This document shows positions 1-64,000 of a stretch of DNA of 64,000 nucleotides, in pieces. The notes under the pieces were generated by a model. The model worked only from the letters and a program-made list of their open reading frames with translations, was not told the DNA's origin and ran no database searches. Positions within the stretch are counted from its first letter, which is position 1. Each line of letters starts with the position of its first letter. The stretch covers positions 2,936 through 66,935 of the IMG/VR virus record IMGVR_UViG_2521172663_000002. One strand, 5' to 3'. A program made the translations under genes and the position numbers. This DNA is from a virus. Lineage: Duplodnaviria > Caudoviricetes.

Positions 1-581
1 AAGCCTCGAGGAATGCCATCCTCTTCATTTGGGGCTAACTGAACGATGATATCGTCGCCACGCGCTATTGGCTTGGGTGGATTTGTCCAGACGGTTTCGC
101 CCGGCTTATACCTAGGGTACATGCTTTCGCCGTCGACGTACGTTGCGTAAGCCTCGACGACTCCCGCCAGGTGTGGCGGCCTCCACTCCCAGCCCATGAC
201 CTGCCCATTAAACTCAAACTCACCGTCTGACCCTCCTTTTGACCTACCCAGCACGGGTACGTCACGCTCCCCGGACGGCGGTTTAGGAGCGGCAATAATG
301 CTGCCAGTACTGATTTGAGGCGCAGTTGCCTGACGCAGAGCAGGGATCATCCGCTCTGTCTTTTCCGATTCTGTCGTTGCCTCGGCCATGAGGTCGAGAA
401 ATTCCGATTCGCGCAGGCCAAGAGACACGGCGAGCTTCTGCCAGTTGCGCATCATCGATATCTTCCCCTTCTCCCAATCGGAGACGGTGGTCTGCTGCGC
501 ACCAAAAAGGTTGCCGAACGCCTTCTGCGTTAAGCCCATTTCCTTGCGCTTAGACCTTATGATGTCGCTCAGCTTTGCCAT
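1..581 (-). CDS. CI/LexA-like repressor (XRE HTH + S24 peptidase), 3' end runs off the window
   Basis: Translated by hand, absent from ORF track: MAKLSDIIRSKRKEMGLTQKAFGNLFGAQQTTVSDWEKG (HTH) ... DVPVLG ... YVDGESMYPRYKPGE (S24 catalytic Ser motif); open to position 1. Confidence 0.9.
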   Translation of the reverse strand, partial: MAKLSDIIRSKRKEMGLTQKAFGNLFGAQQTTVSDWEKGKISMMRNWQKLAVSLGLRESEFLDLMAEATTESEKTERMIPALRQATAPQISTGSIIAAPKPPSGERDVPVLGRSKGGSDGEFEFNGQVMGWEWRPPHLAGVVEAYATYVDGESMYPRYKPGETVWTNPPKPIARGDDIIVQLAPNEEDGIPRG

Positions 582-585
582 GCGT

Positions 586-658
586 ACCGGTATAACGGAA
601 AAATATCGGAAAATAAAACCGGTTTAGAGTTGACACTAAACCGGTAAAGCGGTAGAAC
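586..658 (+). promoter_or_regulatory. Rightward sigma70-like promoter with three ACCGGT palindromes (putative operators of repressor 1)
   Basis: TTGACA 630-635, 17-nt spacer, TAGAAC 653-658; ACCGGT at 586, 618, 640. Confidence 0.6.
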
Positions 659-737
659 CAAAATCAACAGCGGCCACACAAGAAGCCGACAGGGCAAAAG
701 ACCCCAAGACGAACCTGCAGCATGAAAGGGAATGCGC

Positions 738-875
738 ATGTTTAAGGATTGCGAAAGAAGACGATCGACGACCCAAGCGCTGATCGGCATGAGCGCCATG
801 ATGGCGAGAAGAAGATGGGAGCATGAAGCTCCCGACCGCAGAAGAAGATGGCGGCCAGTGACCGGGCCGCCGTAA
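738..875 (+). CDS. Possible 45-aa Arg-rich peptide
   Basis: GAAAGGGA upstream of ATG; MFKDCERRRST...WEHEAPDRRRRW; could instead be non-coding structured RNA. Confidence 0.3.
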   Translation: MFKDCERRRSTTQALIGMSAMMARRRWEHEAPDRRRRWRPVTGPP

Positions 876-931
876 ACGCCAGAAACCGACTGGCGATAAC
901 AAAACCAATAATGCCAGAAGGGGAGACGACT

Positions 932-1054
932 ATGAGAAAGACCGCAAAAAATGACTTCGAAAACTTAGCGCCGGTGGAGCATGAAGCTCTGCCGGCGTTG
1001 TCGTGCATGCAGCATAAAACGAAAAGGGGCGTAATGAGCCGGCACCACCCGTAA
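932..1054 (+). CDS. Possible 40-aa peptide
   Basis: GGGGAGA RBS; MRKTAKNDFENLAPVEHEAL. Confidence 0.4.
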   Translation: MRKTAKNDFENLAPVEHEALPALSCMQHKTKRGVMSRHHP

Positions 1055-1148
1055 CTCCGCCCCTTCTCCGTACTAACACGCCGAGGAGACCTTCGCCGTA
1101 AGGCGGGATCAAAGCGCGTGTTCCATATCCGACACCACATCGGACAGC

Positions 1149-1180
1149 CAATTCCTACACAAATTTGTAGGAATTGTCAA
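1149..1180 (-). promoter_or_regulatory. Leftward promoter with ACAAATTTGT operator inside an 11-bp inverted repeat
   Basis: Minus strand TTGACA-17nt-TAGGAA; caattcctaca 1149-1159 / tgtaggaattg 1166-1176; ACAAATTTGT 1159-1168. Confidence 0.65.
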
Positions 1181-1204
1181 GTGGCAATGCAGGTTGCCAA
1201 CCTG

Positions 1205-1807
1205 CTATGCCGCCACCACCCGCTCCGAAAGGACGATGACATGAACAGCTTCCACGTTCTTCACTTCAACCTGCGAGCCATCGTAGCGGCTAAGCTGAAC
1301 AGCGCCGTTGCTCATTCCTTCAAATCGCCCGATCCAAGCGAATCCGCCCGAATGAGCGAGCACGTCGTCACCAACGGCTGGCCAGCGGGAAGGGTCAAGC
1401 CACGCTTTCACGCCGACGTGGAAGACGGGCTCCATCACTTTCGTGTCGATGACGATCGCGTACCGGCCTTCGGGGATACGTTTGCGGCCGTCGTTGATGG
1501 GCTCGAATTTGAATTTTCCGGCTTTGCGGTCGGAGATCTTGCCGTAGGTGCGGGCAACCGTAATAGGCGTGATGGAAGGAGCGGTTTCTGCCGCCTCGCG
1601 AGCCATCTCTGCCACGTGATCTTCGGAGACACCCAGGAAGGCGGCAATCGCCGGGAATTGCCTAGGTCTTGGAATGACGCCAGCCTTCCAGGTGCTGTAG
1701 GTCTGCTGAGGCACGCCTAGCTCTTCGTACACAGCGCGATCCTTTACGGCTCTCCGCTTCTGTTCTTTCAGTATCGACTGCAGGAGGCGCGACTTAACTT
1801 CAGGCAT
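1205..1807 (-). CDS. Second CI-like repressor (HTH + degenerate S24-like domain)
   Basis: ELGVPQQTYSTWKAG HTH; DTKVMEP in place of GxSMxP; ends VVAA. Confidence 0.8.
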   Translation of the reverse strand: MPEVKSRLLQSILKEQKRRAVKDRAVYEELGVPQQTYSTWKAGVIPRPRQFPAIAAFLGVSEDHVAEMAREAAETAPSITPITVARTYGKISDRKAGKFKFEPINDGRKRIPEGRYAIVIDTKVMEPVFHVGVKAWLDPSRWPAVGDDVLAHSGGFAWIGRFEGMSNGAVQLSRYDGSQVEVKNVEAVHVIVLSERVVAA

Positions 1808-1827
1808 GCATTCACCTTGGTGAAATC

Positions 1828-1856
1828 TTGACAAATTTGTAAAAATAGTTTAGTTT
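1828..1856 (+). promoter_or_regulatory. Early rightward promoter with operator ACAAATTTGT
   Basis: TTGACA 1828-1833, 17 nt, TAGTTT 1851-1856; near-identical copies at 12125 and 58247. Confidence 0.8.
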
Positions 1857-1910
1857 CATAGCCCTGCTGCTTTGTCAACCACAAGGCGGCCACCACGCAG
1901 AGGAGACGAC

Positions 1911-2255
1911 ATGACGCTTATCACCAGCACTATGCTGGCGGATATGCACGCGCGCCGTGAAAACGGTGAGAGCGTCGCAGATATCGCCGCCAGACACAAC
2001 GTCAAGCCAATGGCTGCATACCAGCGGCTGCGGCGCACATACGGCCTGCACAAGCAGCGCGCCTTCATCCCGGCCAACGATAACGCCCCAGACCGCACGA
2101 CGCACTTGGCGCCGCACAACGGCGGCTGCTCCACGCTTTCCGGCCTTTTGCCGGTTTCGCTGCCGCGCGTTCTTGCAGCCGCAAACGACAATGCTGACGA
2201 TCTGGCAGCCGGGCAGGCGGTCAACGACTACGCGCTGCGTGGGGTGGCGGCATGA
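1911..2255 (+). CDS. Cro-position HTH-like protein with two ANDN motifs
   Basis: GAGGAGA RBS; GESVADIAARHNVKPMAAYQRL HTH-like; first gene after early promoter; ends GVAA. Confidence 0.7.
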   Translation: MTLITSTMLADMHARRENGESVADIAARHNVKPMAAYQRLRRTYGLHKQRAFIPANDNAPDRTTHLAPHNGGCSTLSGLLPVSLPRVLAAANDNADDLAAGQAVNDYALRGVAA

Positions 2256-2533
2256 CTTGCGACTGCGATTTCTTCAATTTCGGCGATCCAGTCCGCAATC
2301 GACAAAACCCTCATCTCACTGGCGTCGTCATCGGCGATCGCAACTGGGGCAGCGAGTACCAGGTGCGCCTTGCTGACGGCGCGACGACGATCTGGTGGCA
2401 CGGCTTCGAGATCGAGCACGATCCGGATGGCGAACCGCCAGCGAAAGAGGACGACGACACCAACGTCGTCAAGGTGGACTTCACACAACGGCGCGCGATG
2501 ACCGCCGAAACAACAACGGAAGGAGCGGCGTGA
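2252..2533 (+). CDS. Hypothetical SH3/KOW-like phage protein
   Basis: FNFGDPVR..GVVI..YQVRL pattern; ATGA coupling. Confidence 0.65.
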   Translation: MTCDCDFFNFGDPVRNRQNPHLTGVVIGDRNWGSEYQVRLADGATTIWWHGFEIEHDPDGEPPAKEDDDTNVVKVDFTQRRAMTAETTTEGAA

Positions 2534-3645
2534 TGGGTGAGTTTAAGAAGGGTGATTTTGTGCGCGTTAAAGACAATCGCGGTGCGCCGATGGACTATAA
2601 GAATGGCGACGTTTGCCAAATCAGCGCCGTGCGCGACGATCTAGTCTTCTCGAATAAAAAGCCCGGAATGTTTGCCAAGCGCTTCGAACCATGGCAGCCG
2701 CGCGTCGGCGAGCGGGTGCGTTACGGCGGAAGGAGCACAGTCTACAGCGAGAAGGAGCTGATTGGCATTGAAGGGCAGGTCACCGGATTGGATGGCAATC
2801 TCGTCACTGTCAAATGGGACAAAGCGATTGTCGATGGCATCATGACCGGGGGTGCGAAATATATCGAGAACATCGAGCCCATCATCACAGCCGCCACGCC
2901 CGAACAGCCCGCCACTATCAAGATCGAGGCTGGCAAGTTCTACAAGACGCGCGACGGACGGAAAGCCGGGCCCGCCTTCATCTCTGGAAACATCGCTACG
3001 TTCGGCAACGCAAGCAACTATGCTAGCGCTGTTTGGTCGGATGACGGTCGATCGTCGAGCCGTGAGGACAAATTGAGCCTCAAAGACAACGATATTGTCG
3101 CCGAATGGATCGACGAGCCCGTCGCCAAGCCCAGCAACGACAACGCGAAGCCGAAGTTCAAGGTCGGCGACATCGTGAAGCGTTCGAATGGTTTCATGCC
3201 TCACCAGCGACTTCGCATCACCAAAGTCGAGGGCGAGCGTTATAGCGTCGAATGGCTGGTCGGCGGACCAGGTAGTATCGATACCTGGCGCGGGTATGAA
3301 TTCGAGCTGGTTACTCCGGCACCCACACCCACCTCCATCGTCGCCCTCATCGAGAGCGGCCAGCCCAAGCCATCGTCGACACCGCACGTCCACACTTCCG
3401 CCGGCGCGGCCGAGAAGGAAGCCAAGCGCCTTGCGGCCAAATACAAGGGCCAGCAGTTCGGCGTGTTCACGCTGACCACCACGCATGAAGAAGCCGCACC
3501 GGTCTATGACCACAAGTGGCAGAACATGGCGGCTCTGGGCCTCAAGATCGACGCGATCAAGGAACTGCGAGCTGTTGCCGGCCTTACTTTGAAGGGTGCC
3601 AAAGACGCCGTCGAGGCGTGGATCGAATACGAGAACGCCGCCTAA
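2533..3645 (+). CDS. Multi-KOW-repeat protein with C-terminal ribosomal L7/L12-CTD-like domain
   Basis: FKKGDFV, PRVGERV, FKVGDIV repeats; KIDAIKELRAVAGLTLKGAKDAVE; TGATG coupling. Confidence 0.75.
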   Translation: MGEFKKGDFVRVKDNRGAPMDYKNGDVCQISAVRDDLVFSNKKPGMFAKRFEPWQPRVGERVRYGGRSTVYSEKELIGIEGQVTGLDGNLVTVKWDKAIVDGIMTGGAKYIENIEPIITAATPEQPATIKIEAGKFYKTRDGRKAGPAFISGNIATFGNASNYASAVWSDDGRSSSREDKLSLKDNDIVAEWIDEPVAKPSNDNAKPKFKVGDIVKRSNGFMPHQRLRITKVEGERYSVEWLVGGPGSIDTWRGYEFELVTPAPTPTSIVALIESGQPKPSSTPHVHTSAGAAEKEAKRLAAKYKGQQFGVFTLTTTHEEAAPVYDHKWQNMAALGLKIDAIKELRAVAGLTLKGAKDAVEAWIEYENAA

Positions 3646-3705
3646 CCGGCGCCAGCGGCTGGCTACCAACCAGCCGCACTTCACCACATCATTGAGGAGA
3701 CAATT

Positions 3706-3897
3706 ATGAAGGATGCATTCGCAATCCTCGTCGCGACGCTCATCACGCTTGTGCCGCTCAGCGCTGCCGTCGCTGCTTGGGTGACGCACGTCTATGTGTG
3801 TATTCAGGCCAGTGCATGGATCCTGCTAGCCTTCGGGTGCGTCGTCGCGCCTGTCGGCATCATCCACGGCATCGGCGTTTGGTTGGGAGCGTTCTAA
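3706..3897 (+). CDS. Small membrane protein
   Basis: GAGGAGA RBS; two hydrophobic segments. Confidence 0.7.
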   Translation: MKDAFAILVATLITLVPLSAAVAAWVTHVYVCIQASAWILLAFGCVVAPVGIIHGIGVWLGAF

Positions 3898-4121
3898 TGA
3901 CGTCCCCTTGGTACACCGAATCCACCACGCCACCCATCGACTACGTGCCGGTCACACCAACGCCGCGCAAGTATGTCCTTCGCGGATTGAAGCGCGGTGC
4001 ATTCGCCGCCCTGACAGCGGTAGTGGCCATTGGCCTCGTTATGCTGTTCCCGTTGGCGATCGTGGCTATCGCCGTGCTCGGCGCATTCTGGTGGCTGTTT
4101 TGCCTCCTCTACGCTCGCTGA
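3897..4121 (+). CDS. Small membrane protein
   Basis: TAATG coupling; MTSPWY...; hydrophobic C-terminal half. Confidence 0.6.
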   Translation: MTSPWYTESTTPPIDYVPVTPTPRKYVLRGLKRGAFAALTAVVAIGLVMLFPLAIVAIAVLGAFWWLFCLLYAR

Positions 4122-4210
4122 TCCCAAACTGGCAGTGGCTGATCGTCTTTGCAGCCGCTGCCTACATCGCAGCCATTGTTTTCACCACACCACCACACTG
4201 AGGAGGCCTT

Positions 4211-4984
4211 ATGGCTATTTCACTTAGCAGCTTGAAGTCGACGAAGAGAGCTGACCCGCCAGTCATCCTACTCTACGGCGTCGACGGTATCGGCAAAACC
4301 AGCCTTGCCGCCGAATTTCCTGACGCGCTCTATCTGCCCACGGAAGGCGAGCGCACACCGTCCGATATCGAGCTTGTCACGCCCGGCACCATTGAAAGCT
4401 TCGACGAGCTGCTCGACGTGTTCGGCGAACTGCTAACTGATGAGCACGACCGCAAGACAGTTATAATTGACAGCCTCGACGGTCTGGAGCCGTTGGTATG
4501 GGCCGCGACATGCCGTCGTATCGGTGTGGCTTCGATCGAGGAGGCTGGCTTCGGCAAGGGTTACGTTGAAGCCGACAGCGAATGGAATGAGCTCATGGCG
4601 GCTGTATCTGCCCTCGCTCAACGCGGCATCTGCGTGGTCATGCTTGCTCACCCTGAAATCGTCCGCTTCGACAGCCCTGTCACCGACCCGTACAGCCGCT
4701 ATCAACCGAAGCTGCACAAGCGCGCCAATGCCTTGGTGCGCGAGAAGTCCGACATCGTCGCGTTTATGAACTATCGCATCTCTATCAAGGAGAAGGAAGT
4801 CGCGCGGCAAACCAAAGTCTCACACGCTGAGGGCGGCAAAGAGCGTCAGGTGCATCTGTCGGAAGGCGCCGGCTTCAACGCGAAGAACCGCTACAGCATG
4901 CCTGATGCCGTGCCTTACCGAAAAGGGCAGGGCTATGCCGAACTGGCGAAGCACTTCCCGGCGCCGACGGGAGTGGCCGCATGA
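4211..4984 (+). CDS. Sak4-like (AAA_24) ssDNA-annealing ATPase
   Basis: YGVDGIGKT Walker A, VIIDSLD Walker B, AKNRY; next to SSB-like gene. Confidence 0.85.
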   Translation: MAISLSSLKSTKRADPPVILLYGVDGIGKTSLAAEFPDALYLPTEGERTPSDIELVTPGTIESFDELLDVFGELLTDEHDRKTVIIDSLDGLEPLVWAATCRRIGVASIEEAGFGKGYVEADSEWNELMAAVSALAQRGICVVMLAHPEIVRFDSPVTDPYSRYQPKLHKRANALVREKSDIVAFMNYRISIKEKEVARQTKVSHAEGGKERQVHLSEGAGFNAKNRYSMPDAVPYRKGQGYAELAKHFPAPTGVAA

Positions 4985-5136
4985 CCATGTTCCGCGGCGA
5001 GTCGTGGTTCGCGTGGCACCCCGTAAAGGCGCGCACTCGCTCCGGCCAGTTGATCTGGGTCTGGCTCACTTATGTCTGGCGCGACCAGGCATCGACGCAA
5101 TTCGGTAGCGGGCCTTTCCGCTACTACCTCCGCTAA
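4981..5136 (+). CDS. 51-aa hypothetical phage protein
   Basis: ATGA coupling; WFAWHPV...WVWL pattern common in phage small proteins; not in ORF track. Confidence 0.6.
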   Translation: MTMFRGESWFAWHPVKARTRSGQLIWVWLTYVWRDQASTQFGSGPFRYYLR

Positions 5137-5166
5137 GCACCCCACCACACCACAAGGAGACTACGC

Positions 5167-5745
5167 ATGGCCAAGATTGGCGTCAGAGTTGAAGCGACCG
5201 AAGAGAACACCCAGCAGCGCGATTTCACCAACCTGCCGAATGGCGACTACCAGCTTGAGATCAGCGCGTCCGAGATCAAGGAAAAGAACAAGGATACCCG
5301 CGACCACGCCATCAATCTGAGCGTGACAATCGACGTCCTTGCTCCCGAGGAACTCAAAGGCCGCAAGGTCTTCAACAACTACAATCTGCAGCATCCAAAT
5401 TCTCAGACGCAGGAGATCGGCCAGCGCCAGTTTGCCTGCCTCCTGCGCTCACTCGGCCTCAATGAGGCACCTGAAGATTCTGATGAATTGCATTTCATCT
5501 CGTTCTTTGCCCGCATCGGAATGGGCAAGGACAGCAAGGAGAAAAACGCCGACGGTACCCCGAAGTACGCGGCCCGCAACGAGTTGAAGAAGTACTACTA
5601 CCCAGATGAGGGCAACCTGCCTGAGCCGAAGGTTGATGCTGCGCCAGCCGCAGCCAACGACAACCGCCGCACTGCCGCCAGCAACGACAACAAGCCCGCC
5701 GCTGCGGCCGCTGGTACGACGCGCCGGCCGTGGGGCAGCAAGTAA
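5167..5745 (+). CDS. DUF669-like ssDNA-binding protein
   Basis: LPNGDYQLEI, GRKVFNNYNL, disordered tail ending PW; follows Sak4. Confidence 0.75.
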   Translation: MAKIGVRVEATEENTQQRDFTNLPNGDYQLEISASEIKEKNKDTRDHAINLSVTIDVLAPEELKGRKVFNNYNLQHPNSQTQEIGQRQFACLLRSLGLNEAPEDSDELHFISFFARIGMGKDSKEKNADGTPKYAARNELKKYYYPDEGNLPEPKVDAAPAAANDNRRTAASNDNKPAAAAAGTTRRPWGSK

Positions 5746-5805
5746 CCGTCAACGCGGGCTGTCTCACCAGCGGCCCGCTATTTCACCACAAGAGGAGATT
5801 TGCGC

Positions 5806-6558
5806 ATGGGATGCGATATTCATTTCTATGTTGAAAAGAAAATCGGCGACCAGTGGGTCACTGCTGACGAATGGGAAGACGACAAATACGACGAGGGTCG
5901 AAAGACCGTAGACTACAAGAAGCAGTTCTACAGCGGCAGATCGTACAATCTGTTTGCCATCCTAGCCGACGTCCGCAACGGTCGCGGATTTGCAGGGGTG
6001 AAGACAGGAGAAGGGTTTAACCCGATCGCCGCTCCGCGCGGAGTGCCCGACGATTGCTGCTCTGAATATCGGCAGATGATGGAGGACTATGGTTGCGATG
6101 GGCACTCGCACTCGTATTTCACCCTCGCAGAGTTGCTGGCTTACGATTGGACGCAAGTCACGCAACAACAGGGCTGGGTCAACCCGATTGAGTGGGCTCG
6201 GTGGCGCGACTACGGGAAGCCTAACGGCTGGAGCGGCGATGTAGGCGGCGGCAACGTTCGCCATCTCAGCAACCAGGAATTCGAGGCAGCTTGGCAGAAG
6301 GTGCGCCAAGAACAAGGCTATCCCGAGCAGCGCTACGCGTCTGCGCACTTGAACCGTCATCAAGAAGATGCGGGTGACCTGAAGCGCTTCAGGGAGATTC
6401 TCGGCGGCTCGCCATACACATTAGTGTCTTGGACTGAACCGTATTTCGAGGCCATCAACGGCGAGTTCTTCAGCCGCACCATCCCGCGCTTGCTCAAGGT
6501 CTCTCACGATGCCGGCGGCGCGGACAACGTGCGAGCGACATTCTTCTTCGACAACTAA
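5806..6558 (+). CDS. Conserved hypothetical phage protein
   Basis: MGCDIH...YNLFAILADVRN...HSHSY...FFFDN pattern; GAGGAGA RBS. Confidence 0.75.
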   Translation: MGCDIHFYVEKKIGDQWVTADEWEDDKYDEGRKTVDYKKQFYSGRSYNLFAILADVRNGRGFAGVKTGEGFNPIAAPRGVPDDCCSEYRQMMEDYGCDGHSHSYFTLAELLAYDWTQVTQQQGWVNPIEWARWRDYGKPNGWSGDVGGGNVRHLSNQEFEAAWQKVRQEQGYPEQRYASAHLNRHQEDAGDLKRFREILGGSPYTLVSWTEPYFEAINGEFFSRTIPRLLKVSHDAGGADNVRATFFFDN

Positions 6559-6617
6559 CCACCACCCGCCTGCCGCTCACCACGGCAGGCGCCACCACAA
6601 TCACCGAGGAGACACCC

Positions 6618-7670
6618 ATGCACCTTGTCATCCACAAGGAAGACCTGACGCGTGCGCTTGCCGCCACGACGAAAGTCGTCGAGGCAAGATCCACCATTCA
6701 CATCCTGTCGAGCGTTCAAGTTGCTGCCGCAGGTGAAGGCCTTGCTATCACGGCAACCGACCTCGATATTATTGCCACCGCAGGCGTACCTGCTGAGGTC
6801 AGCAAGCCAGGCAACATCTGCGTCAGCGCGAAGCTGCTCAACGACATCGCGCGCAAGGCAACCGGCGACATCACCATGACGCTGGATGGTGACAAACTTC
6901 TGGTGAAGTCCGGACGGTCGCGCTTTTCTCTTGCCACGCTGTCAGCAGATGACTTCCCAACGCTCGGCGACGACAAGTTCGACGCTGAATTCGAGATTGA
7001 TCTGGCAGGACTGTTCGCGCCAGTCTCGTTCGCCATTTCGACCGAGGAAACTCGCTATTATCTAAACGGCGTGTTCTTCAAGGGCGGCAAGTCCGAAGCA
7101 GTTGCGACAGACGGCCACCGTCTCGGCCGCCACTACGGTCCAGAGCTGCCAGCCTTCGACGGCATTATCGTGCCGCGCAAGACCGTTGGCCTGTTGCCAA
7201 AAGGCAAGGTGCAGGTGGCTGTGAGCCAGCAGAAAATCCGCATTGTTTCGGACGATGTGCGCATTACCTCAAAGCTGATCGATGGCACGTTCCCAGATTA
7301 CGAACGCGTCATTCCGAAAAGCAACGAACGCGTCGTGACTGTCGATCGCGATGCACTGATGAAGGCGTCCGATCGTGTGTCGACGGTGTCGTCTGAGCGT
7401 GGCCGCGCCGTGAAGTTCAGCATCGCGCCCGGCAGCATCGCGCTCGCTGTTGCAGCTGGCGAGGCGTCGGCAAATGACGAAGTTGAGGCGGAATACAGCG
7501 GCGAGCCGATGGATATCGGTTTCAATGCGGCATACGTCCGCGACGTGCTGAATGTGCTTCCGTCTGGACCGGTCAAGCTGGCCTTGCAAGATGGTGGCAC
7601 GCCGGGACTGATTACGTCCGATGGCTTTGAGGGGCTGACTCTCGTTTGCATGCCTATGAGGGTCAGCTGA
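6618..7670 (+). CDS. dnaN: Phage-encoded DNA polymerase III beta sliding clamp
   Basis: ATDLD, STEETRYYLNG, ATDGHRL, SKLIDGTFPDYERVIP, IGFN, MPMRV. Confidence 0.95.
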   Translation: MHLVIHKEDLTRALAATTKVVEARSTIHILSSVQVAAAGEGLAITATDLDIIATAGVPAEVSKPGNICVSAKLLNDIARKATGDITMTLDGDKLLVKSGRSRFSLATLSADDFPTLGDDKFDAEFEIDLAGLFAPVSFAISTEETRYYLNGVFFKGGKSEAVATDGHRLGRHYGPELPAFDGIIVPRKTVGLLPKGKVQVAVSQQKIRIVSDDVRITSKLIDGTFPDYERVIPKSNERVVTVDRDALMKASDRVSTVSSERGRAVKFSIAPGSIALAVAAGEASANDEVEAEYSGEPMDIGFNAAYVRDVLNVLPSGPVKLALQDGGTPGLITSDGFEGLTLVCMPMRVS

Positions 7671-7710
7671 TGGTGGCTCTTGTAATCTTCGCTTCTGGGG
7701 TGGGGTCATA

Positions 7711-8658
7711 ATGGCCCCACTACCCAAACCAGAATCCAGTACAGTCCGCGCCATCTATGCAGCCTACGAAGCCGCAGCCTCGTCATGGGACAGCCTCGGC
7801 ATATCCGTCGGCGAGGCCAACAATCCGTGCGACCGCGCACTCTGGTACGCCTTCCGCTGGGCCTCGCCGCTCGAAAAGCACCACGGTCGCCAGCTGCGCC
7901 TGTTTGAAACCGGCAACATCGAGGAAGACCGGCTAGTTGCCGACCTCGAACGCATCGGCGTCGATGTCTATGGCCAGCAGGACAAAATCAGGCTGGTACA
8001 GGGCCACGTGCGCGGCAAGTGCGATGGCAAGGCCATGGGTGTCGTCGAGGCGCCAAAGACCGAGCACCTGCTCGAATTCAAGTCGAGCAACGCTAAGGGC
8101 ATGAAGGAGATCATTAAGAAGGGCTGTAAGGAGGCAAAACCACTTCACTACGGCCAGTGCCAGCTCGGAATGCATGCCTTCGGGCTATCGCGCTGCCTCT
8201 ATCTCGTCAGCTGCAAAGATGACGACACGCTCTACGCTGAGCGCATCGAATACGATCCGGAGTTCTGCCTGCGTCTGCTGGCGCGGCTAGAACGTATCAT
8301 CAACTCGCCGGAGCCGCCTTCACGCATCAACGAGGCACAGGACTGGTTCGAATGCATGTTCTGCAAGCACAAGCCTGTCTGCAAGGAGGGCGCTTGGCCC
8401 CGCGTGACGTGCCGGTCCTGCATCCACTCTTCACCGGAGATGGGCGGCGATGGTCATTGGTCGTGCGCGCGATGGGCAAAGCCGATCTCGTTCGACGAGC
8501 AAAAGGAAGGCTGTCCCACGCATCTCACCATCCCGGCTCTCGTGCCAGGCGAACAGACGGATTGCGACGAGGAAGCTGAGACGATCACTTACGTGCTGCG
8601 GGACGGAAATCATTGGGTGGATGGTGGAGGAGATCCAATCCAACACGTAAAAGTTTGA
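7711..8658 (+). CDS. Cas4-like PD-(D/E)XK exonuclease
   Basis: GKCDG, LLEFKS, HYGQCQ, Cys cluster ECMFCKHKPVC. Confidence 0.8.
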   Translation: MAPLPKPESSTVRAIYAAYEAAASSWDSLGISVGEANNPCDRALWYAFRWASPLEKHHGRQLRLFETGNIEEDRLVADLERIGVDVYGQQDKIRLVQGHVRGKCDGKAMGVVEAPKTEHLLEFKSSNAKGMKEIIKKGCKEAKPLHYGQCQLGMHAFGLSRCLYLVSCKDDDTLYAERIEYDPEFCLRLLARLERIINSPEPPSRINEAQDWFECMFCKHKPVCKEGAWPRVTCRSCIHSSPEMGGDGHWSCARWAKPISFDEQKEGCPTHLTIPALVPGEQTDCDEEAETITYVLRDGNHWVDGGGDPIQHVKV

Positions 8659-9233
8659 TTGTCTGCGAACGCAGACTGCGCAATGCGAGGGCCTTTCCTG
8701 ACGACGTCAAAACCACCAACTATTCTGCTACGTCTTGCAACGGACACGGTGACGCCGGAAATGTGGTTGGAGTAAATTGCGTCCTCTGAGCGTTCGAATT
8801 GCATTAAGTCGGTACCTGTGCATCTGGGCATCTGCTTTTTTCTGCCAGGTGACGCGAAATTCAATCTTGATGTCTCCTTCGCACGCAAAATTCTGGATGG
8901 GTACTCCAGCGAGTTTGGTGTCAGAGGTTGGGGATTTTCTTGTTTAAGAAAAGGGAAGGAAGGGGTGAAACGACTGCCCGTCTGGTTTTCCGAAGCGCTG
9001 ATGTCAACACGGGTGCTTGCTGGTTTGCCAGTGGAAGACCTGACTTCGTCGCCGGGGAGTACAGTTAGTATGCTAAGTGAGAGAACAACTAATATCGGAT
9101 AACAAAATGTAGCGACAGTCGCGAGGTTTGCAATGTCTGCAAGCGTTGGTCTTTTGTTACCAACGTTCACTGTGGGGGAAGGGTAAAAATGGTTCGTTAT
9201 ACTGATGTTCGAACTTCGATACCTCTTTCTCAA
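8610..9233 (-). CDS. Lower-GC hypothetical membrane-anchored moron (start uncertain)
   Basis: Antisense insert with hydrophobic segment; no family recognised. Confidence 0.4.
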   Translation of the reverse strand: MRKRYRSSNISITNHFYPSPTVNVGNKRPTLADIANLATVATFCYPILVVLSLSILTVLPGDEVRSSTGKPASTRVDISASENQTGSRFTPSFPFLKQENPQPLTPNSLEYPSRILRAKETSRLNFASPGRKKQMPRCTGTDLMQFERSEDAIYSNHISGVTVSVARRSRIVGGFDVVRKGPRIAQSAFADNQTFTCWIGSPPPSTQ

Positions 9234-9352
9234 AATCTATAGCTCCCCATGTATGCGGATACGTAATGGATAGGATCGCTGATAGTTAATGAAATGACAA
9301 CATAAATTTGAAGGCGCCACCAACGCCTGAGCCACCACATGAGGAGACCACC

Positions 9353-9889
9353 ATGCCGCTTGTAGCACGCACGGCGCTTGTCGCTGCCAACGATAATAAT
9401 CCGCGCCGCCCCGAGTTCGACCGCAAGCTTTTGGCCTACGAGCCTGCTTTGCGACGACTGGCGCGCAAAATCACCAGGAACGAAGACGCCGCCGACGAAC
9501 TGTTTCAGTCGGCGATGGTCGTCATGTTGCGCCGGCATCGCGAATGCCGCCTTGAGACCTTCTGGACGTGGGCCACCCTTTGCGTTCGCGGAACGGCGCA
9601 GGAATTCGTTCGCACCAATTCCACCAAATCGCGGTCCGCTGAGGTCTGCAGTCTCTCGGCGTTCGACGAGATGCCGGGCGCTACCGATCCGCATCAGGAG
9701 GATGGCACCGACCTATCGCGTGTTGTTTCCCTGCTCGAAGGCCGCAATGGCGCGATGCTAATGCGCCGAGCGATGGGCGAGACGCTGGAAGCCATTGGCA
9801 ACGACCACGGCCTCACGAAAGAACGTGTTCGCCAGGTTGTCATCAAGGAGCGGGCGAGGGTGCTCGGGCTGCTGCGGGAGGCGGCTTGA
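9353..9889 (+). CDS. Sigma-70/ECF-like transcription factor
   Basis: Region 2-like LRRLARKIT..AADELFQ; region 4-like TLEAIG..GLTKERVRQ. Confidence 0.75.
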   Translation: MPLVARTALVAANDNNPRRPEFDRKLLAYEPALRRLARKITRNEDAADELFQSAMVVMLRRHRECRLETFWTWATLCVRGTAQEFVRTNSTKSRSAEVCSLSAFDEMPGATDPHQEDGTDLSRVVSLLEGRNGAMLMRRAMGETLEAIGNDHGLTKERVRQVVIKERARVLGLLREAA

Positions 9890-11616
9890 TGGCACTACGG
9901 TATTACCAGCGTGAGGCTGTCGACGCGACGTTCGATTACTGGCGCGAAGAGGCCGGACATCCGCTCATCGATATGGCTACGGGCACAGGCAAAAGCATGA
10001 CATTGGCCACGCTTTTCCATGAGATGATCACTGGCTGGCCTGACATGCGCCTCTTGAATGCCGTTCACGTTCAAGAACTCGTAGAGTCAAACTTCAAGGA
10101 AATGATCGGCATTGCGCCGTTCGCCCCGGTCGGCCTTTACGCTGCTGCGTTGGGTCGCCGCGACGCGCGCGCGCAGATCCTCTTTGCCCAACTGCAAACG
10201 GTCTGGAACAAGGCGAAAGAAATTGGGCACGTTGACGTGTTGGCGATCGACGAAGTGCACCTTGTGCCCGACGACGAGAACACAATGTACCGCGTCTTTA
10301 TCCAGGCGCTTTTGGCCATCAACCCGGAAATGAAAATTGTTGGTCTTTCGGCCACCCTTTACCGACTCGATAGTGGTCGGTTGGATGAGGGTGAGGATCG
10401 GCTATTTGATCGAACGGTTTACAGCTACGGCATTCGCGAGGGCATCGATGATGGCTATTTGACGCCGATCACTTCGAAACCAACGTCTACGAAGCAGGAC
10501 ACGTCTACCGTTCCCTTGCGAGGAAATGATCTGGCGAAAGGCGCCCTTCAAAAAGCAGTCGACCACGACTGGCTCAACAAGCGTATCGTCGAGGAGGTTT
10601 TTGATACAGAGCCTCACCGCAAAACGGCGCTATTCTTCTGCGCGGGAGAAAAGCACGCGACGAACATGCGCGACGTCATACGGTCGGCGGGAAGATCCTG
10701 CGAAATCATCATGGGTACAACACCAAAAGGTGAGCGTCGAAAGATTATCGAGGCATACAAGCGCGGCGAGATTTGGGGCATTTGCAATGACAATGTGATG
10801 TCAACGGGCACTAACGTTCCTCGTATCGATCTCATCGTCGACGCGGCCAAGACAAAGTCGGCAAGCCGATATGTGCAGCGCGTGGGTCGAGGTACTCGTG
10901 TGATTTATCCGCGTGGATTTGACCCTGAAGCAGCGAGTGCAGAAGAGCGCCGTGCCGCAATATTTGGGGGCGATAAACCAAACTGCCGATACATGGACTT
11001 TGCGGGAAACGTCGGCGAACACGGGCCTGTGGACATGATTGTTCCAACTAAGCCGTCAAAGGGCGACGGCACGGCGCCAATTAAGGTCTGCCCTCAGTGC
11101 GAGGAGCAACTTCACGCGTCAATCCGCGTCTGCTGGTGCTGTGGTCATGAGTTTGTATTCGACGAGACACCAAAGCTGCAATCGAAGCCCACCGATGCGC
11201 CCATTATATCGACCCAGGCACCAGAACCCCGCACCGTCACGTCGCGCAGCTTCTATTACCATGAGGGCAAGGGGGATAAACCGCCGTCGGTGAAGGTCAG
11301 CTACATGTCCGGCATGACGGCGATCAATGAGTGGATTTGCCCGCAACATAGCGGATTCCCGAAGTCAAAGGCCGACCGCTACTGGCGCGCGCATGGCGGC
11401 AAAATGCCGTTTCCAAAGACCGTTCTGGAATGGATCGAGCGTCAGTCAGAACTGGCCGAAACGGTCGAGATCACAGTGAAGCCGCGCCAGAAGTATTGGG
11501 ATGTTGTGGGCCACATGGTTGGTGCTGCGAACGACAATCACGTGTCACCGGCCAATGACAATGCGCCGGAAGCAGAGGATTGGCGGGTGTTAGTTGAAGA
11601 TGATATTCCATTCTAG
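9886..11616 (+). CDS. SF2 DEAD/H helicase with Zn finger (RadD/YejH-like)
   Basis: LRYYQ, ATGTGKS, DEVH, LSAT, QRVGRGTR, CPQC..CWCC. Confidence 0.9.
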   Translation: MMALRYYQREAVDATFDYWREEAGHPLIDMATGTGKSMTLATLFHEMITGWPDMRLLNAVHVQELVESNFKEMIGIAPFAPVGLYAAALGRRDARAQILFAQLQTVWNKAKEIGHVDVLAIDEVHLVPDDENTMYRVFIQALLAINPEMKIVGLSATLYRLDSGRLDEGEDRLFDRTVYSYGIREGIDDGYLTPITSKPTSTKQDTSTVPLRGNDLAKGALQKAVDHDWLNKRIVEEVFDTEPHRKTALFFCAGEKHATNMRDVIRSAGRSCEIIMGTTPKGERRKIIEAYKRGEIWGICNDNVMSTGTNVPRIDLIVDAAKTKSASRYVQRVGRGTRVIYPRGFDPEAASAEERRAAIFGGDKPNCRYMDFAGNVGEHGPVDMIVPTKPSKGDGTAPIKVCPQCEEQLHASIRVCWCCGHEFVFDETPKLQSKPTDAPIISTQAPEPRTVTSRSFYYHEGKGDKPPSVKVSYMSGMTAINEWICPQHSGFPKSKADRYWRAHGGKMPFPKTVLEWIERQSELAETVEITVKPRQKYWDVVGHMVGAANDNHVSPANDNAPEAEDWRVLVEDDIPF

Positions 11617-11640
11617 GTTTAGTTACGCTGGGGGAATAGA

Positions 11641-12120
11641 ATGGATTCGGGTTGGCTAAAGATATTTGATCTTTCTGGACCTACTGTGTTGGCATGTTTT
11701 GCCACCTGCGCAGGCGTCAGTTACGGGTATGAAAATGAAATATTTCTTTTGTCTTTCATGCCCTTGGCTTTCGTTGTGGTAGCCAACATAGGCATCTTTT
11801 TCTTTGGCGCCCTCACTGTGGTTTGGATCGTGAGGTGGCTTCGTGATGTTATCCTCTGGTTACGACACGAAATCACTTTTTCACGAAATGTCGTCGATCA
11901 ACTGGATTCCCTTTCGGTGGACGAGAGGCGGTTCATTCGCAGTCTTTTGGAGAATAACCAATCTCACTACACGACCAGCCTAACCAGCCCAGTCACAGCA
12001 ACATTGATACATAGAGGATTAGTGCGACGGGGGTCTGGCCAACACAGCATGATCGATTTCCCCCATTATGTGCCCCTAAAGGTCTGGAAAGTGATCAAAA
12101 AAAATGGTGACAGACTATAG
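11641..12120 (+). CDS. SieB-like superinfection exclusion protein
   Basis: Lower GC; N-terminal TM helices then LDSLSVDERRFI..LIHRGLV winged-helix-like tail. Confidence 0.55.
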   Translation: MDSGWLKIFDLSGPTVLACFATCAGVSYGYENEIFLLSFMPLAFVVVANIGIFFFGALTVVWIVRWLRDVILWLRHEITFSRNVVDQLDSLSVDERRFIRSLLENNQSHYTTSLTSPVTATLIHRGLVRRGSGQHSMIDFPHYVPLKVWKVIKKNGDRL

Positions 12121-12124
12121 AATG

Positions 12125-12153
12125 TTGACAAATTTGTAAAAACGGTTTAGTTT
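12125..12153 (+). promoter_or_regulatory. Second copy of early promoter/operator
   Basis: TTGACAAATTTGTAAAAACGGTTTAGTTT. Confidence 0.8.
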
Positions 12154-12200
12154 TGAATACTGCGCCACACCAATGGCGTCACCACGTTGAGGAGATAGAT

Positions 12201-12653
12201 ATGAGCAGAACGACGTACAGGCGCGCCTGCGCTCTGGCAGAACACTACTTGGCAATTGACCGGCGCGAGATATGGCTCGACGAGAACGACCCACACCTTC
12301 CATGGGATAAGGTGACGAGCGTAAAGGCTGGCGGTGGGTATCGTCTCAATGGCCCAACTGGCGTTCGCATCGAGGCCAACGACCCAGCCGGCCTGTCATT
12401 CTTGTGGCTCGTGGACTTTGAGTCCCGCGACGCAAATGGGTCCAGCATCAACCAATTTGATCGTGTCGCAATGCTGAACATGGCCAGAAGACTACCGCCG
12501 CATGTCCGCGAGAAGTTTGCACAATTTCTGACCGACGAAGTTCTGCCGGCTGTTCAGCAGCGGACTGCTGAGTTTGAGGAACAGATGAAGAAGCAGCGAG
12601 ATAGTCTCGAAATCCTGCAGTCGATCATCCTCAACGTCGGAGCCGCAGCATGA
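12201..12653 (+). CDS. Hypothetical protein
   Basis: GAGGAGA RBS; ends GAAA. Confidence 0.7.
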   Translation: MSRTTYRRACALAEHYLAIDRREIWLDENDPHLPWDKVTSVKAGGGYRLNGPTGVRIEANDPAGLSFLWLVDFESRDANGSSINQFDRVAMLNMARRLPPHVREKFAQFLTDEVLPAVQQRTAEFEEQMKKQRDSLEILQSIILNVGAAA

Positions 12654-13171
12654 CCAAACCAGCCAACGACAACTATTTGGCTGCCGACGTCGCCAACCTT
12701 GAAGCGCTTTTCGCCGACATGCTGGCCGCTTATCCCGAGCTCGAAGCCGACGAAGAGCTTCGCGCTGATATGCTGGAAGGCGAGACCAACTTCCACGCCG
12801 TCCTGACGCGTCTCGTCAACGGCGAGCGCGACGCCGACAGTCTGGCAAAGGCCGTAGCAGGGCGCATCTCAGATCTGCAAGCACGCAAGTCGCGCGCTGA
12901 GCGCCGCAAGGAAGCAATGCGCAGTCTGATGTTCAAATTGCTGAAAGCTGCCGGCGTGCCGCGCGTACCTCTGGCTGAGGCTACGATCTCGATCGGCAGG
13001 AAGGCTGCATCTGTTGAGATCGTCGACGAGGCTCTGTTGCCGAAGGCCTACGTTCGTGTTTCGACGTCGCCGGACAAGACCGCCATCAAGGAAGCTCTGC
13101 AGGCTGGCAAGAAGGTCCGTGGTGCAAAGATGGGCGAGGCGGGTGAGCTGTTGTCGGTGAGGGTGGCTTAA
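12650..13171 (+). CDS. Siphovirus Gp157 family protein
   Basis: Coiled coil then VEIVDEALLP..PDKTAIKEALQAGKKVRGA. Confidence 0.85.
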   Translation: MTKPANDNYLAADVANLEALFADMLAAYPELEADEELRADMLEGETNFHAVLTRLVNGERDADSLAKAVAGRISDLQARKSRAERRKEAMRSLMFKLLKAAGVPRVPLAEATISIGRKAASVEIVDEALLPKAYVRVSTSPDKTAIKEALQAGKKVRGAKMGEAGELLSVRVA

Positions 13172-13180
13172 ACGGGAGGC

Positions 13181-14212
13181 CTAAACAAGAATGTCGCTAG
13201 TTGCGTCCACGTTCTCGAAATACCCGTCCGGCCGCCGTCGCCTCGGGATAAGGAAGCGGTTCCATTCGACCTCTCTCTCGAATTGTGGCGGATTATCCAC
13301 ATCGTACCAATTTTTCTGTTTGCGCAAATTTAGAACTTCATCGATATCAGCAGGATCGTCGTGAAATTTGCACCCTGAAAAATTGCAACGCTCGAAACGA
13401 TGGTTGTCAAAATGATAGTCCATTTCGCTGATTCTTGACACTTCGGACATTTGGAAGGTGCACGCGTCATAAGTGCCATTTTTTACTGGGTAGTTACCGC
13501 GATGAATCACGGCGTTTCGTACCGAAAATGAATCAAGTGAAATTACCTCCAAGGCATTTTTCGTAAGCGTGCCGCCTGAGTAAGACTGATGCTCGAAGCC
13601 AGCTATACCAGGCCATCGCATATCGGGGGTCTGGGCAGAAAATTTGGCACGGATCGTGCTCTTCATGCCGCTCGAGTTTGCGTTGAATATGACTGAATGC
13701 GCGAGACGAGCTGATGAATTTGTTTGGTAGGCGCGCGCCGCGTCCTTGCTGACGTCGTTGTGCATTGATGCGTAAAAGTTTGCTACAACGTTCAGTGCTT
13801 GACGAGAGAAGCGACGTTTCGGTTCGTTAATCACGACCTCCAGCGTCGCCAGCCCCGCAAGTTGGTCCTGATGCTTGTTGGGATCCCCCAGCAATTTTGC
13901 GCCCTCTTGCAGTAACTTCGCGTAATTCGCATCATCGTTCGCGTCGTTTTGGGCTTTCTGTTGGTCCGCTTGTCTCGCTCCAACAAGTCCGCGCCACGCG
14001 ACTGTGCTAAATGTAACGAGTGCTAGGAAGATTGTTGCAAAGGGGGAAGAAATATCGACGCGTTCCTTCATGGCTTTGAGATCGGGAGCAGATAACACCC
14101 ACGAACTTGCGAATAAAAAGCAAGTCAAGCCTATTAGAACAAGTGAAATGGAGATGACGTACCAGTCTTTTTCGGTGATTTTGGGCCAGTCTCTAACGGG
14201 TTTATTTTCCAT
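13181..14212 (-). CDS. Membrane-anchored moron, pentapeptide-repeat-protein-like architecture
   Basis: Two TM helices, AKLLG..QLAGLATLE, C-terminal FERCNFSGCKF; start MENKP. Confidence 0.55.
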   Translation of the reverse strand: MENKPVRDWPKITEKDWYVISISLVLIGLTCFLFASSWVLSAPDLKAMKERVDISSPFATIFLALVTFSTVAWRGLVGARQADQQKAQNDANDDANYAKLLQEGAKLLGDPNKHQDQLAGLATLEVVINEPKRRFSRQALNVVANFYASMHNDVSKDAARAYQTNSSARLAHSVIFNANSSGMKSTIRAKFSAQTPDMRWPGIAGFEHQSYSGGTLTKNALEVISLDSFSVRNAVIHRGNYPVKNGTYDACTFQMSEVSRISEMDYHFDNHRFERCNFSGCKFHDDPADIDEVLNLRKQKNWYDVDNPPQFEREVEWNRFLIPRRRRPDGYFENVDATSDILV

Positions 14213-14363
14213 ATGCAGCCCCCTTCTTGGGGCACACACTAGCATTTCCCATTTCTTTCTCACTAATAAGTTGAAAGGTATCCACAACTAACCAACACCC
14301 GCCGCGCCACCAACGCGGCTTCCGCTTCGGCGGGAACACCACAGTCTGAGGAGACATACCAAA

Positions 14364-15686
14364 GTGAGCATCACCTCGATGCACGACGGAAGAGTCGTGC
14401 TGCATCAAAACGATTGCCGCGACGTGTTGCGCGGTCTTGCCGACAGCTCGATCGACAGCGTCGTTACGGACCCTCCTTATGCGCTGGTCTCTATCCAGAA
14501 GCGTTTCGGAAAGCCGGGCTCCGTCCCGGCCAAGGACGTTTATGGTCGCGGAGCAGCCGGCTTTATGGGCAAGCAGTGGGACACCGGAGAAGTAGCATTC
14601 TCCGAAGAGTTCTGGGCCGAAGTGCTGCGCGTCTTGAAGCCGGGTGGCCATGTCGTCGCGTTCTCTGGCACGCGCACCTATCACCGCATGGCCGTTGCTA
14701 TCGAAGATGCTGGATTAGAGATCCGTGATCAACTGGGCTGGGTGTTTGGTTCTGGCTTCCCGAAGTCGCACAACCAGCATGGCGATTGGGAGGGTTGGGG
14801 TACCGCGCTCAAGCCAGCATGGGAGCCTATTGCTCTGGTGCGCAAACCTTTGACTGGCACCGTCGCTGCTAACCTTGCTGAGTGGGGCGTGGGTGCGATC
14901 AATGTGGATGGCTGCAGGGTGGAGACGGATGAAGAACTTCGCGATGGAGCTGGAAAACTTTGGTCGCATTATCGAGAGGGTGAGCCGAGCGCATCACGCA
15001 TTTATACCGACGTTGGCGGTACCAGCTTTTCGCTGGTGCCGGGCATCCGTGGCGGCGATCCACGAGGCCGCTGGCCCGCCAACCTTATCCACGACGGCAG
15101 CGAAGAAGTGCTGTCGGCGTTCCCAGACGCAAAGGGCCAGCAGGGCTATGTTGGGCCGAAACACGGCGAGCGGCCAAGCAAGGGTATCTATGGTGACTTT
15201 GGCGCGAGGCCTGATAGCCATCCTCGCGTCGAGGCGGAGACGTCAGCCGCCCGCTTCTTCTACTGCGCCAAGGCGAGTCGCGCGGACCGTGATGCTGGTC
15301 TGGATCACCTGCCGAAGAAAGCAGGCGGCATGGTGTCAAACACCAGCGGTCAGCACATGACCCGTCGCGATGAAGGCTACAAGCCTGAACCGCGCGCCAA
15401 CACTCACCCAACCGTTAAGCCAACAACCCTCATGCAGTGGCTTTGCCGCCTTATCACGCCTCCCGGCGGCGTAATTCTTGATCCTTTCATGGGCTCAGGA
15501 AGCACAGGCAAGGCGGCTGTTCTCGAGGGCTTTCAGTTCATCGGCTGCGAGCGTGAGGACGAATACATGCCGATCGCTACGGCCCGGATTGCGTGGGCTA
15601 TCGGTGTGGTGAGCAAGGATGACGAACTCGCTGCGGTACCGGTGAATGACAACCGTCCTGCTGACTTGTTTTCGAAGGCAGCGTAA
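14364..15686 (+). CDS. N6A/N4C DNA methyltransferase (beta class)
   Basis: DPPY precedes HPTVKP and DPFMGSGST. Confidence 0.92.
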   Translation: MSITSMHDGRVVLHQNDCRDVLRGLADSSIDSVVTDPPYALVSIQKRFGKPGSVPAKDVYGRGAAGFMGKQWDTGEVAFSEEFWAEVLRVLKPGGHVVAFSGTRTYHRMAVAIEDAGLEIRDQLGWVFGSGFPKSHNQHGDWEGWGTALKPAWEPIALVRKPLTGTVAANLAEWGVGAINVDGCRVETDEELRDGAGKLWSHYREGEPSASRIYTDVGGTSFSLVPGIRGGDPRGRWPANLIHDGSEEVLSAFPDAKGQQGYVGPKHGERPSKGIYGDFGARPDSHPRVEAETSAARFFYCAKASRADRDAGLDHLPKKAGGMVSNTSGQHMTRRDEGYKPEPRANTHPTVKPTTLMQWLCRLITPPGGVILDPFMGSGSTGKAAVLEGFQFIGCEREDEYMPIATARIAWAIGVVSKDDELAAVPVNDNRPADLFSKAA

Positions 15687-16504
15687 TGGCTAAGCTCACC
15701 AAAGCTCAAGCAAAGGCCCATGCGCAGGCCTGCGACATCCTCACCAAAGCCGTGCTGACCGAAGACGACAAGGACTTCGTCCTCAAGAACTGGAACGAGG
15801 GCGCGAACCACGTTAACGGCGCTGCTGGCGCGTTTTTCACACCGTACGATATGGCGTTCGATTTCACCATCGATGCCATCGGGCAAGGCGGATACGGCGG
15901 GCGGATCATCGATCTGTGCGCTGGCATCGGCATGCTGTCCTACGCGTGCTGGCACCGAAGCCATCATAAGGCTCGCATCACCTGCGTGGAGCGGAATCCC
16001 GACTATCTCGCGGTTGGTCAGAAGATACTACCGGAGGCGGAGTGGATTCTCGCTGACGTGCTGGACGTGCTGGACATGGGGCTGGGCAGGTTTGACGTTG
16101 CCATCAGCAATCCGCCCTTTGGTAAGATCAAACGCGACGGCGGCGCTCCTCGCTACACAGGAGCGGAGTTCGAATTCCATGTGATCGATATAGCCGCTCA
16201 TCTGGCTGACTCTGGCGCGTTCATCGTGCCGCAGATGTCCGCTGGCTTCAACTACAGCGGTCGGCCTTCCTACGAGCAACAGAAGGACGGCAAGGCGGTC
16301 AAATTTCAAGAGCTCACCGGCCTTCACTTCGAGGCTGGCTGCGGGATCGACACGGCTTTCTACATCAACGATTGGAAAGGTGTTTCGCCCATGTGCGAGA
16401 TCGTGTGCGTCGAATTTGAGCGACCGGACGAAGCGTGTCTCATTGAGGCGGCAAATGACAATGTGTCGCCGGTTCAGGCGGATTTGTTTGGGGTGGCAGC
16501 ATGA
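15686..16504 (+). CDS. Amino-methyltransferase (gamma-order motifs)
   Basis: GAFFTP, DLCAGIG, NPPF. Confidence 0.85.
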   Translation: MAKLTKAQAKAHAQACDILTKAVLTEDDKDFVLKNWNEGANHVNGAAGAFFTPYDMAFDFTIDAIGQGGYGGRIIDLCAGIGMLSYACWHRSHHKARITCVERNPDYLAVGQKILPEAEWILADVLDVLDMGLGRFDVAISNPPFGKIKRDGGAPRYTGAEFEFHVIDIAAHLADSGAFIVPQMSAGFNYSGRPSYEQQKDGKAVKFQELTGLHFEAGCGIDTAFYINDWKGVSPMCEIVCVEFERPDEACLIEAANDNVSPVQADLFGVAA

Positions 16505-16521
16505 CCACCCCAAAAAATTCG

Positions 16522-17604
16522 TCACTCCGGGAAAGTGTAACGAAACGCCGTTGCTGTGAGGGCTTCTTCAAATACTTGCCAAGGGTTATGCGCCTCAACT
16601 TCGCCGCCGTTCGCGACATCGCCGTTCAGCTGAATTCCATGCACTATCAGAAGGAGGTTGTTAGGAAACGCCTGGCGGTGAAGGTCGACTTCGCCTTTAG
16701 TCAGCAGGATGGTGAAGGGACCGCCAGTCGTGCCTTTAACTTCGACTACTTTTTCCACACCATAAAACTGCGCTCTGTAGTCGCAAGGTTCTCTCAAGCT
16801 GACGTCACGAATTCGCGTAAAAGCATTTGCCGCAAGCCATTCCCTGGCGACGAGCATTGCCCGGGCATCAACCGCTCTTCGTTGAACAGCATTCAATCCA
16901 AAGCCCTGTCCGCGCCGTCGTCGGTTCGGGTTGATAAGCTCATTGATTTCGGCATTCAACTCTACGACATCGCGCTGAAAAGCTCGCGGTTGCCGCCCAG
17001 CAGCTGCGGCATCATACAACGCCCGAAGGAGTTCGATAGCGTCGCCCAGATCAGCGAGCAGAACCTGTTCGTCTGGAATCGCCGCGACGGGATATGTTTT
17101 GGAGAATGCCGTTGTCCGCTCGTATGCCCTTGGAAGCTGGGCGGTGCTTCCAAGCCGAACTCCTGGGGTAAAATTCAGGCGCCTAGCTGCATCTCCGATC
17201 TCCCCTCGGGACCAATCCATGAGTTCTTGTGCCTCTTCAGCAGGGCGAGGTTGAAAAGTGAGGCCGTCCCAGGTTGTAGAGCCATGGCTGATACAGAGCG
17301 AGACTGCACCTCCGTCAGGGTGGAAAAGGTAAACCACATACCACCCGTTTTGCGGGTTTGGAGACATTCCATCCGCAAAGATTCTGACCCACGGCACCAG
17401 CGTTTTCCTGCCTGTACCATCTTTTCCCGCAACATCGAATTGGTCTGCGAACTCGCCGAGACGAGGGGCGAGCTGTGGTTGATGGAGCCTGATCCATCTG
17501 GGAATGCGCTGCCTGATAACAACGCCTCGGGTCGACATTGGATCAGTGTTTTCGTGTGAGTACTCGAGCTGAAGCTGTAGCACCTGAATAAGCAAGTCTC
17601 GCAT
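16522..17604 (-). CDS. McrB-N (DUF3578)-like domain fused to DUF3883-like PD-(D/E)XK nuclease
   Basis: VPWVRIF..GWYVVYLF N-terminus; DVS..PCDY..VEVKGT C-terminus. Confidence 0.75.
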   Translation of the reverse strand: MRDLLIQVLQLQLEYSHENTDPMSTRGVVIRQRIPRWIRLHQPQLAPRLGEFADQFDVAGKDGTGRKTLVPWVRIFADGMSPNPQNGWYVVYLFHPDGGAVSLCISHGSTTWDGLTFQPRPAEEAQELMDWSRGEIGDAARRLNFTPGVRLGSTAQLPRAYERTTAFSKTYPVAAIPDEQVLLADLGDAIELLRALYDAAAAGRQPRAFQRDVVELNAEINELINPNRRRRGQGFGLNAVQRRAVDARAMLVAREWLAANAFTRIRDVSLREPCDYRAQFYGVEKVVEVKGTTGGPFTILLTKGEVDLHRQAFPNNLLLIVHGIQLNGDVANGGEVEAHNPWQVFEEALTATAFRYTFPE

Positions 17605-17676
17605 GTTATTCCTCCATCATAGGTTGAAGGATACGTGGCGAAAAACTTTTAAAATTTCGTTCTAGGAGAGGCAGGC

Positions 17677-18051
17677 ATGACCAAACTCCCAACAACCCCA
17701 CGCCAGCACACGCCGACGGTCGACGCCGACCATAACCCCACCACTTGCTTTGTCTGCGGCATGCACGCCTTCGGTATCGGCGTGAACGCCAACGGGCGCG
17801 ACAAAGACCCTCACTACATCTGCCGGAGGTGCGCCGTGGGCATCGACAATTACAAGAGGATCGATCGCCTCGACGACTACGAGCTGCGCGCTTTGGACGC
17901 CGGCGTTGATGCCGTCGGCGAGTACATCGCCGAGCATGGTGTGACGGACCTCTCGCACTTCGACGAGCTTATGCAGCGCATGATGGTGAAGGCCGCATGG
18001 GAGGGCTGCGCGCGGGGTCTGAGGGCAGCGCTGAGTGAGGCGCCGTTTTGA
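17677..18051 (+). CDS. Zn-finger hypothetical phage protein
   Basis: CFVC...CRRC; ends APF. Confidence 0.7.
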   Translation: MTKLPTTPRQHTPTVDADHNPTTCFVCGMHAFGIGVNANGRDKDPHYICRRCAVGIDNYKRIDRLDDYELRALDAGVDAVGEYIAEHGVTDLSHFDELMQRMMVKAAWEGCARGLRAALSEAPF

Positions 18052-18056
18052 GCCGG

Positions 18057-18884
18057 CTAATTGGGCACGCCCAGCTCGATAGTCTTCATCTTTCGGAGGA
18101 GGGTGCCGTTGTAATCGGCACCATCACCTCCGGAATGAACGCGTCGATGACAGTTGGGGCAGAGCGCGATCACAAATCTCGGGTCGTCTGGCCCACCGTC
18201 AGTAAGGCGGCGGATGTGATGGGGCTCGAGGTAGGGCACACCATTCGGCCGCGTAAAGGGAGCGTCTTTCCCACAGCCCTCGCATTTGCCGAGAGAGCGA
18301 GCAACCACGTAATCTCGCACGTCACGACTTCTGTCAAAGACGCTCGTAGTCACCTGATTTTTAGCCGGTTTCTGGACAGATGCGGCAAAGGCACGCTTCT
18401 TGAGTTCATCAAGGGACTTGGCTGTCTGTGGAGAAGCGACAGGCATATTTTCGACGTGCTCGAACACCGTGTCGATCGGGCGAAGGGTGAACACTATGGC
18501 GTCACGAATATTCCCCAGGCGATCGGGAGCTCTGACGATCTTGTGGCCCTCATAAACCATCTCGCCTTCGAACCTTAGGCCTGCCTTCAGTTTAGTGAAG
18601 AGCAAGAGGCTTTTGCCGCGGGCCGAATGGCTGGCAATACCGAGATTGCCCTTTTCCATCTTCATGTCGCCGACTTGGCCCTCGCCAAAGTAATCGAACC
18701 TTCCATCTGGGGACCACGTGTCATTGTAGCCATGTTCGTGACCTTCTTCGCCCGTCACGATAATCACCAGATTATGTTTCTTAGGGGTGATGATACCACC
18801 CTGCTGCTGACCGCCGAACGGCGCGTGAATGCTCGCGCGTCTGTTGTAAATGCGACCTTTATCGAATCCCCAGGACATAGCCAC
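18057..18884 (-). CDS. SRA-like + HNH endonuclease (McrA-like type IV restriction)
   Basis: GGQQQGGI..GYND..YFGEGQVGDM; CEGC..LEPHHI..ALCPNCHRRVH. Confidence 0.8.
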   Translation of the reverse strand: MAMSWGFDKGRIYNRRASIHAPFGGQQQGGIITPKKHNLVIIVTGEEGHEHGYNDTWSPDGRFDYFGEGQVGDMKMEKGNLGIASHSARGKSLLLFTKLKAGLRFEGEMVYEGHKIVRAPDRLGNIRDAIVFTLRPIDTVFEHVENMPVASPQTAKSLDELKKRAFAASVQKPAKNQVTTSVFDRSRDVRDYVVARSLGKCEGCGKDAPFTRPNGVPYLEPHHIRRLTDGGPDDPRFVIALCPNCHRRVHSGGDGADYNGTLLRKMKTIELGVPN

Positions 18885-18955
18885 CCCTAGCCAAAATGCG
18901 TGCCTGCGTTGTGTAGCAGCCGCTGGCTCGCCTTATCAAGCCAAGGAGACCCCCT

Positions 18956-21181
18956 TTGCAAACGCCGCTTGAACTAGCGCAACATTACGTCGGCCAAGGC
19001 TGGCCGGTATTTCCCTGCCGTTCGCACGCCGAGGAGCACGTCGACCAGGCAACCGGCGAGATCATCACTCTCGGAGAAAAGACGCCTTTGACGCCCAATG
19101 GCTTCAAAGGCGCAACGCGCTTTCCGCGCATTATTGAAAGATGGTGGTCGGACTGGCCAAATGCCGCCGTTGGCCTGCCCACGGGCGAGAAGACAGGCTT
19201 CTTCGCGCTCGACATCGACAACAAGCCGGGCGGCGCCAATGGCTTCGACTGGCTGTCGGAGATGGAAGCCGAGCATGGTCCGCTGCCAGACACAGCACGC
19301 GTGACGAGCCCGAACGGCGGGCTGCATATCTACTTCAAGTACGTCGTGGGCACGCGCAACCGCGGCGCTCTGGGCGCTGGCGTCGATATCCGCTCTGAAG
19401 GTGGATACGTGCTCGCCGCCGGCAGCACGATGGCCAATGGCCGCTCCTACAAGTGGGACACTGACACCCGCGAGATAGCCGACGCGCCGGCATGGTTGTT
19501 GGACCTGCTGCTGCCAAAGTCGGCGCCGGCCCATACGCAGTACAGCCTGTCGGCTGCGACGAACAACGCTTACGTCGATGCCGCCGTCGACCGTGAACTG
19601 GCGGACCTTGCTGGTGCGCCGATGGGCAGCCGTAACAACGCACTGAACGATGCTGCTTTTTCCATCGGCACTATCGTCGGAGCGGGTGCGCTCGGTGAAG
19701 CGGAGGCGCGCGCCTTGCTTCAGGATGTGGCTCGTGGCTGGGGCAGGGACTGGTCACGTTGCTGCAAGACGATCGAGAACGGCCTCAAGGCTGGCATCCA
19801 AAACCCTCGCCATATTCCAGAGCCTGACTTCCCGGCGCACGACAACACGCGTCTGGTGGACATCACGCGGATGATCCAGCGCGGTCTCGAGAAAGGCAGG
19901 CTGCGCGAGCAAGCGGCAAGGGTCGATGCAGACGTTACTGTACAGGAAGAAGTGCTGCACAACGGCACGGATATTCCCGAGCGGGAATCTGCATCACCAG
20001 ACGGTGATATGGAGCCAGCAAACGATAACACACCGCAATCGCCAATCACGGCCACTGCGTTCAAGTGGATAGACCCAAAGACATTGCCGCGCCGTGAGTT
20101 CGCTTACGGATCGCACTTCATTCGCAAATACGTATCGGTCACGGTATCTCCTGGCGGCCTTGGTAAGACGTCGGCCAGCATCGCTGAGGGTCTTGCCATG
20201 GTGTCGGGTAGGGCACTGCTCGGCATCAAGCCACCCAAGCGGCTGCGCACATGGATATTCAATGCCGAAGACCCGCGCGACGAGATGGAGCGGCGCATCA
20301 TGGCTGCTTGCATCCACTACAAGCTGAAGCCCGCCGATCTCGAGGGACATCTGTTCCTGGACAGTGGTCGCGAACAGGAGCTGGTCGTCGCCATCGACGA
20401 CAAGAAGGCAGGCGTGCGCATCCAGCAGCCGATTGTCGAAGCGGTGGTTGAGCAGATCGAGCGCAACGGTATTGACGTGATGATTGTCGACCCGTTCGTT
20501 TCCACGCATGGCGTCAACGAGAACGACAACGGCGCGATCGACAAGGTCGCTAAGCTTTGGGCGCAGATCGCCGACTACACCAACTGCTCGATCGATATCG
20601 TGCACCATCTGCGCAAGGTGGCGGACCGAGAGGCCACCGTCGAAGACGCTCGAGGTGCAGTATCGCTGATCGGCGCGGCGCGCTCGGTGCGAGTCCTCAA
20701 CCGCATGTCGGAAGAGCAGGCAGGCGAGGCGGGTATCAACAAGGAGGACCGCTTCGGGTACTTCTACACCACCTACGGAAAGTCGAACCTAACGCCGTTG
20801 TCGCACAAGGCGGAGTGGCGCCATCTGGTGTCGACGCCGCTTGGAAACGGGACAGGTCTTGCCCAGCCGCAAGACTTCGCGCCGGTAGTTACAGAGTGGC
20901 ATTGGCCGAGCGCCGAGGATGTGGCGGGAGACCTCACAGACGACCAGCGTGCGTCCATTCTGGCGGCTGTGAGCGCGTCCGACTACAAGAAGTCACCGAA
21001 GGCCAAGAACTGGGTTGGAGCCGCTGTGGCGTACGCTGTGGGGCTGGATTTGGACGACAACGTGCAGCGCAAGCGCGCGTCCAGCCTTGTGAGTGCGCTG
21101 ATGCGTGAAGGAGCGCTTGTCGAGCGAGAGGAGCGAGATCCGGTCAGGCGCGAGTTGGCGGTGTTTGTTAGGGCGGCTTGA
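18956..21181 (+). CDS. Bifunctional primase/polymerase fused to AAA_25 (RepA-type) helicase
   Basis: WPVFPC, ALDID, GGLHIYF, DIRSEGGYV; SPGGLGKT, IVDP, HHLRK. Confidence 0.9.
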   Translation: MQTPLELAQHYVGQGWPVFPCRSHAEEHVDQATGEIITLGEKTPLTPNGFKGATRFPRIIERWWSDWPNAAVGLPTGEKTGFFALDIDNKPGGANGFDWLSEMEAEHGPLPDTARVTSPNGGLHIYFKYVVGTRNRGALGAGVDIRSEGGYVLAAGSTMANGRSYKWDTDTREIADAPAWLLDLLLPKSAPAHTQYSLSAATNNAYVDAAVDRELADLAGAPMGSRNNALNDAAFSIGTIVGAGALGEAEARALLQDVARGWGRDWSRCCKTIENGLKAGIQNPRHIPEPDFPAHDNTRLVDITRMIQRGLEKGRLREQAARVDADVTVQEEVLHNGTDIPERESASPDGDMEPANDNTPQSPITATAFKWIDPKTLPRREFAYGSHFIRKYVSVTVSPGGLGKTSASIAEGLAMVSGRALLGIKPPKRLRTWIFNAEDPRDEMERRIMAACIHYKLKPADLEGHLFLDSGREQELVVAIDDKKAGVRIQQPIVEAVVEQIERNGIDVMIVDPFVSTHGVNENDNGAIDKVAKLWAQIADYTNCSIDIVHHLRKVADREATVEDARGAVSLIGAARSVRVLNRMSEEQAGEAGINKEDRFGYFYTTYGKSNLTPLSHKAEWRHLVSTPLGNGTGLAQPQDFAPVVTEWHWPSAEDVAGDLTDDQRASILAAVSASDYKKSPKAKNWVGAAVAYAVGLDLDDNVQRKRASSLVSALMREGALVEREERDPVRRELAVFVRAA

Positions 21182-21212
21182 AAAAAAAGAGGAGCTTCGC
21201 CCCTTTTTCTTT
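21182..21212 (+). terminator. Intrinsic terminator, possibly bidirectional
   Basis: A-run, imperfect hairpin, T-run after primase stop. Confidence 0.55.
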
Positions 21213-21213
21213 G

Positions 21214-21250
21214 TAACGCTATTGCGTTACTAACGTAAAAGCGTTATATG
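21214..21250 (+). promoter_or_regulatory. Promoter overlapped by two TAACG-N6-CGTTA palindromes
   Basis: Copies at 21214-21229 and 21231-21246; TTGCGT-17-TATATG. Confidence 0.65.
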
Positions 21251-21296
21251 CAGGTCACCAAACCAAACCAAACCACACCACATTGAGGAGACCTAC

Positions 21297-21527
21297 ATGC
21301 TTCAAGAATTCGCAAAATTTCTTATCGCCGGAATGGATATGCCCTCCGGTGAGCGCGAGGAAATATGGCCTAAGTGGGCCGCAGAGGAGCGCAGGGTTTA
21401 CGAGCGCTGGATAAAAGAAACCAATCGGGGTCAAACGTGGTGCAAGAAAGACCCTATGGTTCAGAGCTGGGACAGCGCTCGATTTCACTGGTTCGAACTC
21501 CCCAAGTTTCGGGAGTTCGTCCGATGA
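21297..21527 (+). CDS. Small hypothetical protein
   Basis: GAGGAGA RBS. Confidence 0.65.
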   Translation: MLQEFAKFLIAGMDMPSGEREEIWPKWAAEERRVYERWIKETNRGQTWCKKDPMVQSWDSARFHWFELPKFREFVR

Positions 21528-21697
21528 GCAAGACCAATCCAGATCACAAGGCGAGGTTTTCTTTTGGCGTTATGTGCTCGTGCTCATGTGGGTGGACTTC
21601 CGCCACATGGTTCGGGAAAGGCGCGAAGTACAGCGCCGCCGGAGAATGGCGCTATCACCGGGAGAAGTGTGAAGCGGTGAAGGAGGAAGACAAGTGA
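21524..21697 (+). CDS. Small Cys/His protein
   Basis: ATGA coupling; H..CSCGW...H. Confidence 0.6.
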   Translation: MSKTNPDHKARFSFGVMCSCSCGWTSATWFGKGAKYSAAGEWRYHREKCEAVKEEDK

Positions 21698-21918
21698 CAC
21701 AGTTCATGGTCCGCATCCTGCGGGACACAGACGAAGACTACGCCGACGTGGTTGTGGATGCCGACGACGAGGCAGAGGCAAGGGAACTGGCGCTTGCTAT
21801 CGTCAGGAAGAAACCGAGCCAGTGGTTTGATACGCCTCAGCCGCCGACATATTCAGTTGATGAGTCGAGTGATGTGGAAGAGTTTGATGGCTCTGAATAT
21901 GAGAGTGCAACTCTATGA
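21694..21918 (+). CDS. Small acidic protein
   Basis: GTGA coupling; VVVDADDEAEARELA. Confidence 0.65.
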   Translation: MTQFMVRILRDTDEDYADVVVDADDEAEARELALAIVRKKPSQWFDTPQPPTYSVDESSDVEEFDGSEYESATL

Positions 21919-22115
21919 TGGGCAACAAGTGGGTTCAGGCTTCCATCATCTTCGGTTTGGCTGTCGGTATCTGGATTGGCGGGTGGATCGCGCTCTTATG
22001 GCCGACACAGCCATTCCATCTTATCGTTCCTGTGCCAATCGGGCTGTGGGCAATGTGGGTTGGTGCTAATGCCCGAGGAACGGACGGATGGGGAGGTCCT
22101 TGGAATGGCCCCTGA
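21915..22115 (+). CDS. Small membrane protein
   Basis: ATGA coupling; two TM segments. Confidence 0.55.
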   Translation: MMGNKWVQASIIFGLAVGIWIGGWIALLWPTQPFHLIVPVPIGLWAMWVGANARGTDGWGGPWNGP

Positions 22116-22221
22116 GCTTCAATACTTCATCGCGTTTTGGGTATTTGCTGCTATCCTGTTCGCTGGAATGCTCATCCATGGAGCAAAAAACGATGATGGC
22201 CCGCACGGATGGTTTTTTTGA
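22105..22221 (+). CDS. 38-aa single-TM peptide
   Basis: GGAGG RBS; hydrophobic core. Confidence 0.45.
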   Translation: MAPELQYFIAFWVFAAILFAGMLIHGAKNDDGPHGWFF

Positions 22222-22253
22222 CGGTCCTTGACGTCATGAAAGAATCGTCGCTC

Positions 22254-22478
22254 ATGGACCACATGCCAAAGGCCCAAATGACCAACGCAGAGTTCCGCAG
22301 CATCAGAGAGAAGCTTGGCTTCACTCAAGCGGAACTCGCCGCATTTTTTGATTATGGTTCGCACGTTCGTATCTCAGAGTTTGAGCGCGCGACCAATCCT
22401 AAGCCAATCCCAGACGTGTTGGCACGCCTTATGCGAGCGTACGACGAGGGATACCGTCCGAAAGACTGGCCGAAATAA
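22254..22478 (+). CDS. XRE HTH regulator
   Basis: FRSIREKLGFTQAELA..ISEFER. Confidence 0.85.
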   Translation: MDHMPKAQMTNAEFRSIREKLGFTQAELAAFFDYGSHVRISEFERATNPKPIPDVLARLMRAYDEGYRPKDWPK

Positions 22479-22484
22479 TTAGTT

Positions 22485-22736
22485 TCACTCAATATTTCCT
22501 GCGGCACGTTGAACTGTCAGAACGATCTCATCTGGCGCATGGATCAGTCCTGGGTGGTTTTGTGCCAGTATCTCGACTATCGCCCATTTCGCCGCATTCA
22601 TGTGGACTTGCCGAACATCTACTCGTCCGCTCTCTAAATTTTCGTATGTCCGTAGAGGAAGTCCCATCGCTATCGAAAAATCTTTCTGGGACATACAGGT
22701 AGATTGACGCAACGCCTTCAGTTCTTCAGCCGACAT
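22485..22736 (-). CDS. XRE HTH regulator
   Basis: LKALRQSTCMSQKDFS..LRTYENLESG. Confidence 0.85.
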   Translation of the reverse strand: MSAEELKALRQSTCMSQKDFSIAMGLPLRTYENLESGRVDVRQVHMNAAKWAIVEILAQNHPGLIHAPDEIVLTVQRAAGNIE

Positions 22737-22800
22737 TGAATTCCACACTCCCTTTTGCTATTTTGGGAACCGGAGAGGTTGCAGCCTCTCCGGCCCCAGT

Positions 22801-22869
22801 TTAACGGCCGATGGAGATCGTTACTCTCCACTTGCCGAACCGGACTTGGACGGTGAGCTTGATGCTCAT
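22801..22869 (-). CDS. 22-aa peptide MSIKLTVQVRFGKWRVTISIGR
   Basis: GGAGGA RBS; followed by strong hairpin; not in ORF track. Confidence 0.55.
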   Translation of the reverse strand: MSIKLTVQVRFGKWRVTISIGR

Positions 22870-22922
22870 GGTATCCTCCAGTCGGGTTGCCGAAGCGGGT
22901 TTGCTTCGGTGATTTCTTTATG

Positions 22923-22968
22923 CCACCATTTTGGTGGTCGCGCAAGCGAAAACCACCATTTTGGTGGT
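22923..22968 (-). promoter_or_regulatory. Two CCACCA-TTT-TGGTGG palindromic operators flanking a -35 box
   Basis: Copies at 22923-22937 and 22953-22967; minus strand TTGCGC-17-CATAAA. Confidence 0.7.
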
Positions 22969-23054
22969 AAAAAATAAAGCCGTCTGCCTTACAGGGCTGG
23001 CGGCTTTTTTTGTCTCTTATACGACGGGAGATTATCGCCGTTCTCACTTATCGG

Positions 23055-23079
23055 GGAACCATTTGCGCCACCTTGCGTT
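23055..23079 (+). promoter_or_regulatory. EcfG/RpoE2 general-stress promoter
   Basis: GGAAC-N16-CGTT upstream of csbD-like gene. Confidence 0.75.
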
Positions 23080-23111
23080 TTCTCCTCAAACAACAAAGAG
23101 GAGACATATCA

Positions 23112-23315
23112 ATGGATTGGAACCGCGTAGAAGGTAACTGGAAACAGATGAAGGGAAAGGTTAAGGAGCAGTGGGGAAAACTCACCGACGACGACCTTGA
23201 TGTCATCAATGGCAAGCGTGAGCAGCTGGAAGGCAAAATCCAGGAGCGCTATGGCTATGCGAAGGACCAGACCAAGAAAGACATCGACGACTGGTATGGT
23301 CGTCAGGGTTGGTAA
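23112..23315 (+). CDS. CsbD/YjbJ family stress protein
   Basis: MDWNRVEGNWKQMKGKVKEQWGKLTDDDL. Confidence 0.95.
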   Translation: MDWNRVEGNWKQMKGKVKEQWGKLTDDDLDVINGKREQLEGKIQERYGYAKDQTKKDIDDWYGRQGW

Positions 23316-23547
23316 TGCTGGAACCTTAAGCGCGCCGGGCAGTTAGATAGGTCATGGCAGCGCGTTAGCGCAGCGGCTTTATCGTCGACCACGGATGTAC
23401 TGGCGGCGCAGAGAAGCAAAAGAAAGGTCGGTGCAGAGATGCGCTGGCCTTTTTTGTGGGTCTGGTTGTATCTTTCCCGTCATTCAACTTTTATTTTGTT
23501 GCCTTAGGAGCTAAATATGTATTGAGCGAATTGAGAAGGAATCGGCA

Positions 23548-24444
23548 ATGAAGAGAGTGAACCTTCTTGAATATTTTGAGTTGGCAGAAAGTGTGATGTC
23601 TGCAAAGTCCGGGCTGAGCACGAATTCTTCAACTGAGGTTGCCTCGATCTATTTTTCGATCTCCGGATTGCTACCGCGACTGAATACATTTCTTAGTGAC
23701 GACAACGGGTTCTCTGCTTCTAAGCATGCTGCATCGGAACTTTTGGCAGGGGTAAGCGGGTGGATTGATGAGAAAGTCTTCCCGGGTGGAGGCTTTTCGA
23801 GTGAAAGATTTGATAAGAAGATTGATCCGTGGGAGTGGGCTCAACTAAGAAAGAAGGTTGAGGCGTTCCGCACAGTATTTGAGGCCGAGTGCCATGGCGT
23901 TGATGTTTATTCACTTGGCCAAATATCAATTTATAAAACGCAGACCCTCGTTTCGAACGGCGCAAAGATAATTCCAGAAGAGTACCATAGTGACATACCA
24001 GCAGAGGCGCTCGCTGAGTTCGACAATGCTGGCAAATGTTTAGCATTCGACTTGCCGACATCCTGCGGTTTTCATGCGTTGAGAGGGCTGGAACTCGTTA
24101 TGGACGCATACCTGGCTGCGTTTGGCGTCAATACGAAGCGGCTGAGAAGTTGGAATATGTATATTCAGGCCGCGAAAAAACTGATCGATGATGACAAGGC
24201 AAATTCGAAACCGTCTCCAAAGGTCGCCGCGATGCTCGACAGGATGCGGGAATTAGATCGAAATCCTCTGATGCATCCGAGGGACACCCTCGATACCCTT
24301 TCGGCCGATCAGCTTTATAAGCTGTGCGCAATTACCGTTGGCGAAATTGTTCGCGACATCCGTAAGCTCAAGAGCGGCGGCGCTGTGGCAAAAATCGCAA
24401 ACAACGCTGGCGCATCGCTTCCCTCCATGCAACTCGAAAAATAG
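23548..24444 (+). CDS. Lower-GC protein with C-terminal HEPN-like motif
   Basis: FHALRGLE and RNPLMH (RxxxxH). Confidence 0.6.
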   Translation: MKRVNLLEYFELAESVMSAKSGLSTNSSTEVASIYFSISGLLPRLNTFLSDDNGFSASKHAASELLAGVSGWIDEKVFPGGGFSSERFDKKIDPWEWAQLRKKVEAFRTVFEAECHGVDVYSLGQISIYKTQTLVSNGAKIIPEEYHSDIPAEALAEFDNAGKCLAFDLPTSCGFHALRGLELVMDAYLAAFGVNTKRLRSWNMYIQAAKKLIDDDKANSKPSPKVAAMLDRMRELDRNPLMHPRDTLDTLSADQLYKLCAITVGEIVRDIRKLKSGGAVAKIANNAGASLPSMQLEK

Positions 24445-24459
24445 CAAATACAACTTCTA

Positions 24460-24620
24460 ATGCTGCACGCATAGCGCATTATTTATCCGTGCACTAACTG
24501 TGCACATACGGGCGGAGACACCCGCACAGCGCTGCCCGGTTGGTGCACGTTTAGTAGGGTATATATTTATATATACCCCTACACGTGCAACCGTGCAGGG
24601 CGGTGTGCCGCGCGCACGGT
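24460..24620. other. Candidate replication origin
   Basis: gggtatata/tatataccc inverted repeat 24557-24578 amid repeated (G)TGCAC boxes. Confidence 0.35.
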
Positions 24621-24739
24621 TCTCATGATGATTTATTCGGGCAACGAGCAGCGGGCAGAAGGGCGGTCGTGATGCAACCTGCATTTCGACTGGAACTCGA
24701 ATCAAGGTGGTCGCATTTGCGTGTTAGAAGGAGGGCACC

Positions 24740-24901
24740 ATGCCAGACAACGAAACGCAGCCGTACACCGTCGAGCAACTGCAACAGGAATATTCGGTCA
24801 GCCTGCCAAAGGCCGTCGAGGTCATGGATCGCTTTGGCGGAGATCGACGGACGATCAAGAAGCTGATGAAGCGATGTCCGCACCGCGGTGACGAGCACTA
24901 A
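24740..24901 (+). CDS. 53-aa small protein, probable stress-regulon member
   Basis: AAGGAGG RBS; MPDNETQPYTVEQL; GGAAC-N17-CATT at 24692; terminator follows. Confidence 0.6.
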   Translation: MPDNETQPYTVEQLQQEYSVSLPKAVEVMDRFGGDRRTIKKLMKRCPHRGDEH

Positions 24902-25031
24902 AAAACGACCGGCGTTCAGCCGGTCTTTTCTTTTGGCCAAAAAATATTTCACAAATTGACTACCCGTTTTCACTCCTATCTCGGAAAGTATGTGTGTCGC
25001 CACCACGACAACACCACACGAGGAGGCCAGC

Positions 25032-25496
25032 ATGCAGCAAACCACCCGCATCAATGGCAAGCGCGTCATCATCCGTACTTCGCCAAAAGGCACTGTCACT
25101 TTCGCAGACGCACCCATCAAGGAAAGCGAAGGGCAGGCGGCTCAGGTCCGCGCCCTGCGGTCGCTGCCGGAGTACGGCCGCCAGTTCCTGCTCGCGGGTG
25201 ACATGAACAGTGCCAAGCGCGGTCCACGTGCCCAGGCTGACGCTATCGCGACTGGCATGACGCCTGGCGAAGCTGACCTGCGGATCTACCTCAAGGGCGG
25301 TGTGCTGCGGATGATCGAGAACAAGGTCGGCAAAGGTCGGCTGTCTCCGGCACAGGTCGCGCGCCACGCATCACTCGTCAGACTGGGGCACCCGGTTGAA
25401 GTGGTGCGCTTCACGTCCACAGGTGAAGCGGCAAGCAAGGCCGTATCGCTGGTGCGCCAGTGGCTTGCTGACAACGACAACACCAAGCAGCAGTAA
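25032..25496 (+). CDS. VRR-NUC domain nuclease
   Basis: GMTPGEADL..MIENK..GRLSPAQ. Confidence 0.8.
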   Translation: MQQTTRINGKRVIIRTSPKGTVTFADAPIKESEGQAAQVRALRSLPEYGRQFLLAGDMNSAKRGPRAQADAIATGMTPGEADLRIYLKGGVLRMIENKVGKGRLSPAQVARHASLVRLGHPVEVVRFTSTGEAASKAVSLVRQWLADNDNTKQQ

Positions 25497-25536
25497 CCGG
25501 CGCCTACCAAGCGCCAGCACCACAGGGGAGACGAGT

Positions 25537-26442
25537 ATGGCCAGACATGGATCACTTGCAGAACAGCTTGCAGCAGTTCGCCGTTATGTAACGACACCAG
25601 ACCATGAACCCGAGCCGCTACAGACGAACTGGTCGGTTGTTGCCGCGAACGACAACAATCCGGATGATGTCGAGGGTCTCAAGCATGACCGCAAAAGGCT
25701 GGTCACTCCGTCGGTAGCGGAAATCATGAAGAACGTTGCATCAGGTGAAGTGGAGAAAAACGAAGAAGGACAGACGATTCGCATCGGTCGACTTCGTTTC
25801 AGTGACGGGAACCAGACCGAAAGAGCGTTCAGGCTTACGATCGACGGAGGCGTTGAGGAATATGCCGCAAGGATGCCAGCAGGTGCGATGCTTGGTTCAC
25901 GCGACAAGGTTGACGTTGCGCTTGGCGGTGACGAAAACCCACGTGAGGTGATCGAAAGCAACAACTACTTCGCCGAGATGCTGGACACCAAGAAGCCCAG
26001 ATACGTCACAGGGCACAGGCACAAGGGCATTCGCATCAATCTCAACCACGACGAAGCCAAGGCGCAGTTGGCCAGGGCTTACGCCAACACCGACATGAGC
26101 AAAGTTACTTTCACCCGCTGCCCTGACGGGCTGCCATGCGGCTCCGCCAAGATTGCCGATAGCTTTCTGGGAATGCAAAAGACCACATGCGCTGGCGGCG
26201 GCTCAATGATGTGGCAGGACATCGTCACTGCGATGGCTGATCGCAAGGAGTGGTTCGATGCGGTTGACGAGCTAAAGGACGAGGACAGGGCGACGCTGGA
26301 AGCGGCAAGGACTGCCAAGAACATGGCGGAACTCGGGGCGAAGGCTGGGCATCAAGGCAAGCAGGCTGAACGCCAAGGCAAGCGACGATTGATTGCAGCC
26401 AATGATAATCTGATGGCTGCGCTGCGAAAGGCATCATCATAG
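25537..26442 (+). CDS. Conserved hypothetical protein at late-activator position
   Basis: RBS; last early gene before tRNA/packaging module; two AANDN motifs. Confidence 0.7.
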   Translation: MARHGSLAEQLAAVRRYVTTPDHEPEPLQTNWSVVAANDNNPDDVEGLKHDRKRLVTPSVAEIMKNVASGEVEKNEEGQTIRIGRLRFSDGNQTERAFRLTIDGGVEEYAARMPAGAMLGSRDKVDVALGGDENPREVIESNNYFAEMLDTKKPRYVTGHRHKGIRINLNHDEAKAQLARAYANTDMSKVTFTRCPDGLPCGSAKIADSFLGMQKTTCAGGGSMMWQDIVTAMADRKEWFDAVDELKDEDRATLEAARTAKNMAELGAKAGHQGKQAERQGKRRLIAANDNLMAALRKASS

Positions 26443-26582
26443 CGTCCCTTTCCGCGATCTCGGAGAGAGTAGGGTGAAGGGGGCGCAACTAAGTTGCGAA
26501 CCCCACTGCACTCCGAGCGCTATGCGTCGGGCCCATCGCCATGCTGCACTCGTTGCATCCTCTGAGCTTTGGGTAACTATCA

Positions 26583-26659
26583 CGTGGAGTAGAGCAGCCC
26601 GGTAGCTCGCCAGCCTCATAAGCTGGAGGCCGTGAGTTCAAATCTCACCTCCGCAACCA
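26583..26659 (+). tRNA. tRNA-Met(CAT), initiator-like variant
   Basis: 77-nt cloverleaf, AGCAGCCCGGTAGCTCG D-arm, CAT anticodon, GTTCAAATC T-loop, C1-A72 mismatch, encoded CCA. Confidence 0.9.
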
Positions 26660-26827
26660 GTCAGCAGGACAGGCCGTGGACGCGTAAGCCCTGATAACCG
26701 AACCGCACAATGCGGCCTGCTTCCCCATCCCATGCGCGTTCTCCTCCGCTTGCATGGTGATCGTGCGGCCCGTTCCCTTAATTGGTAGAGCGGGCCGCTT
26801 TTGTTTTTCTTAATTGTTGGCGGTTCC

Positions 26828-27424
26828 TTACGGCCTAGTGTCAGGCCTACCAGGTCTCTGCAGATCATCTGGAATCGGAATGTCGGTGCCGCCGCCACCG
26901 CCATCGGTAGGCTGCGGCCGATCAGGCCCACTTTCCACTCTGGCTGTCATTTCTCCTTGGCGCGGAAAATCGAACTTGATACGGCGACCAGATACAGAGC
27001 CATGTCGATCTCTAATACGCTCTAGAACTTCTTCGGTGGGTGTGTAGCTTTCAAACTTGGCAACCAGATCGCGGCCAAGATTTAAAGTTTTATTGTCGGC
27101 GCTAAAAACGATGTCCGGACAATGCGGAATGCTTGGCGTATTTGGTTCTAATGGTGCCGACGGCTCTGTCGGAAACATAGGCTTTATCGCTATCACCTTT
27201 GCGTTGGGTCGCTGGGGCAGAAACTGTTCGGCGATGCTTGGTGCGCGAATGTGGCCGACCGTGTATCCGTCTAGGTTAATCGCTGCAAAGTCTTCACGTA
27301 ACTTAATTATATCAACTTGCGGACAAGTCTGCTGGCCTGGAACCTGTGTTAAGCCGATCGACGGCAAAAGTAACGAACACCCAACCGCAAAGCCTATCGA
27401 CGTGAAAATACGAGTGCTGACCAT
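26828..27424 (-). CDS. Secreted hypothetical moron protein
   Basis: Signal-peptide-like N-terminus; Pro/Gly-rich tail. Confidence 0.55.
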   Translation of the reverse strand: MVSTRIFTSIGFAVGCSLLLPSIGLTQVPGQQTCPQVDIIKLREDFAAINLDGYTVGHIRAPSIAEQFLPQRPNAKVIAIKPMFPTEPSAPLEPNTPSIPHCPDIVFSADNKTLNLGRDLVAKFESYTPTEEVLERIRDRHGSVSGRRIKFDFPRQGEMTARVESGPDRPQPTDGGGGGTDIPIPDDLQRPGRPDTRP

Positions 27425-27517
27425 CAGTTCCCCCTGAACTATAGCAGATAAAATAAGAATTGCACTCGATGATGTGTTTGTCGAGAGCCGCGAACTTCTT
27501 TTTATGCTGGCACACCA

Positions 27518-27838
27518 ATGCCCAAACCCTACGGCCGCTCGGCCGAAGCTGCGCTCTACCGTCGAATGTACAAGACGGCACGATGGCAGCGCTTACGTTT
27601 GGCGCAGCTTGCTGCCGAGCCGCTATGCCGGTTCTGCCTGGCTGTCGAGGATGTCACCGAGGCAACTACGTGTGACCACGTCAAGCCGCACAAGGGCGAC
27701 GAGGCTTTGTTCTACGACCCGAACAACCTGCAATCACTTTGCGCTCCATGCCACGACAAGCTGAAGGCTCGCATCGAGCGAGGCCAACAGGCCGTGGTCA
27801 TTGGTGTTGATGGATATCCCGTCGAGGTCGGTGGGTAG
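27518..27838 (+). CDS. Packaging-associated HNH endonuclease
   Basis: PLCRFC..DHVKPH..NLQSLCAPCH upstream of terS. Confidence 0.9.
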   Translation: MPKPYGRSAEAALYRRMYKTARWQRLRLAQLAAEPLCRFCLAVEDVTEATTCDHVKPHKGDEALFYDPNNLQSLCAPCHDKLKARIERGQQAVVIGVDGYPVEVGG

Positions 27839-27957
27839 GGGGTGCCTCGAAAGTGGCCGACCGACCACCGCAGGACCGCCGGGGTAACGCAATTCAAGTG
27901 CAAACACAGATTTTTGCCTAGCGCGTGCGCAAGTGCGCGTGCGCGAGGGGATTCCGC

Positions 27958-28413
27958 ATGTCTGAAAAGAAAAGCCGTGTCGACAGCGTTGATGAGGCCG
28001 TGAGGATTGCCTCTGCGGCTTCTGAGGATATCCAGTTTCCTGAAAACGTGCCGCTCGACGACGGCGACGTCCCATTTTTCAAGAATGTCATTGCCGAATA
28101 TGCCCGCGCCGATTGGTCGGCGCACCAGCTTGAAATTGCCGCGATGCTTGCCCGCACGATGGCAGACCTAGTGAGGGAGCAAGACCTGCTTCGCACTGAG
28201 GGCTCGGTCGCAGTCACTGAAAAAGGGACGCCCGTAGCCAACCCACGGAAATCCGTAGTCCAGATGCACGCTTCTTCCATCCTTTCGTTTCGCCGATCAC
28301 TGGCGCTGCATGCGCGCGCCGTACAAGGCGAGGCGAGGGACGCGGCCAAGCGGCGAGACCAAGCCAAGGAGATCGAGGCAGGCGCGAGCGTGGATGACGA
28401 ACTCCTAGCCTAA
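27958..28413 (+). CDS. terS: Terminase small subunit
   Basis: EGSV..GTPVANP; position before TerL. Confidence 0.85.
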   Translation: MSEKKSRVDSVDEAVRIASAASEDIQFPENVPLDDGDVPFFKNVIAEYARADWSAHQLEIAAMLARTMADLVREQDLLRTEGSVAVTEKGTPVANPRKSVVQMHASSILSFRRSLALHARAVQGEARDAAKRRDQAKEIEAGASVDDELLA

Positions 28414-28425
28414 TCGAGGTTGTGA

Positions 28426-30069
28426 ATGCTTTCTGAGGCCGTGGTCGGCGCCATCAAGTGCGGCCCGATCCCGGTTCTGCGCGACTGGCGCGGACTGCCG
28501 ACGTCGGAGCTAACGCGCGGCGAGAAGATGTGCCGCTTCATCGAAGAATATTTGGTCGTGCCAGAGGGCGCTCTCGTCGGGCAGCCGATAAGGCTGCTGA
28601 ACTTCCAGGTGGCCTTCATCCTGTCAGTCTATGACAACCCGAACGGCACGTCGCGAGCGTATTTGTCGATCGCACGTAAGAATTCAAAGACGGCTACCAT
28701 TGCTTGCCTCTTGCTCGGCCACGTGATTGGCCCAGAGGCGTTTCCGAACAGCCGTATCATGTCCGGCGCGCGATCCCGCGACCAGGCTGCTGAAGTCTTT
28801 AACTACGCCAGCAAGATGCTGATGATGTCGCCGCGCCTGAAGGGGCTGTATCGCATCGTCCCATCCGGCAAGATGATTGTCGGCTTGCGCAAGAACGTCG
28901 TCTACCGCGCCAGTTCGGCGGAAGCCAAGAGCGCGCACGGCGGTTCGCCACTGGTCGCCATCCTCGACGAGGTTGGCCAGATCAAGGGCCCGCACGACGA
29001 CTTTGTCGAAGCGATCGTCACGTCGCAAGGCGCATACGGCGACAAGGCGATGATCTTCGCTATCTCGACGCAGGCAGCGACTGACGGCGACCTTTTCTCG
29101 CGATGGCTGGATGATGCCGAGACATCAAAAGTACCACGAACGGTTTCGCACCTTTACACGGCTCCGGCTGATTGCGACGTCCTCGACGAGGAAGCGTGGC
29201 AGGCCGCGAACCCTGCGCTTGGCAAGTTCAAGTCCGTTTCATCGGTTCGCGACGACGCTGAGCGCGCGGCTCGTATGCCGACTGAGGAGGCCAGCTTCCG
29301 TTGGCTCCATCTCAACCAAAGGATCGATGCCAATGCACCGTTTGTGTCTCCGGCTATTTGGCGAGCGTGTAACGCTCGAGTTGTGGACTTTGATGGTCTC
29401 CCTGTGTTTGGTGGGCTCGATCTTTCTGAGGTGAGCGACTTGACTGCTCTGGTGCTCATGGCGCCGAAAGAGCAGGACGGAAAGACCACCTGGCACGTAA
29501 AGCCGACGTTCTGGCTGCCCGGCGACGGGATACGCGCGAAGGCAAAGGCCGACCGCGTGCCGTACGATGTGTGGCATAAGGATGGGCATCTCGAAGCCGC
29601 CCCAGGCAGAACCGTCGACTACGAGTTCGTCGCGCATTACCTGCGCGACCGCTTCGAAGAGATGGACATCCGCAAGATTGCGTTCGACCGGTGGAACTTC
29701 CGACATCTGAAGCCATGGCTGCAAAAGGCTGGCTTCACCGACGATCAGCTTGAGGGCGATGATGCTGTATTCCAGCCGTTTGGGCAGGGATTCCAGTCGA
29801 TGTCGCCAGCTCTCCGCGAGCTCGAAAGCATCATCCTCAACGGCAACCTTGCCCACGGCGACCATCCAGTGCTGACGATGTGCATGATGAATGCCACCAT
29901 CAAAGCGGATCCTGCCGGCAATCGAAAGCTCGTCAAACATAACCGCGAACGCCGCATCGACGGCGCAGTCGCCTTGGCAATGGCAACGGCGATGGCCGGA
30001 ACCTACGAGGTCGGCGATAGCGGCGACTTGGACGACTTCGTCAACAATATCATCTCTGTCACCTGGTGA
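28426..30069 (+). CDS. terL: Terminase large subunit
   Basis: IARKNSKT, ILDE, GLDLS, RIDGAVA. Confidence 0.95.
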   Translation: MLSEAVVGAIKCGPIPVLRDWRGLPTSELTRGEKMCRFIEEYLVVPEGALVGQPIRLLNFQVAFILSVYDNPNGTSRAYLSIARKNSKTATIACLLLGHVIGPEAFPNSRIMSGARSRDQAAEVFNYASKMLMMSPRLKGLYRIVPSGKMIVGLRKNVVYRASSAEAKSAHGGSPLVAILDEVGQIKGPHDDFVEAIVTSQGAYGDKAMIFAISTQAATDGDLFSRWLDDAETSKVPRTVSHLYTAPADCDVLDEEAWQAANPALGKFKSVSSVRDDAERAARMPTEEASFRWLHLNQRIDANAPFVSPAIWRACNARVVDFDGLPVFGGLDLSEVSDLTALVLMAPKEQDGKTTWHVKPTFWLPGDGIRAKAKADRVPYDVWHKDGHLEAAPGRTVDYEFVAHYLRDRFEEMDIRKIAFDRWNFRHLKPWLQKAGFTDDQLEGDDAVFQPFGQGFQSMSPALRELESIILNGNLAHGDHPVLTMCMMNATIKADPAGNRKLVKHNRERRIDGAVALAMATAMAGTYEVGDSGDLDDFVNNIISVTW

Positions 30070-30093
30070 CGGGCAACCTAGTGGTGAGGCCTG

Positions 30094-31323
30094 ATGGGCT
30101 TTTTTGAGAGATGGGTCGGAAGGCCTATCAAGCTCACCGACGGCGAGTTCTGGAGAGGCTTCTTTGGCCTTGGCACCACGTCTGGGGAGACAGTCACGAT
30201 TGAGAGCGCCCTTTCGCTCGATGCGGTCTGGGCATGCGTCAACCTCGTGCAGAACGCGGCCGGTACCCTTCCTTGCATCGTTTACGGCGAGGACGGCGTG
30301 ACTGTCGACAAGAACGCTGCGCTTTACGAGCTTCTGCACGACATGCCGAACATGGACGACACTGCGCCAGAGTTCTGGTCGATGGCGGCGATGTGCCTGC
30401 TGCTCGACGGCAATTTCTTCGCCGAAAAGAAGATGAACGGCGAGCGCCTCGTTGCACTTAATCCGCTTCACCCTTTGAACGTGGATGTGTGTCGCTCCAA
30501 AGATGGGCGGAACACGCGCTACTACGAGGTGACGGAAGACGGCAAAAAGCGCCGAGTGCCAGAGGGCAAGATGTTTCACGTCCGCGGCGTCCGTTTGCCT
30601 GGCTGTGATCGCGGCATGTCGCCGATCGGCGTGGTGCGCAATACGGTCGGGAGTGCATTGGCGGGCGAGAAGGTCGCCGGCCGCATGTTCAAGAACGGCC
30701 TGCTTTCTTCGCTCATCGTTAGCTCGGATCAGATTCTGAAGCCTGAGCAGCGCAAGCAGATATCCGACACGCTGACGCAATTCGCCGGTGCCGAGAAGGC
30801 TGGTGGGGTGACGGTATTGGAGGCTGGCTTCAAGCCGTATCCGATGTCGATCAACCCAAAGGATGCTCAATTCCTTGAGGCGAGGCAGTACAGCGTCGAG
30901 CAGATCTGCCGCATTTTCGGCGTTCCTCCCGTGATGATTGGTCACGCGGCAAATGGCACCACGACCTGGGGCAGCGGCATTGAGCAGCTGATCCTCCAAT
31001 TCACTAAAACCTGCATGCGGCCGATGCTCAAGCGCATCGAAGCGGCAATTTATCGTGACTTGCTGGACGCAAAGACGAGGAAGACCACGAAGGTGAAGTT
31101 CAACATGGAAGAACTCTTGCGCGGCGACAGCACGGCGCGAGCAGAATTCCTGTCGAAGATGGTCACGAACGGCATCTACCTCGTCGATGAGGCTCGCTCT
31201 TACGAAGACAAGGCGCCAGTGGACGGCGGCAACAAGGCCATCGTGAACGGCACGATGACGCGCCTCGATACGCTTGGGAAGACCGAAACTCCGGCGCCAA
31301 CGCCAGCAGCGCGCGCTGCATAA
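30094..31323 (+). CDS. HK97 family portal protein
   Basis: AVWACV, LLDGN, DAQFLEAR..ICRIFGVPP. Confidence 0.95.
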   Translation: MGFFERWVGRPIKLTDGEFWRGFFGLGTTSGETVTIESALSLDAVWACVNLVQNAAGTLPCIVYGEDGVTVDKNAALYELLHDMPNMDDTAPEFWSMAAMCLLLDGNFFAEKKMNGERLVALNPLHPLNVDVCRSKDGRNTRYYEVTEDGKKRRVPEGKMFHVRGVRLPGCDRGMSPIGVVRNTVGSALAGEKVAGRMFKNGLLSSLIVSSDQILKPEQRKQISDTLTQFAGAEKAGGVTVLEAGFKPYPMSINPKDAQFLEARQYSVEQICRIFGVPPVMIGHAANGTTTWGSGIEQLILQFTKTCMRPMLKRIEAAIYRDLLDAKTRKTTKVKFNMEELLRGDSTARAEFLSKMVTNGIYLVDEARSYEDKAPVDGGNKAIVNGTMTRLDTLGKTETPAPTPAARAA

Positions 31324-31332
31324 GGGAAAATC

Positions 31333-32451
31333 ATGAAGTTTGAACACCTGATTTCGGTCTTTTTGGCCGAGCCTTGGGCTATTCAGCGCGAAAAACTGGG
31401 CGTTTTGGCTGATGTTTTGGTGGCGCGGGCCGAAGGTGAGAAGCTGTTTTCGTCCGAGTTCGCCGCCTCAATCGACGAGGCCCGAGCGAAGGAAATCGCG
31501 GAATCGACCGGCAGCGTCGCCATAATCCCGGTTTATGGGGTTCTGGCCGATAAAATGGACCTGTTTTCCGCGATGAGCGGCGGCACGTCCTATGCCGGCA
31601 TCAAGAAAGCGCTGCACAAAGCGCTTTCGAACGAGGATATCAAGGCTGTCGTGCTCGACATCGACAGCCCCGGCGGCACGGTGCCCGGCACTGACGAGCT
31701 CGCAACCGAAATTCGCAAGCTACGCGGTGGCGAAAAGCCGATCATTGCGCAGGTCAACAGCCTTGCGGCAAGCGCTGCTTACTGGATTGCGGCGTCGGCC
31801 GACGAAATTGTCGTCACACCTTCCGGCCGTGCTGGTTCGATCGGCGTTTATACCGCCCATGATGACCTGTCGGCTGCCCTTGATCAGCGCGGCATCAAGC
31901 GCACCTACATTTCAGCCGGCAAGCACAAGGTTGAGGGTAACGAGACCGAGCCGCTCGGCAAGGACACGCTGGCCCACGTGCAGGACGGTGTGAACCGCTC
32001 GTACAATCGCTTCGTTGCAGCTGTCGCCGAAGGGCGCGGCGTGACGGTCAGCAAGGTTGAGGATGGCTACGGTCAGGGGCGCGTTTTCTACGCAGAAGCC
32101 CTCATGGACCGCGGCATGGTCGACCGTGTTGCGACGCTTGACGAGACTTTGGCCCGCTACGGCGCCGACGTTGAACCTGCGCCAGTGAGGCGCATCAAAG
32201 CCGCCAACGCTGCGAAGGCTGAGGCAGCGCAGACGCTGGTCGAGAAGATGTCCGCTGGCGAGCAAATCACAAAGCGCGAGTTCGAAAACGGCATCAGGGG
32301 ACTGATGGGGTTGTCGGGCTCTGAGGCAGAGCGGGCCGCTCGGCTCTACCTCAAAGATGGTCAGGGGGCTCCTGACGTCGAGACGGATGCTGCTGCTTTG
32401 GCAGCCATTGAACGGCTTATCGCCGAAGCAAAATCACCACTCATTCGATAA
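31333..32451 (+). CDS. S49 family head maturation protease
   Basis: LDIDSPGG, AASAAYWIAA, GSIGV. Confidence 0.92.
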   Translation: MKFEHLISVFLAEPWAIQREKLGVLADVLVARAEGEKLFSSEFAASIDEARAKEIAESTGSVAIIPVYGVLADKMDLFSAMSGGTSYAGIKKALHKALSNEDIKAVVLDIDSPGGTVPGTDELATEIRKLRGGEKPIIAQVNSLAASAAYWIAASADEIVVTPSGRAGSIGVYTAHDDLSAALDQRGIKRTYISAGKHKVEGNETEPLGKDTLAHVQDGVNRSYNRFVAAVAEGRGVTVSKVEDGYGQGRVFYAEALMDRGMVDRVATLDETLARYGADVEPAPVRRIKAANAAKAEAAQTLVEKMSAGEQITKREFENGIRGLMGLSGSEAERAARLYLKDGQGAPDVETDAAALAAIERLIAEAKSPLIR

Positions 32452-32462
32452 AGGAGCCACTC

Positions 32463-33671
32463 ATGGCTGATAATCAACTTGCCGATAAGATCGGCGAGCT
32501 CGGTACTTCGCTTGCGTCCATCAAGGAGCAGGTGGGCAACCTCGCAACCGACTTTACCACGAAGCTTGCCGCCAACGGCGAAGTTTCGGCGGAGCTGAAG
32601 GAAAAGACTGACAAGGCTCTGTCTGAACTTGGCGACGTTACGACCCGCCTCGGCGAGATGGAGAAGCGAGCCGCTCGAGAAAACGAGATCGGCGAAAACG
32701 AGCAGAAGTCGCTAGGTGACCTCGTCATCGATTCTGCCGAGTTCAAGGCCGGAATGCTCACCGGCGCATCTCGTGGCTCGATTCGCGTGAAGGCCGACCG
32801 CGCTGCCATCACCTCTGCCAATACCACCGTCGGCGCCGGCCGCTCTCAGGGTACGTCTCTGGTTCCCGGCGCGCGTGTTCCTGGCATCTTTGGTCTGCCT
32901 GAGCGCCAGCTGACGATCCGCGACCTGGTTTTGCCCGGCCAGACTGCTTCGAGTTCGATCGAATACGTCAAGGAAACCGGCTACACGAACAACGCTGCAC
33001 CGGTCGCTGAAACGACTGCGAAGCCTTATTCGGATCTGACGTTCGACATGACGTCCGCGCCGGTTCGTACGATCGCGCACCTGTTTAAGGCCTCCCGCCA
33101 GATCCTGGACGACGCGCCAGCGCTTCGCTCCTACATCGACGGCCGCGCTCGCTACGGTTTGCGCTTCGCCGAAGAAAATCAGCTGCTGAATGGCTCTGGC
33201 ACCGGCCAGAACATCCATGGCCTGGTTCCGCAGGCTACCGCGTTCAACCCGGCGTTCGCTGCCGCAGACGAAACCGGCATCGACCGTCTCCGTCTGGCTG
33301 TTCTGCAGGTCGTTCTCGCTGAGTATCCGGCAACCGCGTTCGTTCTGAACCCGATCGACTGGGCGAAGATTGAGCTGACCAAGGACGCCGGCGGCAACTA
33401 CATCATCGGCAACCCGCAGGGCTCGCTCACTCCGACGCTCTGGAACCTACCGGTTGTTTCGACGCAGGCCATGGCCGCAGGCGAGTTCCTCACCGGTGCG
33501 TTCAGCTTCGCAGCCCAGATCTTCGACCGCATGGAAATCGAGGTTCTGCTTTCCAGCGAGAACGTCGACGACTTCGAGAAGAACATGTTCACCATCCGCG
33601 CTGAAGAGCGTCTGGCGTTCGCAGTCTATCGCCCCGAGTCCTTCGTGACTGGCGATGTCGAAGGCGCCTGA
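32463..33671 (+). CDS. HK97 family major capsid protein
   Basis: N-terminal delta-domain coiled coil; ASRQILDD, EENQLLNG, IRAEERL. Confidence 0.95.
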   Translation: MADNQLADKIGELGTSLASIKEQVGNLATDFTTKLAANGEVSAELKEKTDKALSELGDVTTRLGEMEKRAARENEIGENEQKSLGDLVIDSAEFKAGMLTGASRGSIRVKADRAAITSANTTVGAGRSQGTSLVPGARVPGIFGLPERQLTIRDLVLPGQTASSSIEYVKETGYTNNAAPVAETTAKPYSDLTFDMTSAPVRTIAHLFKASRQILDDAPALRSYIDGRARYGLRFAEENQLLNGSGTGQNIHGLVPQATAFNPAFAAADETGIDRLRLAVLQVVLAEYPATAFVLNPIDWAKIELTKDAGGNYIIGNPQGSLTPTLWNLPVVSTQAMAAGEFLTGAFSFAAQIFDRMEIEVLLSSENVDDFEKNMFTIRAEERLAFAVYRPESFVTGDVEGA

Positions 33672-33679
33672 TTAATCTG

Positions 33680-33700
33680 AGGGGAGCTTCGGCTCCCCTT
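33680..33700 (+). terminator. UUCG hairpin after capsid gene
   Basis: aggggagc-ttcg-gctcccct; weak U tract. Confidence 0.55.
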
Positions 33701-33718
33701 CCTTGAAAGGGAGTGAAC

Positions 33719-33985
33719 ATGACCGATTTTCTAGAAGTGAAAGCCAAGCGCACGTTTGCCGTTGGCAAAGAGCTAAAGAGCAAAAAGAGCGATCCATTCA
33801 AGGTCGAGGCGGGCGAGGCGAAGCAGCTCGAAGAGCTGGGCTTGGTAGACATCATCGGCGAGGTTAAGGCTGACGCCTCTGTTGAAGACGACGCCGCGGA
33901 TGAAGCCGCTGACAAGCCGGTGATCTCCTCTGCTCGCTCGACGAAGAAGAAGGACAAACCCGATGCTGTCAACGAAGGTTCGTAA
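33719..33985 (+). CDS. Small head-associated protein
   Basis: RBS; EAKQLEELGLV; post-capsid position. Confidence 0.65.
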   Translation: MTDFLEVKAKRTFAVGKELKSKKSDPFKVEAGEAKQLEELGLVDIIGEVKADASVEDDAADEAADKPVISSARSTKKKDKPDAVNEGS

Positions 33986-34304
33986 GCGCAGGGTCGCATC
34001 CTATATCGGCGCCGGTATCGTCAACGGTATCGGCTCGCCGGTGAATTCTATCGCGCCTGCAATCACGGGCACGGCGCAGGTTGGACAGACGCTAACGTCT
34101 ACCGCCGGCACGTGGACCGGCTCGCCGACCTATGCACGGCAGTGGTTCGCGGCGGGCGTCGCAATCGCTGGAGCGACGGCGGCGACCTATGTTCCGGTCG
34201 TGGGTGACGTCGGCAAGGCCATCACGGTTCGCGTAACCGCCACGAATGCCAAGGGCAGCGTGCCTGTCACAAGCGCGCCGACTGCCGCAGTAGTGGCGGC
34301 CTGA
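33963..34304 (+). CDS. Ig-like decoration protein
   Basis: PAITGTAQVGQTLT..DVGKAITVRVTATN. Confidence 0.7.
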   Translation: MLSTKVRKRRVASYIGAGIVNGIGSPVNSIAPAITGTAQVGQTLTSTAGTWTGSPTYARQWFAAGVAIAGATAATYVPVVGDVGKAITVRVTATNAKGSVPVTSAPTAAVVAA

Positions 34305-34305
34305 T

Positions 34306-34653
34306 ATGGCCATTGTCGATCTCGAAACCGTCAAAAAGCATCTCCGTGTCTTTCATGAAGATGAAGATATGGAGATCGGCCTCTATCGCGACGCCGCTGA
34401 AAGCATCGTTACGCAGCATCTTGATCGCGAAGTCGTAGCCGCAGGCGAAACACCCACGGCCGCCGACGGCATCGCTGCAGCGCCGGCAATCGTGTCGGCA
34501 ATCCTTCTCGTGACCGGCGATCTCTACGAGGTGCGCGAGCCAGACCCGAAGGCAGCGGGCGACGCGGTTCTTCCGCGAGCGGTACGGATGCTTCTGGCTC
34601 CGTGGCGTGTCTGGCGAACAGTTGCGGACGACTATGTGGCTCCGATTCCATGA
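34306..34653 (+). CDS. Head-tail connector (gp6-like)
   Basis: LETVKKHLRV..AILLVTGDLYEVRE. Confidence 0.88.
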   Translation: MAIVDLETVKKHLRVFHEDEDMEIGLYRDAAESIVTQHLDREVVAAGETPTAADGIAAAPAIVSAILLVTGDLYEVREPDPKAAGDAVLPRAVRMLLAPWRVWRTVADDYVAPIP

Positions 34654-34819
34654 ACCGTTCGACTGGCGCCAGCCAGGCTTCACCATCGCCTATCCGCCTG
34701 GCCTCTACAACGTCACGCGCAAATGCGCCGCGGCTGCGATAGCGGCTAAGGCCGCTGAACCCACCAAGGATCGACCGAATGCCAAAACGCAAGAGATCCG
34801 GAGCGGGATCGCTCAGTGA
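34634..34819 (+). CDS. Small hypothetical virion-module protein
   Basis: MWLRFHEPFDW; fills gap in operon. Confidence 0.55.
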   Translation: MWLRFHEPFDWRQPGFTIAYPPGLYNVTRKCAAAAIAAKAAEPTKDRPNAKTQEIRSGIAQ

Positions 34820-35135
34820 GCGCATCGTTTTTGAGGCCGAGGTCGAGGGTGATGACGGGTATGGTGGCGTTGTCGTCGGCTTCGCGGAGCAATTCGTAGA
34901 GCCCGCACGTCTTGAGCCGCGCGTCGGCAGCGAGCCTGTCATCGCAAGCCGCCTTCAGGGCTTGCAGCCCTACACCATGACCGTCCGTAGCAACGAACGC
35001 ACGCGCACCATCACGCCCGCGTGGCAGGCGCGGAATAAGCGGTCTGGCGTGGTCTACGCAATCAAGGCTGCGGTCAACATCGACGAGCGCAATCAGTGGA
35101 TTGAACTGCTGGTGGTGCAGGGGGAAGCTTCGTGA
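34779..35135 (+). CDS. Head closure / head-tail adaptor
   Basis: AGSLSERIVF..DDGYGG. Confidence 0.85.
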   Translation: MPKRKRSGAGSLSERIVFEAEVEGDDGYGGVVVGFAEQFVEPARLEPRVGSEPVIASRLQGLQPYTMTVRSNERTRTITPAWQARNKRSGVVYAIKAAVNIDERNQWIELLVVQGEAS

Positions 35136-35626
35136 TTAAAGCAAAGGTTCTGGGCCGCGAGGCGCTAACGAAAAAGCTCAATCAGGTCGCTCCGCTCGCC
35201 AACAAATACGCCGCCGAAGCGAAGCTACAGATCGCTACCGAGGCCGCCGATAAAATCTCCGACCGGGCGCCGATAAGTAACAGCGCAACGGCTGGTGATT
35301 ACGCCGCCTCGATACAGGGCGGCAAGATTTCTGACAGACCGAGCGCAAAGGCCCTCGTCGGAGCAACAGCCAGCAAGGATCCGGACGCGACCGGAGTTTT
35401 CGCTGCGTGGATTTGGCATTTTTTGGAATTTGGTACGCGGCCGCACAACGTTGCAAAGGGTGGCGGTACGGTTGCAGGCAAGAAGCAGGCGGCCGGCGCA
35501 AAGATGCACCCTGGCACGAGGGCGCAACCGCATATTTTCCCGACATGGCGCGCGTTTAGGGCCATGGCGAAAAAACGTATCAATGATGCCGTCTGGCGAG
35601 GCGTGAGGGAGGCCATGAAAAAGTAA
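35132..35626 (+). CDS. HK97 gp10 family protein
   Basis: HFLEFGT..AQPHIFP. Confidence 0.88.
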   Translation: MIKAKVLGREALTKKLNQVAPLANKYAAEAKLQIATEAADKISDRAPISNSATAGDYAASIQGGKISDRPSAKALVGATASKDPDATGVFAAWIWHFLEFGTRPHNVAKGGGTVAGKKQAAGAKMHPGTRAQPHIFPTWRAFRAMAKKRINDAVWRGVREAMKK

Positions 35627-36036
35627 TGGCTAACCCAGATCTCGAACTCCAGGGCGCCATCGTTGCTAGACTAAAGGCGCGAGCCGGTCTGACGGCGAAG
35701 GTGGCTCAAAGGGTTTACGACAGGCCTCCCACCAACACTCCGTTTCCGTACGTCGAATACGGCGAAAGCCAAGTGATTAGAGATGACGTCGGCTGTCTGA
35801 AGTCGAACCTCATCTACGTGACGATCCACGTTTGGTCGCAATATTCCGGAGGCTTTAAGGAGCTGAAGGAAATCATTCACGAGGTCGTCGAGGCGTTGGA
35901 TGAAGCACCCTTAGTGCTGCCCTCACATCGATTGATATCGATTACGCGGCAAGGCACCCGTCATTTCAAAGACCCGGATGAAGTTACGACGCATGGCGTC
36001 GTCGAATTTGTCGCGCGCGTCGAGACACCGGCCTGA
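35626..36036 (+). CDS. DUF3168 tail terminator
   Basis: LQGAIVARL..VYDRPP..FPYV..IHVWS. Confidence 0.88.
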   Translation: MANPDLELQGAIVARLKARAGLTAKVAQRVYDRPPTNTPFPYVEYGESQVIRDDVGCLKSNLIYVTIHVWSQYSGGFKELKEIIHEVVEALDEAPLVLPSHRLISITRQGTRHFKDPDEVTTHGVVEFVARVETPA

Positions 36037-36070
36037 TTGGCCATTAACCCCTAAATTTTGAGGTTTACTC

Positions 36071-36502
36071 ATGGCCGACGGTCAACAGATTGGTCGTACG
36101 CTGCTCATCCAGATCGGTGACGGCGAAACTCCTGAAGTCTTTTCGAACCTGTGCGGTCTCACGACCCGCAGTTTCAATATGTCCGCCAACGAGGTCGATA
36201 CGACTATCACGGACTGCGTCAATCCGGCGAATACTCCGCAGAAAACGGCAGAGCCCGGCATCAAGAACCGCACGTTTTCCGGTTCAGGCAAGTTCGTGAA
36301 AAGTACTTCGAACACTGCGTTCATGGTCCACGTCAACGACGCCACGAAGTTCACTGCTAAGGTGATCGTTCCCGGTCTTGGTACTTACACCGGCCCTTGG
36401 TTCGTTTCTGAATTCGAGTTCAGCGGCGAGATGGAGGGCAACATGGAATTCACGGCCACGTTCGTTGCTGCTGGCGTTCTGACATTCGTTGCGGAGGTGT
36501 AA
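36071..36502 (+). CDS. Major tail tube protein
   Basis: GRTLLIQIGDG..FSGSG; GTA/TP901-like. Confidence 0.88.
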   Translation: MADGQQIGRTLLIQIGDGETPEVFSNLCGLTTRSFNMSANEVDTTITDCVNPANTPQKTAEPGIKNRTFSGSGKFVKSTSNTAFMVHVNDATKFTAKVIVPGLGTYTGPWFVSEFEFSGEMEGNMEFTATFVAAGVLTFVAEV

Positions 36503-36503
36503 T

Positions 36504-36863
36504 TTGGCCGATGCTGAAAAGCCGTTCCCGCTTGAAGTGAATGGTGCGCGAGGCGAAGTCGGCCTGTTCGTTGGCAAGGTGCCGCTGGTTATCGTTGCGG
36601 AGATGGGCGGTCTTGCCGCTGTGTCTTCGCGCCTTTCCTGCAAGAGCATGTCCGATTTGTTTCTTCGTCTTTCGGGCGTTGAACCGGCCGCTACCGTGGC
36701 AGCTTTAGATCTGCTTACCGTGCGTGGCGACAAGATCGCGGCCATCGGCGCGCTGAAGCTGAAGCACTTCGGCGCCGTGGCCAAGGCGATTTCCGAGGCG
36801 CTGTCTCATCATTTCGATGAGGACGACGAGGGAAACGGGGAAGCCGCTCAAAAGGCGGCATAG
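36504..36863 (+). CDS. Tail assembly chaperone G
   Basis: TTG start after tube gene; NGARGEV. Confidence 0.75.
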   Translation: MADAEKPFPLEVNGARGEVGLFVGKVPLVIVAEMGGLAAVSSRLSCKSMSDLFLRLSGVEPAATVAALDLLTVRGDKIAAIGALKLKHFGAVAKAISEALSHHFDEDDEGNGEAAQKAA

Positions 36864-37063
36864 AAGAACCTTTCCCCTGGCGCGACTGGCAAAAGATCGC
36901 ATTCGGCGGCCTCGGCTGGACCCCAGGAATATTCTGGTCGTCCAGCCTGACCGAGTTCACCCTTGCGGTGAAGGGCAAGGCCGAAGCGAACGGCGGCAAG
37001 AAAGCCGTGGCTCCCCCGTCAGACGCCGAGATGGACGAGTTGATCAAGAAGTATGGTGGTTAG
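36830..37063 (+). CDS. Tail chaperone T segment reached by -1 frameshift
   Basis: G GGA AAC at 36830-36836 in frame; -1 frame open: FPWRDW..LGWTPGIFWSSSLTEF. Confidence 0.8.
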   Translation, partial: GKRGSRSKGGIEEPFPWRDWQKIAFGGLGWTPGIFWSSSLTEFTLAVKGKAEANGGKKAVAPPSDAEMDELIKKYGG

Positions 37064-37064
37064 G

Positions 37065-37397
37065 CTAAGCCGGGTTCGGCTTAGCTGAGCAGTCGACCGC
37101 GGCGAAGGTCGTGTTCTCATGATTCTTCACGCTTTCGCGGTAGACGCTGCATCCGGTAGCCTTTTCGATCGCTTTAGTGTTCCGAACCCAAACCATCGGA
37201 TCGAGCATCAGGAATGACTGGTCTTTTGGATTGTTCGGCATCGCCTTGTAGGAGCCAGCCTTGTTGCCCATGGGGGAGACTGAGAATTCGATGCCGTCAA
37301 TCTCGACGACTTGCCCGTTTGGATAGTACTGCTCCATTTTGGTGCAGCCCGTAAGGACTGCGGCCATTGAGGCCGCCATTGCCATCGCTTTTTTCAT
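37065..37397 (-). CDS. Lipoprotein moron
   Basis: MKK..VLTGC lipobox. Confidence 0.75.
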   Translation of the reverse strand: MKKAMAMAASMAAVLTGCTKMEQYYPNGQVVEIDGIEFSVSPMGNKAGSYKAMPNNPKDQSFLMLDPMVWVRNTKAIEKATGCSVYRESVKNHENTTFAAVDCSAKPNPA

Positions 37398-37414
37398 GGT
37401 ACCCCCCAAAGATA

Positions 37415-37861
37415 TTATGCTGGCTTTAGCTTAACAGCCGTACCCGTCGCCGCGACAAAGAGTATGCCTCCGGTGCCGCCGGTCGTCAGTTGATTGTAAT
37501 CCAGGTCAACAGAGATGACGGCGTCCGCTCCGACCTCATAGGCTTCTGACCTAAGGCCATCCAAACATGCGAGACGTGCCTCTTTTAGTGAGGCTTGGGA
37601 AGCGTTTGCCCGACCACCCACAAAGTCCCGCCAATTGTTGGCCACGTCTTTGTAAATGCTCATGCCCAATGCGGCTTCCGACGCTACTATCGATATGACG
37701 CTCTCAACCTGCCGATTTGGCACGTCGATTGACGTCGTCATGATAATTGACTGCTTTTTTGCGTCGCCATCGCTCTTCGCGAGCACTTCCTCGCAGTCAA
37801 CGCAGTGACCGTCCTTACCGCCCAGATAATAGTCCGAACCGCACCGTTTGCACTTGGGCAT
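37415..37861 (-). CDS. YbjQ/UPF0145 protein with N-terminal Zn ribbon
   Basis: CKRC..CVDC; RDFVGGR..GADAVISVDLDY..ATGTAV. Confidence 0.88.
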   Translation of the reverse strand: MPKCKRCGSDYYLGGKDGHCVDCEEVLAKSDGDAKKQSIIMTTSIDVPNRQVESVISIVASEAALGMSIYKDVANNWRDFVGGRANASQASLKEARLACLDGLRSEAYEVGADAVISVDLDYNQLTTGGTGGILFVAATGTAVKLKPA

Positions 37862-37914
37862 ATCCATCCCTTTCGGCTCGCTCCTGGCGGGCCTTTTCAC
37901 GTTAGGACACCGAC

Positions 37915-40281
37915 TTGGCCGGTAATAATAATGATGATCTGATTATCTCAATCAGCACCGACCTTGCAACCGTAAAGCGTGCCCTAAACAGGCTGGTGTC
38001 GGACGTAGGCGCGGCATCCAGTGGCATTGAGAAACGTTTTGCCGCGACTGGGAAGTCGATCAACAATTCGCTCACCACGTCGATGCAGGATCGCATCAAC
38101 AGTATGGTGGGTATTGGGACGACGGCAGCAAAAGAATGGAACGGGGTTCTCGCTGATCAGCAGAAAGAGCTTGATCGCCTCCGCGCCAAATACAGCCCGT
38201 TGTTCGCTACAATTTCTAATTATAGGAACGCCGTCGCCGAGATCCGGCAGGCACATGCTGCCGGCGCCATTTCTGCTAATGAGATGGCCTCGGCAATTCA
38301 ACGGGAGCGACAGGCCGCCCTTGCTTCGACTGCGGCCATCAAGGGCCGTAACGCCGCACTGAAGGCAACAGTTACAACGAGTAGCGGCAACAGCTTCAAT
38401 ACCGCAAACATTGCCGCTCAGTTCCAGGACATCGGCGTGACGGCAGCGATGGGGATGTCACCCATCCAGATCGCCCTGCAGCAGGGCACCCAGCTTTCGG
38501 CCGTCCTGCAGCAGATTAAAGATAGCGGGCAGGGTGTCGGCCAAGGTCTTGCGGCTGCATTTGCGTCGGTAATTTCTCCGTTGTCGCTGGTAACGATCGG
38601 CGTCATCGCCGCAGGCACAGCGGCATTTCAGTACTTTTCGACGATAATGAGCGAAGGCGATAAGTCCGCCGAAGTGCTCAAAGAGCAGGCTGCGCTGATT
38701 GCTGCTGTCGCCGAACGCTGGGGCGATGCCGTCCCCGCTTTACGCGACTACGCTGACCAGCTGAAGCGTGCGCAGGACAATGCCGACCTCAGCAAGGGCG
38801 CTGACATTGTAAATACCAACACGCTTGCTGACGTCCGCAAAGAGGTCGAGAGCACACGCGCCACTATTGCTGATCTGGTCTCGCAACTTCAGTCTGCAGG
38901 TGAAGAAGCTGACGTTATCAAGAACCTCCAGTCAGCATTCAACGACTTCGCGAAGGCTGCCGAAGAAGGCAAGGCGCAGACTGAAGATGTGGACCGTGTG
39001 CAGTCGGCCCTCAGTGCGGCGATAAACAGCACCGGCATTCCTGCACTCGCTGAGTTCGCCAAATACTTTTCCACGCTATCGGCAGCTGCGCTGTCGGCCG
39101 CTGACAGCGTCCAGAAAGTCAACGACGCAACGTCTGTAGCAACCTCCAGGATCAATGATCCGAGGACGTGGCGCGGAGCAGGCCAGCAGGATTCACAATT
39201 CGGCGCAGACGCCACAATCCAAGGAACTCAGTTTCCCCTACCGGATAACGGCCCGACACCAGATCGACGCCCGTCCGATCTGGACACAGACAAAAACAGG
39301 GGTTTCGGCACACCCAAGCGGGCGAGAACTCCGCAAAAGACCGCATCCGACCGCTTCGCGGAAGACCTTCAGGCAGTTCGCGATCGAACCGAAGCGTTGC
39401 GCCAAGAAATGAACCTTATTGGCTTGTCCAATGAGGCTCAAGTCAAGCGCCGTACAGCCCTTGACCTAGAGCAAAAGGCACTCGCTGACCTTCGCGAAGA
39501 GGCGCGCAAGAAGGGCGAAAAAGACTTGGAAAGCATTACGCTTTCGCCCGACAAGATTGCCGCGATCGAGCAGGAGTCTGCTGCATATGCTCGGCAATCT
39601 GAGGCGCTTAGGAAAGCGCAAGAGGAACAGCAGAAGCTGAATGAGTGGAACAACGTCGCGAGAGATGCAACGCGCGGCTTTATCGACGATCTGATTCATG
39701 GCGAGAGTGCCGCGGACGCGTTTGCTGGCGCACTCAGTCGGATCGGCGACGCACTACTCGACGACGTGCTCGCCAGCTTGTTCAAGGTAAACAGTGCAGC
39801 TGGCGGCAGTGGCGGCCTCCTGAGTAGCTTCCTCGGCCTGTTTGGCGGCGGCGGGTTTGCTTCTCTTCCAATGACGGGGCCGGTTCCTACCGCAAGACCC
39901 GGCTTCTCAGATGGCGGCTATACCGGCGACGGTGGCAAATACCAGCCGGCCGGCGTCGTTCATAAAGGCGAGTACGTCTTTGACAAGGCTGCGGTTCAAG
40001 CTGCCGGCGGCCCCGCCGCGATGGAGGCAATGCGGCGCAATCTCAAAGGCTACGCCAACGGTGGCCCTGTCGGGATTTCGGTTCCGTCAATCCCGTCGCT
40101 GCGCCCGGCAAACGACAATGCCGTAAAGATCAACTACGCGCCTGTCATTGACGCGCGCGGGGCTGATGCTGAGGCTGTGGCCCGACTTGAGAGGGTAGTC
40201 GCAAAGCATGGCGCCGAAATGCAGGGCCGCGTCGAGGCGGCTGTGCGATCGGCTCAAAAACGAAACGTGAAGTTGGGGTAG
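37915..40281 (+). CDS. Tape measure protein
   Basis: AAQFQDI..IALQQGTQL; GGYTGDGGKYQPAGVVHKGEYV. Confidence 0.92.
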   Translation: MAGNNNDDLIISISTDLATVKRALNRLVSDVGAASSGIEKRFAATGKSINNSLTTSMQDRINSMVGIGTTAAKEWNGVLADQQKELDRLRAKYSPLFATISNYRNAVAEIRQAHAAGAISANEMASAIQRERQAALASTAAIKGRNAALKATVTTSSGNSFNTANIAAQFQDIGVTAAMGMSPIQIALQQGTQLSAVLQQIKDSGQGVGQGLAAAFASVISPLSLVTIGVIAAGTAAFQYFSTIMSEGDKSAEVLKEQAALIAAVAERWGDAVPALRDYADQLKRAQDNADLSKGADIVNTNTLADVRKEVESTRATIADLVSQLQSAGEEADVIKNLQSAFNDFAKAAEEGKAQTEDVDRVQSALSAAINSTGIPALAEFAKYFSTLSAAALSAADSVQKVNDATSVATSRINDPRTWRGAGQQDSQFGADATIQGTQFPLPDNGPTPDRRPSDLDTDKNRGFGTPKRARTPQKTASDRFAEDLQAVRDRTEALRQEMNLIGLSNEAQVKRRTALDLEQKALADLREEARKKGEKDLESITLSPDKIAAIEQESAAYARQSEALRKAQEEQQKLNEWNNVARDATRGFIDDLIHGESAADAFAGALSRIGDALLDDVLASLFKVNSAAGGSGGLLSSFLGLFGGGGFASLPMTGPVPTARPGFSDGGYTGDGGKYQPAGVVHKGEYVFDKAAVQAAGGPAAMEAMRRNLKGYANGGPVGISVPSIPSLRPANDNAVKINYAPVIDARGADAEAVARLERVVAKHGAEMQGRVEAAVRSAQKRNVKLG

Positions 40282-40311
40282 GGCGACGCAGTGAAAAGCG
40301 AGGGTGGCGGG

Positions 40312-40938
40312 TTAGCCTGAGGCTTTCTCGTCTTTTGTTGGGATAAAGACGGTTTTCTTTCGACCTCTAGCCTTGATGCCGCCCTGAGTGAAAACCCGAC
40401 CCGATATACTTTCCTTGGCTATTACCTTACTGAATTTGAGCATTTCCGCAGGATAGCTGATGATGCCATGATGCCTCACGGGCGCGCTTTTCACGATACG
40501 CCCCTCAGTGAAAAGATGTTCCACCTCGGAAGGCGGCGGCTCCGGTATCGTCTCAAAATAAAGAAAACTTTCTTCGCCGACCCCGCCGACCTCATGGCCA
40601 TTTTCATCAAAGAAATGAAGTTCATCACCTATCATCGTAGCGATTCGAAGGGTCGAGGGCTGATTATGTAACCTGCGTCCAGATTTTCTAAACGCGTTAC
40701 GTTCAACGTCTTCTTCAAGTGCGTCGGTATCAGTATCAGTATCAGCATCCGCAATTGGGGACTTGGCCGGATCTAATGCTTGGACATCTGTAGCCGTAGC
40801 CTCAACCTCGTTCATTCGCGCCAGAATTTCTTCCCGTTGCATCCGCAACGTTTTGATATCGCGCCTAGATAGCAACCATGCCCCGGCCCCTAAGACTGCG
40901 GGGACTAAAAAAAGGCTAAGACCTATGAGGGCGTACAT
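40312..40938 (-). CDS. Membrane-anchored hypothetical moron
   Basis: N-terminal TM MYALIGLSLFLV; TGATG-coupled to upstream gene. Confidence 0.55.
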   Translation of the reverse strand: MYALIGLSLFLVPAVLGAGAWLLSRRDIKTLRMQREEILARMNEVEATATDVQALDPAKSPIADADTDTDTDALEEDVERNAFRKSGRRLHNQPSTLRIATMIGDELHFFDENGHEVGGVGEESFLYFETIPEPPPSEVEHLFTEGRIVKSAPVRHHGIISYPAEMLKFSKVIAKESISGRVFTQGGIKARGRKKTVFIPTKDEKASG

Positions 40939-41195
40939 CAAATGATCTCCATCAGGTATTTTCGACCTTGCAGGTGGAGGAAAAATGCCATCGACATACA
41001 AAATATAGCACCAATGCTGATGAACGCCAAACTTTCCAGCCTCCATTCCAAGCCATAGAGTAACGCAAGGGCCGGCGTCAGGATGCCTGATGTTATGCAG
41101 GCAGTCGAAGCTCGATCAAATGAGTTAGCTATAAATTTCGCCTGTTCGTTATGTTGGGCTGCCGAAATTTGTTTGGGCGCTGAGGCAGTGGACAT
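40938..41195 (-). CDS. Two-TM small protein
   Basis: HNEQAKFIANSFDRAS then two TM helices. Confidence 0.6.
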   Translation of the reverse strand: MSTASAPKQISAAQHNEQAKFIANSFDRASTACITSGILTPALALLYGLEWRLESLAFISIGAIFCMSMAFFLHLQGRKYLMEII

Positions 41196-41363
41196 CGAAT
41201 TACGGTCTCGGTTCAGGCTTTGCGTCAGGGATAGCTTCGGTGGAAATCTACATGATTGCCCAGATGCGAAAATAAGCACACCCACACGCAAGAGTCGATC
41301 ATAGGACTCGCGTTAAGAGTGATTTTTTGATTTCAATGCCTCTGTAAACGGGGGCGGGGAATC

Positions 41364-42392
41364 ATGACCGAAAATTCAGATCACTTGGATAAAGAAATAT
41401 CGGTTTCCGTCGCTTACAGCGACAACAGCATCAAAGCCGGCGCGAAAAGCAGATTTATTGCAGCGATCGACAGACTAGGTGGAAGCGTTGTGGATTCCGC
41501 GAATGCTGCGATAGAGTCGTACGCCGAAAAGCGGCGCGCAAAAACGAGAGGGGAGGTCAGGTTGATCGAGGCCATTACCGACTACGGTGTAGCTCAGCTT
41601 GGTGCCAACCCGCAAACCGCGGAGAGAGCCTTCCAACGACATTTCCGTAAGGTTTTGTCACAGCAAGAGAACATTGACTATGTCCTCCTTGAGGCAAAAG
41701 CCGATCTCGAACTAAACCCGCCGGCGGCCGACGACCTAGACCAGACTGAGGAGCTGTCCGAAGCGTTCATGGACCGGTTTGAAGAATACTCCTCGACTGC
41801 CACAACTGATGAGTTGCGTCAGCGATGGGGGCGCGTTTTGGCGTCTGAAGTGCGAAAGCCGGGAACCTTCTCAGGAAAAGTACTACGCGTAATCGATGAG
41901 ATGGACACTGCTACAGCACAAATCTTTGAAGAAGTCTGCAAATCTAGGATAGATAACTTAGTCATCCGGTGCGTCTCCGGAGCTCTGCCATTCCTCGCTG
42001 CCGCTTCCCTAACAACAGCTGGTCTAATGTTAGAACCAGGTTTGGGGCAGGGTTTAGGGTTGCAGGAAGTGGACACGCCAGATGTGGGGAAAATTTGGGG
42101 ATTTGCCACAGAATGGGGCATGATCGGCCTTCCTTTAGCGGTTAGACCTAAAGTCGAATACGAGGAATCTGCTTGCCTGCGAATCGAAAGTACCAAACCA
42201 AAAATCCCAGTTTACGTGCTAACTGATGTTGGAAGGGCCATTGCCTCAATTCTTCCAGACAACCAAGCAAATGCTTTTGAACGGTACGCGAGTATTCTAG
42301 AAACCGGTGTGGTTGCCGATTGGGTACGTCGTTACAAACCTAATGGTGCGAACGGATACGCGCTTGTGTCGGAGACACGGTTGTCGCTTTAG
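41364..42392 (+). CDS. DUF2806-like protein
   Basis: QQENI..FMDRF..WGRVLASEVRKPGTFS. Confidence 0.7.
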   Translation: MTENSDHLDKEISVSVAYSDNSIKAGAKSRFIAAIDRLGGSVVDSANAAIESYAEKRRAKTRGEVRLIEAITDYGVAQLGANPQTAERAFQRHFRKVLSQQENIDYVLLEAKADLELNPPAADDLDQTEELSEAFMDRFEEYSSTATTDELRQRWGRVLASEVRKPGTFSGKVLRVIDEMDTATAQIFEEVCKSRIDNLVIRCVSGALPFLAAASLTTAGLMLEPGLGQGLGLQEVDTPDVGKIWGFATEWGMIGLPLAVRPKVEYEESACLRIESTKPKIPVYVLTDVGRAIASILPDNQANAFERYASILETGVVADWVRRYKPNGANGYALVSETRLSL

Positions 42393-42840
42393 GGGTGACA
42401 TATTGAAAACAGCGAGTTAGGCGGCTTACGCCGCCTGTATCATATGCGGTTCTGCATGCCATCGGTGTTTTGCATCATCGGCTTCATCGCTTCCCAGAGT
42501 GCGATGCATTTAGTTTTTCGGACGCCAGATAGATGTCTCGCCGGCCTTCTATAGTAAGACAAGTGGAGTAAATCTGCCTTCATTTATAGGCTTGGCACGT
42601 ACGCTCTGCCTTCTTCAAGATCGCCTTTTGAGTGTCAATTGGAAGCTCTTTTTGCTCCGCAGTCTGACATCCAGCCAAAGCCACTAACGCTATAAGCAAT
42701 GCAGTTCGTTTCACTGTAGCCCCCATGTCATCGGTTCGTCCTGACGATGAGCGTTGTTGTCATGCGTTGCCTCGTGAACCCACCGCAAAAAAACACGAAC
42801 ACAATCGGGAGTCGAGTCCCCGCAAGAGGCGGAATCCACA

Positions 42841-43485
42841 ATGACAATCACGTACCCGCTCCCAACTTCCTTCTTCGATGAGTTCCCAGGCTGGTCGACC
42901 GAGTTTGAGCCGCTTTGGCGGCAAGAATATTCACGAACGACCGGCGGCCAGACGATCGGCAAGGATTTCGGTTCTCCGCTTTGGAAGATGACGGCTCAAT
43001 CAAAGTCGCTCCGACCTAACGAGGTGGATTACTGGAGAGCTAGAATAATGAGTCTAGAAGGTGTCCTAAAGACCTTTCTGGCTTTTCCGAAATCTCGCTG
43101 TTTCCCTGTTGCCTATCCGAATGGAAGCTGGCCGACGGGAGGCGCGTTCGACGGCGTTGCGCAAGTCGCTACCATCGCCTCAAACCGCAAGGCCATTTCG
43201 CTATCGGGCTTACCCGCTGGCTACAAGGTCTCAATCGGCGATTACATCCAGATTGGCGACAAAGACCTGCATATGGTGATGGAGCCTATGACGGCCAGCG
43301 CTGGCGGCGTGACAACGCAGCTTGAGGTGCGCCCGCATCTTTGGCCGGGAGTGGTGGCGCCGGTCGCTGCCACGCTCGTTAAGCCTTCCTGCATCATGAC
43401 CTTGTTGCCGGGAACGGTTTCGACCACCGCCGACAAAGACACTGGACGGGCTGTAGTCAGCTTTCAGGCGATTGAAGCCCGGTAG
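42841..43485 (+). CDS. Distal tail protein
   Basis: Position after TMP; SRTTGG..PLW. Confidence 0.7.
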   Translation: MTITYPLPTSFFDEFPGWSTEFEPLWRQEYSRTTGGQTIGKDFGSPLWKMTAQSKSLRPNEVDYWRARIMSLEGVLKTFLAFPKSRCFPVAYPNGSWPTGGAFDGVAQVATIASNRKAISLSGLPAGYKVSIGDYIQIGDKDLHMVMEPMTASAGGVTTQLEVRPHLWPGVVAPVAATLVKPSCIMTLLPGTVSTTADKDTGRAVVSFQAIEAR

Positions 43486-43719
43486 TCATTGAATCTTCAC
43501 CCCGAAATGCGCGGCGATCATCTTCGATTCACGCGTGCCCTTGGCAACTTCACGATCAAAGCATTTCGCGTAGAGATCGGAACCCTTCTTGTCGCGGCAG
43601 GCGCGCTCGGCATTCCTGTGGACCGCTTTTTTCCAATCGAACGGCTCTGACTTTACGATGGGGCCTTGTTGGCAGGCAGTCAGGCACGCGGCCAATAGCG
43701 CGACGATTAAGTACTTCAT
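43486..43719 (-). CDS. Small lipoprotein moron, paralog A
   Basis: MKY..CLTAC lipobox; C-x11-C. Confidence 0.75.
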   Translation of the reverse strand: MKYLIVALLAACLTACQQGPIVKSEPFDWKKAVHRNAERACRDKKGSDLYAKCFDREVAKGTRESKMIAAHFGVKIQ

Positions 43720-43739
43720 GAAATCTCCGGAGCAAAATC

Positions 43740-43967
43740 TCAACGCGGTTGCACGTGTGCGTAACGAGCCATGATGCCGTCATAGAATTTTTTACGGCCG
43801 CGAACTTCTCGCTCGTAACACGTAGCAAACTGCTCCTTCCCTTTCGTGGTGCGGCAGTAGCGATCGGCGCCGTCTTCAATGGCCCTCTGCGCTTTCCATT
43901 CCGTAGGCGTTTGGGTCTGGCATGCGGTGAGCGTCAAAGCCGCAATGGCTAGAAAAAAGTACTTCAT
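43740..43967 (-). CDS. Small lipoprotein moron, paralog B
   Basis: MKY..TLTAC lipobox; C-x11-C. Confidence 0.75.
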   Translation of the reverse strand: MKYFFLAIAALTLTACQTQTPTEWKAQRAIEDGADRYCRTTKGKEQFATCYEREVRGRKKFYDGIMARYAHVQPR

Positions 43968-44064
43968 GAAATCCCCCAGTGACGGCGGGATTAATGCTCA
44001 ACTTTAAGTCTGTGTCTAGGCCACCTCAGGTGGCTTTTTGGTGTCAGATCCCAACGGGAAATCA

Positions 44065-44730
44065 ATGAGAAACATCTCAGCAGAAAACCTTGCTGCGCTT
44101 GGGGCGCGGCAACTGGTAGCGCGTGACTTCCTCTGGTTTGTTGCGCGCGATCGAGCGACTGGTGCGCCCGTCACTGATGGCATGTGGTCGGACGTCGGTA
44201 ACGTTACGGCTGCAATTATCCACCCGGATACAGGCTTGCCAGTCACCCGTGACTGGTACGGCTCCGGCACGCTGGTGCAGATCGATGACATTCCATTGGT
44301 AGCCAACCTCTCGGTGCAAAACGTCAACATTCGCCTGTCGCAGGTGAGCGAACACGTTCAGACGCTTGTCCGCCTTTACGACTGTAAACAGGCTCGCGTC
44401 GAGATCTACCGCGGCTTGTTCGATCCGGATAGCCGCCAGATGGTGGCGCCTGCCGAATGTCGTTTCGTCGGTTTCGTCGACACCATCACGATCACGACGC
44501 CGAGTGAAAACGAAGAGGGCAGCGTGACGATGGTGTGCGCAAGCCACACACAGGAAATGACGCGATCCAATCCGGCCACACGCAGTCACGCCACCCAGGT
44601 TCTCCGCCAAGCTGGTGACGCATTCTATCAGGATGCGGACACTTCATCTGAATGGGAATTCTTCTGGGGTTCTGAAAAGGGCAAGGTCGCGACGCAGCCA
44701 AAGCGCAAGAAATTTCTTGGGATCTTCTGA
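44065..44730 (+). CDS. Tail hub / minor tail protein
   Basis: WYGSGTLVQI..FVGFVD..FFWG. Confidence 0.7.
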   Translation: MRNISAENLAALGARQLVARDFLWFVARDRATGAPVTDGMWSDVGNVTAAIIHPDTGLPVTRDWYGSGTLVQIDDIPLVANLSVQNVNIRLSQVSEHVQTLVRLYDCKQARVEIYRGLFDPDSRQMVAPAECRFVGFVDTITITTPSENEEGSVTMVCASHTQEMTRSNPATRSHATQVLRQAGDAFYQDADTSSEWEFFWGSEKGKVATQPKRKKFLGIF

Positions 44731-45158
44731 TGGATGTTCGATTTGCTACTGCCGAGGACCGCGACCGCGTGGTCGCATTGTTGCGCGAAAGCCATGACGC
44801 AGCTGGTTTCACATTTCCGTTTCAGGCAGCTTACGCGGACCAGCTGTTTCAGCAGCACATGCTTTCTCCGATGGCTTGTGTGTTGGTCGCAGGCGATCGT
44901 GCGCAGGGCGTTCTGATGGCCGCTGCTTTTGAGCATCCGTTCGGTGCTGGCCGCATTGCCAAGGAAACGGTCTGGTTCGTGTCGCCAGAGGCGCGCGGCC
45001 GGGGCGCGATCAAGATGCTCGACGCTTACGAGACATGGGCGCGATCAGTCGGCTGCGTCTCTGCCGGTATGGCATCACTGGCAACCAATGACGTCTCCAT
45101 CCTCTACGAGAGGCGCGGCTACAGCGCTGTCGAAACACACTTCATGAAGCCGCTCTAG
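44730..45158 (+). CDS. GNAT acetyltransferase-like protein
   Basis: VRFATAED, WFVSPEARGRG, LYERRGY. Confidence 0.8.
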   Translation: MDVRFATAEDRDRVVALLRESHDAAGFTFPFQAAYADQLFQQHMLSPMACVLVAGDRAQGVLMAAAFEHPFGAGRIAKETVWFVSPEARGRGAIKMLDAYETWARSVGCVSAGMASLATNDVSILYERRGYSAVETHFMKPL

Positions 45159-45201
45159 CGGCTAAGCGCGCGGATAGCGCAGCGCATCCCAAGGAAAATC
45201 G

Positions 45202-48081
45202 ATGGCTATTTTTTCTGGTATCGCGACCGCGATTTCCGGCGCGATCTCGGCTGTCTCCAGTTTTATTGGTGGCCTCGGCGTCGTTGGCTCTTTCCTGCTG
45301 AAAACGGCCGTAGGCGTTGGCATAAGCCTGCTCGCCCAGTCGCTCGCCGGCAAGCCCAAAGATCCGACATTCTCCATCAACGGCACACTGCAAGGCGGCG
45401 GCGATATCTCGCGCTCCTTTATCATCGGTCGTACTGCGACTGCTGGCTCTCTCGTGTTCGTCAATACGTGGGGGCAGGATGGAGACACACCGAACGCCTA
45501 TCTGACGCAGGTTATCGCTCTATCTGACATGCCGATCCGGGGTCTTGCTGAAGTCTGGGTCAACGGCGAGCGTGTAACACTCGGTGGCCTGACTGATCGC
45601 GGATATGCCGTCAACGAGTATCCGGACAGCCTCTGGGTCAAGTTCTACGATGGCACCCAGACGACTGCCGACAGCTTCCTGTTCACGTCGGTATCGAACG
45701 GCAACAGATGGTGGAATCCTGACCGTATCGGTAGGGGTGTTGCTTACGCGATCGTGACAGCTCGCGTTTCCAAGAACATGTTCTCCGGCGTGCCGTCATT
45801 CAAGTTCGTCCTTGAAGGCATGCGCCTCTACGATATCTCGCGGGACAGCACGCAAGGCGGTGTCGGCACCCATCGTTATGCCGATCCGGCGACGTGGGGC
45901 GGCGACGGCGACTTTCTGCCGGCGGTACAGATCTACAATCTGCTGCGCGGCATCAGCTACAACGGTCAGTGGTTTTACGGCCTGCAGAACATGGCGGCGG
46001 CCCGCCTCCCTGCTTTGGCGTGGATTGCGCAGATCGAGAAGCACCGCGCAGGCACGCTGGAATCGACAGGCTGGGTCAACACCTATCGGAGCGGTGGGGA
46101 AGTTCAGGTCGAGGCTCCGCTGACGTCTGCCGTTGAGGCATTGCTCACGGCCTGCCAAGGCAAGATCTCGGAAGTTGGTGGCGTCTATTACCTGCATTCT
46201 GGCGCTCCGGATGCTCCGGTTATCGCATTCACCGACGACGATATCTTGTCGACTGAAGAGCAGGAGTTCACGCCGTTCCTTGGATTGGCGGATACCATCA
46301 ACGGTGTGTCGGCAAACTATCCTTCTCCGCAAGACGGCTGGGTATCAAAGACTGCGCCGCCGCTCTATCGAACTGATCTTGAAGCGATCGACGGCAATCG
46401 CCGTCTGATGGCCGACGTTGATCTGAACTTTGTTCCGTATGCGGAGCAGGTGCAGCGGCTGATGCGGTCGGCGCTAGAAGAGGCCCGACGCTTCCGCAGG
46501 CACACGATTGTTCTGCCTCCGAAATTCTGGGCCTATGCGACACCAGGTACGGTGTTTTCATGGACGTCAGAGCGTAACGGTTATATCGCGAAGCTGATGC
46601 GCCTCGACGGCGTGGCGGATCGCGCCAATCTCGATGTCATGGTCGACATCACCGAAGTTGATCCAGCCGACTACGATTGGAGTACGGATACAGACTTCAA
46701 ACCTCCGGTTGATGGACAGCTCGGGGTAATTCGCCCATCACCACAAGCGATTGTTGATTGGTTCGCTGAACCCGCCACAATCAAAGACGCAGCGGGTGAC
46801 GATAGGCGACCTGCCATCCGCCTGACTTGGGACAACACCGATGGACGCCTCGATGACGTCATTGGTATTGAGTACGAGGTCCGGCTTCAAGCCACGCTTG
46901 AAAAGGTAAGCGAGGGCCGAACAGACCAACCGCAGGTCGGCTCAATGCTCATCTCGCAGGGGCTGCTGCCGAATGAGAGCTACGTCGTTCGTGGCCGCTA
47001 CATTCCCGGTGGCGACAGGCCTGTGTTGTGGTCTGGATTTATCCCGGTCATTACACCGAACGTACTTCTCTCCGACAAGGATGTGTTCGTTGACGTCGAT
47101 CTTTCCGGCGTTGAAGAAGCTCTAGGCTGGCTCCGCAACAGCACCAGAACCGCTCAGGACGCCATTGACGGGCTGATTGCAGCGCAGATGGAATTGGCGA
47201 CGGTTGCCTACAAAGACACCCGCAATCTCGCCAGAGAGCTTTCCGTGGAGCTGGGAGCGGCGCGCGCCGAATATCGCGAGGATATCCAGCTTGCCGTTAA
47301 CGAAACCATGGCCGTCGCTGGTAAGGTGGAGACGTTGACGGCGGCACTAGGCGGCAGCTCCGCGTTCGTTAATATTGCCTGGGCGGCTTTAGCCACACCG
47401 GCAGGCTACGCGGCTCGGTATGGCGTGACGGCGGCTGTCAACGACGGTCAGTATCGTTCTGCGGCGCTATTGTTGGATGTACCAGCAAACCCGCTGAGCC
47501 CGACGCGCCTGGTCGGCTTCGCTGACCAATTTGTCATAGCCAGCGGCGATATGTCGGTAATCAAGCAGCCGTTCGTAGTTCAGGGCGGTGTGCTCTACGC
47601 CAACGACATCAGGGTCAACAAGCTATCGGCATTTACCTCCGTGCTCGGGAACGTCAACATTGAGGAAGCCTACATTGGCAACCTTCAGGTTGGTACCTCT
47701 AACATCGAGCCAGGCGCAATCACGCGGGTCGACGCCAATGCGAGAACTGACACTGGTACGTTTGATGTCACCGTGAGCCACGGCCAAGGATCACCGACTG
47801 TGCGTCTCGATATCGTAAGCAAGCTGATATCTGGCGGAACGGTCAACGGGAAGTCTCAGATTGTTACCCAAAATATCACCAACGGTGGCGAAGTGAGCAA
47901 CTTCTGCATCTTCAACTCGACGGATGATGCCAGCGGATTCCGCTACGTTGGCAGCGACATTGTTCTCTACACTCCCTTGCCCAATCAGTCTCAGACAACG
48001 TTTCGAGTAACCGTGTCTGGCGGACCGTTCATCGGATCGGTCGATAGAACCATTTTGATCGCATCCACCTTCAAGCGCTGA
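45202..48081 (+). CDS. Central tail tip / host-specificity protein (J-like)
   Basis: 959 aa; Phage-tail_3-like core, FN3-like segment, ADQFVI..PFVVQGG. Confidence 0.85.
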   Translation: MAIFSGIATAISGAISAVSSFIGGLGVVGSFLLKTAVGVGISLLAQSLAGKPKDPTFSINGTLQGGGDISRSFIIGRTATAGSLVFVNTWGQDGDTPNAYLTQVIALSDMPIRGLAEVWVNGERVTLGGLTDRGYAVNEYPDSLWVKFYDGTQTTADSFLFTSVSNGNRWWNPDRIGRGVAYAIVTARVSKNMFSGVPSFKFVLEGMRLYDISRDSTQGGVGTHRYADPATWGGDGDFLPAVQIYNLLRGISYNGQWFYGLQNMAAARLPALAWIAQIEKHRAGTLESTGWVNTYRSGGEVQVEAPLTSAVEALLTACQGKISEVGGVYYLHSGAPDAPVIAFTDDDILSTEEQEFTPFLGLADTINGVSANYPSPQDGWVSKTAPPLYRTDLEAIDGNRRLMADVDLNFVPYAEQVQRLMRSALEEARRFRRHTIVLPPKFWAYATPGTVFSWTSERNGYIAKLMRLDGVADRANLDVMVDITEVDPADYDWSTDTDFKPPVDGQLGVIRPSPQAIVDWFAEPATIKDAAGDDRRPAIRLTWDNTDGRLDDVIGIEYEVRLQATLEKVSEGRTDQPQVGSMLISQGLLPNESYVVRGRYIPGGDRPVLWSGFIPVITPNVLLSDKDVFVDVDLSGVEEALGWLRNSTRTAQDAIDGLIAAQMELATVAYKDTRNLARELSVELGAARAEYREDIQLAVNETMAVAGKVETLTAALGGSSAFVNIAWAALATPAGYAARYGVTAAVNDGQYRSAALLLDVPANPLSPTRLVGFADQFVIASGDMSVIKQPFVVQGGVLYANDIRVNKLSAFTSVLGNVNIEEAYIGNLQVGTSNIEPGAITRVDANARTDTGTFDVTVSHGQGSPTVRLDIVSKLISGGTVNGKSQIVTQNITNGGEVSNFCIFNSTDDASGFRYVGSDIVLYTPLPNQSQTTFRVTVSGGPFIGSVDRTILIASTFKR

Positions 48082-48090
48082 GGAAATCCC

Positions 48091-48309
48091 ATGACTACCG
48101 GCAACACGATGCAGGTCGACGCTCTCGTCGCCTTGCATGAAGCAGAAGTGCGCGAAGGCTTTTTGAAGCAGCGCACTCTGCTGTTATCCCAGCATCTTTC
48201 GATGCAGAAACAAGAAAACGAGATCCTTCTCGACAAGATCAACGGCCTTGAAGCCGATCTGCGCCTCGCTCGCGGTGAAGGCGAGACCAACGACGGAGCA
48301 TCCCAATAA
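48091..48309 (+). CDS. Small coiled-coil tail protein
   Basis: GAGGA RBS; between tip and fibre. Confidence 0.6.
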   Translation: MTTGNTMQVDALVALHEAEVREGFLKQRTLLLSQHLSMQKQENEILLDKINGLEADLRLARGEGETNDGASQ

Positions 48310-49991
48310 TGGCGAACACCACCTGGTACGGCGACGGCACGGCAACCGTCGCTGTCGGCTCCCGCACGGTGACGGGTACTGACACAGGCTGGCTGACGGA
48401 AGTCGCCGGCCTGACCCCGATCAAGGCCGGTGATAAGTACGGCATTCACGTCGGTCGCCCGATCGTAATTGAATCCATCGATAGCGATACGCAGTTGACG
48501 CTTGCCGATAATTGGCCCGGACCAGCACAAACGAATGCGCCCTATAAGATTGAACTGACATCGCCTACTATTGCGGCGGTGGAGGCTATGCGGCGGCTGC
48601 TTGCTTCGCTGTCGAACGGCAATCTGGACAGCCTGTCCGAGATCACCGTCGGCACTGATGATATCCCGATCGGTATCGGTCCCGGCGTCTTTAGCACGAT
48701 CAACAAGGCCGCGCTGGTTCAAGGCGTCGAATACGACGCATTCGTACCGAACCTTGCGGGCAGGGCGGCTTATAACGGTGCTGCTGCTGGCTTCGCCGTT
48801 CTCGTTATCGATATCGGCGATGGCAGATCGGCGCTCTATTTCAAGAACTCGGTAACGTCGGGGGATTGGAGTGCGCCGTCCTATGTGACCGGTCCTGTAG
48901 GTCCAACGGGCGTGACGTGGCGTGGTAACTACAGCGCTGGAACGGCCTATGTCGTCCGTGACATCGTTCAATTCGGGGGCTCAACTTGGTACGCGAAGGT
49001 TGCCACGACTGGCAATGCGCCTCCGACGTTACCAACCACGGAAAACACACAGTGGATTCTGTTCGCTCGCTCTGGGACTGCTGGCGTAGTCGATCGTGGA
49101 ACCTATAGCGGCGCGACGGCCTATGACGCGAATGACATCGTTCTCAACAACGGCTCGACATGGCTTGCGCTTCAGCCGACCACGGGCAATGCGCCTCCGA
49201 CGTTGCCGACCGAAAATGATGCCTACTGGCGCTTGCTGGCTCGGAAGGGGACGGATGGATCGGGTACGGGTGATGTTGTTGGGCCTGCCGGCGGTGTTGC
49301 GATCAATGACTTGGCGGTCTTTGCTGACAATACTGGCAAGCTCCTCAAGAAGGCACCAAACAACGTCGTCGGCAATGCGCTTTTGTCACAGCTCACCGCG
49401 CCTGCAATCAAAGGACGGCTGACGGCGGGCACTGGCAATGTGGAGGATTTGACTCCGGCGCAGGCACGTCAGGTTTTGGGTGGGTGGGAATTCATCGGTT
49501 CATACAGTCTTGCAGGACTGAGTGCTTTGGATGTCACCAATCTCGGGGCGTACAGAACTCTTAGAATAAACGCTTCAGCCGTTTTTAATGCAAATACTGA
49601 CATGAGTATTCGTTTTTCTGAAAATAACGGAAGTGCATTTGGCGCCGATAGTGATGAATTCAGATACACGTTTGTAGGAACCAGAGCGCCGACATCAGGC
49701 TCAACACCAGTCGGACAAACGGAAGACGGCGCTAGTTCTGGTGTCCTCTTTTTATATCATGGCGGCGATACCGGTTGGCCCGCTTTAGCGGAATGCGTCA
49801 TATATGAATTCAATCAAGCGAGAAACACAGGAGTGTTTGTCAATAGTAGAATTAACACGAACACTGACAGATATGTTCGCGTGATCGGTTCAGCACACAA
49901 ACGTGCAACTGCACAAAATGCTATTCGATTTTCATTAAATTCTTCAACTGTTCAATCCGGTTTGATTCACATTGAAGGAATTCGCGGATGA
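48309..49991 (+). CDS. Tail fibre with two CBM5/12-like repeats
   Basis: GTATV..VTGTDTGW; two AY..DIV..GSTW..TTGNAPPTLPT repeats; lower-GC tip. Confidence 0.8.
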   Translation: MANTTWYGDGTATVAVGSRTVTGTDTGWLTEVAGLTPIKAGDKYGIHVGRPIVIESIDSDTQLTLADNWPGPAQTNAPYKIELTSPTIAAVEAMRRLLASLSNGNLDSLSEITVGTDDIPIGIGPGVFSTINKAALVQGVEYDAFVPNLAGRAAYNGAAAGFAVLVIDIGDGRSALYFKNSVTSGDWSAPSYVTGPVGPTGVTWRGNYSAGTAYVVRDIVQFGGSTWYAKVATTGNAPPTLPTTENTQWILFARSGTAGVVDRGTYSGATAYDANDIVLNNGSTWLALQPTTGNAPPTLPTENDAYWRLLARKGTDGSGTGDVVGPAGGVAINDLAVFADNTGKLLKKAPNNVVGNALLSQLTAPAIKGRLTAGTGNVEDLTPAQARQVLGGWEFIGSYSLAGLSALDVTNLGAYRTLRINASAVFNANTDMSIRFSENNGSAFGADSDEFRYTFVGTRAPTSGSTPVGQTEDGASSGVLFLYHGGDTGWPALAECVIYEFNQARNTGVFVNSRINTNTDRYVRVIGSAHKRATAQNAIRFSLNSSTVQSGLIHIEGIRG

Positions 49992-50356
49992 ATATTGCGA
50001 TATTCAACGCCGAAACAGGCGAAGCAACTGAACGCCCGATGACCGACGACGAGATCGCCGAAATTGGGATTCCCCCTGAACCAATTCCTCCCACCATCAC
50101 CGACTATGAAAACGCCATCCAAGAACTCGTTGACAGCAGCGCTCGTGAGCGTCAGTTCCGCGATGGTGTGACGTTGGCTTCCTACACGGCGTCTACCAAA
50201 CCGAAGTGGGCGGCAGAAGCCCAGGCCTTTGTCGCATGGCGCGATAACGTCTGGTTTTACGCTAACGGTGAGCTTGCGAAAGTTCAGGCAGGCCAGCGAC
50301 CACAACCTACTGTCGACCAGTTCCTTGCCGAGATCTCGCCTATCGCTTGGCCATAG
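49988..50356 (+). CDS. Tail fibre assembly-like protein
   Basis: EAQAFVAWRDNVW..IAWP. Confidence 0.7.
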   Translation: MNIAIFNAETGEATERPMTDDEIAEIGIPPEPIPPTITDYENAIQELVDSSARERQFRDGVTLASYTASTKPKWAAEAQAFVAWRDNVWFYANGELAKVQAGQRPQPTVDQFLAEISPIAWP

Positions 50357-51614
50357 GGATACCCGGGCAAATTTTGAAACTGTGCAGTGCAAGACCAAGA
50401 GGCCTCGTGTCAGTACTGGAGGGCTCCAAGGAGTTCGGAGCCGAATGGAATTTTGGCCTGAATTCGAATAGGATCGTCGGTGGAGCTTTATCATTCACTT
50501 TTTGTTGGATTATCTCCAGCGGGATAGTCAACTCCCTCTGTCCGCGTTTATCTTCATTTGTGAACGTCCAATCGGCAATTGGTATTCCTTCCACAGAAAC
50601 GGCAACTCTCTGGGCTGCTTGTTTGCCGAGCAGAAGAGCATCGACATCAAAACTCAAGCTGATTTCCGATTGAGGTACAAAAGGAATTACCAGTGATAAG
50701 GTGTGGCTTTCACCGAGGCCCCATACTCCCCAGTCCTCGATGTCAGCCCACCCTTCTTTGAGGTAAGTTTTCAGAATATGGGGCGGTACCCAAGACCCAA
50801 CGGACAACTCATGAAGCCGTCCCATTCGCCAATTGTTGAATTGGTCGGATGATGTGCGCGCCTTCCGAACTATTGCGCTGCCACCTGCGTCCGCAATTGG
50901 CATAAGACATTCTGGCTTGTCGGAAAAGAACTCATCGGCCGCGCTCTCTGCCCCATCCCAATGGAGGCTGGAGTAATCATGGATGATTATAAATCCGCCC
51001 TCCGACATCCGCGGGTAGAAATATTCCAGCGCGCTCATCATAGGACTGTACAAGTCACAATCCAGATGAACCGCTGCAAACCTCCTGTCGTCGGGAATTT
51101 GCGCCGCCGATTCTGGGAAGTAACCCTTTACGTACACAACGTTTTCCTCACCCACAAAATTCCGGACGGTTTCAAGCGATGTGTCGGAAAATTGGTGTGG
51201 GATCGCTTCATCAATCCCCTTCAGGTCTTTGGGGTCGAAGCCCTCAAACGTGTCAAACAAGTAAGCGGTCCGATCAAGAATCCGCGCAAAGCTGGCCAGA
51301 ATGTAAGCTGTATTGCCCCTATAAACCCCGAGTTCAGCCAAATCTCCTTGGATGTTCTCTTTCCTTATTTGGTCATAGATAAGGGTAAAAGTGAAGAAAC
51401 GGCCCATATCTCCCTTGTTGTTATCTTCATTATGAAAGAACCCATCAGTTAGAGCGGCTAGGTTGAGGCTCTTCTCAAATTTCTCATAACGATGAACGTT
51501 GACGGAATAGCGATGCGGGATGATCGAAGAAAAGTCTGATGGCCATTTCTGCTCATCGAGCCCTTTTTTGGGGGCCATGGAAACTTTCCTGATTAGACGC
51601 GAAATAAGTTTCAT
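50340..51614 (-). CDS. TylF/MycF-family O-methyltransferase with extra C-terminal domain (start may be 51578)
   Basis: GDLAELGVYRG, FDTFEGF, VKGYF, HLDCDLY, HDY. Confidence 0.9.
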   Translation of the reverse strand: MKLISRLIRKVSMAPKKGLDEQKWPSDFSSIIPHRYSVNVHRYEKFEKSLNLAALTDGFFHNEDNNKGDMGRFFTFTLIYDQIRKENIQGDLAELGVYRGNTAYILASFARILDRTAYLFDTFEGFDPKDLKGIDEAIPHQFSDTSLETVRNFVGEENVVYVKGYFPESAAQIPDDRRFAAVHLDCDLYSPMMSALEYFYPRMSEGGFIIIHDYSSLHWDGAESAADEFFSDKPECLMPIADAGGSAIVRKARTSSDQFNNWRMGRLHELSVGSWVPPHILKTYLKEGWADIEDWGVWGLGESHTLSLVIPFVPQSEISLSFDVDALLLGKQAAQRVAVSVEGIPIADWTFTNEDKRGQRELTIPLEIIQQKVNDKAPPTILFEFRPKFHSAPNSLEPSSTDTRPLGLALHSFKICPGIPMAKR

Positions 51615-51772
51615 CTGCGCTCCAGTTTCAGCTTTGTCAGTTGAACCGGATTCGGCTCGTCTCGTTCAAAAAACCAGAAAAACTAAAATCGGTATAACCG
51701 GCTGATGTCAACCACTGCGCGTAGATGACACAACTAACACGGTACCGATAACCCACAATCAGGCGCAGAAGC

Positions 51773-51915
51773 AAAAAAAAGAGGCCCGCAGCGGCTGGGG
51801 TCTGCTGCGGGCCTCTGTCAGGTCGCTGGGCGGAGCGACCACGCGCAAGGTGGCCTCGGCCGCATGAACCGCAGATGAACGACTCGCCTCTGCTCTGGGG
51901 CGAGAAGCGACCCGT
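51773..51915 (-). ncRNA. Candidate multi-hairpin small RNA ending in an intrinsic terminator
   Basis: Three hairpins each containing CCCAG; last followed by U8. Confidence 0.35.
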
Positions 51916-51933
51916 AAAAATCAGGAATCCCAA

Positions 51934-52857
51934 ATGCCAATCACTAAAATCTCCACACAGGGGAGGGCTTTCGTGCGTCTGCACGAGGGCAATCCACTTA
52001 CCTGCTACCTCGACCCTGTCGGTATTCCGACGATCGGTACGGGCTTCACGATGCGCAGCGGTTCAGTTCGCCGCGAACTCGCCAAGATCGGCATCACGAA
52101 GCTTGTCCCAGGTAAGACCAAGATCACCGCATCGCAGAGCGATGTCATCCTCGACGCTGTTCTCGCTGCCGAGTACGTACCTGCCGTCGTTGCCGGTTCG
52201 CCCGAGAATCGCAAACAGCATGAGCTGGACGCTGCTGCATCCGTGACGTTCAACCTCGGCGTCGGCGCGATGAATTGGACGTGGGCTGATCTCTGGCGCA
52301 AAGGCCAGATCCAGAAGGCCGCCGCTCATCTCGCAAGCAACTACAACACTGCGAAAGGCAAGAAACTGCCTGGCCTCGTGCGCCGTCGCAAGGAAGAGGC
52401 TCTTCTATTCGAGAGAGGCATCTATACCGGGGTTGGCGTGACGAAGGAGGCCACCGCTGAGCCACCAGTCAAGCCAGATCCAGTTGTGAAGGAAGCGCAG
52501 GAGCTGCTCACGACTGCTGGCCTCAATCCAGGCGCTATCGACGGCTGGATGGGCGAGAAGACCAAGGCTGCCGTGATCGCATACCAGAAGGCTCACCCGC
52601 ACCTCATCGCTGACGGCATCATCGGTCCTGCCACCATCGCACAGCTTCGTCGCGACGCAGGCGCGGCCAAGGACGTAGTTACAAAAGGCGCAAGCTCTGC
52701 GGCTGGTTCTGGATTGCTCGCCTTCACTGCAGGCCTCCCATGGGGCTGGATAGCCGCAGGTGTGCTTGTGGCGGTTGTCGGCTACGTGGCTTACCGCAAC
52801 CGCGATGTGATCGCACGCCGGTGGAATAGCTGGCGCGGCAAGGAGGTGGTGGTTTGA
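51934..52857 (+). CDS. Endolysin: GH24 lysozyme + peptidoglycan-binding domain + C-terminal TM
   Basis: HEG..YLDPVGIPTIGTG, GLVRRRKEEA, DGWMGEKT..DGIIGPAT. Confidence 0.92.
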   Translation: MPITKISTQGRAFVRLHEGNPLTCYLDPVGIPTIGTGFTMRSGSVRRELAKIGITKLVPGKTKITASQSDVILDAVLAAEYVPAVVAGSPENRKQHELDAAASVTFNLGVGAMNWTWADLWRKGQIQKAAAHLASNYNTAKGKKLPGLVRRRKEEALLFERGIYTGVGVTKEATAEPPVKPDPVVKEAQELLTTAGLNPGAIDGWMGEKTKAAVIAYQKAHPHLIADGIIGPATIAQLRRDAGAAKDVVTKGASSAAGSGLLAFTAGLPWGWIAAGVLVAVVGYVAYRNRDVIARRWNSWRGKEVVV

Positions 52858-53090
52858 TGATCATCGCCAAGCTTAAAGGCTACCTAGCCGCAATCGGCAC
52901 GGCGCTCGCGATCCTTGCGGGCGTCTTTTTGTATGGCCAGCGGGCAGGGCGCACCGCGGCGAAGGACGAGCAGGCTGCGGCGAATGCCAAGGCTATCAAG
53001 AAGGCCGGGGACGTCGAGCATGAAATCAAAAATCTTGGCGACGATGATGTTGATCGTCGTCTTACTCAGTGGATGCGCGACAAGCGGTAA
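52854..53090 (+). CDS. Inner-membrane spanin-like protein
   Basis: N-terminal TM + coiled coil; overlaps lipoprotein gene. Confidence 0.6.
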   Translation: MMIIAKLKGYLAAIGTALAILAGVFLYGQRAGRTAAKDEQAAANAKAIKKAGDVEHEIKNLGDDDVDRRLTQWMRDKR

Positions 53091-53211
53091 TTACTGCGAC
53101 ATCGCGCGACCGGTGCGGCCCTCCTTCGAGGATAGCCTCACGAGCGAAACGAAGCGGCAAATCCTCACCGAGAATGAGAAGCTGCAAAAGCTTTGCGGGG
53201 TGAAGCCATGA
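53020..53211 (+). CDS. Outer-membrane spanin-like lipoprotein
   Basis: MKSKIL..LLSGC lipobox. Confidence 0.65.
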   Translation: MKSKILATMMLIVVLLSGCATSGNYCDIARPVRPSFEDSLTSETKRQILTENEKLQKLCGVKP

Positions 53212-53552
53212 CCGGCCCCGAGATCATGGCTGTCGCCGTCTTCATCATCACGGTTTTCGGCTTTCTCTTCGGCCTCTGGAAATACGTCGATGCGAAGATC
53301 AGCGCCGCCAAGATGGAGGCGTCTGGCGCCGCCTCTGCGGCTTCGGCAATGGCGTCCCTTGCGAGGGAAGAGCTCGCGGCTCACCGCCTGCATGTGGCGG
53401 AAACCTACGTCTCAAAGTCCGGCCTTCGCGAACAGACTGAGCAGATCATGGGCGCTATCGGCGCCGTGAAGGATGCCGTCGACAAGATGACCTTGCGCGT
53501 GGATCGCATCGTCGAAAATCAATCAAAGCCGCGCGCGACGCGGGCTTCCTGA
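53208..53552 (+). CDS. Holin-like / lysis-associated membrane protein
   Basis: One TM plus coiled coil; ATGA coupling. Confidence 0.5.
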   Translation: MTGPEIMAVAVFIITVFGFLFGLWKYVDAKISAAKMEASGAASAASAMASLAREELAAHRLHVAETYVSKSGLREQTEQIMGAIGAVKDAVDKMTLRVDRIVENQSKPRATRAS

Positions 53553-53555
53553 TTT

Positions 53556-53590
53556 AGCCCGCTTGCCGAGAGGTAAGCGGGTTTTTTGTT
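53556..53590 (+). terminator. Late operon terminator
   Basis: agcccgcttgcc-gaga-ggtaagcgggtt then T run. Confidence 0.85.
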
Positions 53591-54006
53591 GCGATAATAA
53601 GAGGAACTCCGGCCCGACGCGTCATCTTTTGATCGAGCTCGTCGTTACATAATCCGCGTCAACAGTCTTGTTGGCGTTGTGTGAAACGGCAACAGCAGCA
53701 AAAACAACCAGGCCGCATAGTGGTATCGCAAAAAGCACGGCGGCATTGATCAGAAACCGGTAAGGCATAAAAAGACCCTCTATGGCGAAGGTTACCTCGT
53801 TCTGGTGAATAAGTCGTTTACCGCGATGAGCAAAACAAAACCCGCCGAGTGTGGCGGGCTAGTTGGGAAAAGCCGCGCGTACTGAATACATTTCGCGCTT
53901 GGTTTCAGCGTGCCATAGCAGCGTAAACGGCTGGTAAAGGGCTGGAAAAAAGAAACCCTCCGGCGTGGAAATCGCCATATGCTCGCACTCTTCGTTTGTG
54001 CGATAT

Positions 54007-54657
54007 TCAAAGCCGATTTTCGTATTCTTTCGCTCTGAACGCGACTGATACAGCGCTAAATATCTGAATGAATGACTCGATCACGACGGTGTAAATCGCG
54101 GGGATGATGATTATAATCAGTGGGGAATTGAGAGAGCGGGACGCTATGGTGCCGCATGTGTTGCACGTCACATCTGAAAAAAATAAGAATCTAAATGACA
54201 AGAATATAAAGATCGTGGCTACAAAGGGCGTCGCGATATTACTTTTTGTAAAATTTGCCGGAACACGCTCCTTGAAGATAATAAATCTCGATGAAATGGC
54301 AACGAGCACCGCTATAGTGGCAACGAGCATGACGATATTGGCTACGACAAAGAACGACCCTTTGCCGGGTTTAACAGTCTCAAAATCTCGATATCTTTCG
54401 AGCATGAAAGAAAAGACATTAGGGACTGTAGTGGGCGGCTCAATCGTATTCAGAGCTACAACTGATATGTCCGTAAAGTAGAGAAGACATAGCGCAGGCA
54501 TAAAGAATAAATTAAAGTATTTTATCAACCTGAAAACTTTTTCGTCAAAATACTTTGAGGCTCCTCTCGGTAATATTGGACTTATCCACTTTTTCACGCG
54601 CGTCATTCTTTCTATTGGGGCAGCACCTGAAATATCATGCCGTTCTAAGGTTCTCAA
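54007..54657 (-). CDS. Low-GC 4-TM membrane protein
   Basis: Four hydrophobic segments; start uncertain. Confidence 0.55.
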   Translation of the reverse strand: MRTLERHDISGAAPIERMTRVKKWISPILPRGASKYFDEKVFRLIKYFNLFFMPALCLLYFTDISVVALNTIEPPTTVPNVFSFMLERYRDFETVKPGKGSFFVVANIVMLVATIAVLVAISSRFIIFKERVPANFTKSNIATPFVATIFIFLSFRFLFFSDVTCNTCGTIASRSLNSPLIIIIIPAIYTVVIESFIQIFSAVSVAFRAKEYENRL

Positions 54658-54807
54658 TCATATCCCGCTGCGGATAATGCGCCCAGCAATGCCAGGTGGA
54701 TTTCTCGGCCTTTGATCGAGAATACCCGAAGCCGCCCCATTTCTTGCAGCCAGGATGCTCGCAATAGTGATCCTCGTGAATGCCGTCGCTGTTTTTGGAT
54801 TGGTCGC

Positions 54808-55221
54808 TCATATGGTGGTGGTTCCAGTGATGTCTATGGGCTCGTTAGATGGTTCAATCAACGGCCAGCGAACTTTCTTTTTCCATTTGTCCAAAGCATC
54901 CTCAGCGGAGGAACAAAAGACCCATTCGATGAATGCGTCTGAAATGTTAGGGTGGTCGTATAGGATGGCAGCGATCCCCTTACGCTGGCTGAACAAAATC
55001 TCCGTTCTTGCTCCTGTCGGTATGTCGTCATCGTCAGCGAGTAATTCTGTGGCAACGTAACCGGTGAAGGCTGTAAGGTCAGAATCACGGTCGACTTCAT
55101 CGAGGATGCGCGGATCAAGGTCGTCGTGGCTGGCTTTCGTTGCGCCCACGAAGTCGCCTTCATTCGGCGGGAATTTTGCGTATACGCCATGTTTTTCAAG
55201 CAGGTATGGACGAATGCGCAT
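54808..55221 (-). CDS. Acidic hypothetical protein
   Basis: GGAGG RBS directly after SRAP stop. Confidence 0.65.
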   Translation of the reverse strand: MRIRPYLLEKHGVYAKFPPNEGDFVGATKASHDDLDPRILDEVDRDSDLTAFTGYVATELLADDDDIPTGARTEILFSQRKGIAAILYDHPNISDAFIEWVFCSSAEDALDKWKKKVRWPLIEPSNEPIDITGTTTI

Positions 55222-55230
55222 GTTTGCCTC

Positions 55231-55893
55231 CTATCCAAATAGATCCTGTTGCGGCCTTTCTTCCTCAACTGGTAGCAGCACGAGGCCGTCGTCAGGCAAT
55301 GGCCGCTGAAGTACTTTCGCTTCCTCCCATGGCGCCGTAAGCCATGTCTCAATTTCATCTTTGTTTGTCAGGATTACCGGCATGGCCTTCGGGTGGATCG
55401 GTTTAACAATGCCGTTCGGGTCGGTCGTCATGAACGCAAAAAGCTGATGATCGCCTTCGCGCGGGTTCTTCATCGATCCCCGAACACCATGCCAGTCCGT
55501 CCAAATGCCGGCGAAGAAGGCGAGGGGTGTTTCTTCGTTGATCGCAAACCAGCGCTTCGTCTTCCGGGGTTTGGTATCTTCCCATTCGCAAAAGGTCGTC
55601 CACGGAACCACGCAGCGGTTCTCTGGTCGAAGCCAGCGCCGCCAGTGAGGTGAAGTGACGTTGCGGATGTTGGTGACGCCGGTGTCAGGCTTGCCTTGTG
55701 TGACGAACTGCGGCGAGGGCATACCCCACGTTAGGCCGACCAACTCCCTGCCGGTTTCACCGTTCCGCACCACTGGTGCCGGCCGATCTGGATAGACCTC
55801 AACGTCTGGCTCCAGATTAAGCCGCTCCTGCATGGTACCCACGATGTCGCGGATAGATTCCTGATTGGTCTTCACACGGTACAGATTACACAT
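55231..55893 (-). CDS. SRAP (YedK/HMCES) abasic-site protein
   Basis: MCNLY N-terminal Cys, WGMP, RCVVP..FCEW, IHPKAMPVIL. Confidence 0.92.
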   Translation of the reverse strand: MCNLYRVKTNQESIRDIVGTMQERLNLEPDVEVYPDRPAPVVRNGETGRELVGLTWGMPSPQFVTQGKPDTGVTNIRNVTSPHWRRWLRPENRCVVPWTTFCEWEDTKPRKTKRWFAINEETPLAFFAGIWTDWHGVRGSMKNPREGDHQLFAFMTTDPNGIVKPIHPKAMPVILTNKDEIETWLTAPWEEAKVLQRPLPDDGLVLLPVEEERPQQDLFG

Positions 55894-55895
55894 GC

Positions 55896-56372
55896 TCACC
55901 TCGGCATCTTGGCTATGGTGATTTTGACGTCACCCTTGGTGTTGCACCTTTTGCACTTTAGCCGCTTGGCAATGTCGTCGACGGTAATATCGGTTTTAGC
56001 CACGCGGTTCAGTTGCCAATGCTGGATATTTGAAACGTGACCGCAGTAGTTGCACTTGGCAACGATAATCTCCCAGTTCCGGATTTCCTTGACCTTAACG
56101 GCCGTCGGCGGCGCTTGTTTCAATGTTTCGATGAGGCTGCCTGCGCGGGCGTGGTATCTAAGTCTGCATCGATCCGAAAATCCTTCGAAGGGGCGGGGGC
56201 ATTTGATTATATCTTTCGCTATCTTGCTGAGCAGGGATGGCATTGAATGGTCGCCATATTCGATCATAAGCTCTCCCGAGCAGATGAATTTGAGAAGCTC
56301 GCAATCCTCGCATAAAACTCCGACAGGCTCGCCGCCATATTCGGACAGCACATAAGCTCCTTTACCTGGCAT
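55896..56372 (-). CDS. Double Zn-ribbon hypothetical protein
   Basis: CEDC..C..C; CNYC..LKCKRC. Confidence 0.7.
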   Translation of the reverse strand: MPGKGAYVLSEYGGEPVGVLCEDCELLKFICSGELMIEYGDHSMPSLLSKIAKDIIKCPRPFEGFSDRCRLRYHARAGSLIETLKQAPPTAVKVKEIRNWEIIVAKCNYCGHVSNIQHWQLNRVAKTDITVDDIAKRLKCKRCNTKGDVKITIAKMPR

Positions 56373-56607
56373 CTCGATCAGCGTCCGGCTTCCATCCTCT
56401 CGTAAATCCTGTGCCCATCGCAGCCGTCGCCAGAGCGAGTTGCATCCTCAGATGCAGAATGTCCTCCATGAGCGTCTCAATGGCGGCTCGGCTATCTCCA
56501 TCGTGCCATGCAATGATGTGGTCCACCGGATCTGCTTCGGGTTCTCGTCTTTCTGGGCGCACGTTCTCATTCTCCTTCTTCAGAGCCGCAAAAACTTCCC
56601 TTGTCAT
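56362..56607 (-). CDS. Small conserved rhizobial protein
   Basis: IIAWHDGDSRAAIETL..GFTRG. Confidence 0.7.
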   Translation of the reverse strand: MTREVFAALKKENENVRPERREPEADPVDHIIAWHDGDSRAAIETLMEDILHLRMQLALATAAMGTGFTRGWKPDADRDAR

Positions 56608-56637
56608 GAAAAAGGCGCGCGCCCCCGCGCCGGTAAA

Positions 56638-56877
56638 TCAGTCTGGCATCAAGTCCGAGATCTGCCCATGTGAAACCAGCAGGCGCGGGTTGCCCATCGA
56701 CCCGCTTTCATCATCCACAGTGACAGCGTACGCCGCCACGCCGATGTGGCGCGATGCCATTGCGCCGGCCATTTTTTCCGCGGATGCGGCGTTAGAGGCG
56801 GGTCTCATTTCGCCAGGCACAATGCCCGCGCGGCCTTTTTTAAACTGCACTACGATGATTTTTTCTTCATCGGCCAT
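56638..56877 (-). CDS. Small conserved rhizobial protein
   Basis: GAGGAG RBS; first gene after LexA box. Confidence 0.7.
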   Translation of the reverse strand: MADEEKIIVVQFKKGRAGIVPGEMRPASNAASAEKMAGAMASRHIGVAAYAVTVDDESGSMGNPRLLVSHGQISDLMPD

Positions 56878-56895
56878 CTCGCGTACTCCTCGTTT

Positions 56896-56910
56896 GTTCT
56901 ACAAATGTTC
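56896..56910. promoter_or_regulatory. Alphaproteobacterial LexA (SOS) box
   Basis: GTTC-TACAAAT-GTTC exact GTTC-N7-GTTC. Confidence 0.85.
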
Positions 56911-56985
56911 TCATTTTAGAGAGGAGTCAAGCGGAGTCTTGCATCGGACTATACAGGGCGGCGTGTAGTTGGAAACGTGCGTGGC

Positions 56986-58125
56986 TTAGCCATGCTTGCT
57001 AAGTTTTTGCGTGATTTTTTTAAACAAATACATTCGCATTGGTGTTTCTAAATATGAATATGATAAGCCAGATAAGGCCAACGATGCGATAAAAATTGCG
57101 GCGAGCCTTATTTCTGGCTGCGAGCTGCCACCTAGCAAGTCGTATAATTCTTTTACAGGCCAGTGCAGGATGTAGAGAGAATAGGAAATTTTCCCGAGAT
57201 AATGCAGTGTTTTACCTGATAGAATTCGGGATGTCAGGGAATCTCCGCTGGAAATGCCAAGAACTAAAAAGGGCGCTAAGGGTACGATGAGGGCGACATC
57301 AACCACACCAAACATCCGGCCAACTAGAATAAGCGCAGCGACAAGCACTACAATGTCAACCATCTCGATTGCGCCATTCAAAATTGCGGGTGCATTGGTA
57401 TAGAGGGTATAAACCAGCCATCCACAGGTGAACATGCAGATTCCCCGCACTATCGCGACCCAATGTATCCAGGGCCCTGTTGCCGGCGGAACAAGATGTG
57501 AATAAACCCCCGGATTCATGAAAAGTACATAGAATGCGTAGGTGAAACCGCTGAGCACAAGAATAATTGCCAAACGCCATTTTGGGCTTAAAGATCCAGC
57601 TGGCATTGTTATGGCGAACAAGATGGGGAAAATTGCAACATAGCAAAATGCCTCAATTGAGAGCGACCACATCGGCGCTATCCAGTGAACGCTGGAACCG
57701 ATTACAGGAAGGGCATTTATCATGAGCAGTTGGCGCACGAAGTCACCAATGAATTCTATTGGCCCATAGGCCGAAAAATTGTTTAAGTTCCAAAAAGCGC
57801 TATAAATTGTACATAAAATCAGCGCTATTGCACAAAGCGGATAGACCCTCGCAAACCTAGCAGCCAAAAAAGCTTTCCAATTCAATTGCCGAGCCGATTC
57901 TATACGATAGGCGAGAGATAGCGTGAAACCGCTTAAACAAAAGAAGATATCAACGGCCTGATTGTGGAATGCAAATAAACTTAACGGTGCAACGCCTCCG
58001 ATATGGAGCAGCGCAACATCTGTAGCCGCAACGCCTCGCAGGCCAGTCAGCGCACGAATCTCTCCAACTTTTGGCTTTGGTGCTGAATCGCTTGACTGCG
58101 TCCGAGTACAGTATTCCGTCTTCAC
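56986..58125 (-). CDS. Acyltransferase_3 (OafA-like) membrane O-acyltransferase
   Basis: LTGLRGVAA, VDIFFCLSGF, ARFARVYP, WSLSIE, LGKISYSLYILHWP; start approximate. Confidence 0.92.
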   Translation of the reverse strand: MKTEYCTRTQSSDSAPKPKVGEIRALTGLRGVAATDVALLHIGGVAPLSLFAFHNQAVDIFFCLSGFTLSLAYRIESARQLNWKAFLAARFARVYPLCAIALILCTIYSAFWNLNNFSAYGPIEFIGDFVRQLLMINALPVIGSSVHWIAPMWSLSIEAFCYVAIFPILFAITMPAGSLSPKWRLAIILVLSGFTYAFYVLFMNPGVYSHLVPPATGPWIHWVAIVRGICMFTCGWLVYTLYTNAPAILNGAIEMVDIVVLVAALILVGRMFGVVDVALIVPLAPFLVLGISSGDSLTSRILSGKTLHYLGKISYSLYILHWPVKELYDLLGGSSQPEIRLAAIFIASLALSGLSYSYLETPMRMYLFKKITQKLSKHG

Positions 58126-58246
58126 CGAGCTTCCTTTCGCTAGTGGGAATTGCGTGTTAGCACATGAAACACTCGGCTGGAATTTTTCGTGCGGTATCTT
58201 TGTACATAAACAGCAAGTCGCATACCCATACATTACTCGTTGATTC

Positions 58247-58275
58247 TTGACAAATTTGTAAAAAGAGTATAGCGT
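58247..58275 (+). promoter_or_regulatory. Third copy of early promoter/operator
   Basis: TTGACAAATTTGTAAAAAGAGTATAGCGT. Confidence 0.8.
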
Positions 58276-58353
58276 GAATATCGGCCTAACCAGCCGCTCG
58301 GCAACCAACCGGGACCACCACATTGGCGCAAGACGCCAGAAAGAGGGGATATC

Positions 58354-59019
58354 ATGCTCAGACGATTCCTGCGTGCATTATTGCGGCGTTCGCCGACAGC
58401 ATTCCTCGTTGCTTTATTCCTCGTCGTCGCCGCTACCTCTGCGGCCGCGTACGCGCTCCTTCCTCCGCCCAATTTGCCGGCGACCGAGAGCGCCACCGTC
58501 AAAATCCAAGTCAACGACGCCCACGGCTCCGGCGTCCACATAGGCGACGGCTTTATCGTCACTGCTGCACACGTCGTCGGCGACGCTAAAGAGGTCCAGA
58601 TGAAGGCGAAGGACGCCGAGTTCCGCAAGGCGGACGTCCTTTGGGTCAATAAGGCCAACGACATCGCACTGCTGCGCACGTCGTCGGACGGCTTAGGGAT
58701 TGCTCACCTTTCCTGCCGCTCGGTGAATGCTGGCGATCCTATCGTTGCCTACGGCAATCCCCTGCAAATCGAATTCGTTGCCGCGTACGGCAAGATTGCC
58801 GGCGAGCCTCGCAAAACAGGTCCGTGGAACGCTGTCTATGTGACCGACATCACGACCGTGATGGGGCAATCAGGCGGGCCTGTCTTTACGGACAAGGGCG
58901 ACCTGATCGGCATCACCGTCGGCGTCATGGCGGCGCCTATTGGCTTCTCAGGCTCGCTGGTTGGATATGGGTATGTCGTGCCTTCGACTGCTGTTTGTGA
59001 GTTGTTGGCGCGGAAGTAA
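58354..59019 (+). CDS. Exported trypsin-like serine protease
   Basis: Signal/TM; TAAHV, DIALL, GQSGGP triad. Confidence 0.9.
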   Translation: MLRRFLRALLRRSPTAFLVALFLVVAATSAAAYALLPPPNLPATESATVKIQVNDAHGSGVHIGDGFIVTAAHVVGDAKEVQMKAKDAEFRKADVLWVNKANDIALLRTSSDGLGIAHLSCRSVNAGDPIVAYGNPLQIEFVAAYGKIAGEPRKTGPWNAVYVTDITTVMGQSGGPVFTDKGDLIGITVGVMAAPIGFSGSLVGYGYVVPSTAVCELLARK

Positions 59020-59071
59020 AATCATCAGGCCGCCCACCAAGCGGCCTCAACCACCACCTCGAGGAGAGCGC

Positions 59072-60322
59072 ATGCTACCTACCGAAGAACTCCGCCGAAG
59101 AGTCGACGCTTACCGTGAACACGGCACGCTTATCAAAGCAGCTGCTGCCCTTGGCATCGGCAAGTCTGCGCTTGCTGAGAGCGTGAAGCGCGCTGCTGAG
59201 GCTGGCATGCTTGGCACTGAGCCTGTCTTGCCAGGATTCCGCATCAGCCGCATCAGCAACACGCCGAGCGGCACGTTCATCCAGCAAGCGCCCGAGCGTG
59301 GTGAGCGTTTCGAAGTGCCAGCTGGCCATGTTGTCAAAGGCGTGTCTGCCCTCGTCGATGCTAACGGGCGAGTTATCCAACAATGGCAGAAGACGGCGGT
59401 GGAGGCAGAAGGCCAGCTTGCCGCCTTTCAAGCAATGGTCGACGGCCTCAAGGAAGATCTTCCCCGTATCACGATCATGCCCGCGCCGCAGCACGTCGAA
59501 GAAGATTTGCTCAACCAGTTCGTTGTGACAGACAGCCATTTCGGAATGCTCGCTCACCGCGAGGAGACAGGCGCTGACTACGATCTTCGTCTGGCCGAGC
59601 AGTTGCTGCTAGATTGGTTTGCCGCCGCCGTGGCAGGTGCTCCGCAGGCGCACACAGCCGTTCTTGCACAGCTCGGAGACCTTTTACACCACGACGCCCT
59701 CGAGAGCGTCACGCCTGCACATAAGCACGTCCTCGATGCCGATTCCCGCCTTCATAAGGTGGTCCGCGTCGTCATCAGAACACTACGGCGCGTCGTCGAC
59801 ATGCTGCTACAGAAGCACAAGCACGTTCACGTCGTGATGGCGTCTGGCAATCACGATCCTGCCTCATCTGTTTGGGTTCGAGAGCTTCTTGCGACGATTT
59901 ATGAGAACGAGCCGCGCGTGACGGTCGATACCAGCCCGATGCTGTATTATGCCTACAAGTGGGGAGACACAGCGCTGTTCTATCACCACGGCCATAAGCG
60001 CGGCGTGGCCCAGGTCGACGCTACGCTCGCAGGCACGTTCCGCGAGATGTTCGGCGCCTCGAAATACGCCTTCGCTCATGTGGGCCACCTGCACAGCGAT
60101 GAAGGCCGCAAGTCGGCGCTGATGTATGTCGAGCGCCATGAGACGCTTGCCGCTCCTGATGCTTACGCTGCTGGCGGTGGATGGCTGTCCGGTCGATCTG
60201 CCAAGGTCATCACGTATTCGCGCCGATATGGCGAAGTGGCTCGGGCGACGTTGCGGCCGGAGATGGTTGCTGGTCGGTATTCGGCTGCGAATGACAATGA
60301 GCCGGTGAAGGCGGCGGCGTGA
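59072..60322 (+). CDS. Calcineurin-like metallophosphoesterase with N-terminal HTH
   Basis: DSH, GDLLH, GNHD, HHGH, GHLH; ends AANDNEPVKAAA. Confidence 0.8.
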   Translation: MLPTEELRRRVDAYREHGTLIKAAAALGIGKSALAESVKRAAEAGMLGTEPVLPGFRISRISNTPSGTFIQQAPERGERFEVPAGHVVKGVSALVDANGRVIQQWQKTAVEAEGQLAAFQAMVDGLKEDLPRITIMPAPQHVEEDLLNQFVVTDSHFGMLAHREETGADYDLRLAEQLLLDWFAAAVAGAPQAHTAVLAQLGDLLHHDALESVTPAHKHVLDADSRLHKVVRVVIRTLRRVVDMLLQKHKHVHVVMASGNHDPASSVWVRELLATIYENEPRVTVDTSPMLYYAYKWGDTALFYHHGHKRGVAQVDATLAGTFREMFGASKYAFAHVGHLHSDEGRKSALMYVERHETLAAPDAYAAGGGWLSGRSAKVITYSRRYGEVARATLRPEMVAGRYSAANDNEPVKAAA

Positions 60323-60326
60323 CGCC

Positions 60327-60509
60327 CTAGCGAACATACCAGTATCCGCCAGCGCCCAGCGCGATGAACGGTGCAAGCCTGTAGGTCACGGCGATGATCG
60401 TAAGCAGCAACATTCCAAGAGTGTTGTTTGCTTCACCCTCGGTTTTACCGTGCCTGAACTTAAGGAAGGTATTCATTTGGTGCTCCAGGATTAGAATCGC
60501 TGGCACCAC
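60327..60509 (-). CDS. Small hydrophobic peptide
   Basis: TM-like; antisense insert; likely start MNTF. Confidence 0.4.
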   Translation of the reverse strand: MVPAILILEHQMNTFLKFRHGKTEGEANNTLGMLLLTIIAVTYRLAPFIALGAGGYWYVR

Positions 60510-60683
60510 AATGGCAATAAGGACTCCCTACGGGCCGAAGGTCAATTGCCAATGGGGGATAACCACCGAAACAACCGGAAAATTGGGATTTCTTGAGCAT
60601 TTATACAGTGCCTTCCCCAGCAATCCCCAACCGACGCCAATCACCAATTGGCATCGAATCACCGCACCACTGAGGAGACAGAA

Positions 60684-61310
60684 ATGGAAATTGTAGGAAC
60701 ACTTCGAAATGCGCAGAGATTGTCGAAGAGCCAAGATCATCGCGCACCTTGTCTGTATGGGCAAGTTTACGGCGATACCAAAGGTCGGTTCCTTGATGGC
60801 GAATGGATCACCACCCGCACAATTATGAGCGAGGAAGGCGATGAGTTCCGGACGCGCTTTAGCGCTTACAAGGTGGAAACGTGGGCGGAAGGTCACGCAT
60901 CTGTCGCAGCCAACGACAACAAACCTCACAACCACGCCGCAGCCATCAACCTATTTGCAGCCGACTGCCACGCAGCGAGCCGCAGAGCAGGCTGGTACAC
61001 AGACCTCGCCACAGGCAAGGCGCTGGACCGCAACGTGCCTGAGATGCTTTGCCTGATCCACAGCGAGATCAGCGAAGCGATGGAAGGCTATCGCAAGTCG
61101 AAGCCTGGCAAGGTTATGATGGACGACAAGCTGCCGCACCGGCCGATGGCTGAGGTCGAGCTTGCCGACGCGATGATCCGGATCGGCGATCTGGCATCGT
61201 TCCTTGGGTACGACCTTGGTGGCGCCATCGTCGAGAAGATGGCATTCAATGCCAACCGACCTGACCATAAGATTGAGAACCGGCTTATGGCTGGTGGGAA
61301 GGCGTTTTGA
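60684..61310 (+). CDS. MazG-like NTP pyrophosphohydrolase with extra N-terminal domain
   Basis: LIHSEISEAMEGYRK..EVELADAMIRIGD..EKMAFNANR. Confidence 0.85.
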   Translation: MEIVGTLRNAQRLSKSQDHRAPCLYGQVYGDTKGRFLDGEWITTRTIMSEEGDEFRTRFSAYKVETWAEGHASVAANDNKPHNHAAAINLFAADCHAASRRAGWYTDLATGKALDRNVPEMLCLIHSEISEAMEGYRKSKPGKVMMDDKLPHRPMAEVELADAMIRIGDLASFLGYDLGGAIVEKMAFNANRPDHKIENRLMAGGKAF

Positions 61311-61975
61311 CCATGGATAAAAGCGCCCTACCGACATGGCATCACCGTTACGAGCCAGCCGACAAGTACGTTGCGGCTAATGACAACGAGCGCGGCCAGT
61401 ACATAGGCCTGACACGCAACCAGCCTGCCGAACCGCCCCGCACAGGTTCGTTCATGCAGACATACACCGGCCGTCAGTATTGGCCGATGGACCCGCACCC
61501 GCGCGAAATCTACATTGAGGACATCGCGCACTCGCTGAGCCTGCAATGCCGCTACGCAGGTCACTGCATCAAATTCTACAGCGTCGCCGAGCACTCTGTC
61601 CTCATCGCACGTCACCTCGCGGCGATACGCGCGCCTGAGGTCGCTTTGGCTGGCCTTCTGCATGATGCGCCTGAGGCTTACTGCGTGGACATTCCGCGCC
61701 CGCTCAAGCCGTACCTGACGAACTACCGTGCGATCGAGCAAGACAACTGGCTGGCTATCGCGGCGCGGTTTGGTTTGCCGAAGGAGTTGCCGCGCGAGGT
61801 TCATGACGCGGACAACCGCATCATCGCCGACGAGCTAGTCAACCTGCGCGAGATGCCGTGGCACGCCAAGCATGACAAGCCGCTGGGCGTGAAGCTGCGA
61901 TACTGGTCGCCGGAGGAGGCTGAAACGGAGTTCCTGGCAACGTTTGAAGCGCTGATGGCGGGGAGGGCGGCATGA
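61307..61975 (+). CDS. HD-domain 5'-deoxynucleotidase-like (YfbR/YfdR)
   Basis: IEDIAHSLS..RYAGH..YSVAEHS..LLHDAPEAY. Confidence 0.9.
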   Translation: MTMDKSALPTWHHRYEPADKYVAANDNERGQYIGLTRNQPAEPPRTGSFMQTYTGRQYWPMDPHPREIYIEDIAHSLSLQCRYAGHCIKFYSVAEHSVLIARHLAAIRAPEVALAGLLHDAPEAYCVDIPRPLKPYLTNYRAIEQDNWLAIAARFGLPKELPREVHDADNRIIADELVNLREMPWHAKHDKPLGVKLRYWSPEEAETEFLATFEALMAGRAA

Positions 61976-62250
61976 CCATCAAACCCGGCGACGAAGTCGT
62001 CTGCATCGACGACACCACCCTTCCAGAGCAATACCTCGGCATCCGTGCCGGGGAGGTTTACCGCGCAACGTGGGTAGGCATGTGCCGCACATACCTCGGT
62101 GGCGACTATGCGGGCATCAGGCTGGCAGCAGTGAACCGCGGCATCTGCCCGCAATTCGGCGAAGAGGATCCACCCTTTGCGGCGCGGCGGTTCAGGCCGG
62201 TTGTGAACCGTTCGGTGGAGAACAAGAAAAATATTGAGGAGACGGTATGA
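61972..62250 (+). CDS. Hypothetical phage protein
   Basis: GDEVVCID..FAARRFRP. Confidence 0.7.
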   Translation: MTIKPGDEVVCIDDTTLPEQYLGIRAGEVYRATWVGMCRTYLGGDYAGIRLAAVNRGICPQFGEEDPPFAARRFRPVVNRSVENKKNIEETV

Positions 62251-62813
62251 GCGACCTGATCAACCGAATGAACGCGGTAATCGCGAAATCGTCAATTGTT
62301 TACGAGGCTGCCATGGAAGACTTTCGTAGAAACTTCACGCTCGGCGAAACCATCACATCCAAAGACACCGGCTGCCTTACGGCTGTACCGGCGAATGATA
62401 ACGCTGTGGTTCCGGTAGAGCTCGAACCTCTGGCCGAAGCGATCGGTAAACTTCCATCGTCAAATCCGAAGCGCGCATTCGGAGTGAAGAAGCCGTCGGC
62501 GCAATTCGTGCCACCGGTGGCAATCATCGAGGAAAGCGTCGTGATGGCTCTCGGCGCTGCGAAATACGGTGCATTCAATTGGCAGGATGATCCGGTCGAC
62601 GCCACCACGTATTACAGCGCGGCGATCCGCCATTTGCTGCAATGGTTCTCGGGGCAGGACATCGATTCGGAGAGTGGCGCGTCTCACTTGGCGCATGTTC
62701 GGGCCTGCATGGGGATTCTTCTGGATGCAAAGGCGGCAGGCACCTTGATTGACGACCGGCCAAAGTGTGCGTCGGCAAGTGAAGCTATTGAGCGGTTGAA
62801 GGTGGCGGCTTGA
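62247..62813 (+). CDS. dATP/dGTP diphosphohydrolase domain (DUF5664)
   Basis: GAAKYGAFNW..AAIRHL..DSESGASHLAH. Confidence 0.88.
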   Translation: MSDLINRMNAVIAKSSIVYEAAMEDFRRNFTLGETITSKDTGCLTAVPANDNAVVPVELEPLAEAIGKLPSSNPKRAFGVKKPSAQFVPPVAIIEESVVMALGAAKYGAFNWQDDPVDATTYYSAAIRHLLQWFSGQDIDSESGASHLAHVRACMGILLDAKAAGTLIDDRPKCASASEAIERLKVAA

Positions 62814-62897
62814 CGATGCTGTTTTTGGACGCGAGACCAAGGGTTATGAAGCACATTAATCTTGACGCCTCCAGAGAGCTGTGAGAATTTCAACTTG

Positions 62898-62958
62898 GGC
62901 GATGGTGTAATGGAAACACAACGTTAGGAGTCTAGCCGGGTTCGATTCCTGGCCGCCA
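62898..62958 (+). ncRNA. tRNA-like RNA lacking a normal anticodon arm
   Basis: D-arm gtgt-aatggaa-acac, T-arm ccggg-ttcgatt-cctgg, ends CGCCA; upstream TTGACG-17-GAGAAT. Confidence 0.5.
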
Positions 62959-63009
62959 AAGTGCATGTGGCAGATGCGCTTTGGCGGTTTGGTATTATAC
63001 ATGTGTTAG

Positions 63010-63756
63010 GTGGAAATGGCTGCCAGCGATTCCGAGCTATACAAAGCTCATGTGCAAAATCTGCGAGCAGTCGATACGGCCATCAGTCAGATTGATCGCG
63101 ACCTTAATCGCGCGATAGCCGAAGAAAACGCCGCTCTCGCCGAGACTCATAAGCGAATCTATCTATTCCTTGCTGGAGCTTGGGCAGAATGCCGTCTCAA
63201 AAAACTGATTTATGAGGACGGTGGATTTTCATCGACTGACCGCGCGATCATTGGAGGAGAACGCACTCAATTTGAGCGATGGAAAAAGGCGTTGGAGATC
63301 GGCTACCGAAAAAGGTACAACGTCAGACGGGCCGTGTTGTCGGGTTCCACTTTGCCAGGGACCCCCTGGTTTAGGTATGAAGCCATTCAAAAGCTCATCC
63401 TTGATGATTTGGCACCGCTAATCGGACTACGAAATACGCTTGCGCACGGGCAGTGGGAAAGACCGCTGAATAGCGATGAGACTGACATATCTGGCACATT
63501 GATAGCGCAGATGAGGCAGGAAAACGCTCTCTCGATCAAATTCAAGCTCCAACTCATTGAAAGCATGTCCGATCTGATACACGATCTCGTTGCCGCGACA
63601 TCTTTCGAGCGAGATTTTGATTACAATTACCGCCTTATAACTACTGCACGAACAAACCTGCTCCGTCGGGACTACTCAAAGTGGGAAGCTGCCATGATTG
63701 AGAAGAAGCGAAGAGGCCGGCAGAAAAGGAATGAAGCCATCTCAGGATCATCGTGA
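63010..63756 (+). CDS. HEPN-like protein
   Basis: AWAECRL and RNTLAHG (RxxxxH). Confidence 0.6.
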   Translation: MEMAASDSELYKAHVQNLRAVDTAISQIDRDLNRAIAEENAALAETHKRIYLFLAGAWAECRLKKLIYEDGGFSSTDRAIIGGERTQFERWKKALEIGYRKRYNVRRAVLSGSTLPGTPWFRYEAIQKLILDDLAPLIGLRNTLAHGQWERPLNSDETDISGTLIAQMRQENALSIKFKLQLIESMSDLIHDLVAATSFERDFDYNYRLITTARTNLLRRDYSKWEAAMIEKKRRGRQKRNEAISGSS

Positions 63757-63770
63757 TCAAGACATATAGA

Positions 63771-63805
63771 AAACTCCGCCACTAACCACGGCGGGGTTTT
63801 TCTTT
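63771..63805 (+). terminator. Intrinsic terminator
   Basis: aaactccgcc/ggcggggttt + T run. Confidence 0.75.
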
Positions 63806-63936
63806 GCCTCGCATAAGTTGCACCACCGGAACGTCCGCAGAACGACTTTTGCAAACTGGCAGCAAACTACGCAAACCGCGACGTACGCAAGCGATCACTA
63901 ATGTGCCGGTTTTATCAATGATTTTAGGTGGTTAGG

Positions 63937-63985
63937 TGGTGAGAGCGCAGGGATTCGAACCCTGGACCTACTGATTAAAAGTCAG
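63937..63985 (-). mobile_element. att core = 3' half of tRNA-Lys(TTT)
   Basis: Minus strand CTGACTTTTAATCAGTAGGTCCAGGGTTCGAATCCCTGCGCTCTCACCA; 5' half absent. Confidence 0.85.
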
Positions 63986-64000
63986 GCTTTTATGTAATGT

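What the first reader, a model, noticed from the sequence alone, without database searches (positions are those of the whole stretch)
1866..60683. Dispersed leader element: ACCA-loop hairpin + CACCAC + GAGGAGA before non-structural genes
Seen: hairpins with unrelated but paired stems and conserved 6-7 nt loops at 1866-1890 (tcaacca), 3655-3677 (ctaccaa), 5754-5778 (ctcacca), 6567-6591 (ctcacca), 9312-9328 (ccaccaa), 12162-12179 (caccaa), 14301-14319 (ccaccaa), 24995-25010 (ccacca), 25499-25515 (ctaccaa), tandem 58282-58296 (ctaacca) and 58298-58312 (caaccaa), 59027-59047 (ccaccaa), 60636-60652 (tcaccaa). Each site is followed by CACCAC and a GAGGAG-type RBS. Hairpin-less CACCAC leaders occur at 4183, 5143 and 21256, and the 63771 terminator loop contains ctaacca. 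All are on the plus strand; I found none in the late operon 27518-53552. Variable stems with constant loops indicate an RNA-level signal. It directly follows all three early promoters. Inference: nut/boxB-like antitermination sites or binding sites for a translational regulator; the multi-KOW protein at 2533 is a candidate reader.
Basis: partly seen in the sequence, partly recalled or inferred. Interest (0 to 1): 0.82.

Follow-up and report, generated by a model that had tools for sequence, protein, structure and literature searches.

The report
Repeated CACCA hairpin leader before early genes
A family of temperate phages of Agrobacterium, Rhizobium and Sinorhizobium puts the same small RNA leader (a hairpin showing CACCA in its loop, then CACCAC, then a strong ribosome-binding site) in front of about fifteen early genes, most likely to drive or jointly control their translation.

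Summary
CACCAC-N0-8-RRGGRG occurs 18 times in the window against 0.31 expected. There are 15 leaders on the + strand, plus 2 on the - strand in the 2.9 kb left of the window. Twelve of the 15 carry an upstream hairpin with unrelated stems and a CACCA-type loop.

The module is specific to one clade of phages. It occurs at 61 per 100 kb in the early regions of 46 related phage loci. It occurs at 0.22 per 100 kb in their late regions, 0.86 in host-type chromosomal regions and 1.2 in more distant phages. Phage 16-3 and four other named rhizobiophages have it too.

G.U wobbles, and orientation that follows the direction of transcription, point to RNA.

My reading is a translation-initiation and mRNA-stability cassette. 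It combines a C/A-rich upstream enhancer or standby site with a hairpin that caps the 5' end. The strict, multi-copy CACCA motif leaves room for an unknown specific reader.

A nut/boxB role is not supported. The proposed 371-aa "reader" does not co-occur with the motif. I found no published description. The function has not been tested.

The parts
1866..1913 (+). Leader 1: hairpin 1866-1890 (loop TCAACCA, 9 bp with 2 G.U), CACCAC 1891, SD GAGGAGA 1900-1906, ATG 1911 (114-aa HTH-like protein). It starts about 7-10 nt after the -10 of promoter TTGACA-N17-TAGTTT.
3655..3708 (+). Leader 2: hairpin 3655-3677 (8 bp, loop CTACCAA), CACCAC 3682, SD 3694-3700, ATG 3706. The hairpin begins 9 nt after the upstream stop codon.
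   Evidence: (covariance model, 28.3 bits)
4183..4213 (+). Leader 3, without hairpin: CACCACACCACCACAC, SD GAGGAGG 4200-4206, ATG 4211 (Sak4-like annealing protein).
5143..5169 (+). Leader 4, without hairpin: CACCACACCACA, SD AAGGAGA 5154-5160, ATG 5167 (SSB-like protein).
5754..5808 (+). Leader 5: hairpin 5754-5778 (9 bp with 2 G.U, loop CTCACCA), CACCAC 5784, SD 5792-5798, ATG 5806. In relatives this hairpin is joined directly to the clamp gene's SD.
6567..6620 (+). Leader 6: hairpin 6567-6591 (9 bp, loop CTCACCA), CACCAC 6593, SD 6606-6612, ATG 6618 (sliding clamp). Of 42 distinct orthologous leaders, 33 keep a perfect ACCA-loop hairpin, with at least 6 unrelated stems.
9312..9355 (+). Leader 7: hairpin 9312-9328 (5 bp, loop CCACCAA), CACCAC 9333, SD 9341-9347, ATG 9353 (sigma-70 family protein).
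12162..12203 (+). Leader 8: hairpin 12162-12179 (6 bp, loop CACCAA), CACCAC 12180, SD 12189-12195, ATG 12201. It follows the second TTGACAAATTTGTAAAAA promoter.
14301..14366 (+). Leader 9: hairpin 14301-14319 (6 bp, loop CCACCAA), a second hairpin with a TTCG loop at 14320-14336, CACCAC 14337, SD 14348-14354, GTG 14364 (DNA methyltransferase).
21256..21299 (+). Leader 10, without hairpin: CACCAAACCAAACCAAACCACACCAC, SD 21285-21291, ATG 21297.
24995..25034 (+). Leader 11: hairpin 24995-25010 (5 bp, loop CCACCA), CACCAC 25012, SD GAGGAGG 25020-25026, ATG 25032. It lies about 70 nt after the terminator at 24907-24925.
25499..25539 (+). Leader 12: hairpin 25499-25515 (5 bp, loop CTACCAA), CACCAC 25518, SD GGGGAGA 25525-25531, ATG 25537.
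   Evidence: (found although not in the seed alignment)
58282..58356 (+). Leader 13: tandem hairpins 58282-58296 (4 bp, loop CTAACCA) and 58297-58313 (5 bp, loop CAACCAA), CACCAC 58316, a third hairpin, SD GAGGGGA 58343-58349, ATG 58354 (protease). It follows the third TTGACAAATTTGTAAAAA promoter. Phage 16-3 has the same tandem pair before its protease gene.
59027..59074 (+). Leader 14: hairpin 59027-59047 (7 bp, loop CCACCAA), CACCAC 59052, SD 59061-59067, ATG 59072 (DNA repair exonuclease).
60636..60686 (+). Leader 15: hairpin 60636-60652 (6 bp, loop CACCA), CACCAC 60665, SD 60672-60678, ATG 60684 (MazG-like pyrophosphatase).
63776..63794 (+). Doubtful relative: an intrinsic terminator whose loop holds CTAACCA, followed by a T run. 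It has no CACCAC-SD leader and I do not count it as a member.
   Evidence: (E 6.9)
2450..2470 (+). Doubtful: a perfect 7-bp hairpin with loop ACACCAA inside gene 2252-2533 (it codes DDDTNVV), 60 nt before the next gene. No CACCAC follows it.
   Evidence: (E 0.003)

Best explanation
The element is a sense-strand RNA leader cassette. Temperate phages related to 16-3, which infect Rhizobiaceae, place it before non-structural genes that start translation on their own.

Layout: a G+C-rich hairpin of any stem sequence (5-12 bp) shows CACCA in a 6-7-nt loop. Mostly 0-5 nt later comes single-stranded CACCAC, usually CACCACA. Then, 0-7 nt later, comes an extended Shine-Dalgarno GAGGAGAC, and 4-9 nt later the start codon.

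Proposed working (inferred):
- The C/A motif acts as an upstream translational enhancer or standby anchor for the 30S subunit, as C/A-rich and ACA elements do in enterobacteria.
- The hairpin sits at the 5' end of primary transcripts, and possibly of processed ones, where it would protect the mRNA.
- The hairpin also insulates the initiation region from upstream coding RNA and displays a second copy of the motif.

Shown here: the anatomy, the copy number, the conservation of the loop with free stems, the strand logic, and the restriction to early genes and to this phage clade.

Inferred: the effect on translation and stability, and the identity of what reads CACCA.
For: Position:
- The motif is tied to the SD at 0-7 nt in 14 of 15 window sites.
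- Sites anchored on the SD alone: 63% of 498 distinct [GA]AGGAG sites with an open frame in family loci have CACCAC within 20 nt upstream.

Structure:
- 132 of 367 distinct leaders have a hairpin of at least 5 bp with ACCA in the loop, against 0.75% of shuffles. These hairpins have 55 distinct 5' stems.
- 33 of 42 distinct clamp-gene leaders, chosen by the downstream gene only, have such a hairpin, against 1.5% of shuffles.
- All 7 pairs of the seed alignment show changes on both sides. The inner 5 pairs were selected to pair.

RNA strand:
- 15 G.U against 4 A.C internal mismatches.
- The leftward operon carries the element on the other strand.

5' end:
- Three TTGACA-N17-TAGTTT/TAGCGT promoters end 7-10 nt before hairpins.
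- The annotated PL of phage 16-3 does the same.

Precedent:
- ACA and C/A-rich elements just upstream of the SD raise translation up to 100-fold and need no fixed spacing (PMC3879156, abstract and discussion read).
- CA tails act as standby sites (PMC5934652, passages read).
- 13 of 17 leaders read CACCACA.
- More distant phages have looser C/A-rich leaders before the same genes.
Against: - Late structural genes, which need the most protein, lack the leader: 2 matches in 900 kb of late regions.
- The host hardly uses it. Two of 11 and 4 of 16 matches lie outside the prophage in two Agrobacterium genomes.
- The word is much stricter than 'C/A-rich'. CACCAC is by far the commonest 6-mer, at 312 sites.
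- The motif comes in 2 or more copies in 318 of 356 leaders. That fits a specific reader better than a generic anchor.
- Predicted SD accessibility is no better than in other genes (0.49 against 0.46). The stretch upstream of the SD is only weakly more open (0.64 against 0.49, p 0.06).
- No expression data exist. The RNA-library contigs laid cannot show transcript ends.
Confidence: 0.5

Rival explanations
1. The element is an operator of an early-gene regulon. A sequence-specific factor reads two or more CACCA words, one in a loop and one beside the SD, and jointly switches translation or decay of all early mRNAs. The factor could be a phage or host RNA-binding protein, a G/U-rich small RNA or a ribosomal component. 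The logic would be that of CsrA sites, T4 RegA/RegB or GcvB targets (these three are recalled, apart from GcvB as described in PMC3879156).
For: - The word is strict.
- There are 2 or more copies in 318 of 356 leaders.
- The loop word equals the linear word.
- Use is early-only.
- The element is absent from host genes.
- The clade boundary is sharp, at about 58% clamp identity.
- The small SH3/KOW-like protein 2252-2533 and the 114-aa protein 1911-2255 share the motif's distribution among the loci held.
Against: - No early protein has a recognisable RNA-binding domain in Pfam or PHROGs.
- The shared distribution may be plain shared descent.
- ACCA-to-ACCA spacing varies from 11 to 30 nt.
- No G/U-rich small-RNA candidate was found. 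The one structured GGTGG-rich stretch is a pair of DNA operators.
- Hosts span three genera.
Confidence: 0.25
2. The elements are RNA punctuation. An endonuclease cuts near the elements, so that each early gene ends up on an mRNA capped by a 5' hairpin, or the upstream gene keeps a 3' hairpin. Different segments then get different stability, as at T7 RNase III sites or the puf operon hairpins (recalled).
For: - The hairpins begin 2-9 nt after the upstream stop codon at 3655, 5754, 6567, 14301, 25499 and 59027.
- The same hairpin stands at predicted primary 5' ends.
- A hairpin followed by ACCA recalls RNase P model substrates (recalled).
Against: - The stems are too short for RNase III.
- The distance from stem to CCA varies from 0 to 5 nt or more, so there is no fixed tRNA-like geometry.
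- Three leaders have no hairpin at all.
- The constant loop is left unexplained.
Confidence: 0.1
3. The elements are nut/boxB-like processive antitermination sites. A phage protein bound to the hairpin loop modifies RNA polymerase so that it reads through terminators.
For: - A hairpin with a constant loop and free stem stands right after three early promoters.
- The early operon encodes small SH3/KOW-like proteins. The best Foldseek matches are NusG KOW domains, at a weak E of 8e-3; VIA-align gives Z 8.1, tied with PWWP and Tudor folds.
Against: - There are 15 or more sites per genome, each locked to an SD.
- There is no boxA-like word.
- There is no convincing + strand intrinsic terminator within 1866-21181.
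- Some leaders have no hairpin.
- The multi-repeat protein does not co-occur with the motif.
- Rho-dependent terminators cannot be scored with these tools.
Confidence: 0.07
4. The elements work mainly at the DNA level. The shared leaders serve as short homologies at which gene cassettes are swapped between phages, like the PeSL cassettes of T4-type phages (recalled). Any RNA role would be secondary.
For: - Mosaic joints fall inside the leader. In L004, L006, L007, L019 and L026 the hairpin of gene 5806 abuts the clamp SD. At least three different upstream genes precede the clamp leader.
- Contigs of two runs of one study join 5790 to 6606.
Against: - Recombination does not explain free stems with a constant loop, the preference for G.U, or the fixed distance to the SD.
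- The shared words of 6-8 bp are very short.
- The joints can be a by-product of repeats kept for another reason.
Confidence: 0.05

Closest known systems
C/A-rich (ACA) upstream translational enhancers of enterobacterial mRNAs (gltI, yifK, dppA; GcvB targets) and CA-tail standby sites
   Same: Both are single-stranded C/A-only words just upstream of the SD, flexible in spacing and often in several copies. ACA is present in 13 of 17 leaders, as CACCACA.
   Different: - Here there is one strict word (CACCAC).
- A second copy is displayed in a hairpin loop.
- The SD is a fixed, extended GAGGAGAC.
- The element is used by a phage clade and not by its host.
- No matching G/U-rich small RNA was found.
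Lambda-type nut sites (boxA plus boxB hairpin; recalled)
   Same: Both have a small hairpin with a constant loop and free stem, close to early promoters and read as RNA.
   Different: - There is no boxA.
- Loops are 6-7 nt of C and A only.
- There are 15 or more copies, each tied to a ribosome-binding site.
- No terminators to overcome were found, and no N-like protein was identified.
CsrA/RsmA binding-site layout (one motif in a hairpin loop, one at the SD; recalled)
   Same: Both have two copies of a short word, one in a loop and one single-stranded beside the SD.
   Different: The word is CACCA, not GGA. It does not overlap the SD. No CsrA-like protein is known or was found here.
T4 RegA / RegB control of early mRNAs (recalled)
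   Same: In both, many early genes share a mark at the initiation region that late genes lack, which would allow joint shut-off.
   Different: No RegA or RegB homologue was detected. The mark lies upstream of the SD and includes a hairpin.
PeSL promoter-stem-loop cassettes of T4-type phages (recalled)
   Same: Both are repeated regulatory units between early genes, and mosaic joints fall at the units.
   Different: Only 3 of the 15 units carry a promoter. The stems are not homologous copies. The constant parts are the loop, CACCAC and the SD.
5'-terminal stabilising hairpins (E. coli ompA type; recalled)
   Same: The hairpin lies at or within a few nt of the predicted 5' end and is followed by a single-stranded stretch and the SD.
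   Different: The loop sequence is conserved. The same unit also occurs inside operons.

Membership tests
Lambda-type nut site | boxB hairpin with a 5-nt purine-rich loop (definition recalled) | tested here: not met
   Loops are 6-7 nt in 123 of 132 hairpins and consist of C and A around ACCA.
Lambda-type nut site | boxA word (CGCTCTTA-like, recalled) next to the hairpin | tested here: not met
   YGCTCTTWA with 1 mismatch gives 40 matches against 39.5 expected. None lies beside an element.
Lambda-type nut site | One or two promoter-proximal sites per genome, upstream of terminators | tested here: not met
   There are 15 sites in the window plus 2 outside it. No convincing + strand intrinsic terminator lies within 1866-21181. 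Rho-dependent sites cannot be scored.
Lambda-type nut site | N-type arginine-rich antiterminator gene | tested here: inconclusive
   No family match for the early small proteins. Short proteins of this kind escape profile searches.
C/A-rich upstream translational enhancer / standby site | C/A-only single-stranded stretch upstream of the SD | tested here: met
   Of 498 sites anchored on the SD, 75% have a run of 6 or more A/C within 20 nt. Unpaired probability is 0.64 against 0.49 in other genes, p 0.06.
C/A-rich upstream translational enhancer / standby site | ACA trinucleotide(s) | tested here: met
   13 of 17 leaders read CACCACA. 65% of sites anchored on the SD have ACA within 20 nt.
C/A-rich upstream translational enhancer / standby site | No strict spacing to the SD | tested here: met
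   The gap is 0-7 nt at 14 sites and 21 nt at one.
C/A-rich upstream translational enhancer / standby site | Raises translation when present and lowers it when mutated | not testable with these tools
   This needs reporter or toeprint experiments.
Intrinsic terminator | T run directly after the stem | tested here: not met
   The hairpins are followed by CACCAC, not by T runs. Only 63776-63794 has a T run.
Any Rfam family | Match at the family's gathering score | tested here: not met
   The window gives only two tRNA matches and ar35. None lies at an element.
PeSL-type mobile regulatory cassette | Repeated unit at mosaic joints between early genes | tested here: inconclusive
   Joints inside leaders were seen. 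They were not surveyed against other intergenic sites. The stems are not homologous copies.

The most novel reading that the evidence does not exclude
CACCA is the recognition word of a dedicated reader. The roughly 15 leaders would then form a post-transcriptional early-gene regulon of a kind not described for temperate phages. Each mRNA would carry a bipartite tag, with one copy in a loop and one linear copy. The tag would let the phage boost, time or shut off all non-structural genes together, independently of host mRNAs.
Probability: 0.27. Interest if true: 0.8.

Novelty: new variant of a known kind. Interest (0 to 1): 0.58.

Why it matters
If the reading holds, a whole family of rhizobial and agrobacterial temperate phages uses one compact, portable RNA cassette to express its early genes. 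The family includes the classical model phage 16-3.

- It would be a natural, ready-made expression leader for Rhizobiaceae.
- It would give a handle on the unexplained potency of C/A-rich enhancers.
- It may be the visible half of an unknown RNA-reader pair.
- It marks early genes in prophage annotation.
- It coincides with mosaic joints, so it may shape how these phages exchange genes.

Tried and rejected
**Things tried that led nowhere or were rejected**
- RNAalifold on 42 clamp-gene leaders gave no structure, because MAFFT aligned loops of one hairpin class with the linear motif of another. I replaced it by counts per sequence.
- The first mixed alignment, A1, was also out of register. I used a gapless alignment of one loop class instead (A2). 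That model therefore misses CTCACCA-type loops at 1866, 5754 and 6567.
- The capsid-gene CACCAC at 32435 looked like a late member. It is coding and not conserved.
- A very stable stretch at 22923-22969 (z -6.2) with GGTGG words looked like an anti-leader small RNA. It is a pair of palindromic operators in front of a - strand gene, conserved in 10 viral contigs.
- A scan for G/T-only runs found no other candidate.
- 16S rRNA of the A. rosae host holds UGGUGGUG at 1184-1191, complementary to CACCACCA. By recall this lies in helix 41, paired and far from the mRNA exit. I treat it as coincidence until tested.
- RNA-library runs held only small shares and only as contigs. They show relatives of the operon in RNA libraries but no transcript ends, and part of it may be DNA.
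- SD accessibility gave no difference.
- The fold of the 93-aa protein is a generic SH3-like barrel and names no function.

**Literature**
- Searches found no description of the element.
- The AP-16-3 genome paper (PMC10460002) has no occurrence of hairpin, stem-loop, Shine, ribosome binding or intergenic.
- Older subscription papers on 16-3 and all supplements could not be searched.

Full report
**What the window is.** The window is bases 2936-66935 of a 66,935-bp viral record with a 64-bp terminal repeat. It is a temperate siphophage distantly related to Rhizobium phage 16-3, at 76% DNA identity over the Sak4-to-Cas4 segment. Near-identical prophages lie in Agrobacterium tumefaciens MEJ076 and A. 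rosae NCPPB 1650, with 95% and 94% clamp identity. The genes after the elements are non-structural. They are an HTH-like protein, Sak4, an SSB-like protein, the sliding clamp, a sigma-70 family protein, a methyltransferase, a protease, an exonuclease, a MazG-like pyrophosphatase and unknowns.

**The observation.** The pattern CACCAC-N0-8-RRGGRG has 18 matches against 0.31 +/- 0.61 in shuffles. Sixteen of them fall in 14 of the 15 + strand leaders; the fifteenth, at 58316, has a 21-nt gap. Two further leaders lie on the - strand in the 2.9 kb left of the window, one of them with a CCAGC-AAACCAA-GCTGG hairpin. The element therefore follows the direction of transcription.

Twelve of the 15 window leaders have an upstream hairpin and three have tandem linear copies instead. 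The loop word is the same as the linear word: C precedes ACCA in 96 of 132 loops, and 93 of 132 loops have 7 nt.

**Structure, and which strand folds.** I defined leaders without regard to structure. Across the genome, 77 viral loci and 16-3, this gave 367 distinct leaders.
- 244 have a hairpin of at least 5 bp within 45 nt, against 29% of shuffles.
- 132 have ACCA in the loop, against 0.75% of shuffles.
- The 132 have 55 distinct 5' stems.

Upstream of the clamp gene the sequences were chosen by the gene alone. There, 33 of 42 distinct leaders have a perfect ACCA-loop hairpin, against 1.5% of shuffles. They fall into at least six unrelated stem families, and most of the other nine have imperfect hairpins.

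On a gapless alignment of 24 hairpins of one loop class, all 7 pairs change on both sides. The two outer pairs, which I did not select for, still pair in 16 and 14 of 24 rows. The inner five pairs were selected to pair, so their pairing is by construction.

Among 25 distinct hairpins with one internal non-Watson-Crick pair, 15 have G.U and 4 have A.C. This fits folding of the sense strand.

**Distribution.** A covariance model of the hairpin alone finds 8 sites at E below 0.2, all on the + strand. Seven are at leaders, three of which were not in the seed, and one lies inside a gene. None is in the late operon.

| Sequence set | Leader pattern per 100 kb |
|---|---|
| 46 family loci around the clamp gene | 61 |
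| 31 loci of more distant phages | 1.2 |
| 78 chromosomal dnaN regions of alphaproteobacteria | 0.86 |
| 80 capsid-gene loci of the same family | 0.22 (2 matches in 900 kb) |
| Reversed-order control | 0.1-0.5 |

(All.)

In two Agrobacterium genomes, 9 of 11 and 12 of 16 pattern matches lie within about 55 kb of prophage. So do 4 of 5 model matches, although only 150 of about 1,300 candidates per genome were scored.

The boundary is sharp. Loci with clamp identity of 58% or more have 3-17 leaders on the + strand, and those at 55% or less have 0-1.

Named phages carry the leader too:
- 16-3 carries it, for example before the protease, clamp, methyltransferase and Sak4 genes, and also before its capsid gene.
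- RHph_X2_25 has 15 matches.
- RHph_TM3_3_14B has 16.
- AP-16-3 has 11.
- NV1.1.1 has 14.
- Aurantimonas phage AmM-1 has 1.

**Where it sits on the RNA.** Three copies of TTGACAAATTTGTAAAAA-N-TAG(T/C)(T/G)T end 7-10 nt before hairpins 1866, 12162 and 58282. In 16-3 the annotated PL -10 puts the start 1-3 nt before a GCGCCC/GGGCGC hairpin, which is followed by ACCACCACC and GAGGAGAC. Inside operons the hairpins begin 2-9 nt after the upstream stop codon.

**What it most likely does.** The fixed closeness to the SD points to translation initiation. C/A-rich and ACA elements just upstream of the SD are proven, spacing-tolerant enhancers in Salmonella, with up to 100-fold effect (PMC3879156, abstract and discussion). 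CA tails act as ribosome standby sites (PMC5934652, passages). Thirteen of 17 leaders read CACCACA. More distant phages have looser C/A-rich leaders before the same genes. The clade seems to have fixed one version of a wider habit.

I therefore read the unit as an initiation and stability cassette, with confidence 0.5.

**Against a purely generic enhancer:**
- Late genes lack it.
- The host hardly uses it.
- CACCAC dominates over all other C/A words, and 63% of 498 sites anchored on the SD have it.
- 318 of 356 leaders have two or more ACCA copies.
- Predicted SD accessibility is no better than in other genes.

These points keep a specific reader in play, with confidence 0.25.

**The proposed reader and other candidates.** The 371-aa protein at 2530-3645 has no Pfam KOW domain. 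It is missing from three close relatives that have the motif, and present in four more distant phages that have at most one leader. It is not a good candidate.

The 93-aa protein at 2252-2533 tracks the clade. It folds as an SH3-like barrel, with core pLDDT above 90. Foldseek's best matches are NusG KOW domains, at a weak E of 8e-3. VIA-align gives Z 8.1 with an Spt5 KOW domain, tied with PWWP and Tudor folds. This names no function, and the shared distribution may be shared descent. No early protein matched an RNA-binding family.

**nut/boxB.** There is no boxA-like word near the sites. There is no convincing + strand intrinsic terminator in 1866-21181. There are too many sites, and each is tied to an SD. 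I give it 0.07.

**Recombination.** Joints between gene cassettes fall inside leaders. This is probably a consequence of the repeats and not their purpose.

**Novelty.** Searches of the paper library found no description. Older subscription papers on 16-3 and all supplements could not be seen. I class the element as a new variant of a known kind. Other notes of this scan on the same genome mention the ACCAA-repeat leader and the ACAAATTTGT palindrome. I checked both in the sequence.

Noticed in passing
26583-26659 (+): A phage tRNA-Met (anticodon CAT) with initiator-like marks: a C1 x A72 mismatch, and a D-arm, T-loop and GCAACCA 3' end that, by recall, resemble E. coli tRNA-fMet. Its anticodon stem lacks the three G-C pairs. 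It lies at the early/late boundary.
   Followed up: partly
23328-23458 (+): Rfam match to the alphaproteobacterial small RNA ar35 (55 bits, gathering score 45), in a low-GC accessory region next to a CsbD-like gene (23112-23315) and a weakly HEPN-like gene (23548-24444).
   Followed up: no
63940-64000 (-): The 3' part of a tRNA gene, cut by the window end (30.1 bits). It is probably the attachment-site core of the prophage.
   Followed up: no
22923-22969: Two palindromes, CCACCATTTTGGTGG, 30 bp apart, in front of a - strand gene that starts near 22869, followed by a bidirectional terminator. The arrangement is conserved in 10 IMG/VR contigs. They are probably operators of an autoregulated repressor. 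The half-site resembles the leader word.
   Followed up: partly
1826-1862, 12125-12160, 58246-58281: Three near-identical promoter-like units, TTGACAAATTTGTAAAAA..TAGTTT/TAGCGT, with the palindrome ACAAATTTGT over the spacer. The same unit occurs in 16-3 and in the more distant locus L045.
   Followed up: partly
2252-2533 and 2530-3645 (+): A 93-aa SH3/KOW-like barrel protein is followed by a 371-aa protein. The larger protein has about four similar K-x-GD-x-V repeats and a C-terminal stretch like the L7/L12 C-terminal domain (Pfam 22.5 bits, below the cut-off).
   Followed up: partly
5790 / 6606: Relatives (L004, L006, L007, L019, L026, and contigs of runs X2 and X4) lack gene 5806-6558. The joint lies between CACCAC and the SD of two leaders.
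   Followed up: partly
L246 (16S rRNA of G002), positions 1184-1191 of the rRNA: The host-type 16S rRNA holds UGGUGGUG, complementary to CACCACCA. By recall this is helix 41 and is paired. Its relevance is untested.
   Followed up: no
1911-2255, 2252-2533, 2530-3645, 12201-12653 (+): Several early proteins end in -AA, and some hold ANDN, which by recall resembles the alphaproteobacterial ssrA tag. Other notes of this scan report this as well.
   Followed up: no
11641-12120 (+): A SieB-like superinfection-exclusion protein (Pfam 30.4 bits) in a low-GC3 insert without the leader.
   Followed up: no

Follow-up and report, generated by a model that had tools for sequence, protein, structure and literature searches.

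A motif matching the head of the host tmRNA tag recurs in the proteins of a temperate Agrobacterium-type phage

The ANDN sites and the genes that carry them

The window analysed here is a stretch of 64,000 nucleotides, bases 2936-66935 of the 66,935-bp record of a temperate, Agrobacterium-type phage. According to the original prediction, the tetrapeptide ANDN is encoded in frame 16 times within it, and six-frame translation found every one of these copies where it was expected, on the plus strand and inside stop-to-stop frames of at least 133 amino acids; no minus-strand or off-frame copy turned up in the window. The predicted variants (two SNDN, one VNDN and one DNDN) are likewise exact in position. 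Three further ANDN lie upstream of the window, in two small minus-strand genes within the first 2,935 bases, and the whole genome holds 19 motifs in 15 proteins (of about 90).

The carriers in the window, all on the plus strand, are as follows. Next to the repressors, a small protein (ORF 1872/1911-2255, ending ...GVAA) has PANDN at 2073..2084 and AANDN at 2181..2192, the latter 20 residues before the -VAA C-terminus; its orthologues carry ANDN in 7/7 cases and end in -AA in 7/7. The 416-aa protein at 2395-3645, ending in -NAA, has the variant SNDN (KPSNDNAKP, 3133..3144). In the DUF669/SSB-like protein (5167-5745) AANDN (5653..5664) lies in a proline- and alanine-rich C-terminal linker, with a second SNDN (5680..5691) five residues downstream. 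This protein has no -AA end; across the group ANDN is present in 9/9 orthologues and the -AA end in 1/9, and ANDN occurs in 115 of its 120 best database homologues. The sigma-like protein (9308-9889, ending in -EAA) has AANDN (9386..9397) ahead of sigma-70 region 2. Two copies stand in the tail of the helicase (9886-11616), past the helicase domains: AANDN at 11527..11538 and PANDN at 11551..11562, 17 residues before the C-terminus ...EDDIPF. Nine of the ten members of the helicase cluster carry ANDN and one of the ten ends in -AA. The Gp157-family protein (12650-13171) represents an N-terminal class, with PANDN (12662..12673) at residues 5-8.

The N6/N4 methyltransferase (14364-15686) has VNDN (15642..15653) in its tail, followed by RPADLFSKAA and the stop; 8/10 of its orthologues carry ANDN and 9/10 end in -AA. 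In the second methyltransferase (15686-16504) AANDN (16451..16462) starts the 18-residue tail AANDNVSPVQADLFGVAA. PANDN of the primase (18956-21181, ending in -RAA) occupies the Prim-Pol/AAA_25 linker (20018..20029), a gapped region of the alignment, where it is present only in this phage and in the prophage of Agrobacterium rosae. ORF 24990-25496 has DNDN (25470..25481) five residues ahead of its stop, and the phrog_36072 protein (25396-26442) has AANDN at 25645..25656 and again at 26398..26409, ten residues before its C-terminus, which ends in -ASS. The tape measure protein (37915-40281), with PANDN (40108..40119) near its C-terminus, is the one structural protein of this phage to carry the motif. 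In the phrog_704 exonuclease (58940/59072-60322) AANDN (60287..60298) starts a complete 12-residue ssrA-like tail, AANDNEPVKAAA, directly followed by the stop. A 220-aa protein (60648-61310) has AANDN at 60909..60920; a 222-aa protein (61307-61975, ending in -RAA) has it near the N-terminus (61376..61387); and the protein at 62247-62813, ending in -VAA, has PANDN (62391..62402) ahead of its dATP/dGTP diphosphohydrolase domain. The annotations proposed earlier hold for the SSB-like, sigma-70 region 2, SF2 helicase, Gp157 and methyltransferase carriers, and also for the primase, tape measure protein, exonuclease and diphosphohydrolase.

Is the motif frequent beyond chance? An unbiased scan of all tetrapeptides in 343 six-frame segments of at least 80 aa (52,254 aa) gave 19 ANDN against 0.216 expected (Poisson 1.5e-30), the top outlier of all tetrapeptides; the runner-up among non-overlapping tetrapeptides was ASSS (1.2e-7). 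The claim that alanine or proline precedes the motif is true for 16/16 window sites (A in 10, P in 6). So is the claim of placement in linkers and tails, as the motifs fall outside Pfam/PHROG domain envelopes and within gapped P/A-rich regions of the alignments. Order-promoting residues are rarer in the flanks of ANDN (0.238 vs 0.317, p 2e-17), and residues 401-416 of the exonuclease have pLDDT below 50 in a predicted fold that is itself only moderate (mean pLDDT 63). The notion that the early proteome is the target is roughly right, with ANDN in 14/60 non-structural vs 1/32 structural or lysis genes; relatives, however, carry ANDN in the portal protein.

Distribution, alanine ends and spacing

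In the group of phage 16-3, 9/9 phages and prophages examined have 11-20 ANDN motifs per genome. A comparable load was absent from eight other alphaproteobacterial phages and lambda, and ANDN is not enriched in 400 kb of the host chromosome. Among phages of the same host genera, PBC5 and 7-7-1 have zero ANDN and phiLM21 has two. In all, 40 protein clusters include carriers, and the motif has been gained and lost between orthologues. Viral contigs in which no homology to this phage was detectable likewise hold clusters of ANDN.

The native tag has a second half, and the phages appear to have it as well. In 9/9 ANDN-rich genomes 13-24 proteins end in -AA where chance predicts about 1.0-1.2 (p between 3e-11 and 2e-24); this phage has 16-17, and in the deposited annotation of AP-16-3 the count is 12/80 (p 9e-10). 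On the host chromosome 16/393 proteins end in this way, and four phages without ANDN and without integrase have 1-4 such ends, not significant. In one provirus, G014, which has 6 ANDN motifs, -AA ends are not enriched (2/65). The two features go together in this phage: eight proteins have both, seven ANDN only, nine the -AA end only and 66 neither (Fisher 0.001).

Spacing follows the tag too. Between ANDN and the stop there are 5-13 residues in 45/149 motifs (~30%) vs 4.2% expected by position, and the mode is 7-10 residues where native tags have 8-9. Of 46 motifs with at most 13 residues after ANDN, 27 end in AA and five in VA. The residue before ANDN is Ala in 82/149 motifs, as in tagged proteins, and Pro in 42/149, which can never arise by tmRNA tagging; Pro also stands at +2 after ANDN in 59/149, where native tags have Ala.

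The exonuclease illustrates conservation at both ends of the tail. Its best 120 homologues have ANDN in 120/120 cases, in 119 of them at most 13 residues from the end, and these 119 tails end in VA (64) or AA (47) for the most part. Among 60 distinct tails in which ANDN is followed by seven residues, AANDN is invariant (zero entropy) and the last residue is A in 58, with 1.65-2.67 bits at the five in between. The orthologue from the ANDN-free phage X2_26 has its stop exactly at the point where the tail is attached in the others.

The host tag and the reading of the motif

The closest prophage resides in Agrobacterium rosae (helicase 93% identical), which is also the closest host genome. Its tmRNA tag is ANDNNAKEYALAA and its sspB lies directly downstream of ssrA; thus, the two suppositions about the host, a tag that begins with ANDN and the presence of sspB, are both true for the host-type genome. 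In two other prophage hosts the tags are ANDNNAKEYALAA and ANDNYAPVAQAA. One extra Ala before the encoded tag is supplied by tmRNA itself. SspB was not found in the incomplete genome of a Bradyrhizobiaceae MAG, whose tmRNA gene lies ~60 bases from a probable contig end. Structures of SspB are on record (2nys, 2qas, 2qaz), and the tag residues needed by alphaproteobacterial SspB are reportedly the subject of Lessner 2007 and Chien 2007. No SspB homologue was found to be encoded by the phage itself; given this, and given the ANDN clusters in unrelated viral contigs, it is likely that the reader of ANDN is on the host side.

Judged from sequence, the view that ANDN in these proteins mimics the head of the host ssrA tag is strongly supported, and its bearers are probably handed to the host SspB-ClpXP protease. 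We give a probability of roughly 60% to the full statement, namely that [A/P]-A-N-D-N is a short linear motif copying the tag head and that its carriers are read by SspB/ClpXP. In its favour we observe that the motif is there, is enriched, is placed in tails and linkers, co-varies with -AA ends and is conserved. The prediction of tag mimicry came through all sequence-level tests run; binding to SspB, degradation by ClpXP and a benefit to the phage are what we infer from them. The further expectation that phages match the tag of their own host (ANDN vs ANDE) was not borne out in one matched IMG/VR seed scan, in which clustering of the enterobacterial head ANDE was absent (1/80 loci).

We imagine the mechanism in the following way. 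The phage puts the ANDN head in tails and linkers that are exposed and poorly ordered. In about a third of cases it adds, as far from the head as in the native tag, a free Ala-Ala or Val-Ala at the C-terminus, which makes a hard-coded ssrA-like tag of 12-14 residues. The host adaptor SspB would dock on the head and tether the carrier to ClpX, and ClpX would engage the -AA end and feed the protein to ClpP. Proteins with the complete tag (the exonuclease, the methyltransferases, the small protein beside the repressors, the nucleotide hydrolases and, in relatives, the portal) would have short lives except where a complex hides the tail. Tethering would deliver those whose -AA end is remote. The SSB-like protein and the helicase, which have the head only, may be bound by SspB yet not be efficient substrates; since these two most conserved carriers have no -AA end, ANDN would not always be part of a degron. 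Also, because its prolines set the phage consensus apart from the native tag, the reader could differ from SspB, or the affinity could be tuned. If the reading is true, a temperate phage would probably gain by letting the host remove dangerous early DNA enzymes, both after the lysis-lysogeny decision and during leaky expression in lysogens.

Could the same peptides act on the protease rather than on their carriers? ANDN heads and -AA ends might compete for SspB and ClpXP as decoys, turnover of the carriers being a side effect; other ClpXP clients (labile antitoxins, cell-cycle and stress regulators, phage proteins) would then be stabilised, or the proteolytic branch of trans-translation would be blunted. 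The very high load, 15 of about 90 proteins with ANDN besides the many -AA ends, speaks for this, as do the most conserved carriers, which are head-only and expected to be abundant (the SSB-like protein throughout the group, the helicase with two heads). However, a single abundant decoy would be sufficient, and a motif scattered over 40 clusters, gained here and lost there between orthologues, points to an advantage for the individual carriers. Moreover, complete tags at native spacing are a requirement of a real substrate, and in our opinion the decoy explanation is unlikely. We are similarly doubtful that [A/P]ANDNxP docks on a reader other than SspB, such as a host hub or the phage sliding clamp, in which case the resemblance to the tag would be a coincidence or matter only in part. 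In favour of such docking, the preference for Pro at -1 and +2 is foreign to native tags, the majority of carriers act on DNA, a phage dnaN is present in 9/9 heavily loaded genomes and 0/7 others, and the tails contain further linear motifs, e.g. a clamp-like ADLF and an SSB-tip-like end. Such a reader leaves unexplained the co-enrichment of -AA, the tag-length spacing and the bipartite conservation. Also against it are the ANDN clusters in two near-complete viral records that have no dnaN, G014 (6 motifs, 99% complete) and G006 (3 motifs, 100% complete), the portal, tape measure and nucleotide hydrolase carriers, and the polar nature of ANDN, which is unlike the clamp-binding consensus.

To two other explanations we attach hardly any credence. 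The phage encodes a Trypsin_2-family peptidase (58354-59019), with orthologues in each of five named ANDN-rich relatives to which it was compared but none in X2_26, so that ANDN might be a cleavage or processing site for this trypsin-like enzyme. Cutting does not need a fixed C-terminal distance or a terminal Ala-Ala, though, trimming many enzymes 7-10 residues from the end serves no obvious use, and ANDN clusters are present in contigs unrelated to this phage. A signal that acts through nucleic acid or translation, be it a site in the DNA, an element of the mRNA or a codon triplet at which ribosomes pause, would fit with all copies being on the coding strand and with AAC-GAC-AAC as the most frequent spelling. 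It is very improbable all the same: each third base varies, Ala being spelled by all four of its codons and Asn and Asp by both of theirs, as originally claimed; off-frame and antisense copies are absent from the window; the reversed-pattern control has only 0-1 matches per phage; and the preference for Ala or Pro at -1 and the C-terminal geometry are features of a peptide. Mimicry of the tag head remains our preferred reading.

Comparison with known systems

No description of proteome-wide ANDN tag mimicry was found in the literature searched. With the native alphaproteobacterial ssrA tag the phage version shares the [A]ANDN head, a variable middle, a free Ala-Ala or Val-Ala end and, in about 30% of motifs, the overall length of 12-14 residues. 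It differs in being encoded by the gene, whereas the native tag is added by trans-translation, in a head that is often tens to hundreds of residues from the end, or alone, and in the frequent Pro at -1 and +2; for the phage version, reading by SspB and ClpX is a prediction.

Phage proteins are known as clients or inhibitors of host proteases: lambda O and MuA with ClpX, T4 PinA and T7 Gp4.5 against Lon. They tie the development of the phage to AAA+ proteases of the host, as the ANDN proteins probably do, but those are single proteins with idiosyncratic signals, and we know of no tmRNA-tag copy and no proteome-wide case among them. Eukaryotic viruses mimic host docking sites by short linear motifs. 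In both cases a host motif of 4-5 residues is acquired convergently in disordered regions of many proteins, with fast turnover among orthologues; the host here is a bacterium, however, and the copied motif is a quality-control degradation tag.

For Caulobacter, PMC9393093 prints the tmRNA tag sequence and reports slower decay of an ssrA-tagged protein upon sspB deletion. A C-terminal Ala-Ala alone suffices as a natural ClpXP degron (PMC7142297), and AA and LVA ends predominate in a degron screen (PMC10862746). The former case is sigma-AntA of Streptomyces, where, as in the phage, a hard-coded -AA end is kept among orthologues, there as a ClpXP signal (PMC7142297); sigma-AntA is a single cellular regulator without an adaptor-binding head, whereas in the phages the whole proteome is affected, with 13-24 -AA proteins per genome plus the ANDN head. 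The engineered DAS+4 tag retains the SspB-binding head and gives SspB-dependent decay, and tags of this type are modular, with head, spacer and a tunable ClpX-binding end (PMC9382460). Spacer and end vary in the phage tails as well (AA, VA, CA, NA and others); the DAS+4-type tags described in PMC9382460 are synthetic derivatives of the E. coli tag, whereas the phage version occurs naturally and follows the alphaproteobacterial one.

Occurrence of ANDN in the phage and its relatives

The original prediction was that ANDN (Ala-Asn-Asp-Asn), the head of the alphaproteobacterial tmRNA (ssrA) tag, is written into the proteins of this phage at 16 sites. Six-frame translation of the window returned the same 16 and none elsewhere, all of them on the plus strand in long open frames; the four variants (SNDN, VNDN and DNDN) had likewise been placed exactly, and the claimed preference for A or P before the motif holds, the -1 codon being Ala at 10 and Pro at 6 of the 16 sites. 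Three further ANDN lie in the 2,935 bases that precede the window, in two small minus-strand genes, which brings the genome to 19 in 15 proteins, and 17 of the 19 have A or P just before them. In a scan of every tetrapeptide in all six-frame segments of at least 80 aa, which was thus not limited to a word chosen beforehand, ANDN ranks first with 19 observed vs 0.216 expected (Poisson 1.5e-30), and the next independent tetrapeptide has a Poisson probability of 1.2e-7. The pentapeptide list is headed by AANDN (10) and PANDN (7).

The phage record is complete (66,935 bp with terminal repeats; the window has about 56% G+C), and it has an integrase, a block of early replication and recombination genes and a structural block of siphovirus type. 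Among named phages it is closest to the Sinorhizobium phages AP-16-3 and NV1.1.1, to RHph_TM3_3_14B and RHph_X2_25 of Rhizobium and to the classic phage 16-3; the nearest genomic copy is a prophage of Agrobacterium rosae NCPPB 1650, whose helicase is 93% identical. Because this closest prophage is found in A. rosae, and many Agrobacterium genomes have homologues of the phage exonuclease (phrog_704 protein, 58940/59072-60322) that are 92-99% identical, the host is most likely Agrobacterium. PHROGs describes the family of this protein as a DNA repair exonuclease, and the label 'oxidoreductase' that its prophage homologues bear in many Agrobacterium genomes is probably a propagated misnomer. A phage-borne tRNA-Met with a CAT anticodon lies at 26583-26659, directly past the phrog_36072 gene. 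At 58354-59019, a gene for a trypsin-like peptidase (Pfam Trypsin_2) is the first of an operon of ANDN-marked nucleotide-metabolism genes; its orthologues are present in all five of the named relatives rich in ANDN that were compared, and not in RHph_X2_26.

The DNA pattern of ANDN occurs 18-23 times in AP-16-3, NV1.1.1, TM3_3_14B, 16-3 and X2_25, the reversed pattern 0-1 times, and a tetrapeptide scan of four of these relatives (all except X2_25) ranks ANDN first in every one. Three prophages found via the helicase, in A. rosae, a proteobacterial MAG and a Bradyrhizobiaceae MAG, have 11-19 motifs each, the helicase of the last being only 44% identical. RHph_X2_26 has no ANDN despite many shared orthologues. 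The motif is gained and lost between orthologues; one or more of five phages have it in 40 clusters, the X2_26 orthologues never. The count is zero in each of RHph_Y55, Agrobacterium phage 7-7-1, PBC5, RcapMu, Lo5R7ANS and lambda; Brucella phage Tb has one pattern match and none within called genes, and phiLM21 and Caulobacter phage DMCA have two ANDN each. Certain phages whose hosts belong to the same genera have no ANDN.

A comparison with the host had also been proposed, and it favors enrichment in the phage: 393 called genes of 400 kb of A. rosae chromosome contain one ANDN vs 0.72 expected. Of the 49 pattern matches in the A. rosae genome, the 57-kb prophage accounts for 20 and the tmRNA gene for one, the remaining 28 being dispersed across about 5.4 Mb (reversed control, 15).

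Placement in the proteins and tag-like tails

The motif was said to sit in linkers and tails, and indeed it lies outside the family envelopes, in gapped Pro/Ala-rich stretches of the ortholog alignments. The helicase has its two copies at residues 548 and 556 of 576, outside the domain envelopes; the SSB-like protein (DUF669/SSB-like, 5167-5745) has one at residue 163 of 192, a methyltransferase at residue 256 of 272 and the exonuclease at residue 450 of 460, while that of the primase is in the Prim-Pol/AAA linker and that of Gp157 at residue 5. Over all 149 motifs of the nine ANDN-rich genomes (phages and prophages of the 16-3 group, this phage included), order-promoting residues make up 0.238 of the flanks vs 0.317 at random positions (p 2e-17). 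The AlphaFold2 model of the exonuclease is moderate (mean pLDDT 63), and its ANDN-bearing tail (residues 401-416) has pLDDT <50. Within this genome ANDN favors the non-structural genes, of which 14 of 60 have it, vs 1 of 32 structural/lysis genes (Fisher 0.016).

A tag-like tail is seen most clearly in the exonuclease. All of its 120 best database homologues have ANDN, in 119 of them at most 13 residues from the end, with ends VA in 64 and AA in 47. When the 60 distinct tails in which ANDN is followed by seven residues are compared, AANDN is invariant and 58 tails end in Ala, the five intervening residues being free (1.65-2.67 bits); the X2_26 orthologue stops exactly where the tail begins in the others. 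There is also a conserved head-only class, with ANDN but no -AA end, represented by the SSB-like protein: its linker ANDN is found in 115 of the 120 best homologues, at identities down to about 47% and under names such as Agrobacterium, Rhizobium, Ensifer, Brucella and Hyphomonas, among others, and four of the five homologues without it have near-variants.

Across the nine genomes, 5-13 residues separate ANDN from the stop in 45 of 149 motifs vs 4.2% expected, the other 70% being elsewhere. The commonest spacing is 7-10 residues (37 of 149), and native tags have 8-9. Where at most 13 residues follow ANDN (46 motifs), 27 end AA and 5 end VA; the best-conserved ANDN carriers are without an -AA end. 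Pro at -1 (42/149) and at +2 (59/149) is non-native.

Other short motifs accompany the heads. Just past the two ANDN of the helicase, its C-terminus (11596-11613) reads EDDIPF, and DDEVPF in relatives, an acidic-then-hydrophobic tip which we take to resemble the C-terminal tip of bacterial SSB and which suggests a second copied docking motif. The end of the SSB-like protein (5719-5742) is of the RRPWGSK type, is conserved in most of 120 homologues and may be a further, putative docking motif. In both methyltransferase tails (15654-15683 and 16463-16501) an ADLF-type clamp-like motif follows the xNDN head and precedes the -AA end, in the form RPADLF and QADLF here and LSLFG and NLFG in relatives.

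Host tag, adaptor and the free -AA end

The tmRNA tag of A. rosae is ANDNNAKEYALAA, with sspB directly downstream, and the other two prophage hosts have the tags ANDNNAKEYALAA and ANDNYAPVAQAA; these host-type tags begin with ANDN, the same as the phage heads. SspB is present in one of these other two hosts; none was found in the second, an incomplete MAG with its tmRNA gene about 60 bases short of where the retrieved stretch ends, probably a contig end. In two host-type genomes sspB immediately adjoins the tmRNA gene (G001:C18:155877-156840 and G002:C155:26504-27449), so that tag and adaptor form one locus. SspB has solved structural homologues, Caulobacter SspB entries among them. A phage-encoded SspB was sought with PF04386, and there is none at E up to 1.

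In each of the nine ANDN-rich genomes, 13-24 proteins end in Ala-Ala vs about 1.0-1.2 expected (p 3e-11 to 2e-24). These gene calls come from a crude codon-score caller, cross-checked against deposited annotation for AP-16-3 only, where 12 of 80 proteins end -AA (p 9e-10). On the host chromosome 16 of 393 genes do so. In this phage the total is 17/90 or 16/92 in two counts, and the two features are associated: 8 proteins have both ANDN and -AA, 7 ANDN only, 9 -AA only and 66 neither (Fisher 0.001). A free -AA end is thus found in a subset of 8 of the 15 ANDN proteins, to which neither the SSB-like protein nor the helicase belongs.

The -AA end extends beyond the ANDN carriers and seems to go with lifestyle. 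A tyrosine-integrase match is present in all six named ANDN-rich phage records and also in four phages with the -AA bias only, namely Caulobacter phage DMCA (14/84 -AA ends), PBC5 (8/58), phiLM21 (6/69) and Lo5R7ANS (5/61). No such match was found in X2_26, Y55, Tb and 7-7-1, which have neither ANDN nor the -AA bias (1-4 -AA ends among 51-117 proteins, not significant). RcapMu, a transposable phage with no tyrosine-integrase match, is borderline at 3/47, and lambda has 7/62 with the crude caller. Because the lineages are few and related, this association is only suggestive; it fits a role in clearing lytic proteins from cells during and after lysogenisation, and the -AA bias of integrase-bearing phages may reflect a connection of temperate phages in general with ClpXP.

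Outside the 16-3 group, IMG/VR was seeded with a single 15-base spelling of AANDN. Of the 80 stretches returned, 17 have a second ANDN, with up to 6 per 10 kb and many complete tails, and several of the ANDN-clustered stretches have no detectable homology to this phage. Whole records contain 15 and 16 ANDN in two distant group members and 2-6 in others, the reversed control being 0 everywhere. One ANDN-bearing provirus (G014) has no -AA bias. In the proviruses G014 and G005, with which this phage has no more than 12 and 14 of its 92 proteins in common by tblastn, small proteins of 67-68 aa (G014:C1:1171-1377 and G005:C1:41294-41497) begin Met-x-Ala-Ala-Asn-Asp-Asn, an N-terminal version of the head.

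It had been suggested that phages would match the tag of their own host, ANDN or ANDE, and here the prediction did not fare well: a 15-mer seed for AANDE led to a second ANDE in 1 of 80 IMG/VR loci, which is weak evidence of absence because a single arbitrary codon spelling was used and the hosts of the contigs are not known. The seven-residue enterobacterial head occurs in only 8 stretches of the whole IMG/VR collection, once in each, and lambda has neither ANDE nor ANDN. Given 17/80 with the AANDN seed vs 1/80 with the AANDE seed, the clustering is, by this rough test, specific to ANDN and not mirrored for the E. coli-type tag.

Readings of the motif and what they would mean

Chance or composition as the source of ANDN is ruled out by the all-tetrapeptide scan, the reversed-pattern controls and the host background. 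The DNA spelling is GCN-AAY-GAY-AAY, with variation at each wobble base, and every copy is read in the coding frame, with none antisense or off-frame, which excludes a dispersed DNA repeat or binding site and agrees with the earlier view that selection is on the peptide and not on the DNA. Nor can these be true tags added by tmRNA, since ANDN is genome-encoded in the frame of phage genes with varied codons; ARAGORN finds no tmRNA gene in the window. Another conceivable reader of the motif is the phage's own DnaN sliding clamp (6618-7670, with all three Pfam domains), and dnaN is present in 9/9 heavily ANDN-loaded genomes and in 0/7 other phages compared. This idea is weakened by the near-complete ANDN-bearing viral records outside the group (3-6 motifs), from which dnaN is absent. 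As a hydrophobic clamp-binding motif of the QL[S/D]LF type, ANDN is rejected: it is polar, and in the methyltransferases a separate ADLF-type motif stands beside it.

In our opinion, mimicry of the tmRNA tag is the best-supported reading of these sequences, and from it we infer SspB binding and ClpXP degradation. The ANDN head would be a docking site for SspB and the free Ala-Ala or Val-Ala end a degron for ClpX, so that proteins with the complete tag would be turned over by the host and the rest tethered. Weighing against this reading, or left unaccounted for by it, are the best-conserved carriers with no -AA end, the non-native Pro at -1 and +2, the ANDN-free phages from the same host genera and the ANDN-bearing provirus that shows no -AA bias. 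Alphaproteobacterial SspB reportedly reads the N-terminal part of the tag, as work by Lessner and by Chien in 2007 is said to have found.

Published work supports individual elements of this mechanism. For a natural sigma factor, C-terminal Ala-Ala is given as necessary and sufficient for ClpXP decay (PMC7142297), and a screen of C-terminal degrons was dominated by AA and LVA ends (PMC10862746). In Caulobacter an ssrA-tagged protein decays more slowly upon loss of sspB (PMC9393093), and in engineered tags the SspB head is separate from the ClpX end (PMC9382460).

We regard as rather unlikely a different use of the same copies, in which they would not mainly time the life of each protein but, spread over many proteins, take over the host machinery that reads the tag. 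Hard-coded heads and ends would then flood SspB and ClpX and jam or redirect ClpXP, some of the heads being carried on abundant non-degradable proteins, e.g. the SSB-like protein and the helicase. This might stabilise labile antitoxins or cell-cycle regulators, giving an anti-defence or host-arrest function, or might recruit ClpX as a remodelling motor to phage replication complexes.

If tag mimicry with host-run turnover is correct, nucleases, methyltransferases, replication proteins and unassembled portal subunits would be made short-lived by host machinery alone. Natural variation in the head, spacer and end of these proteins offers dozens of bipartite-degron variants for the study of adaptor-mediated delivery, and the predictions are clear and can be addressed in tractable systems, phage 16-3 with Sinorhizobium meliloti or the Agrobacterium prophages. 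The wider -AA bias of other integrase-bearing phages suggests in addition that lysogeny and ClpXP are linked more generally.

The finding appears to be unpublished: no description of ANDN or of tag mimicry in phage proteomes was found in the literature searched, which includes few of the subscription journals. Should SspB and ClpXP indeed read the motifs, this would be, within the literature searched, the first report of a bacterial virus copying the tmRNA quality-control tag proteome-wide. ANDN tagging would then combine short-linear-motif and degron mimicry through a known adaptor-protease pathway. Short-linear-motif mimicry is well known in eukaryotic viruses, and the phage case, if true, would be a rare bacterial example of it.
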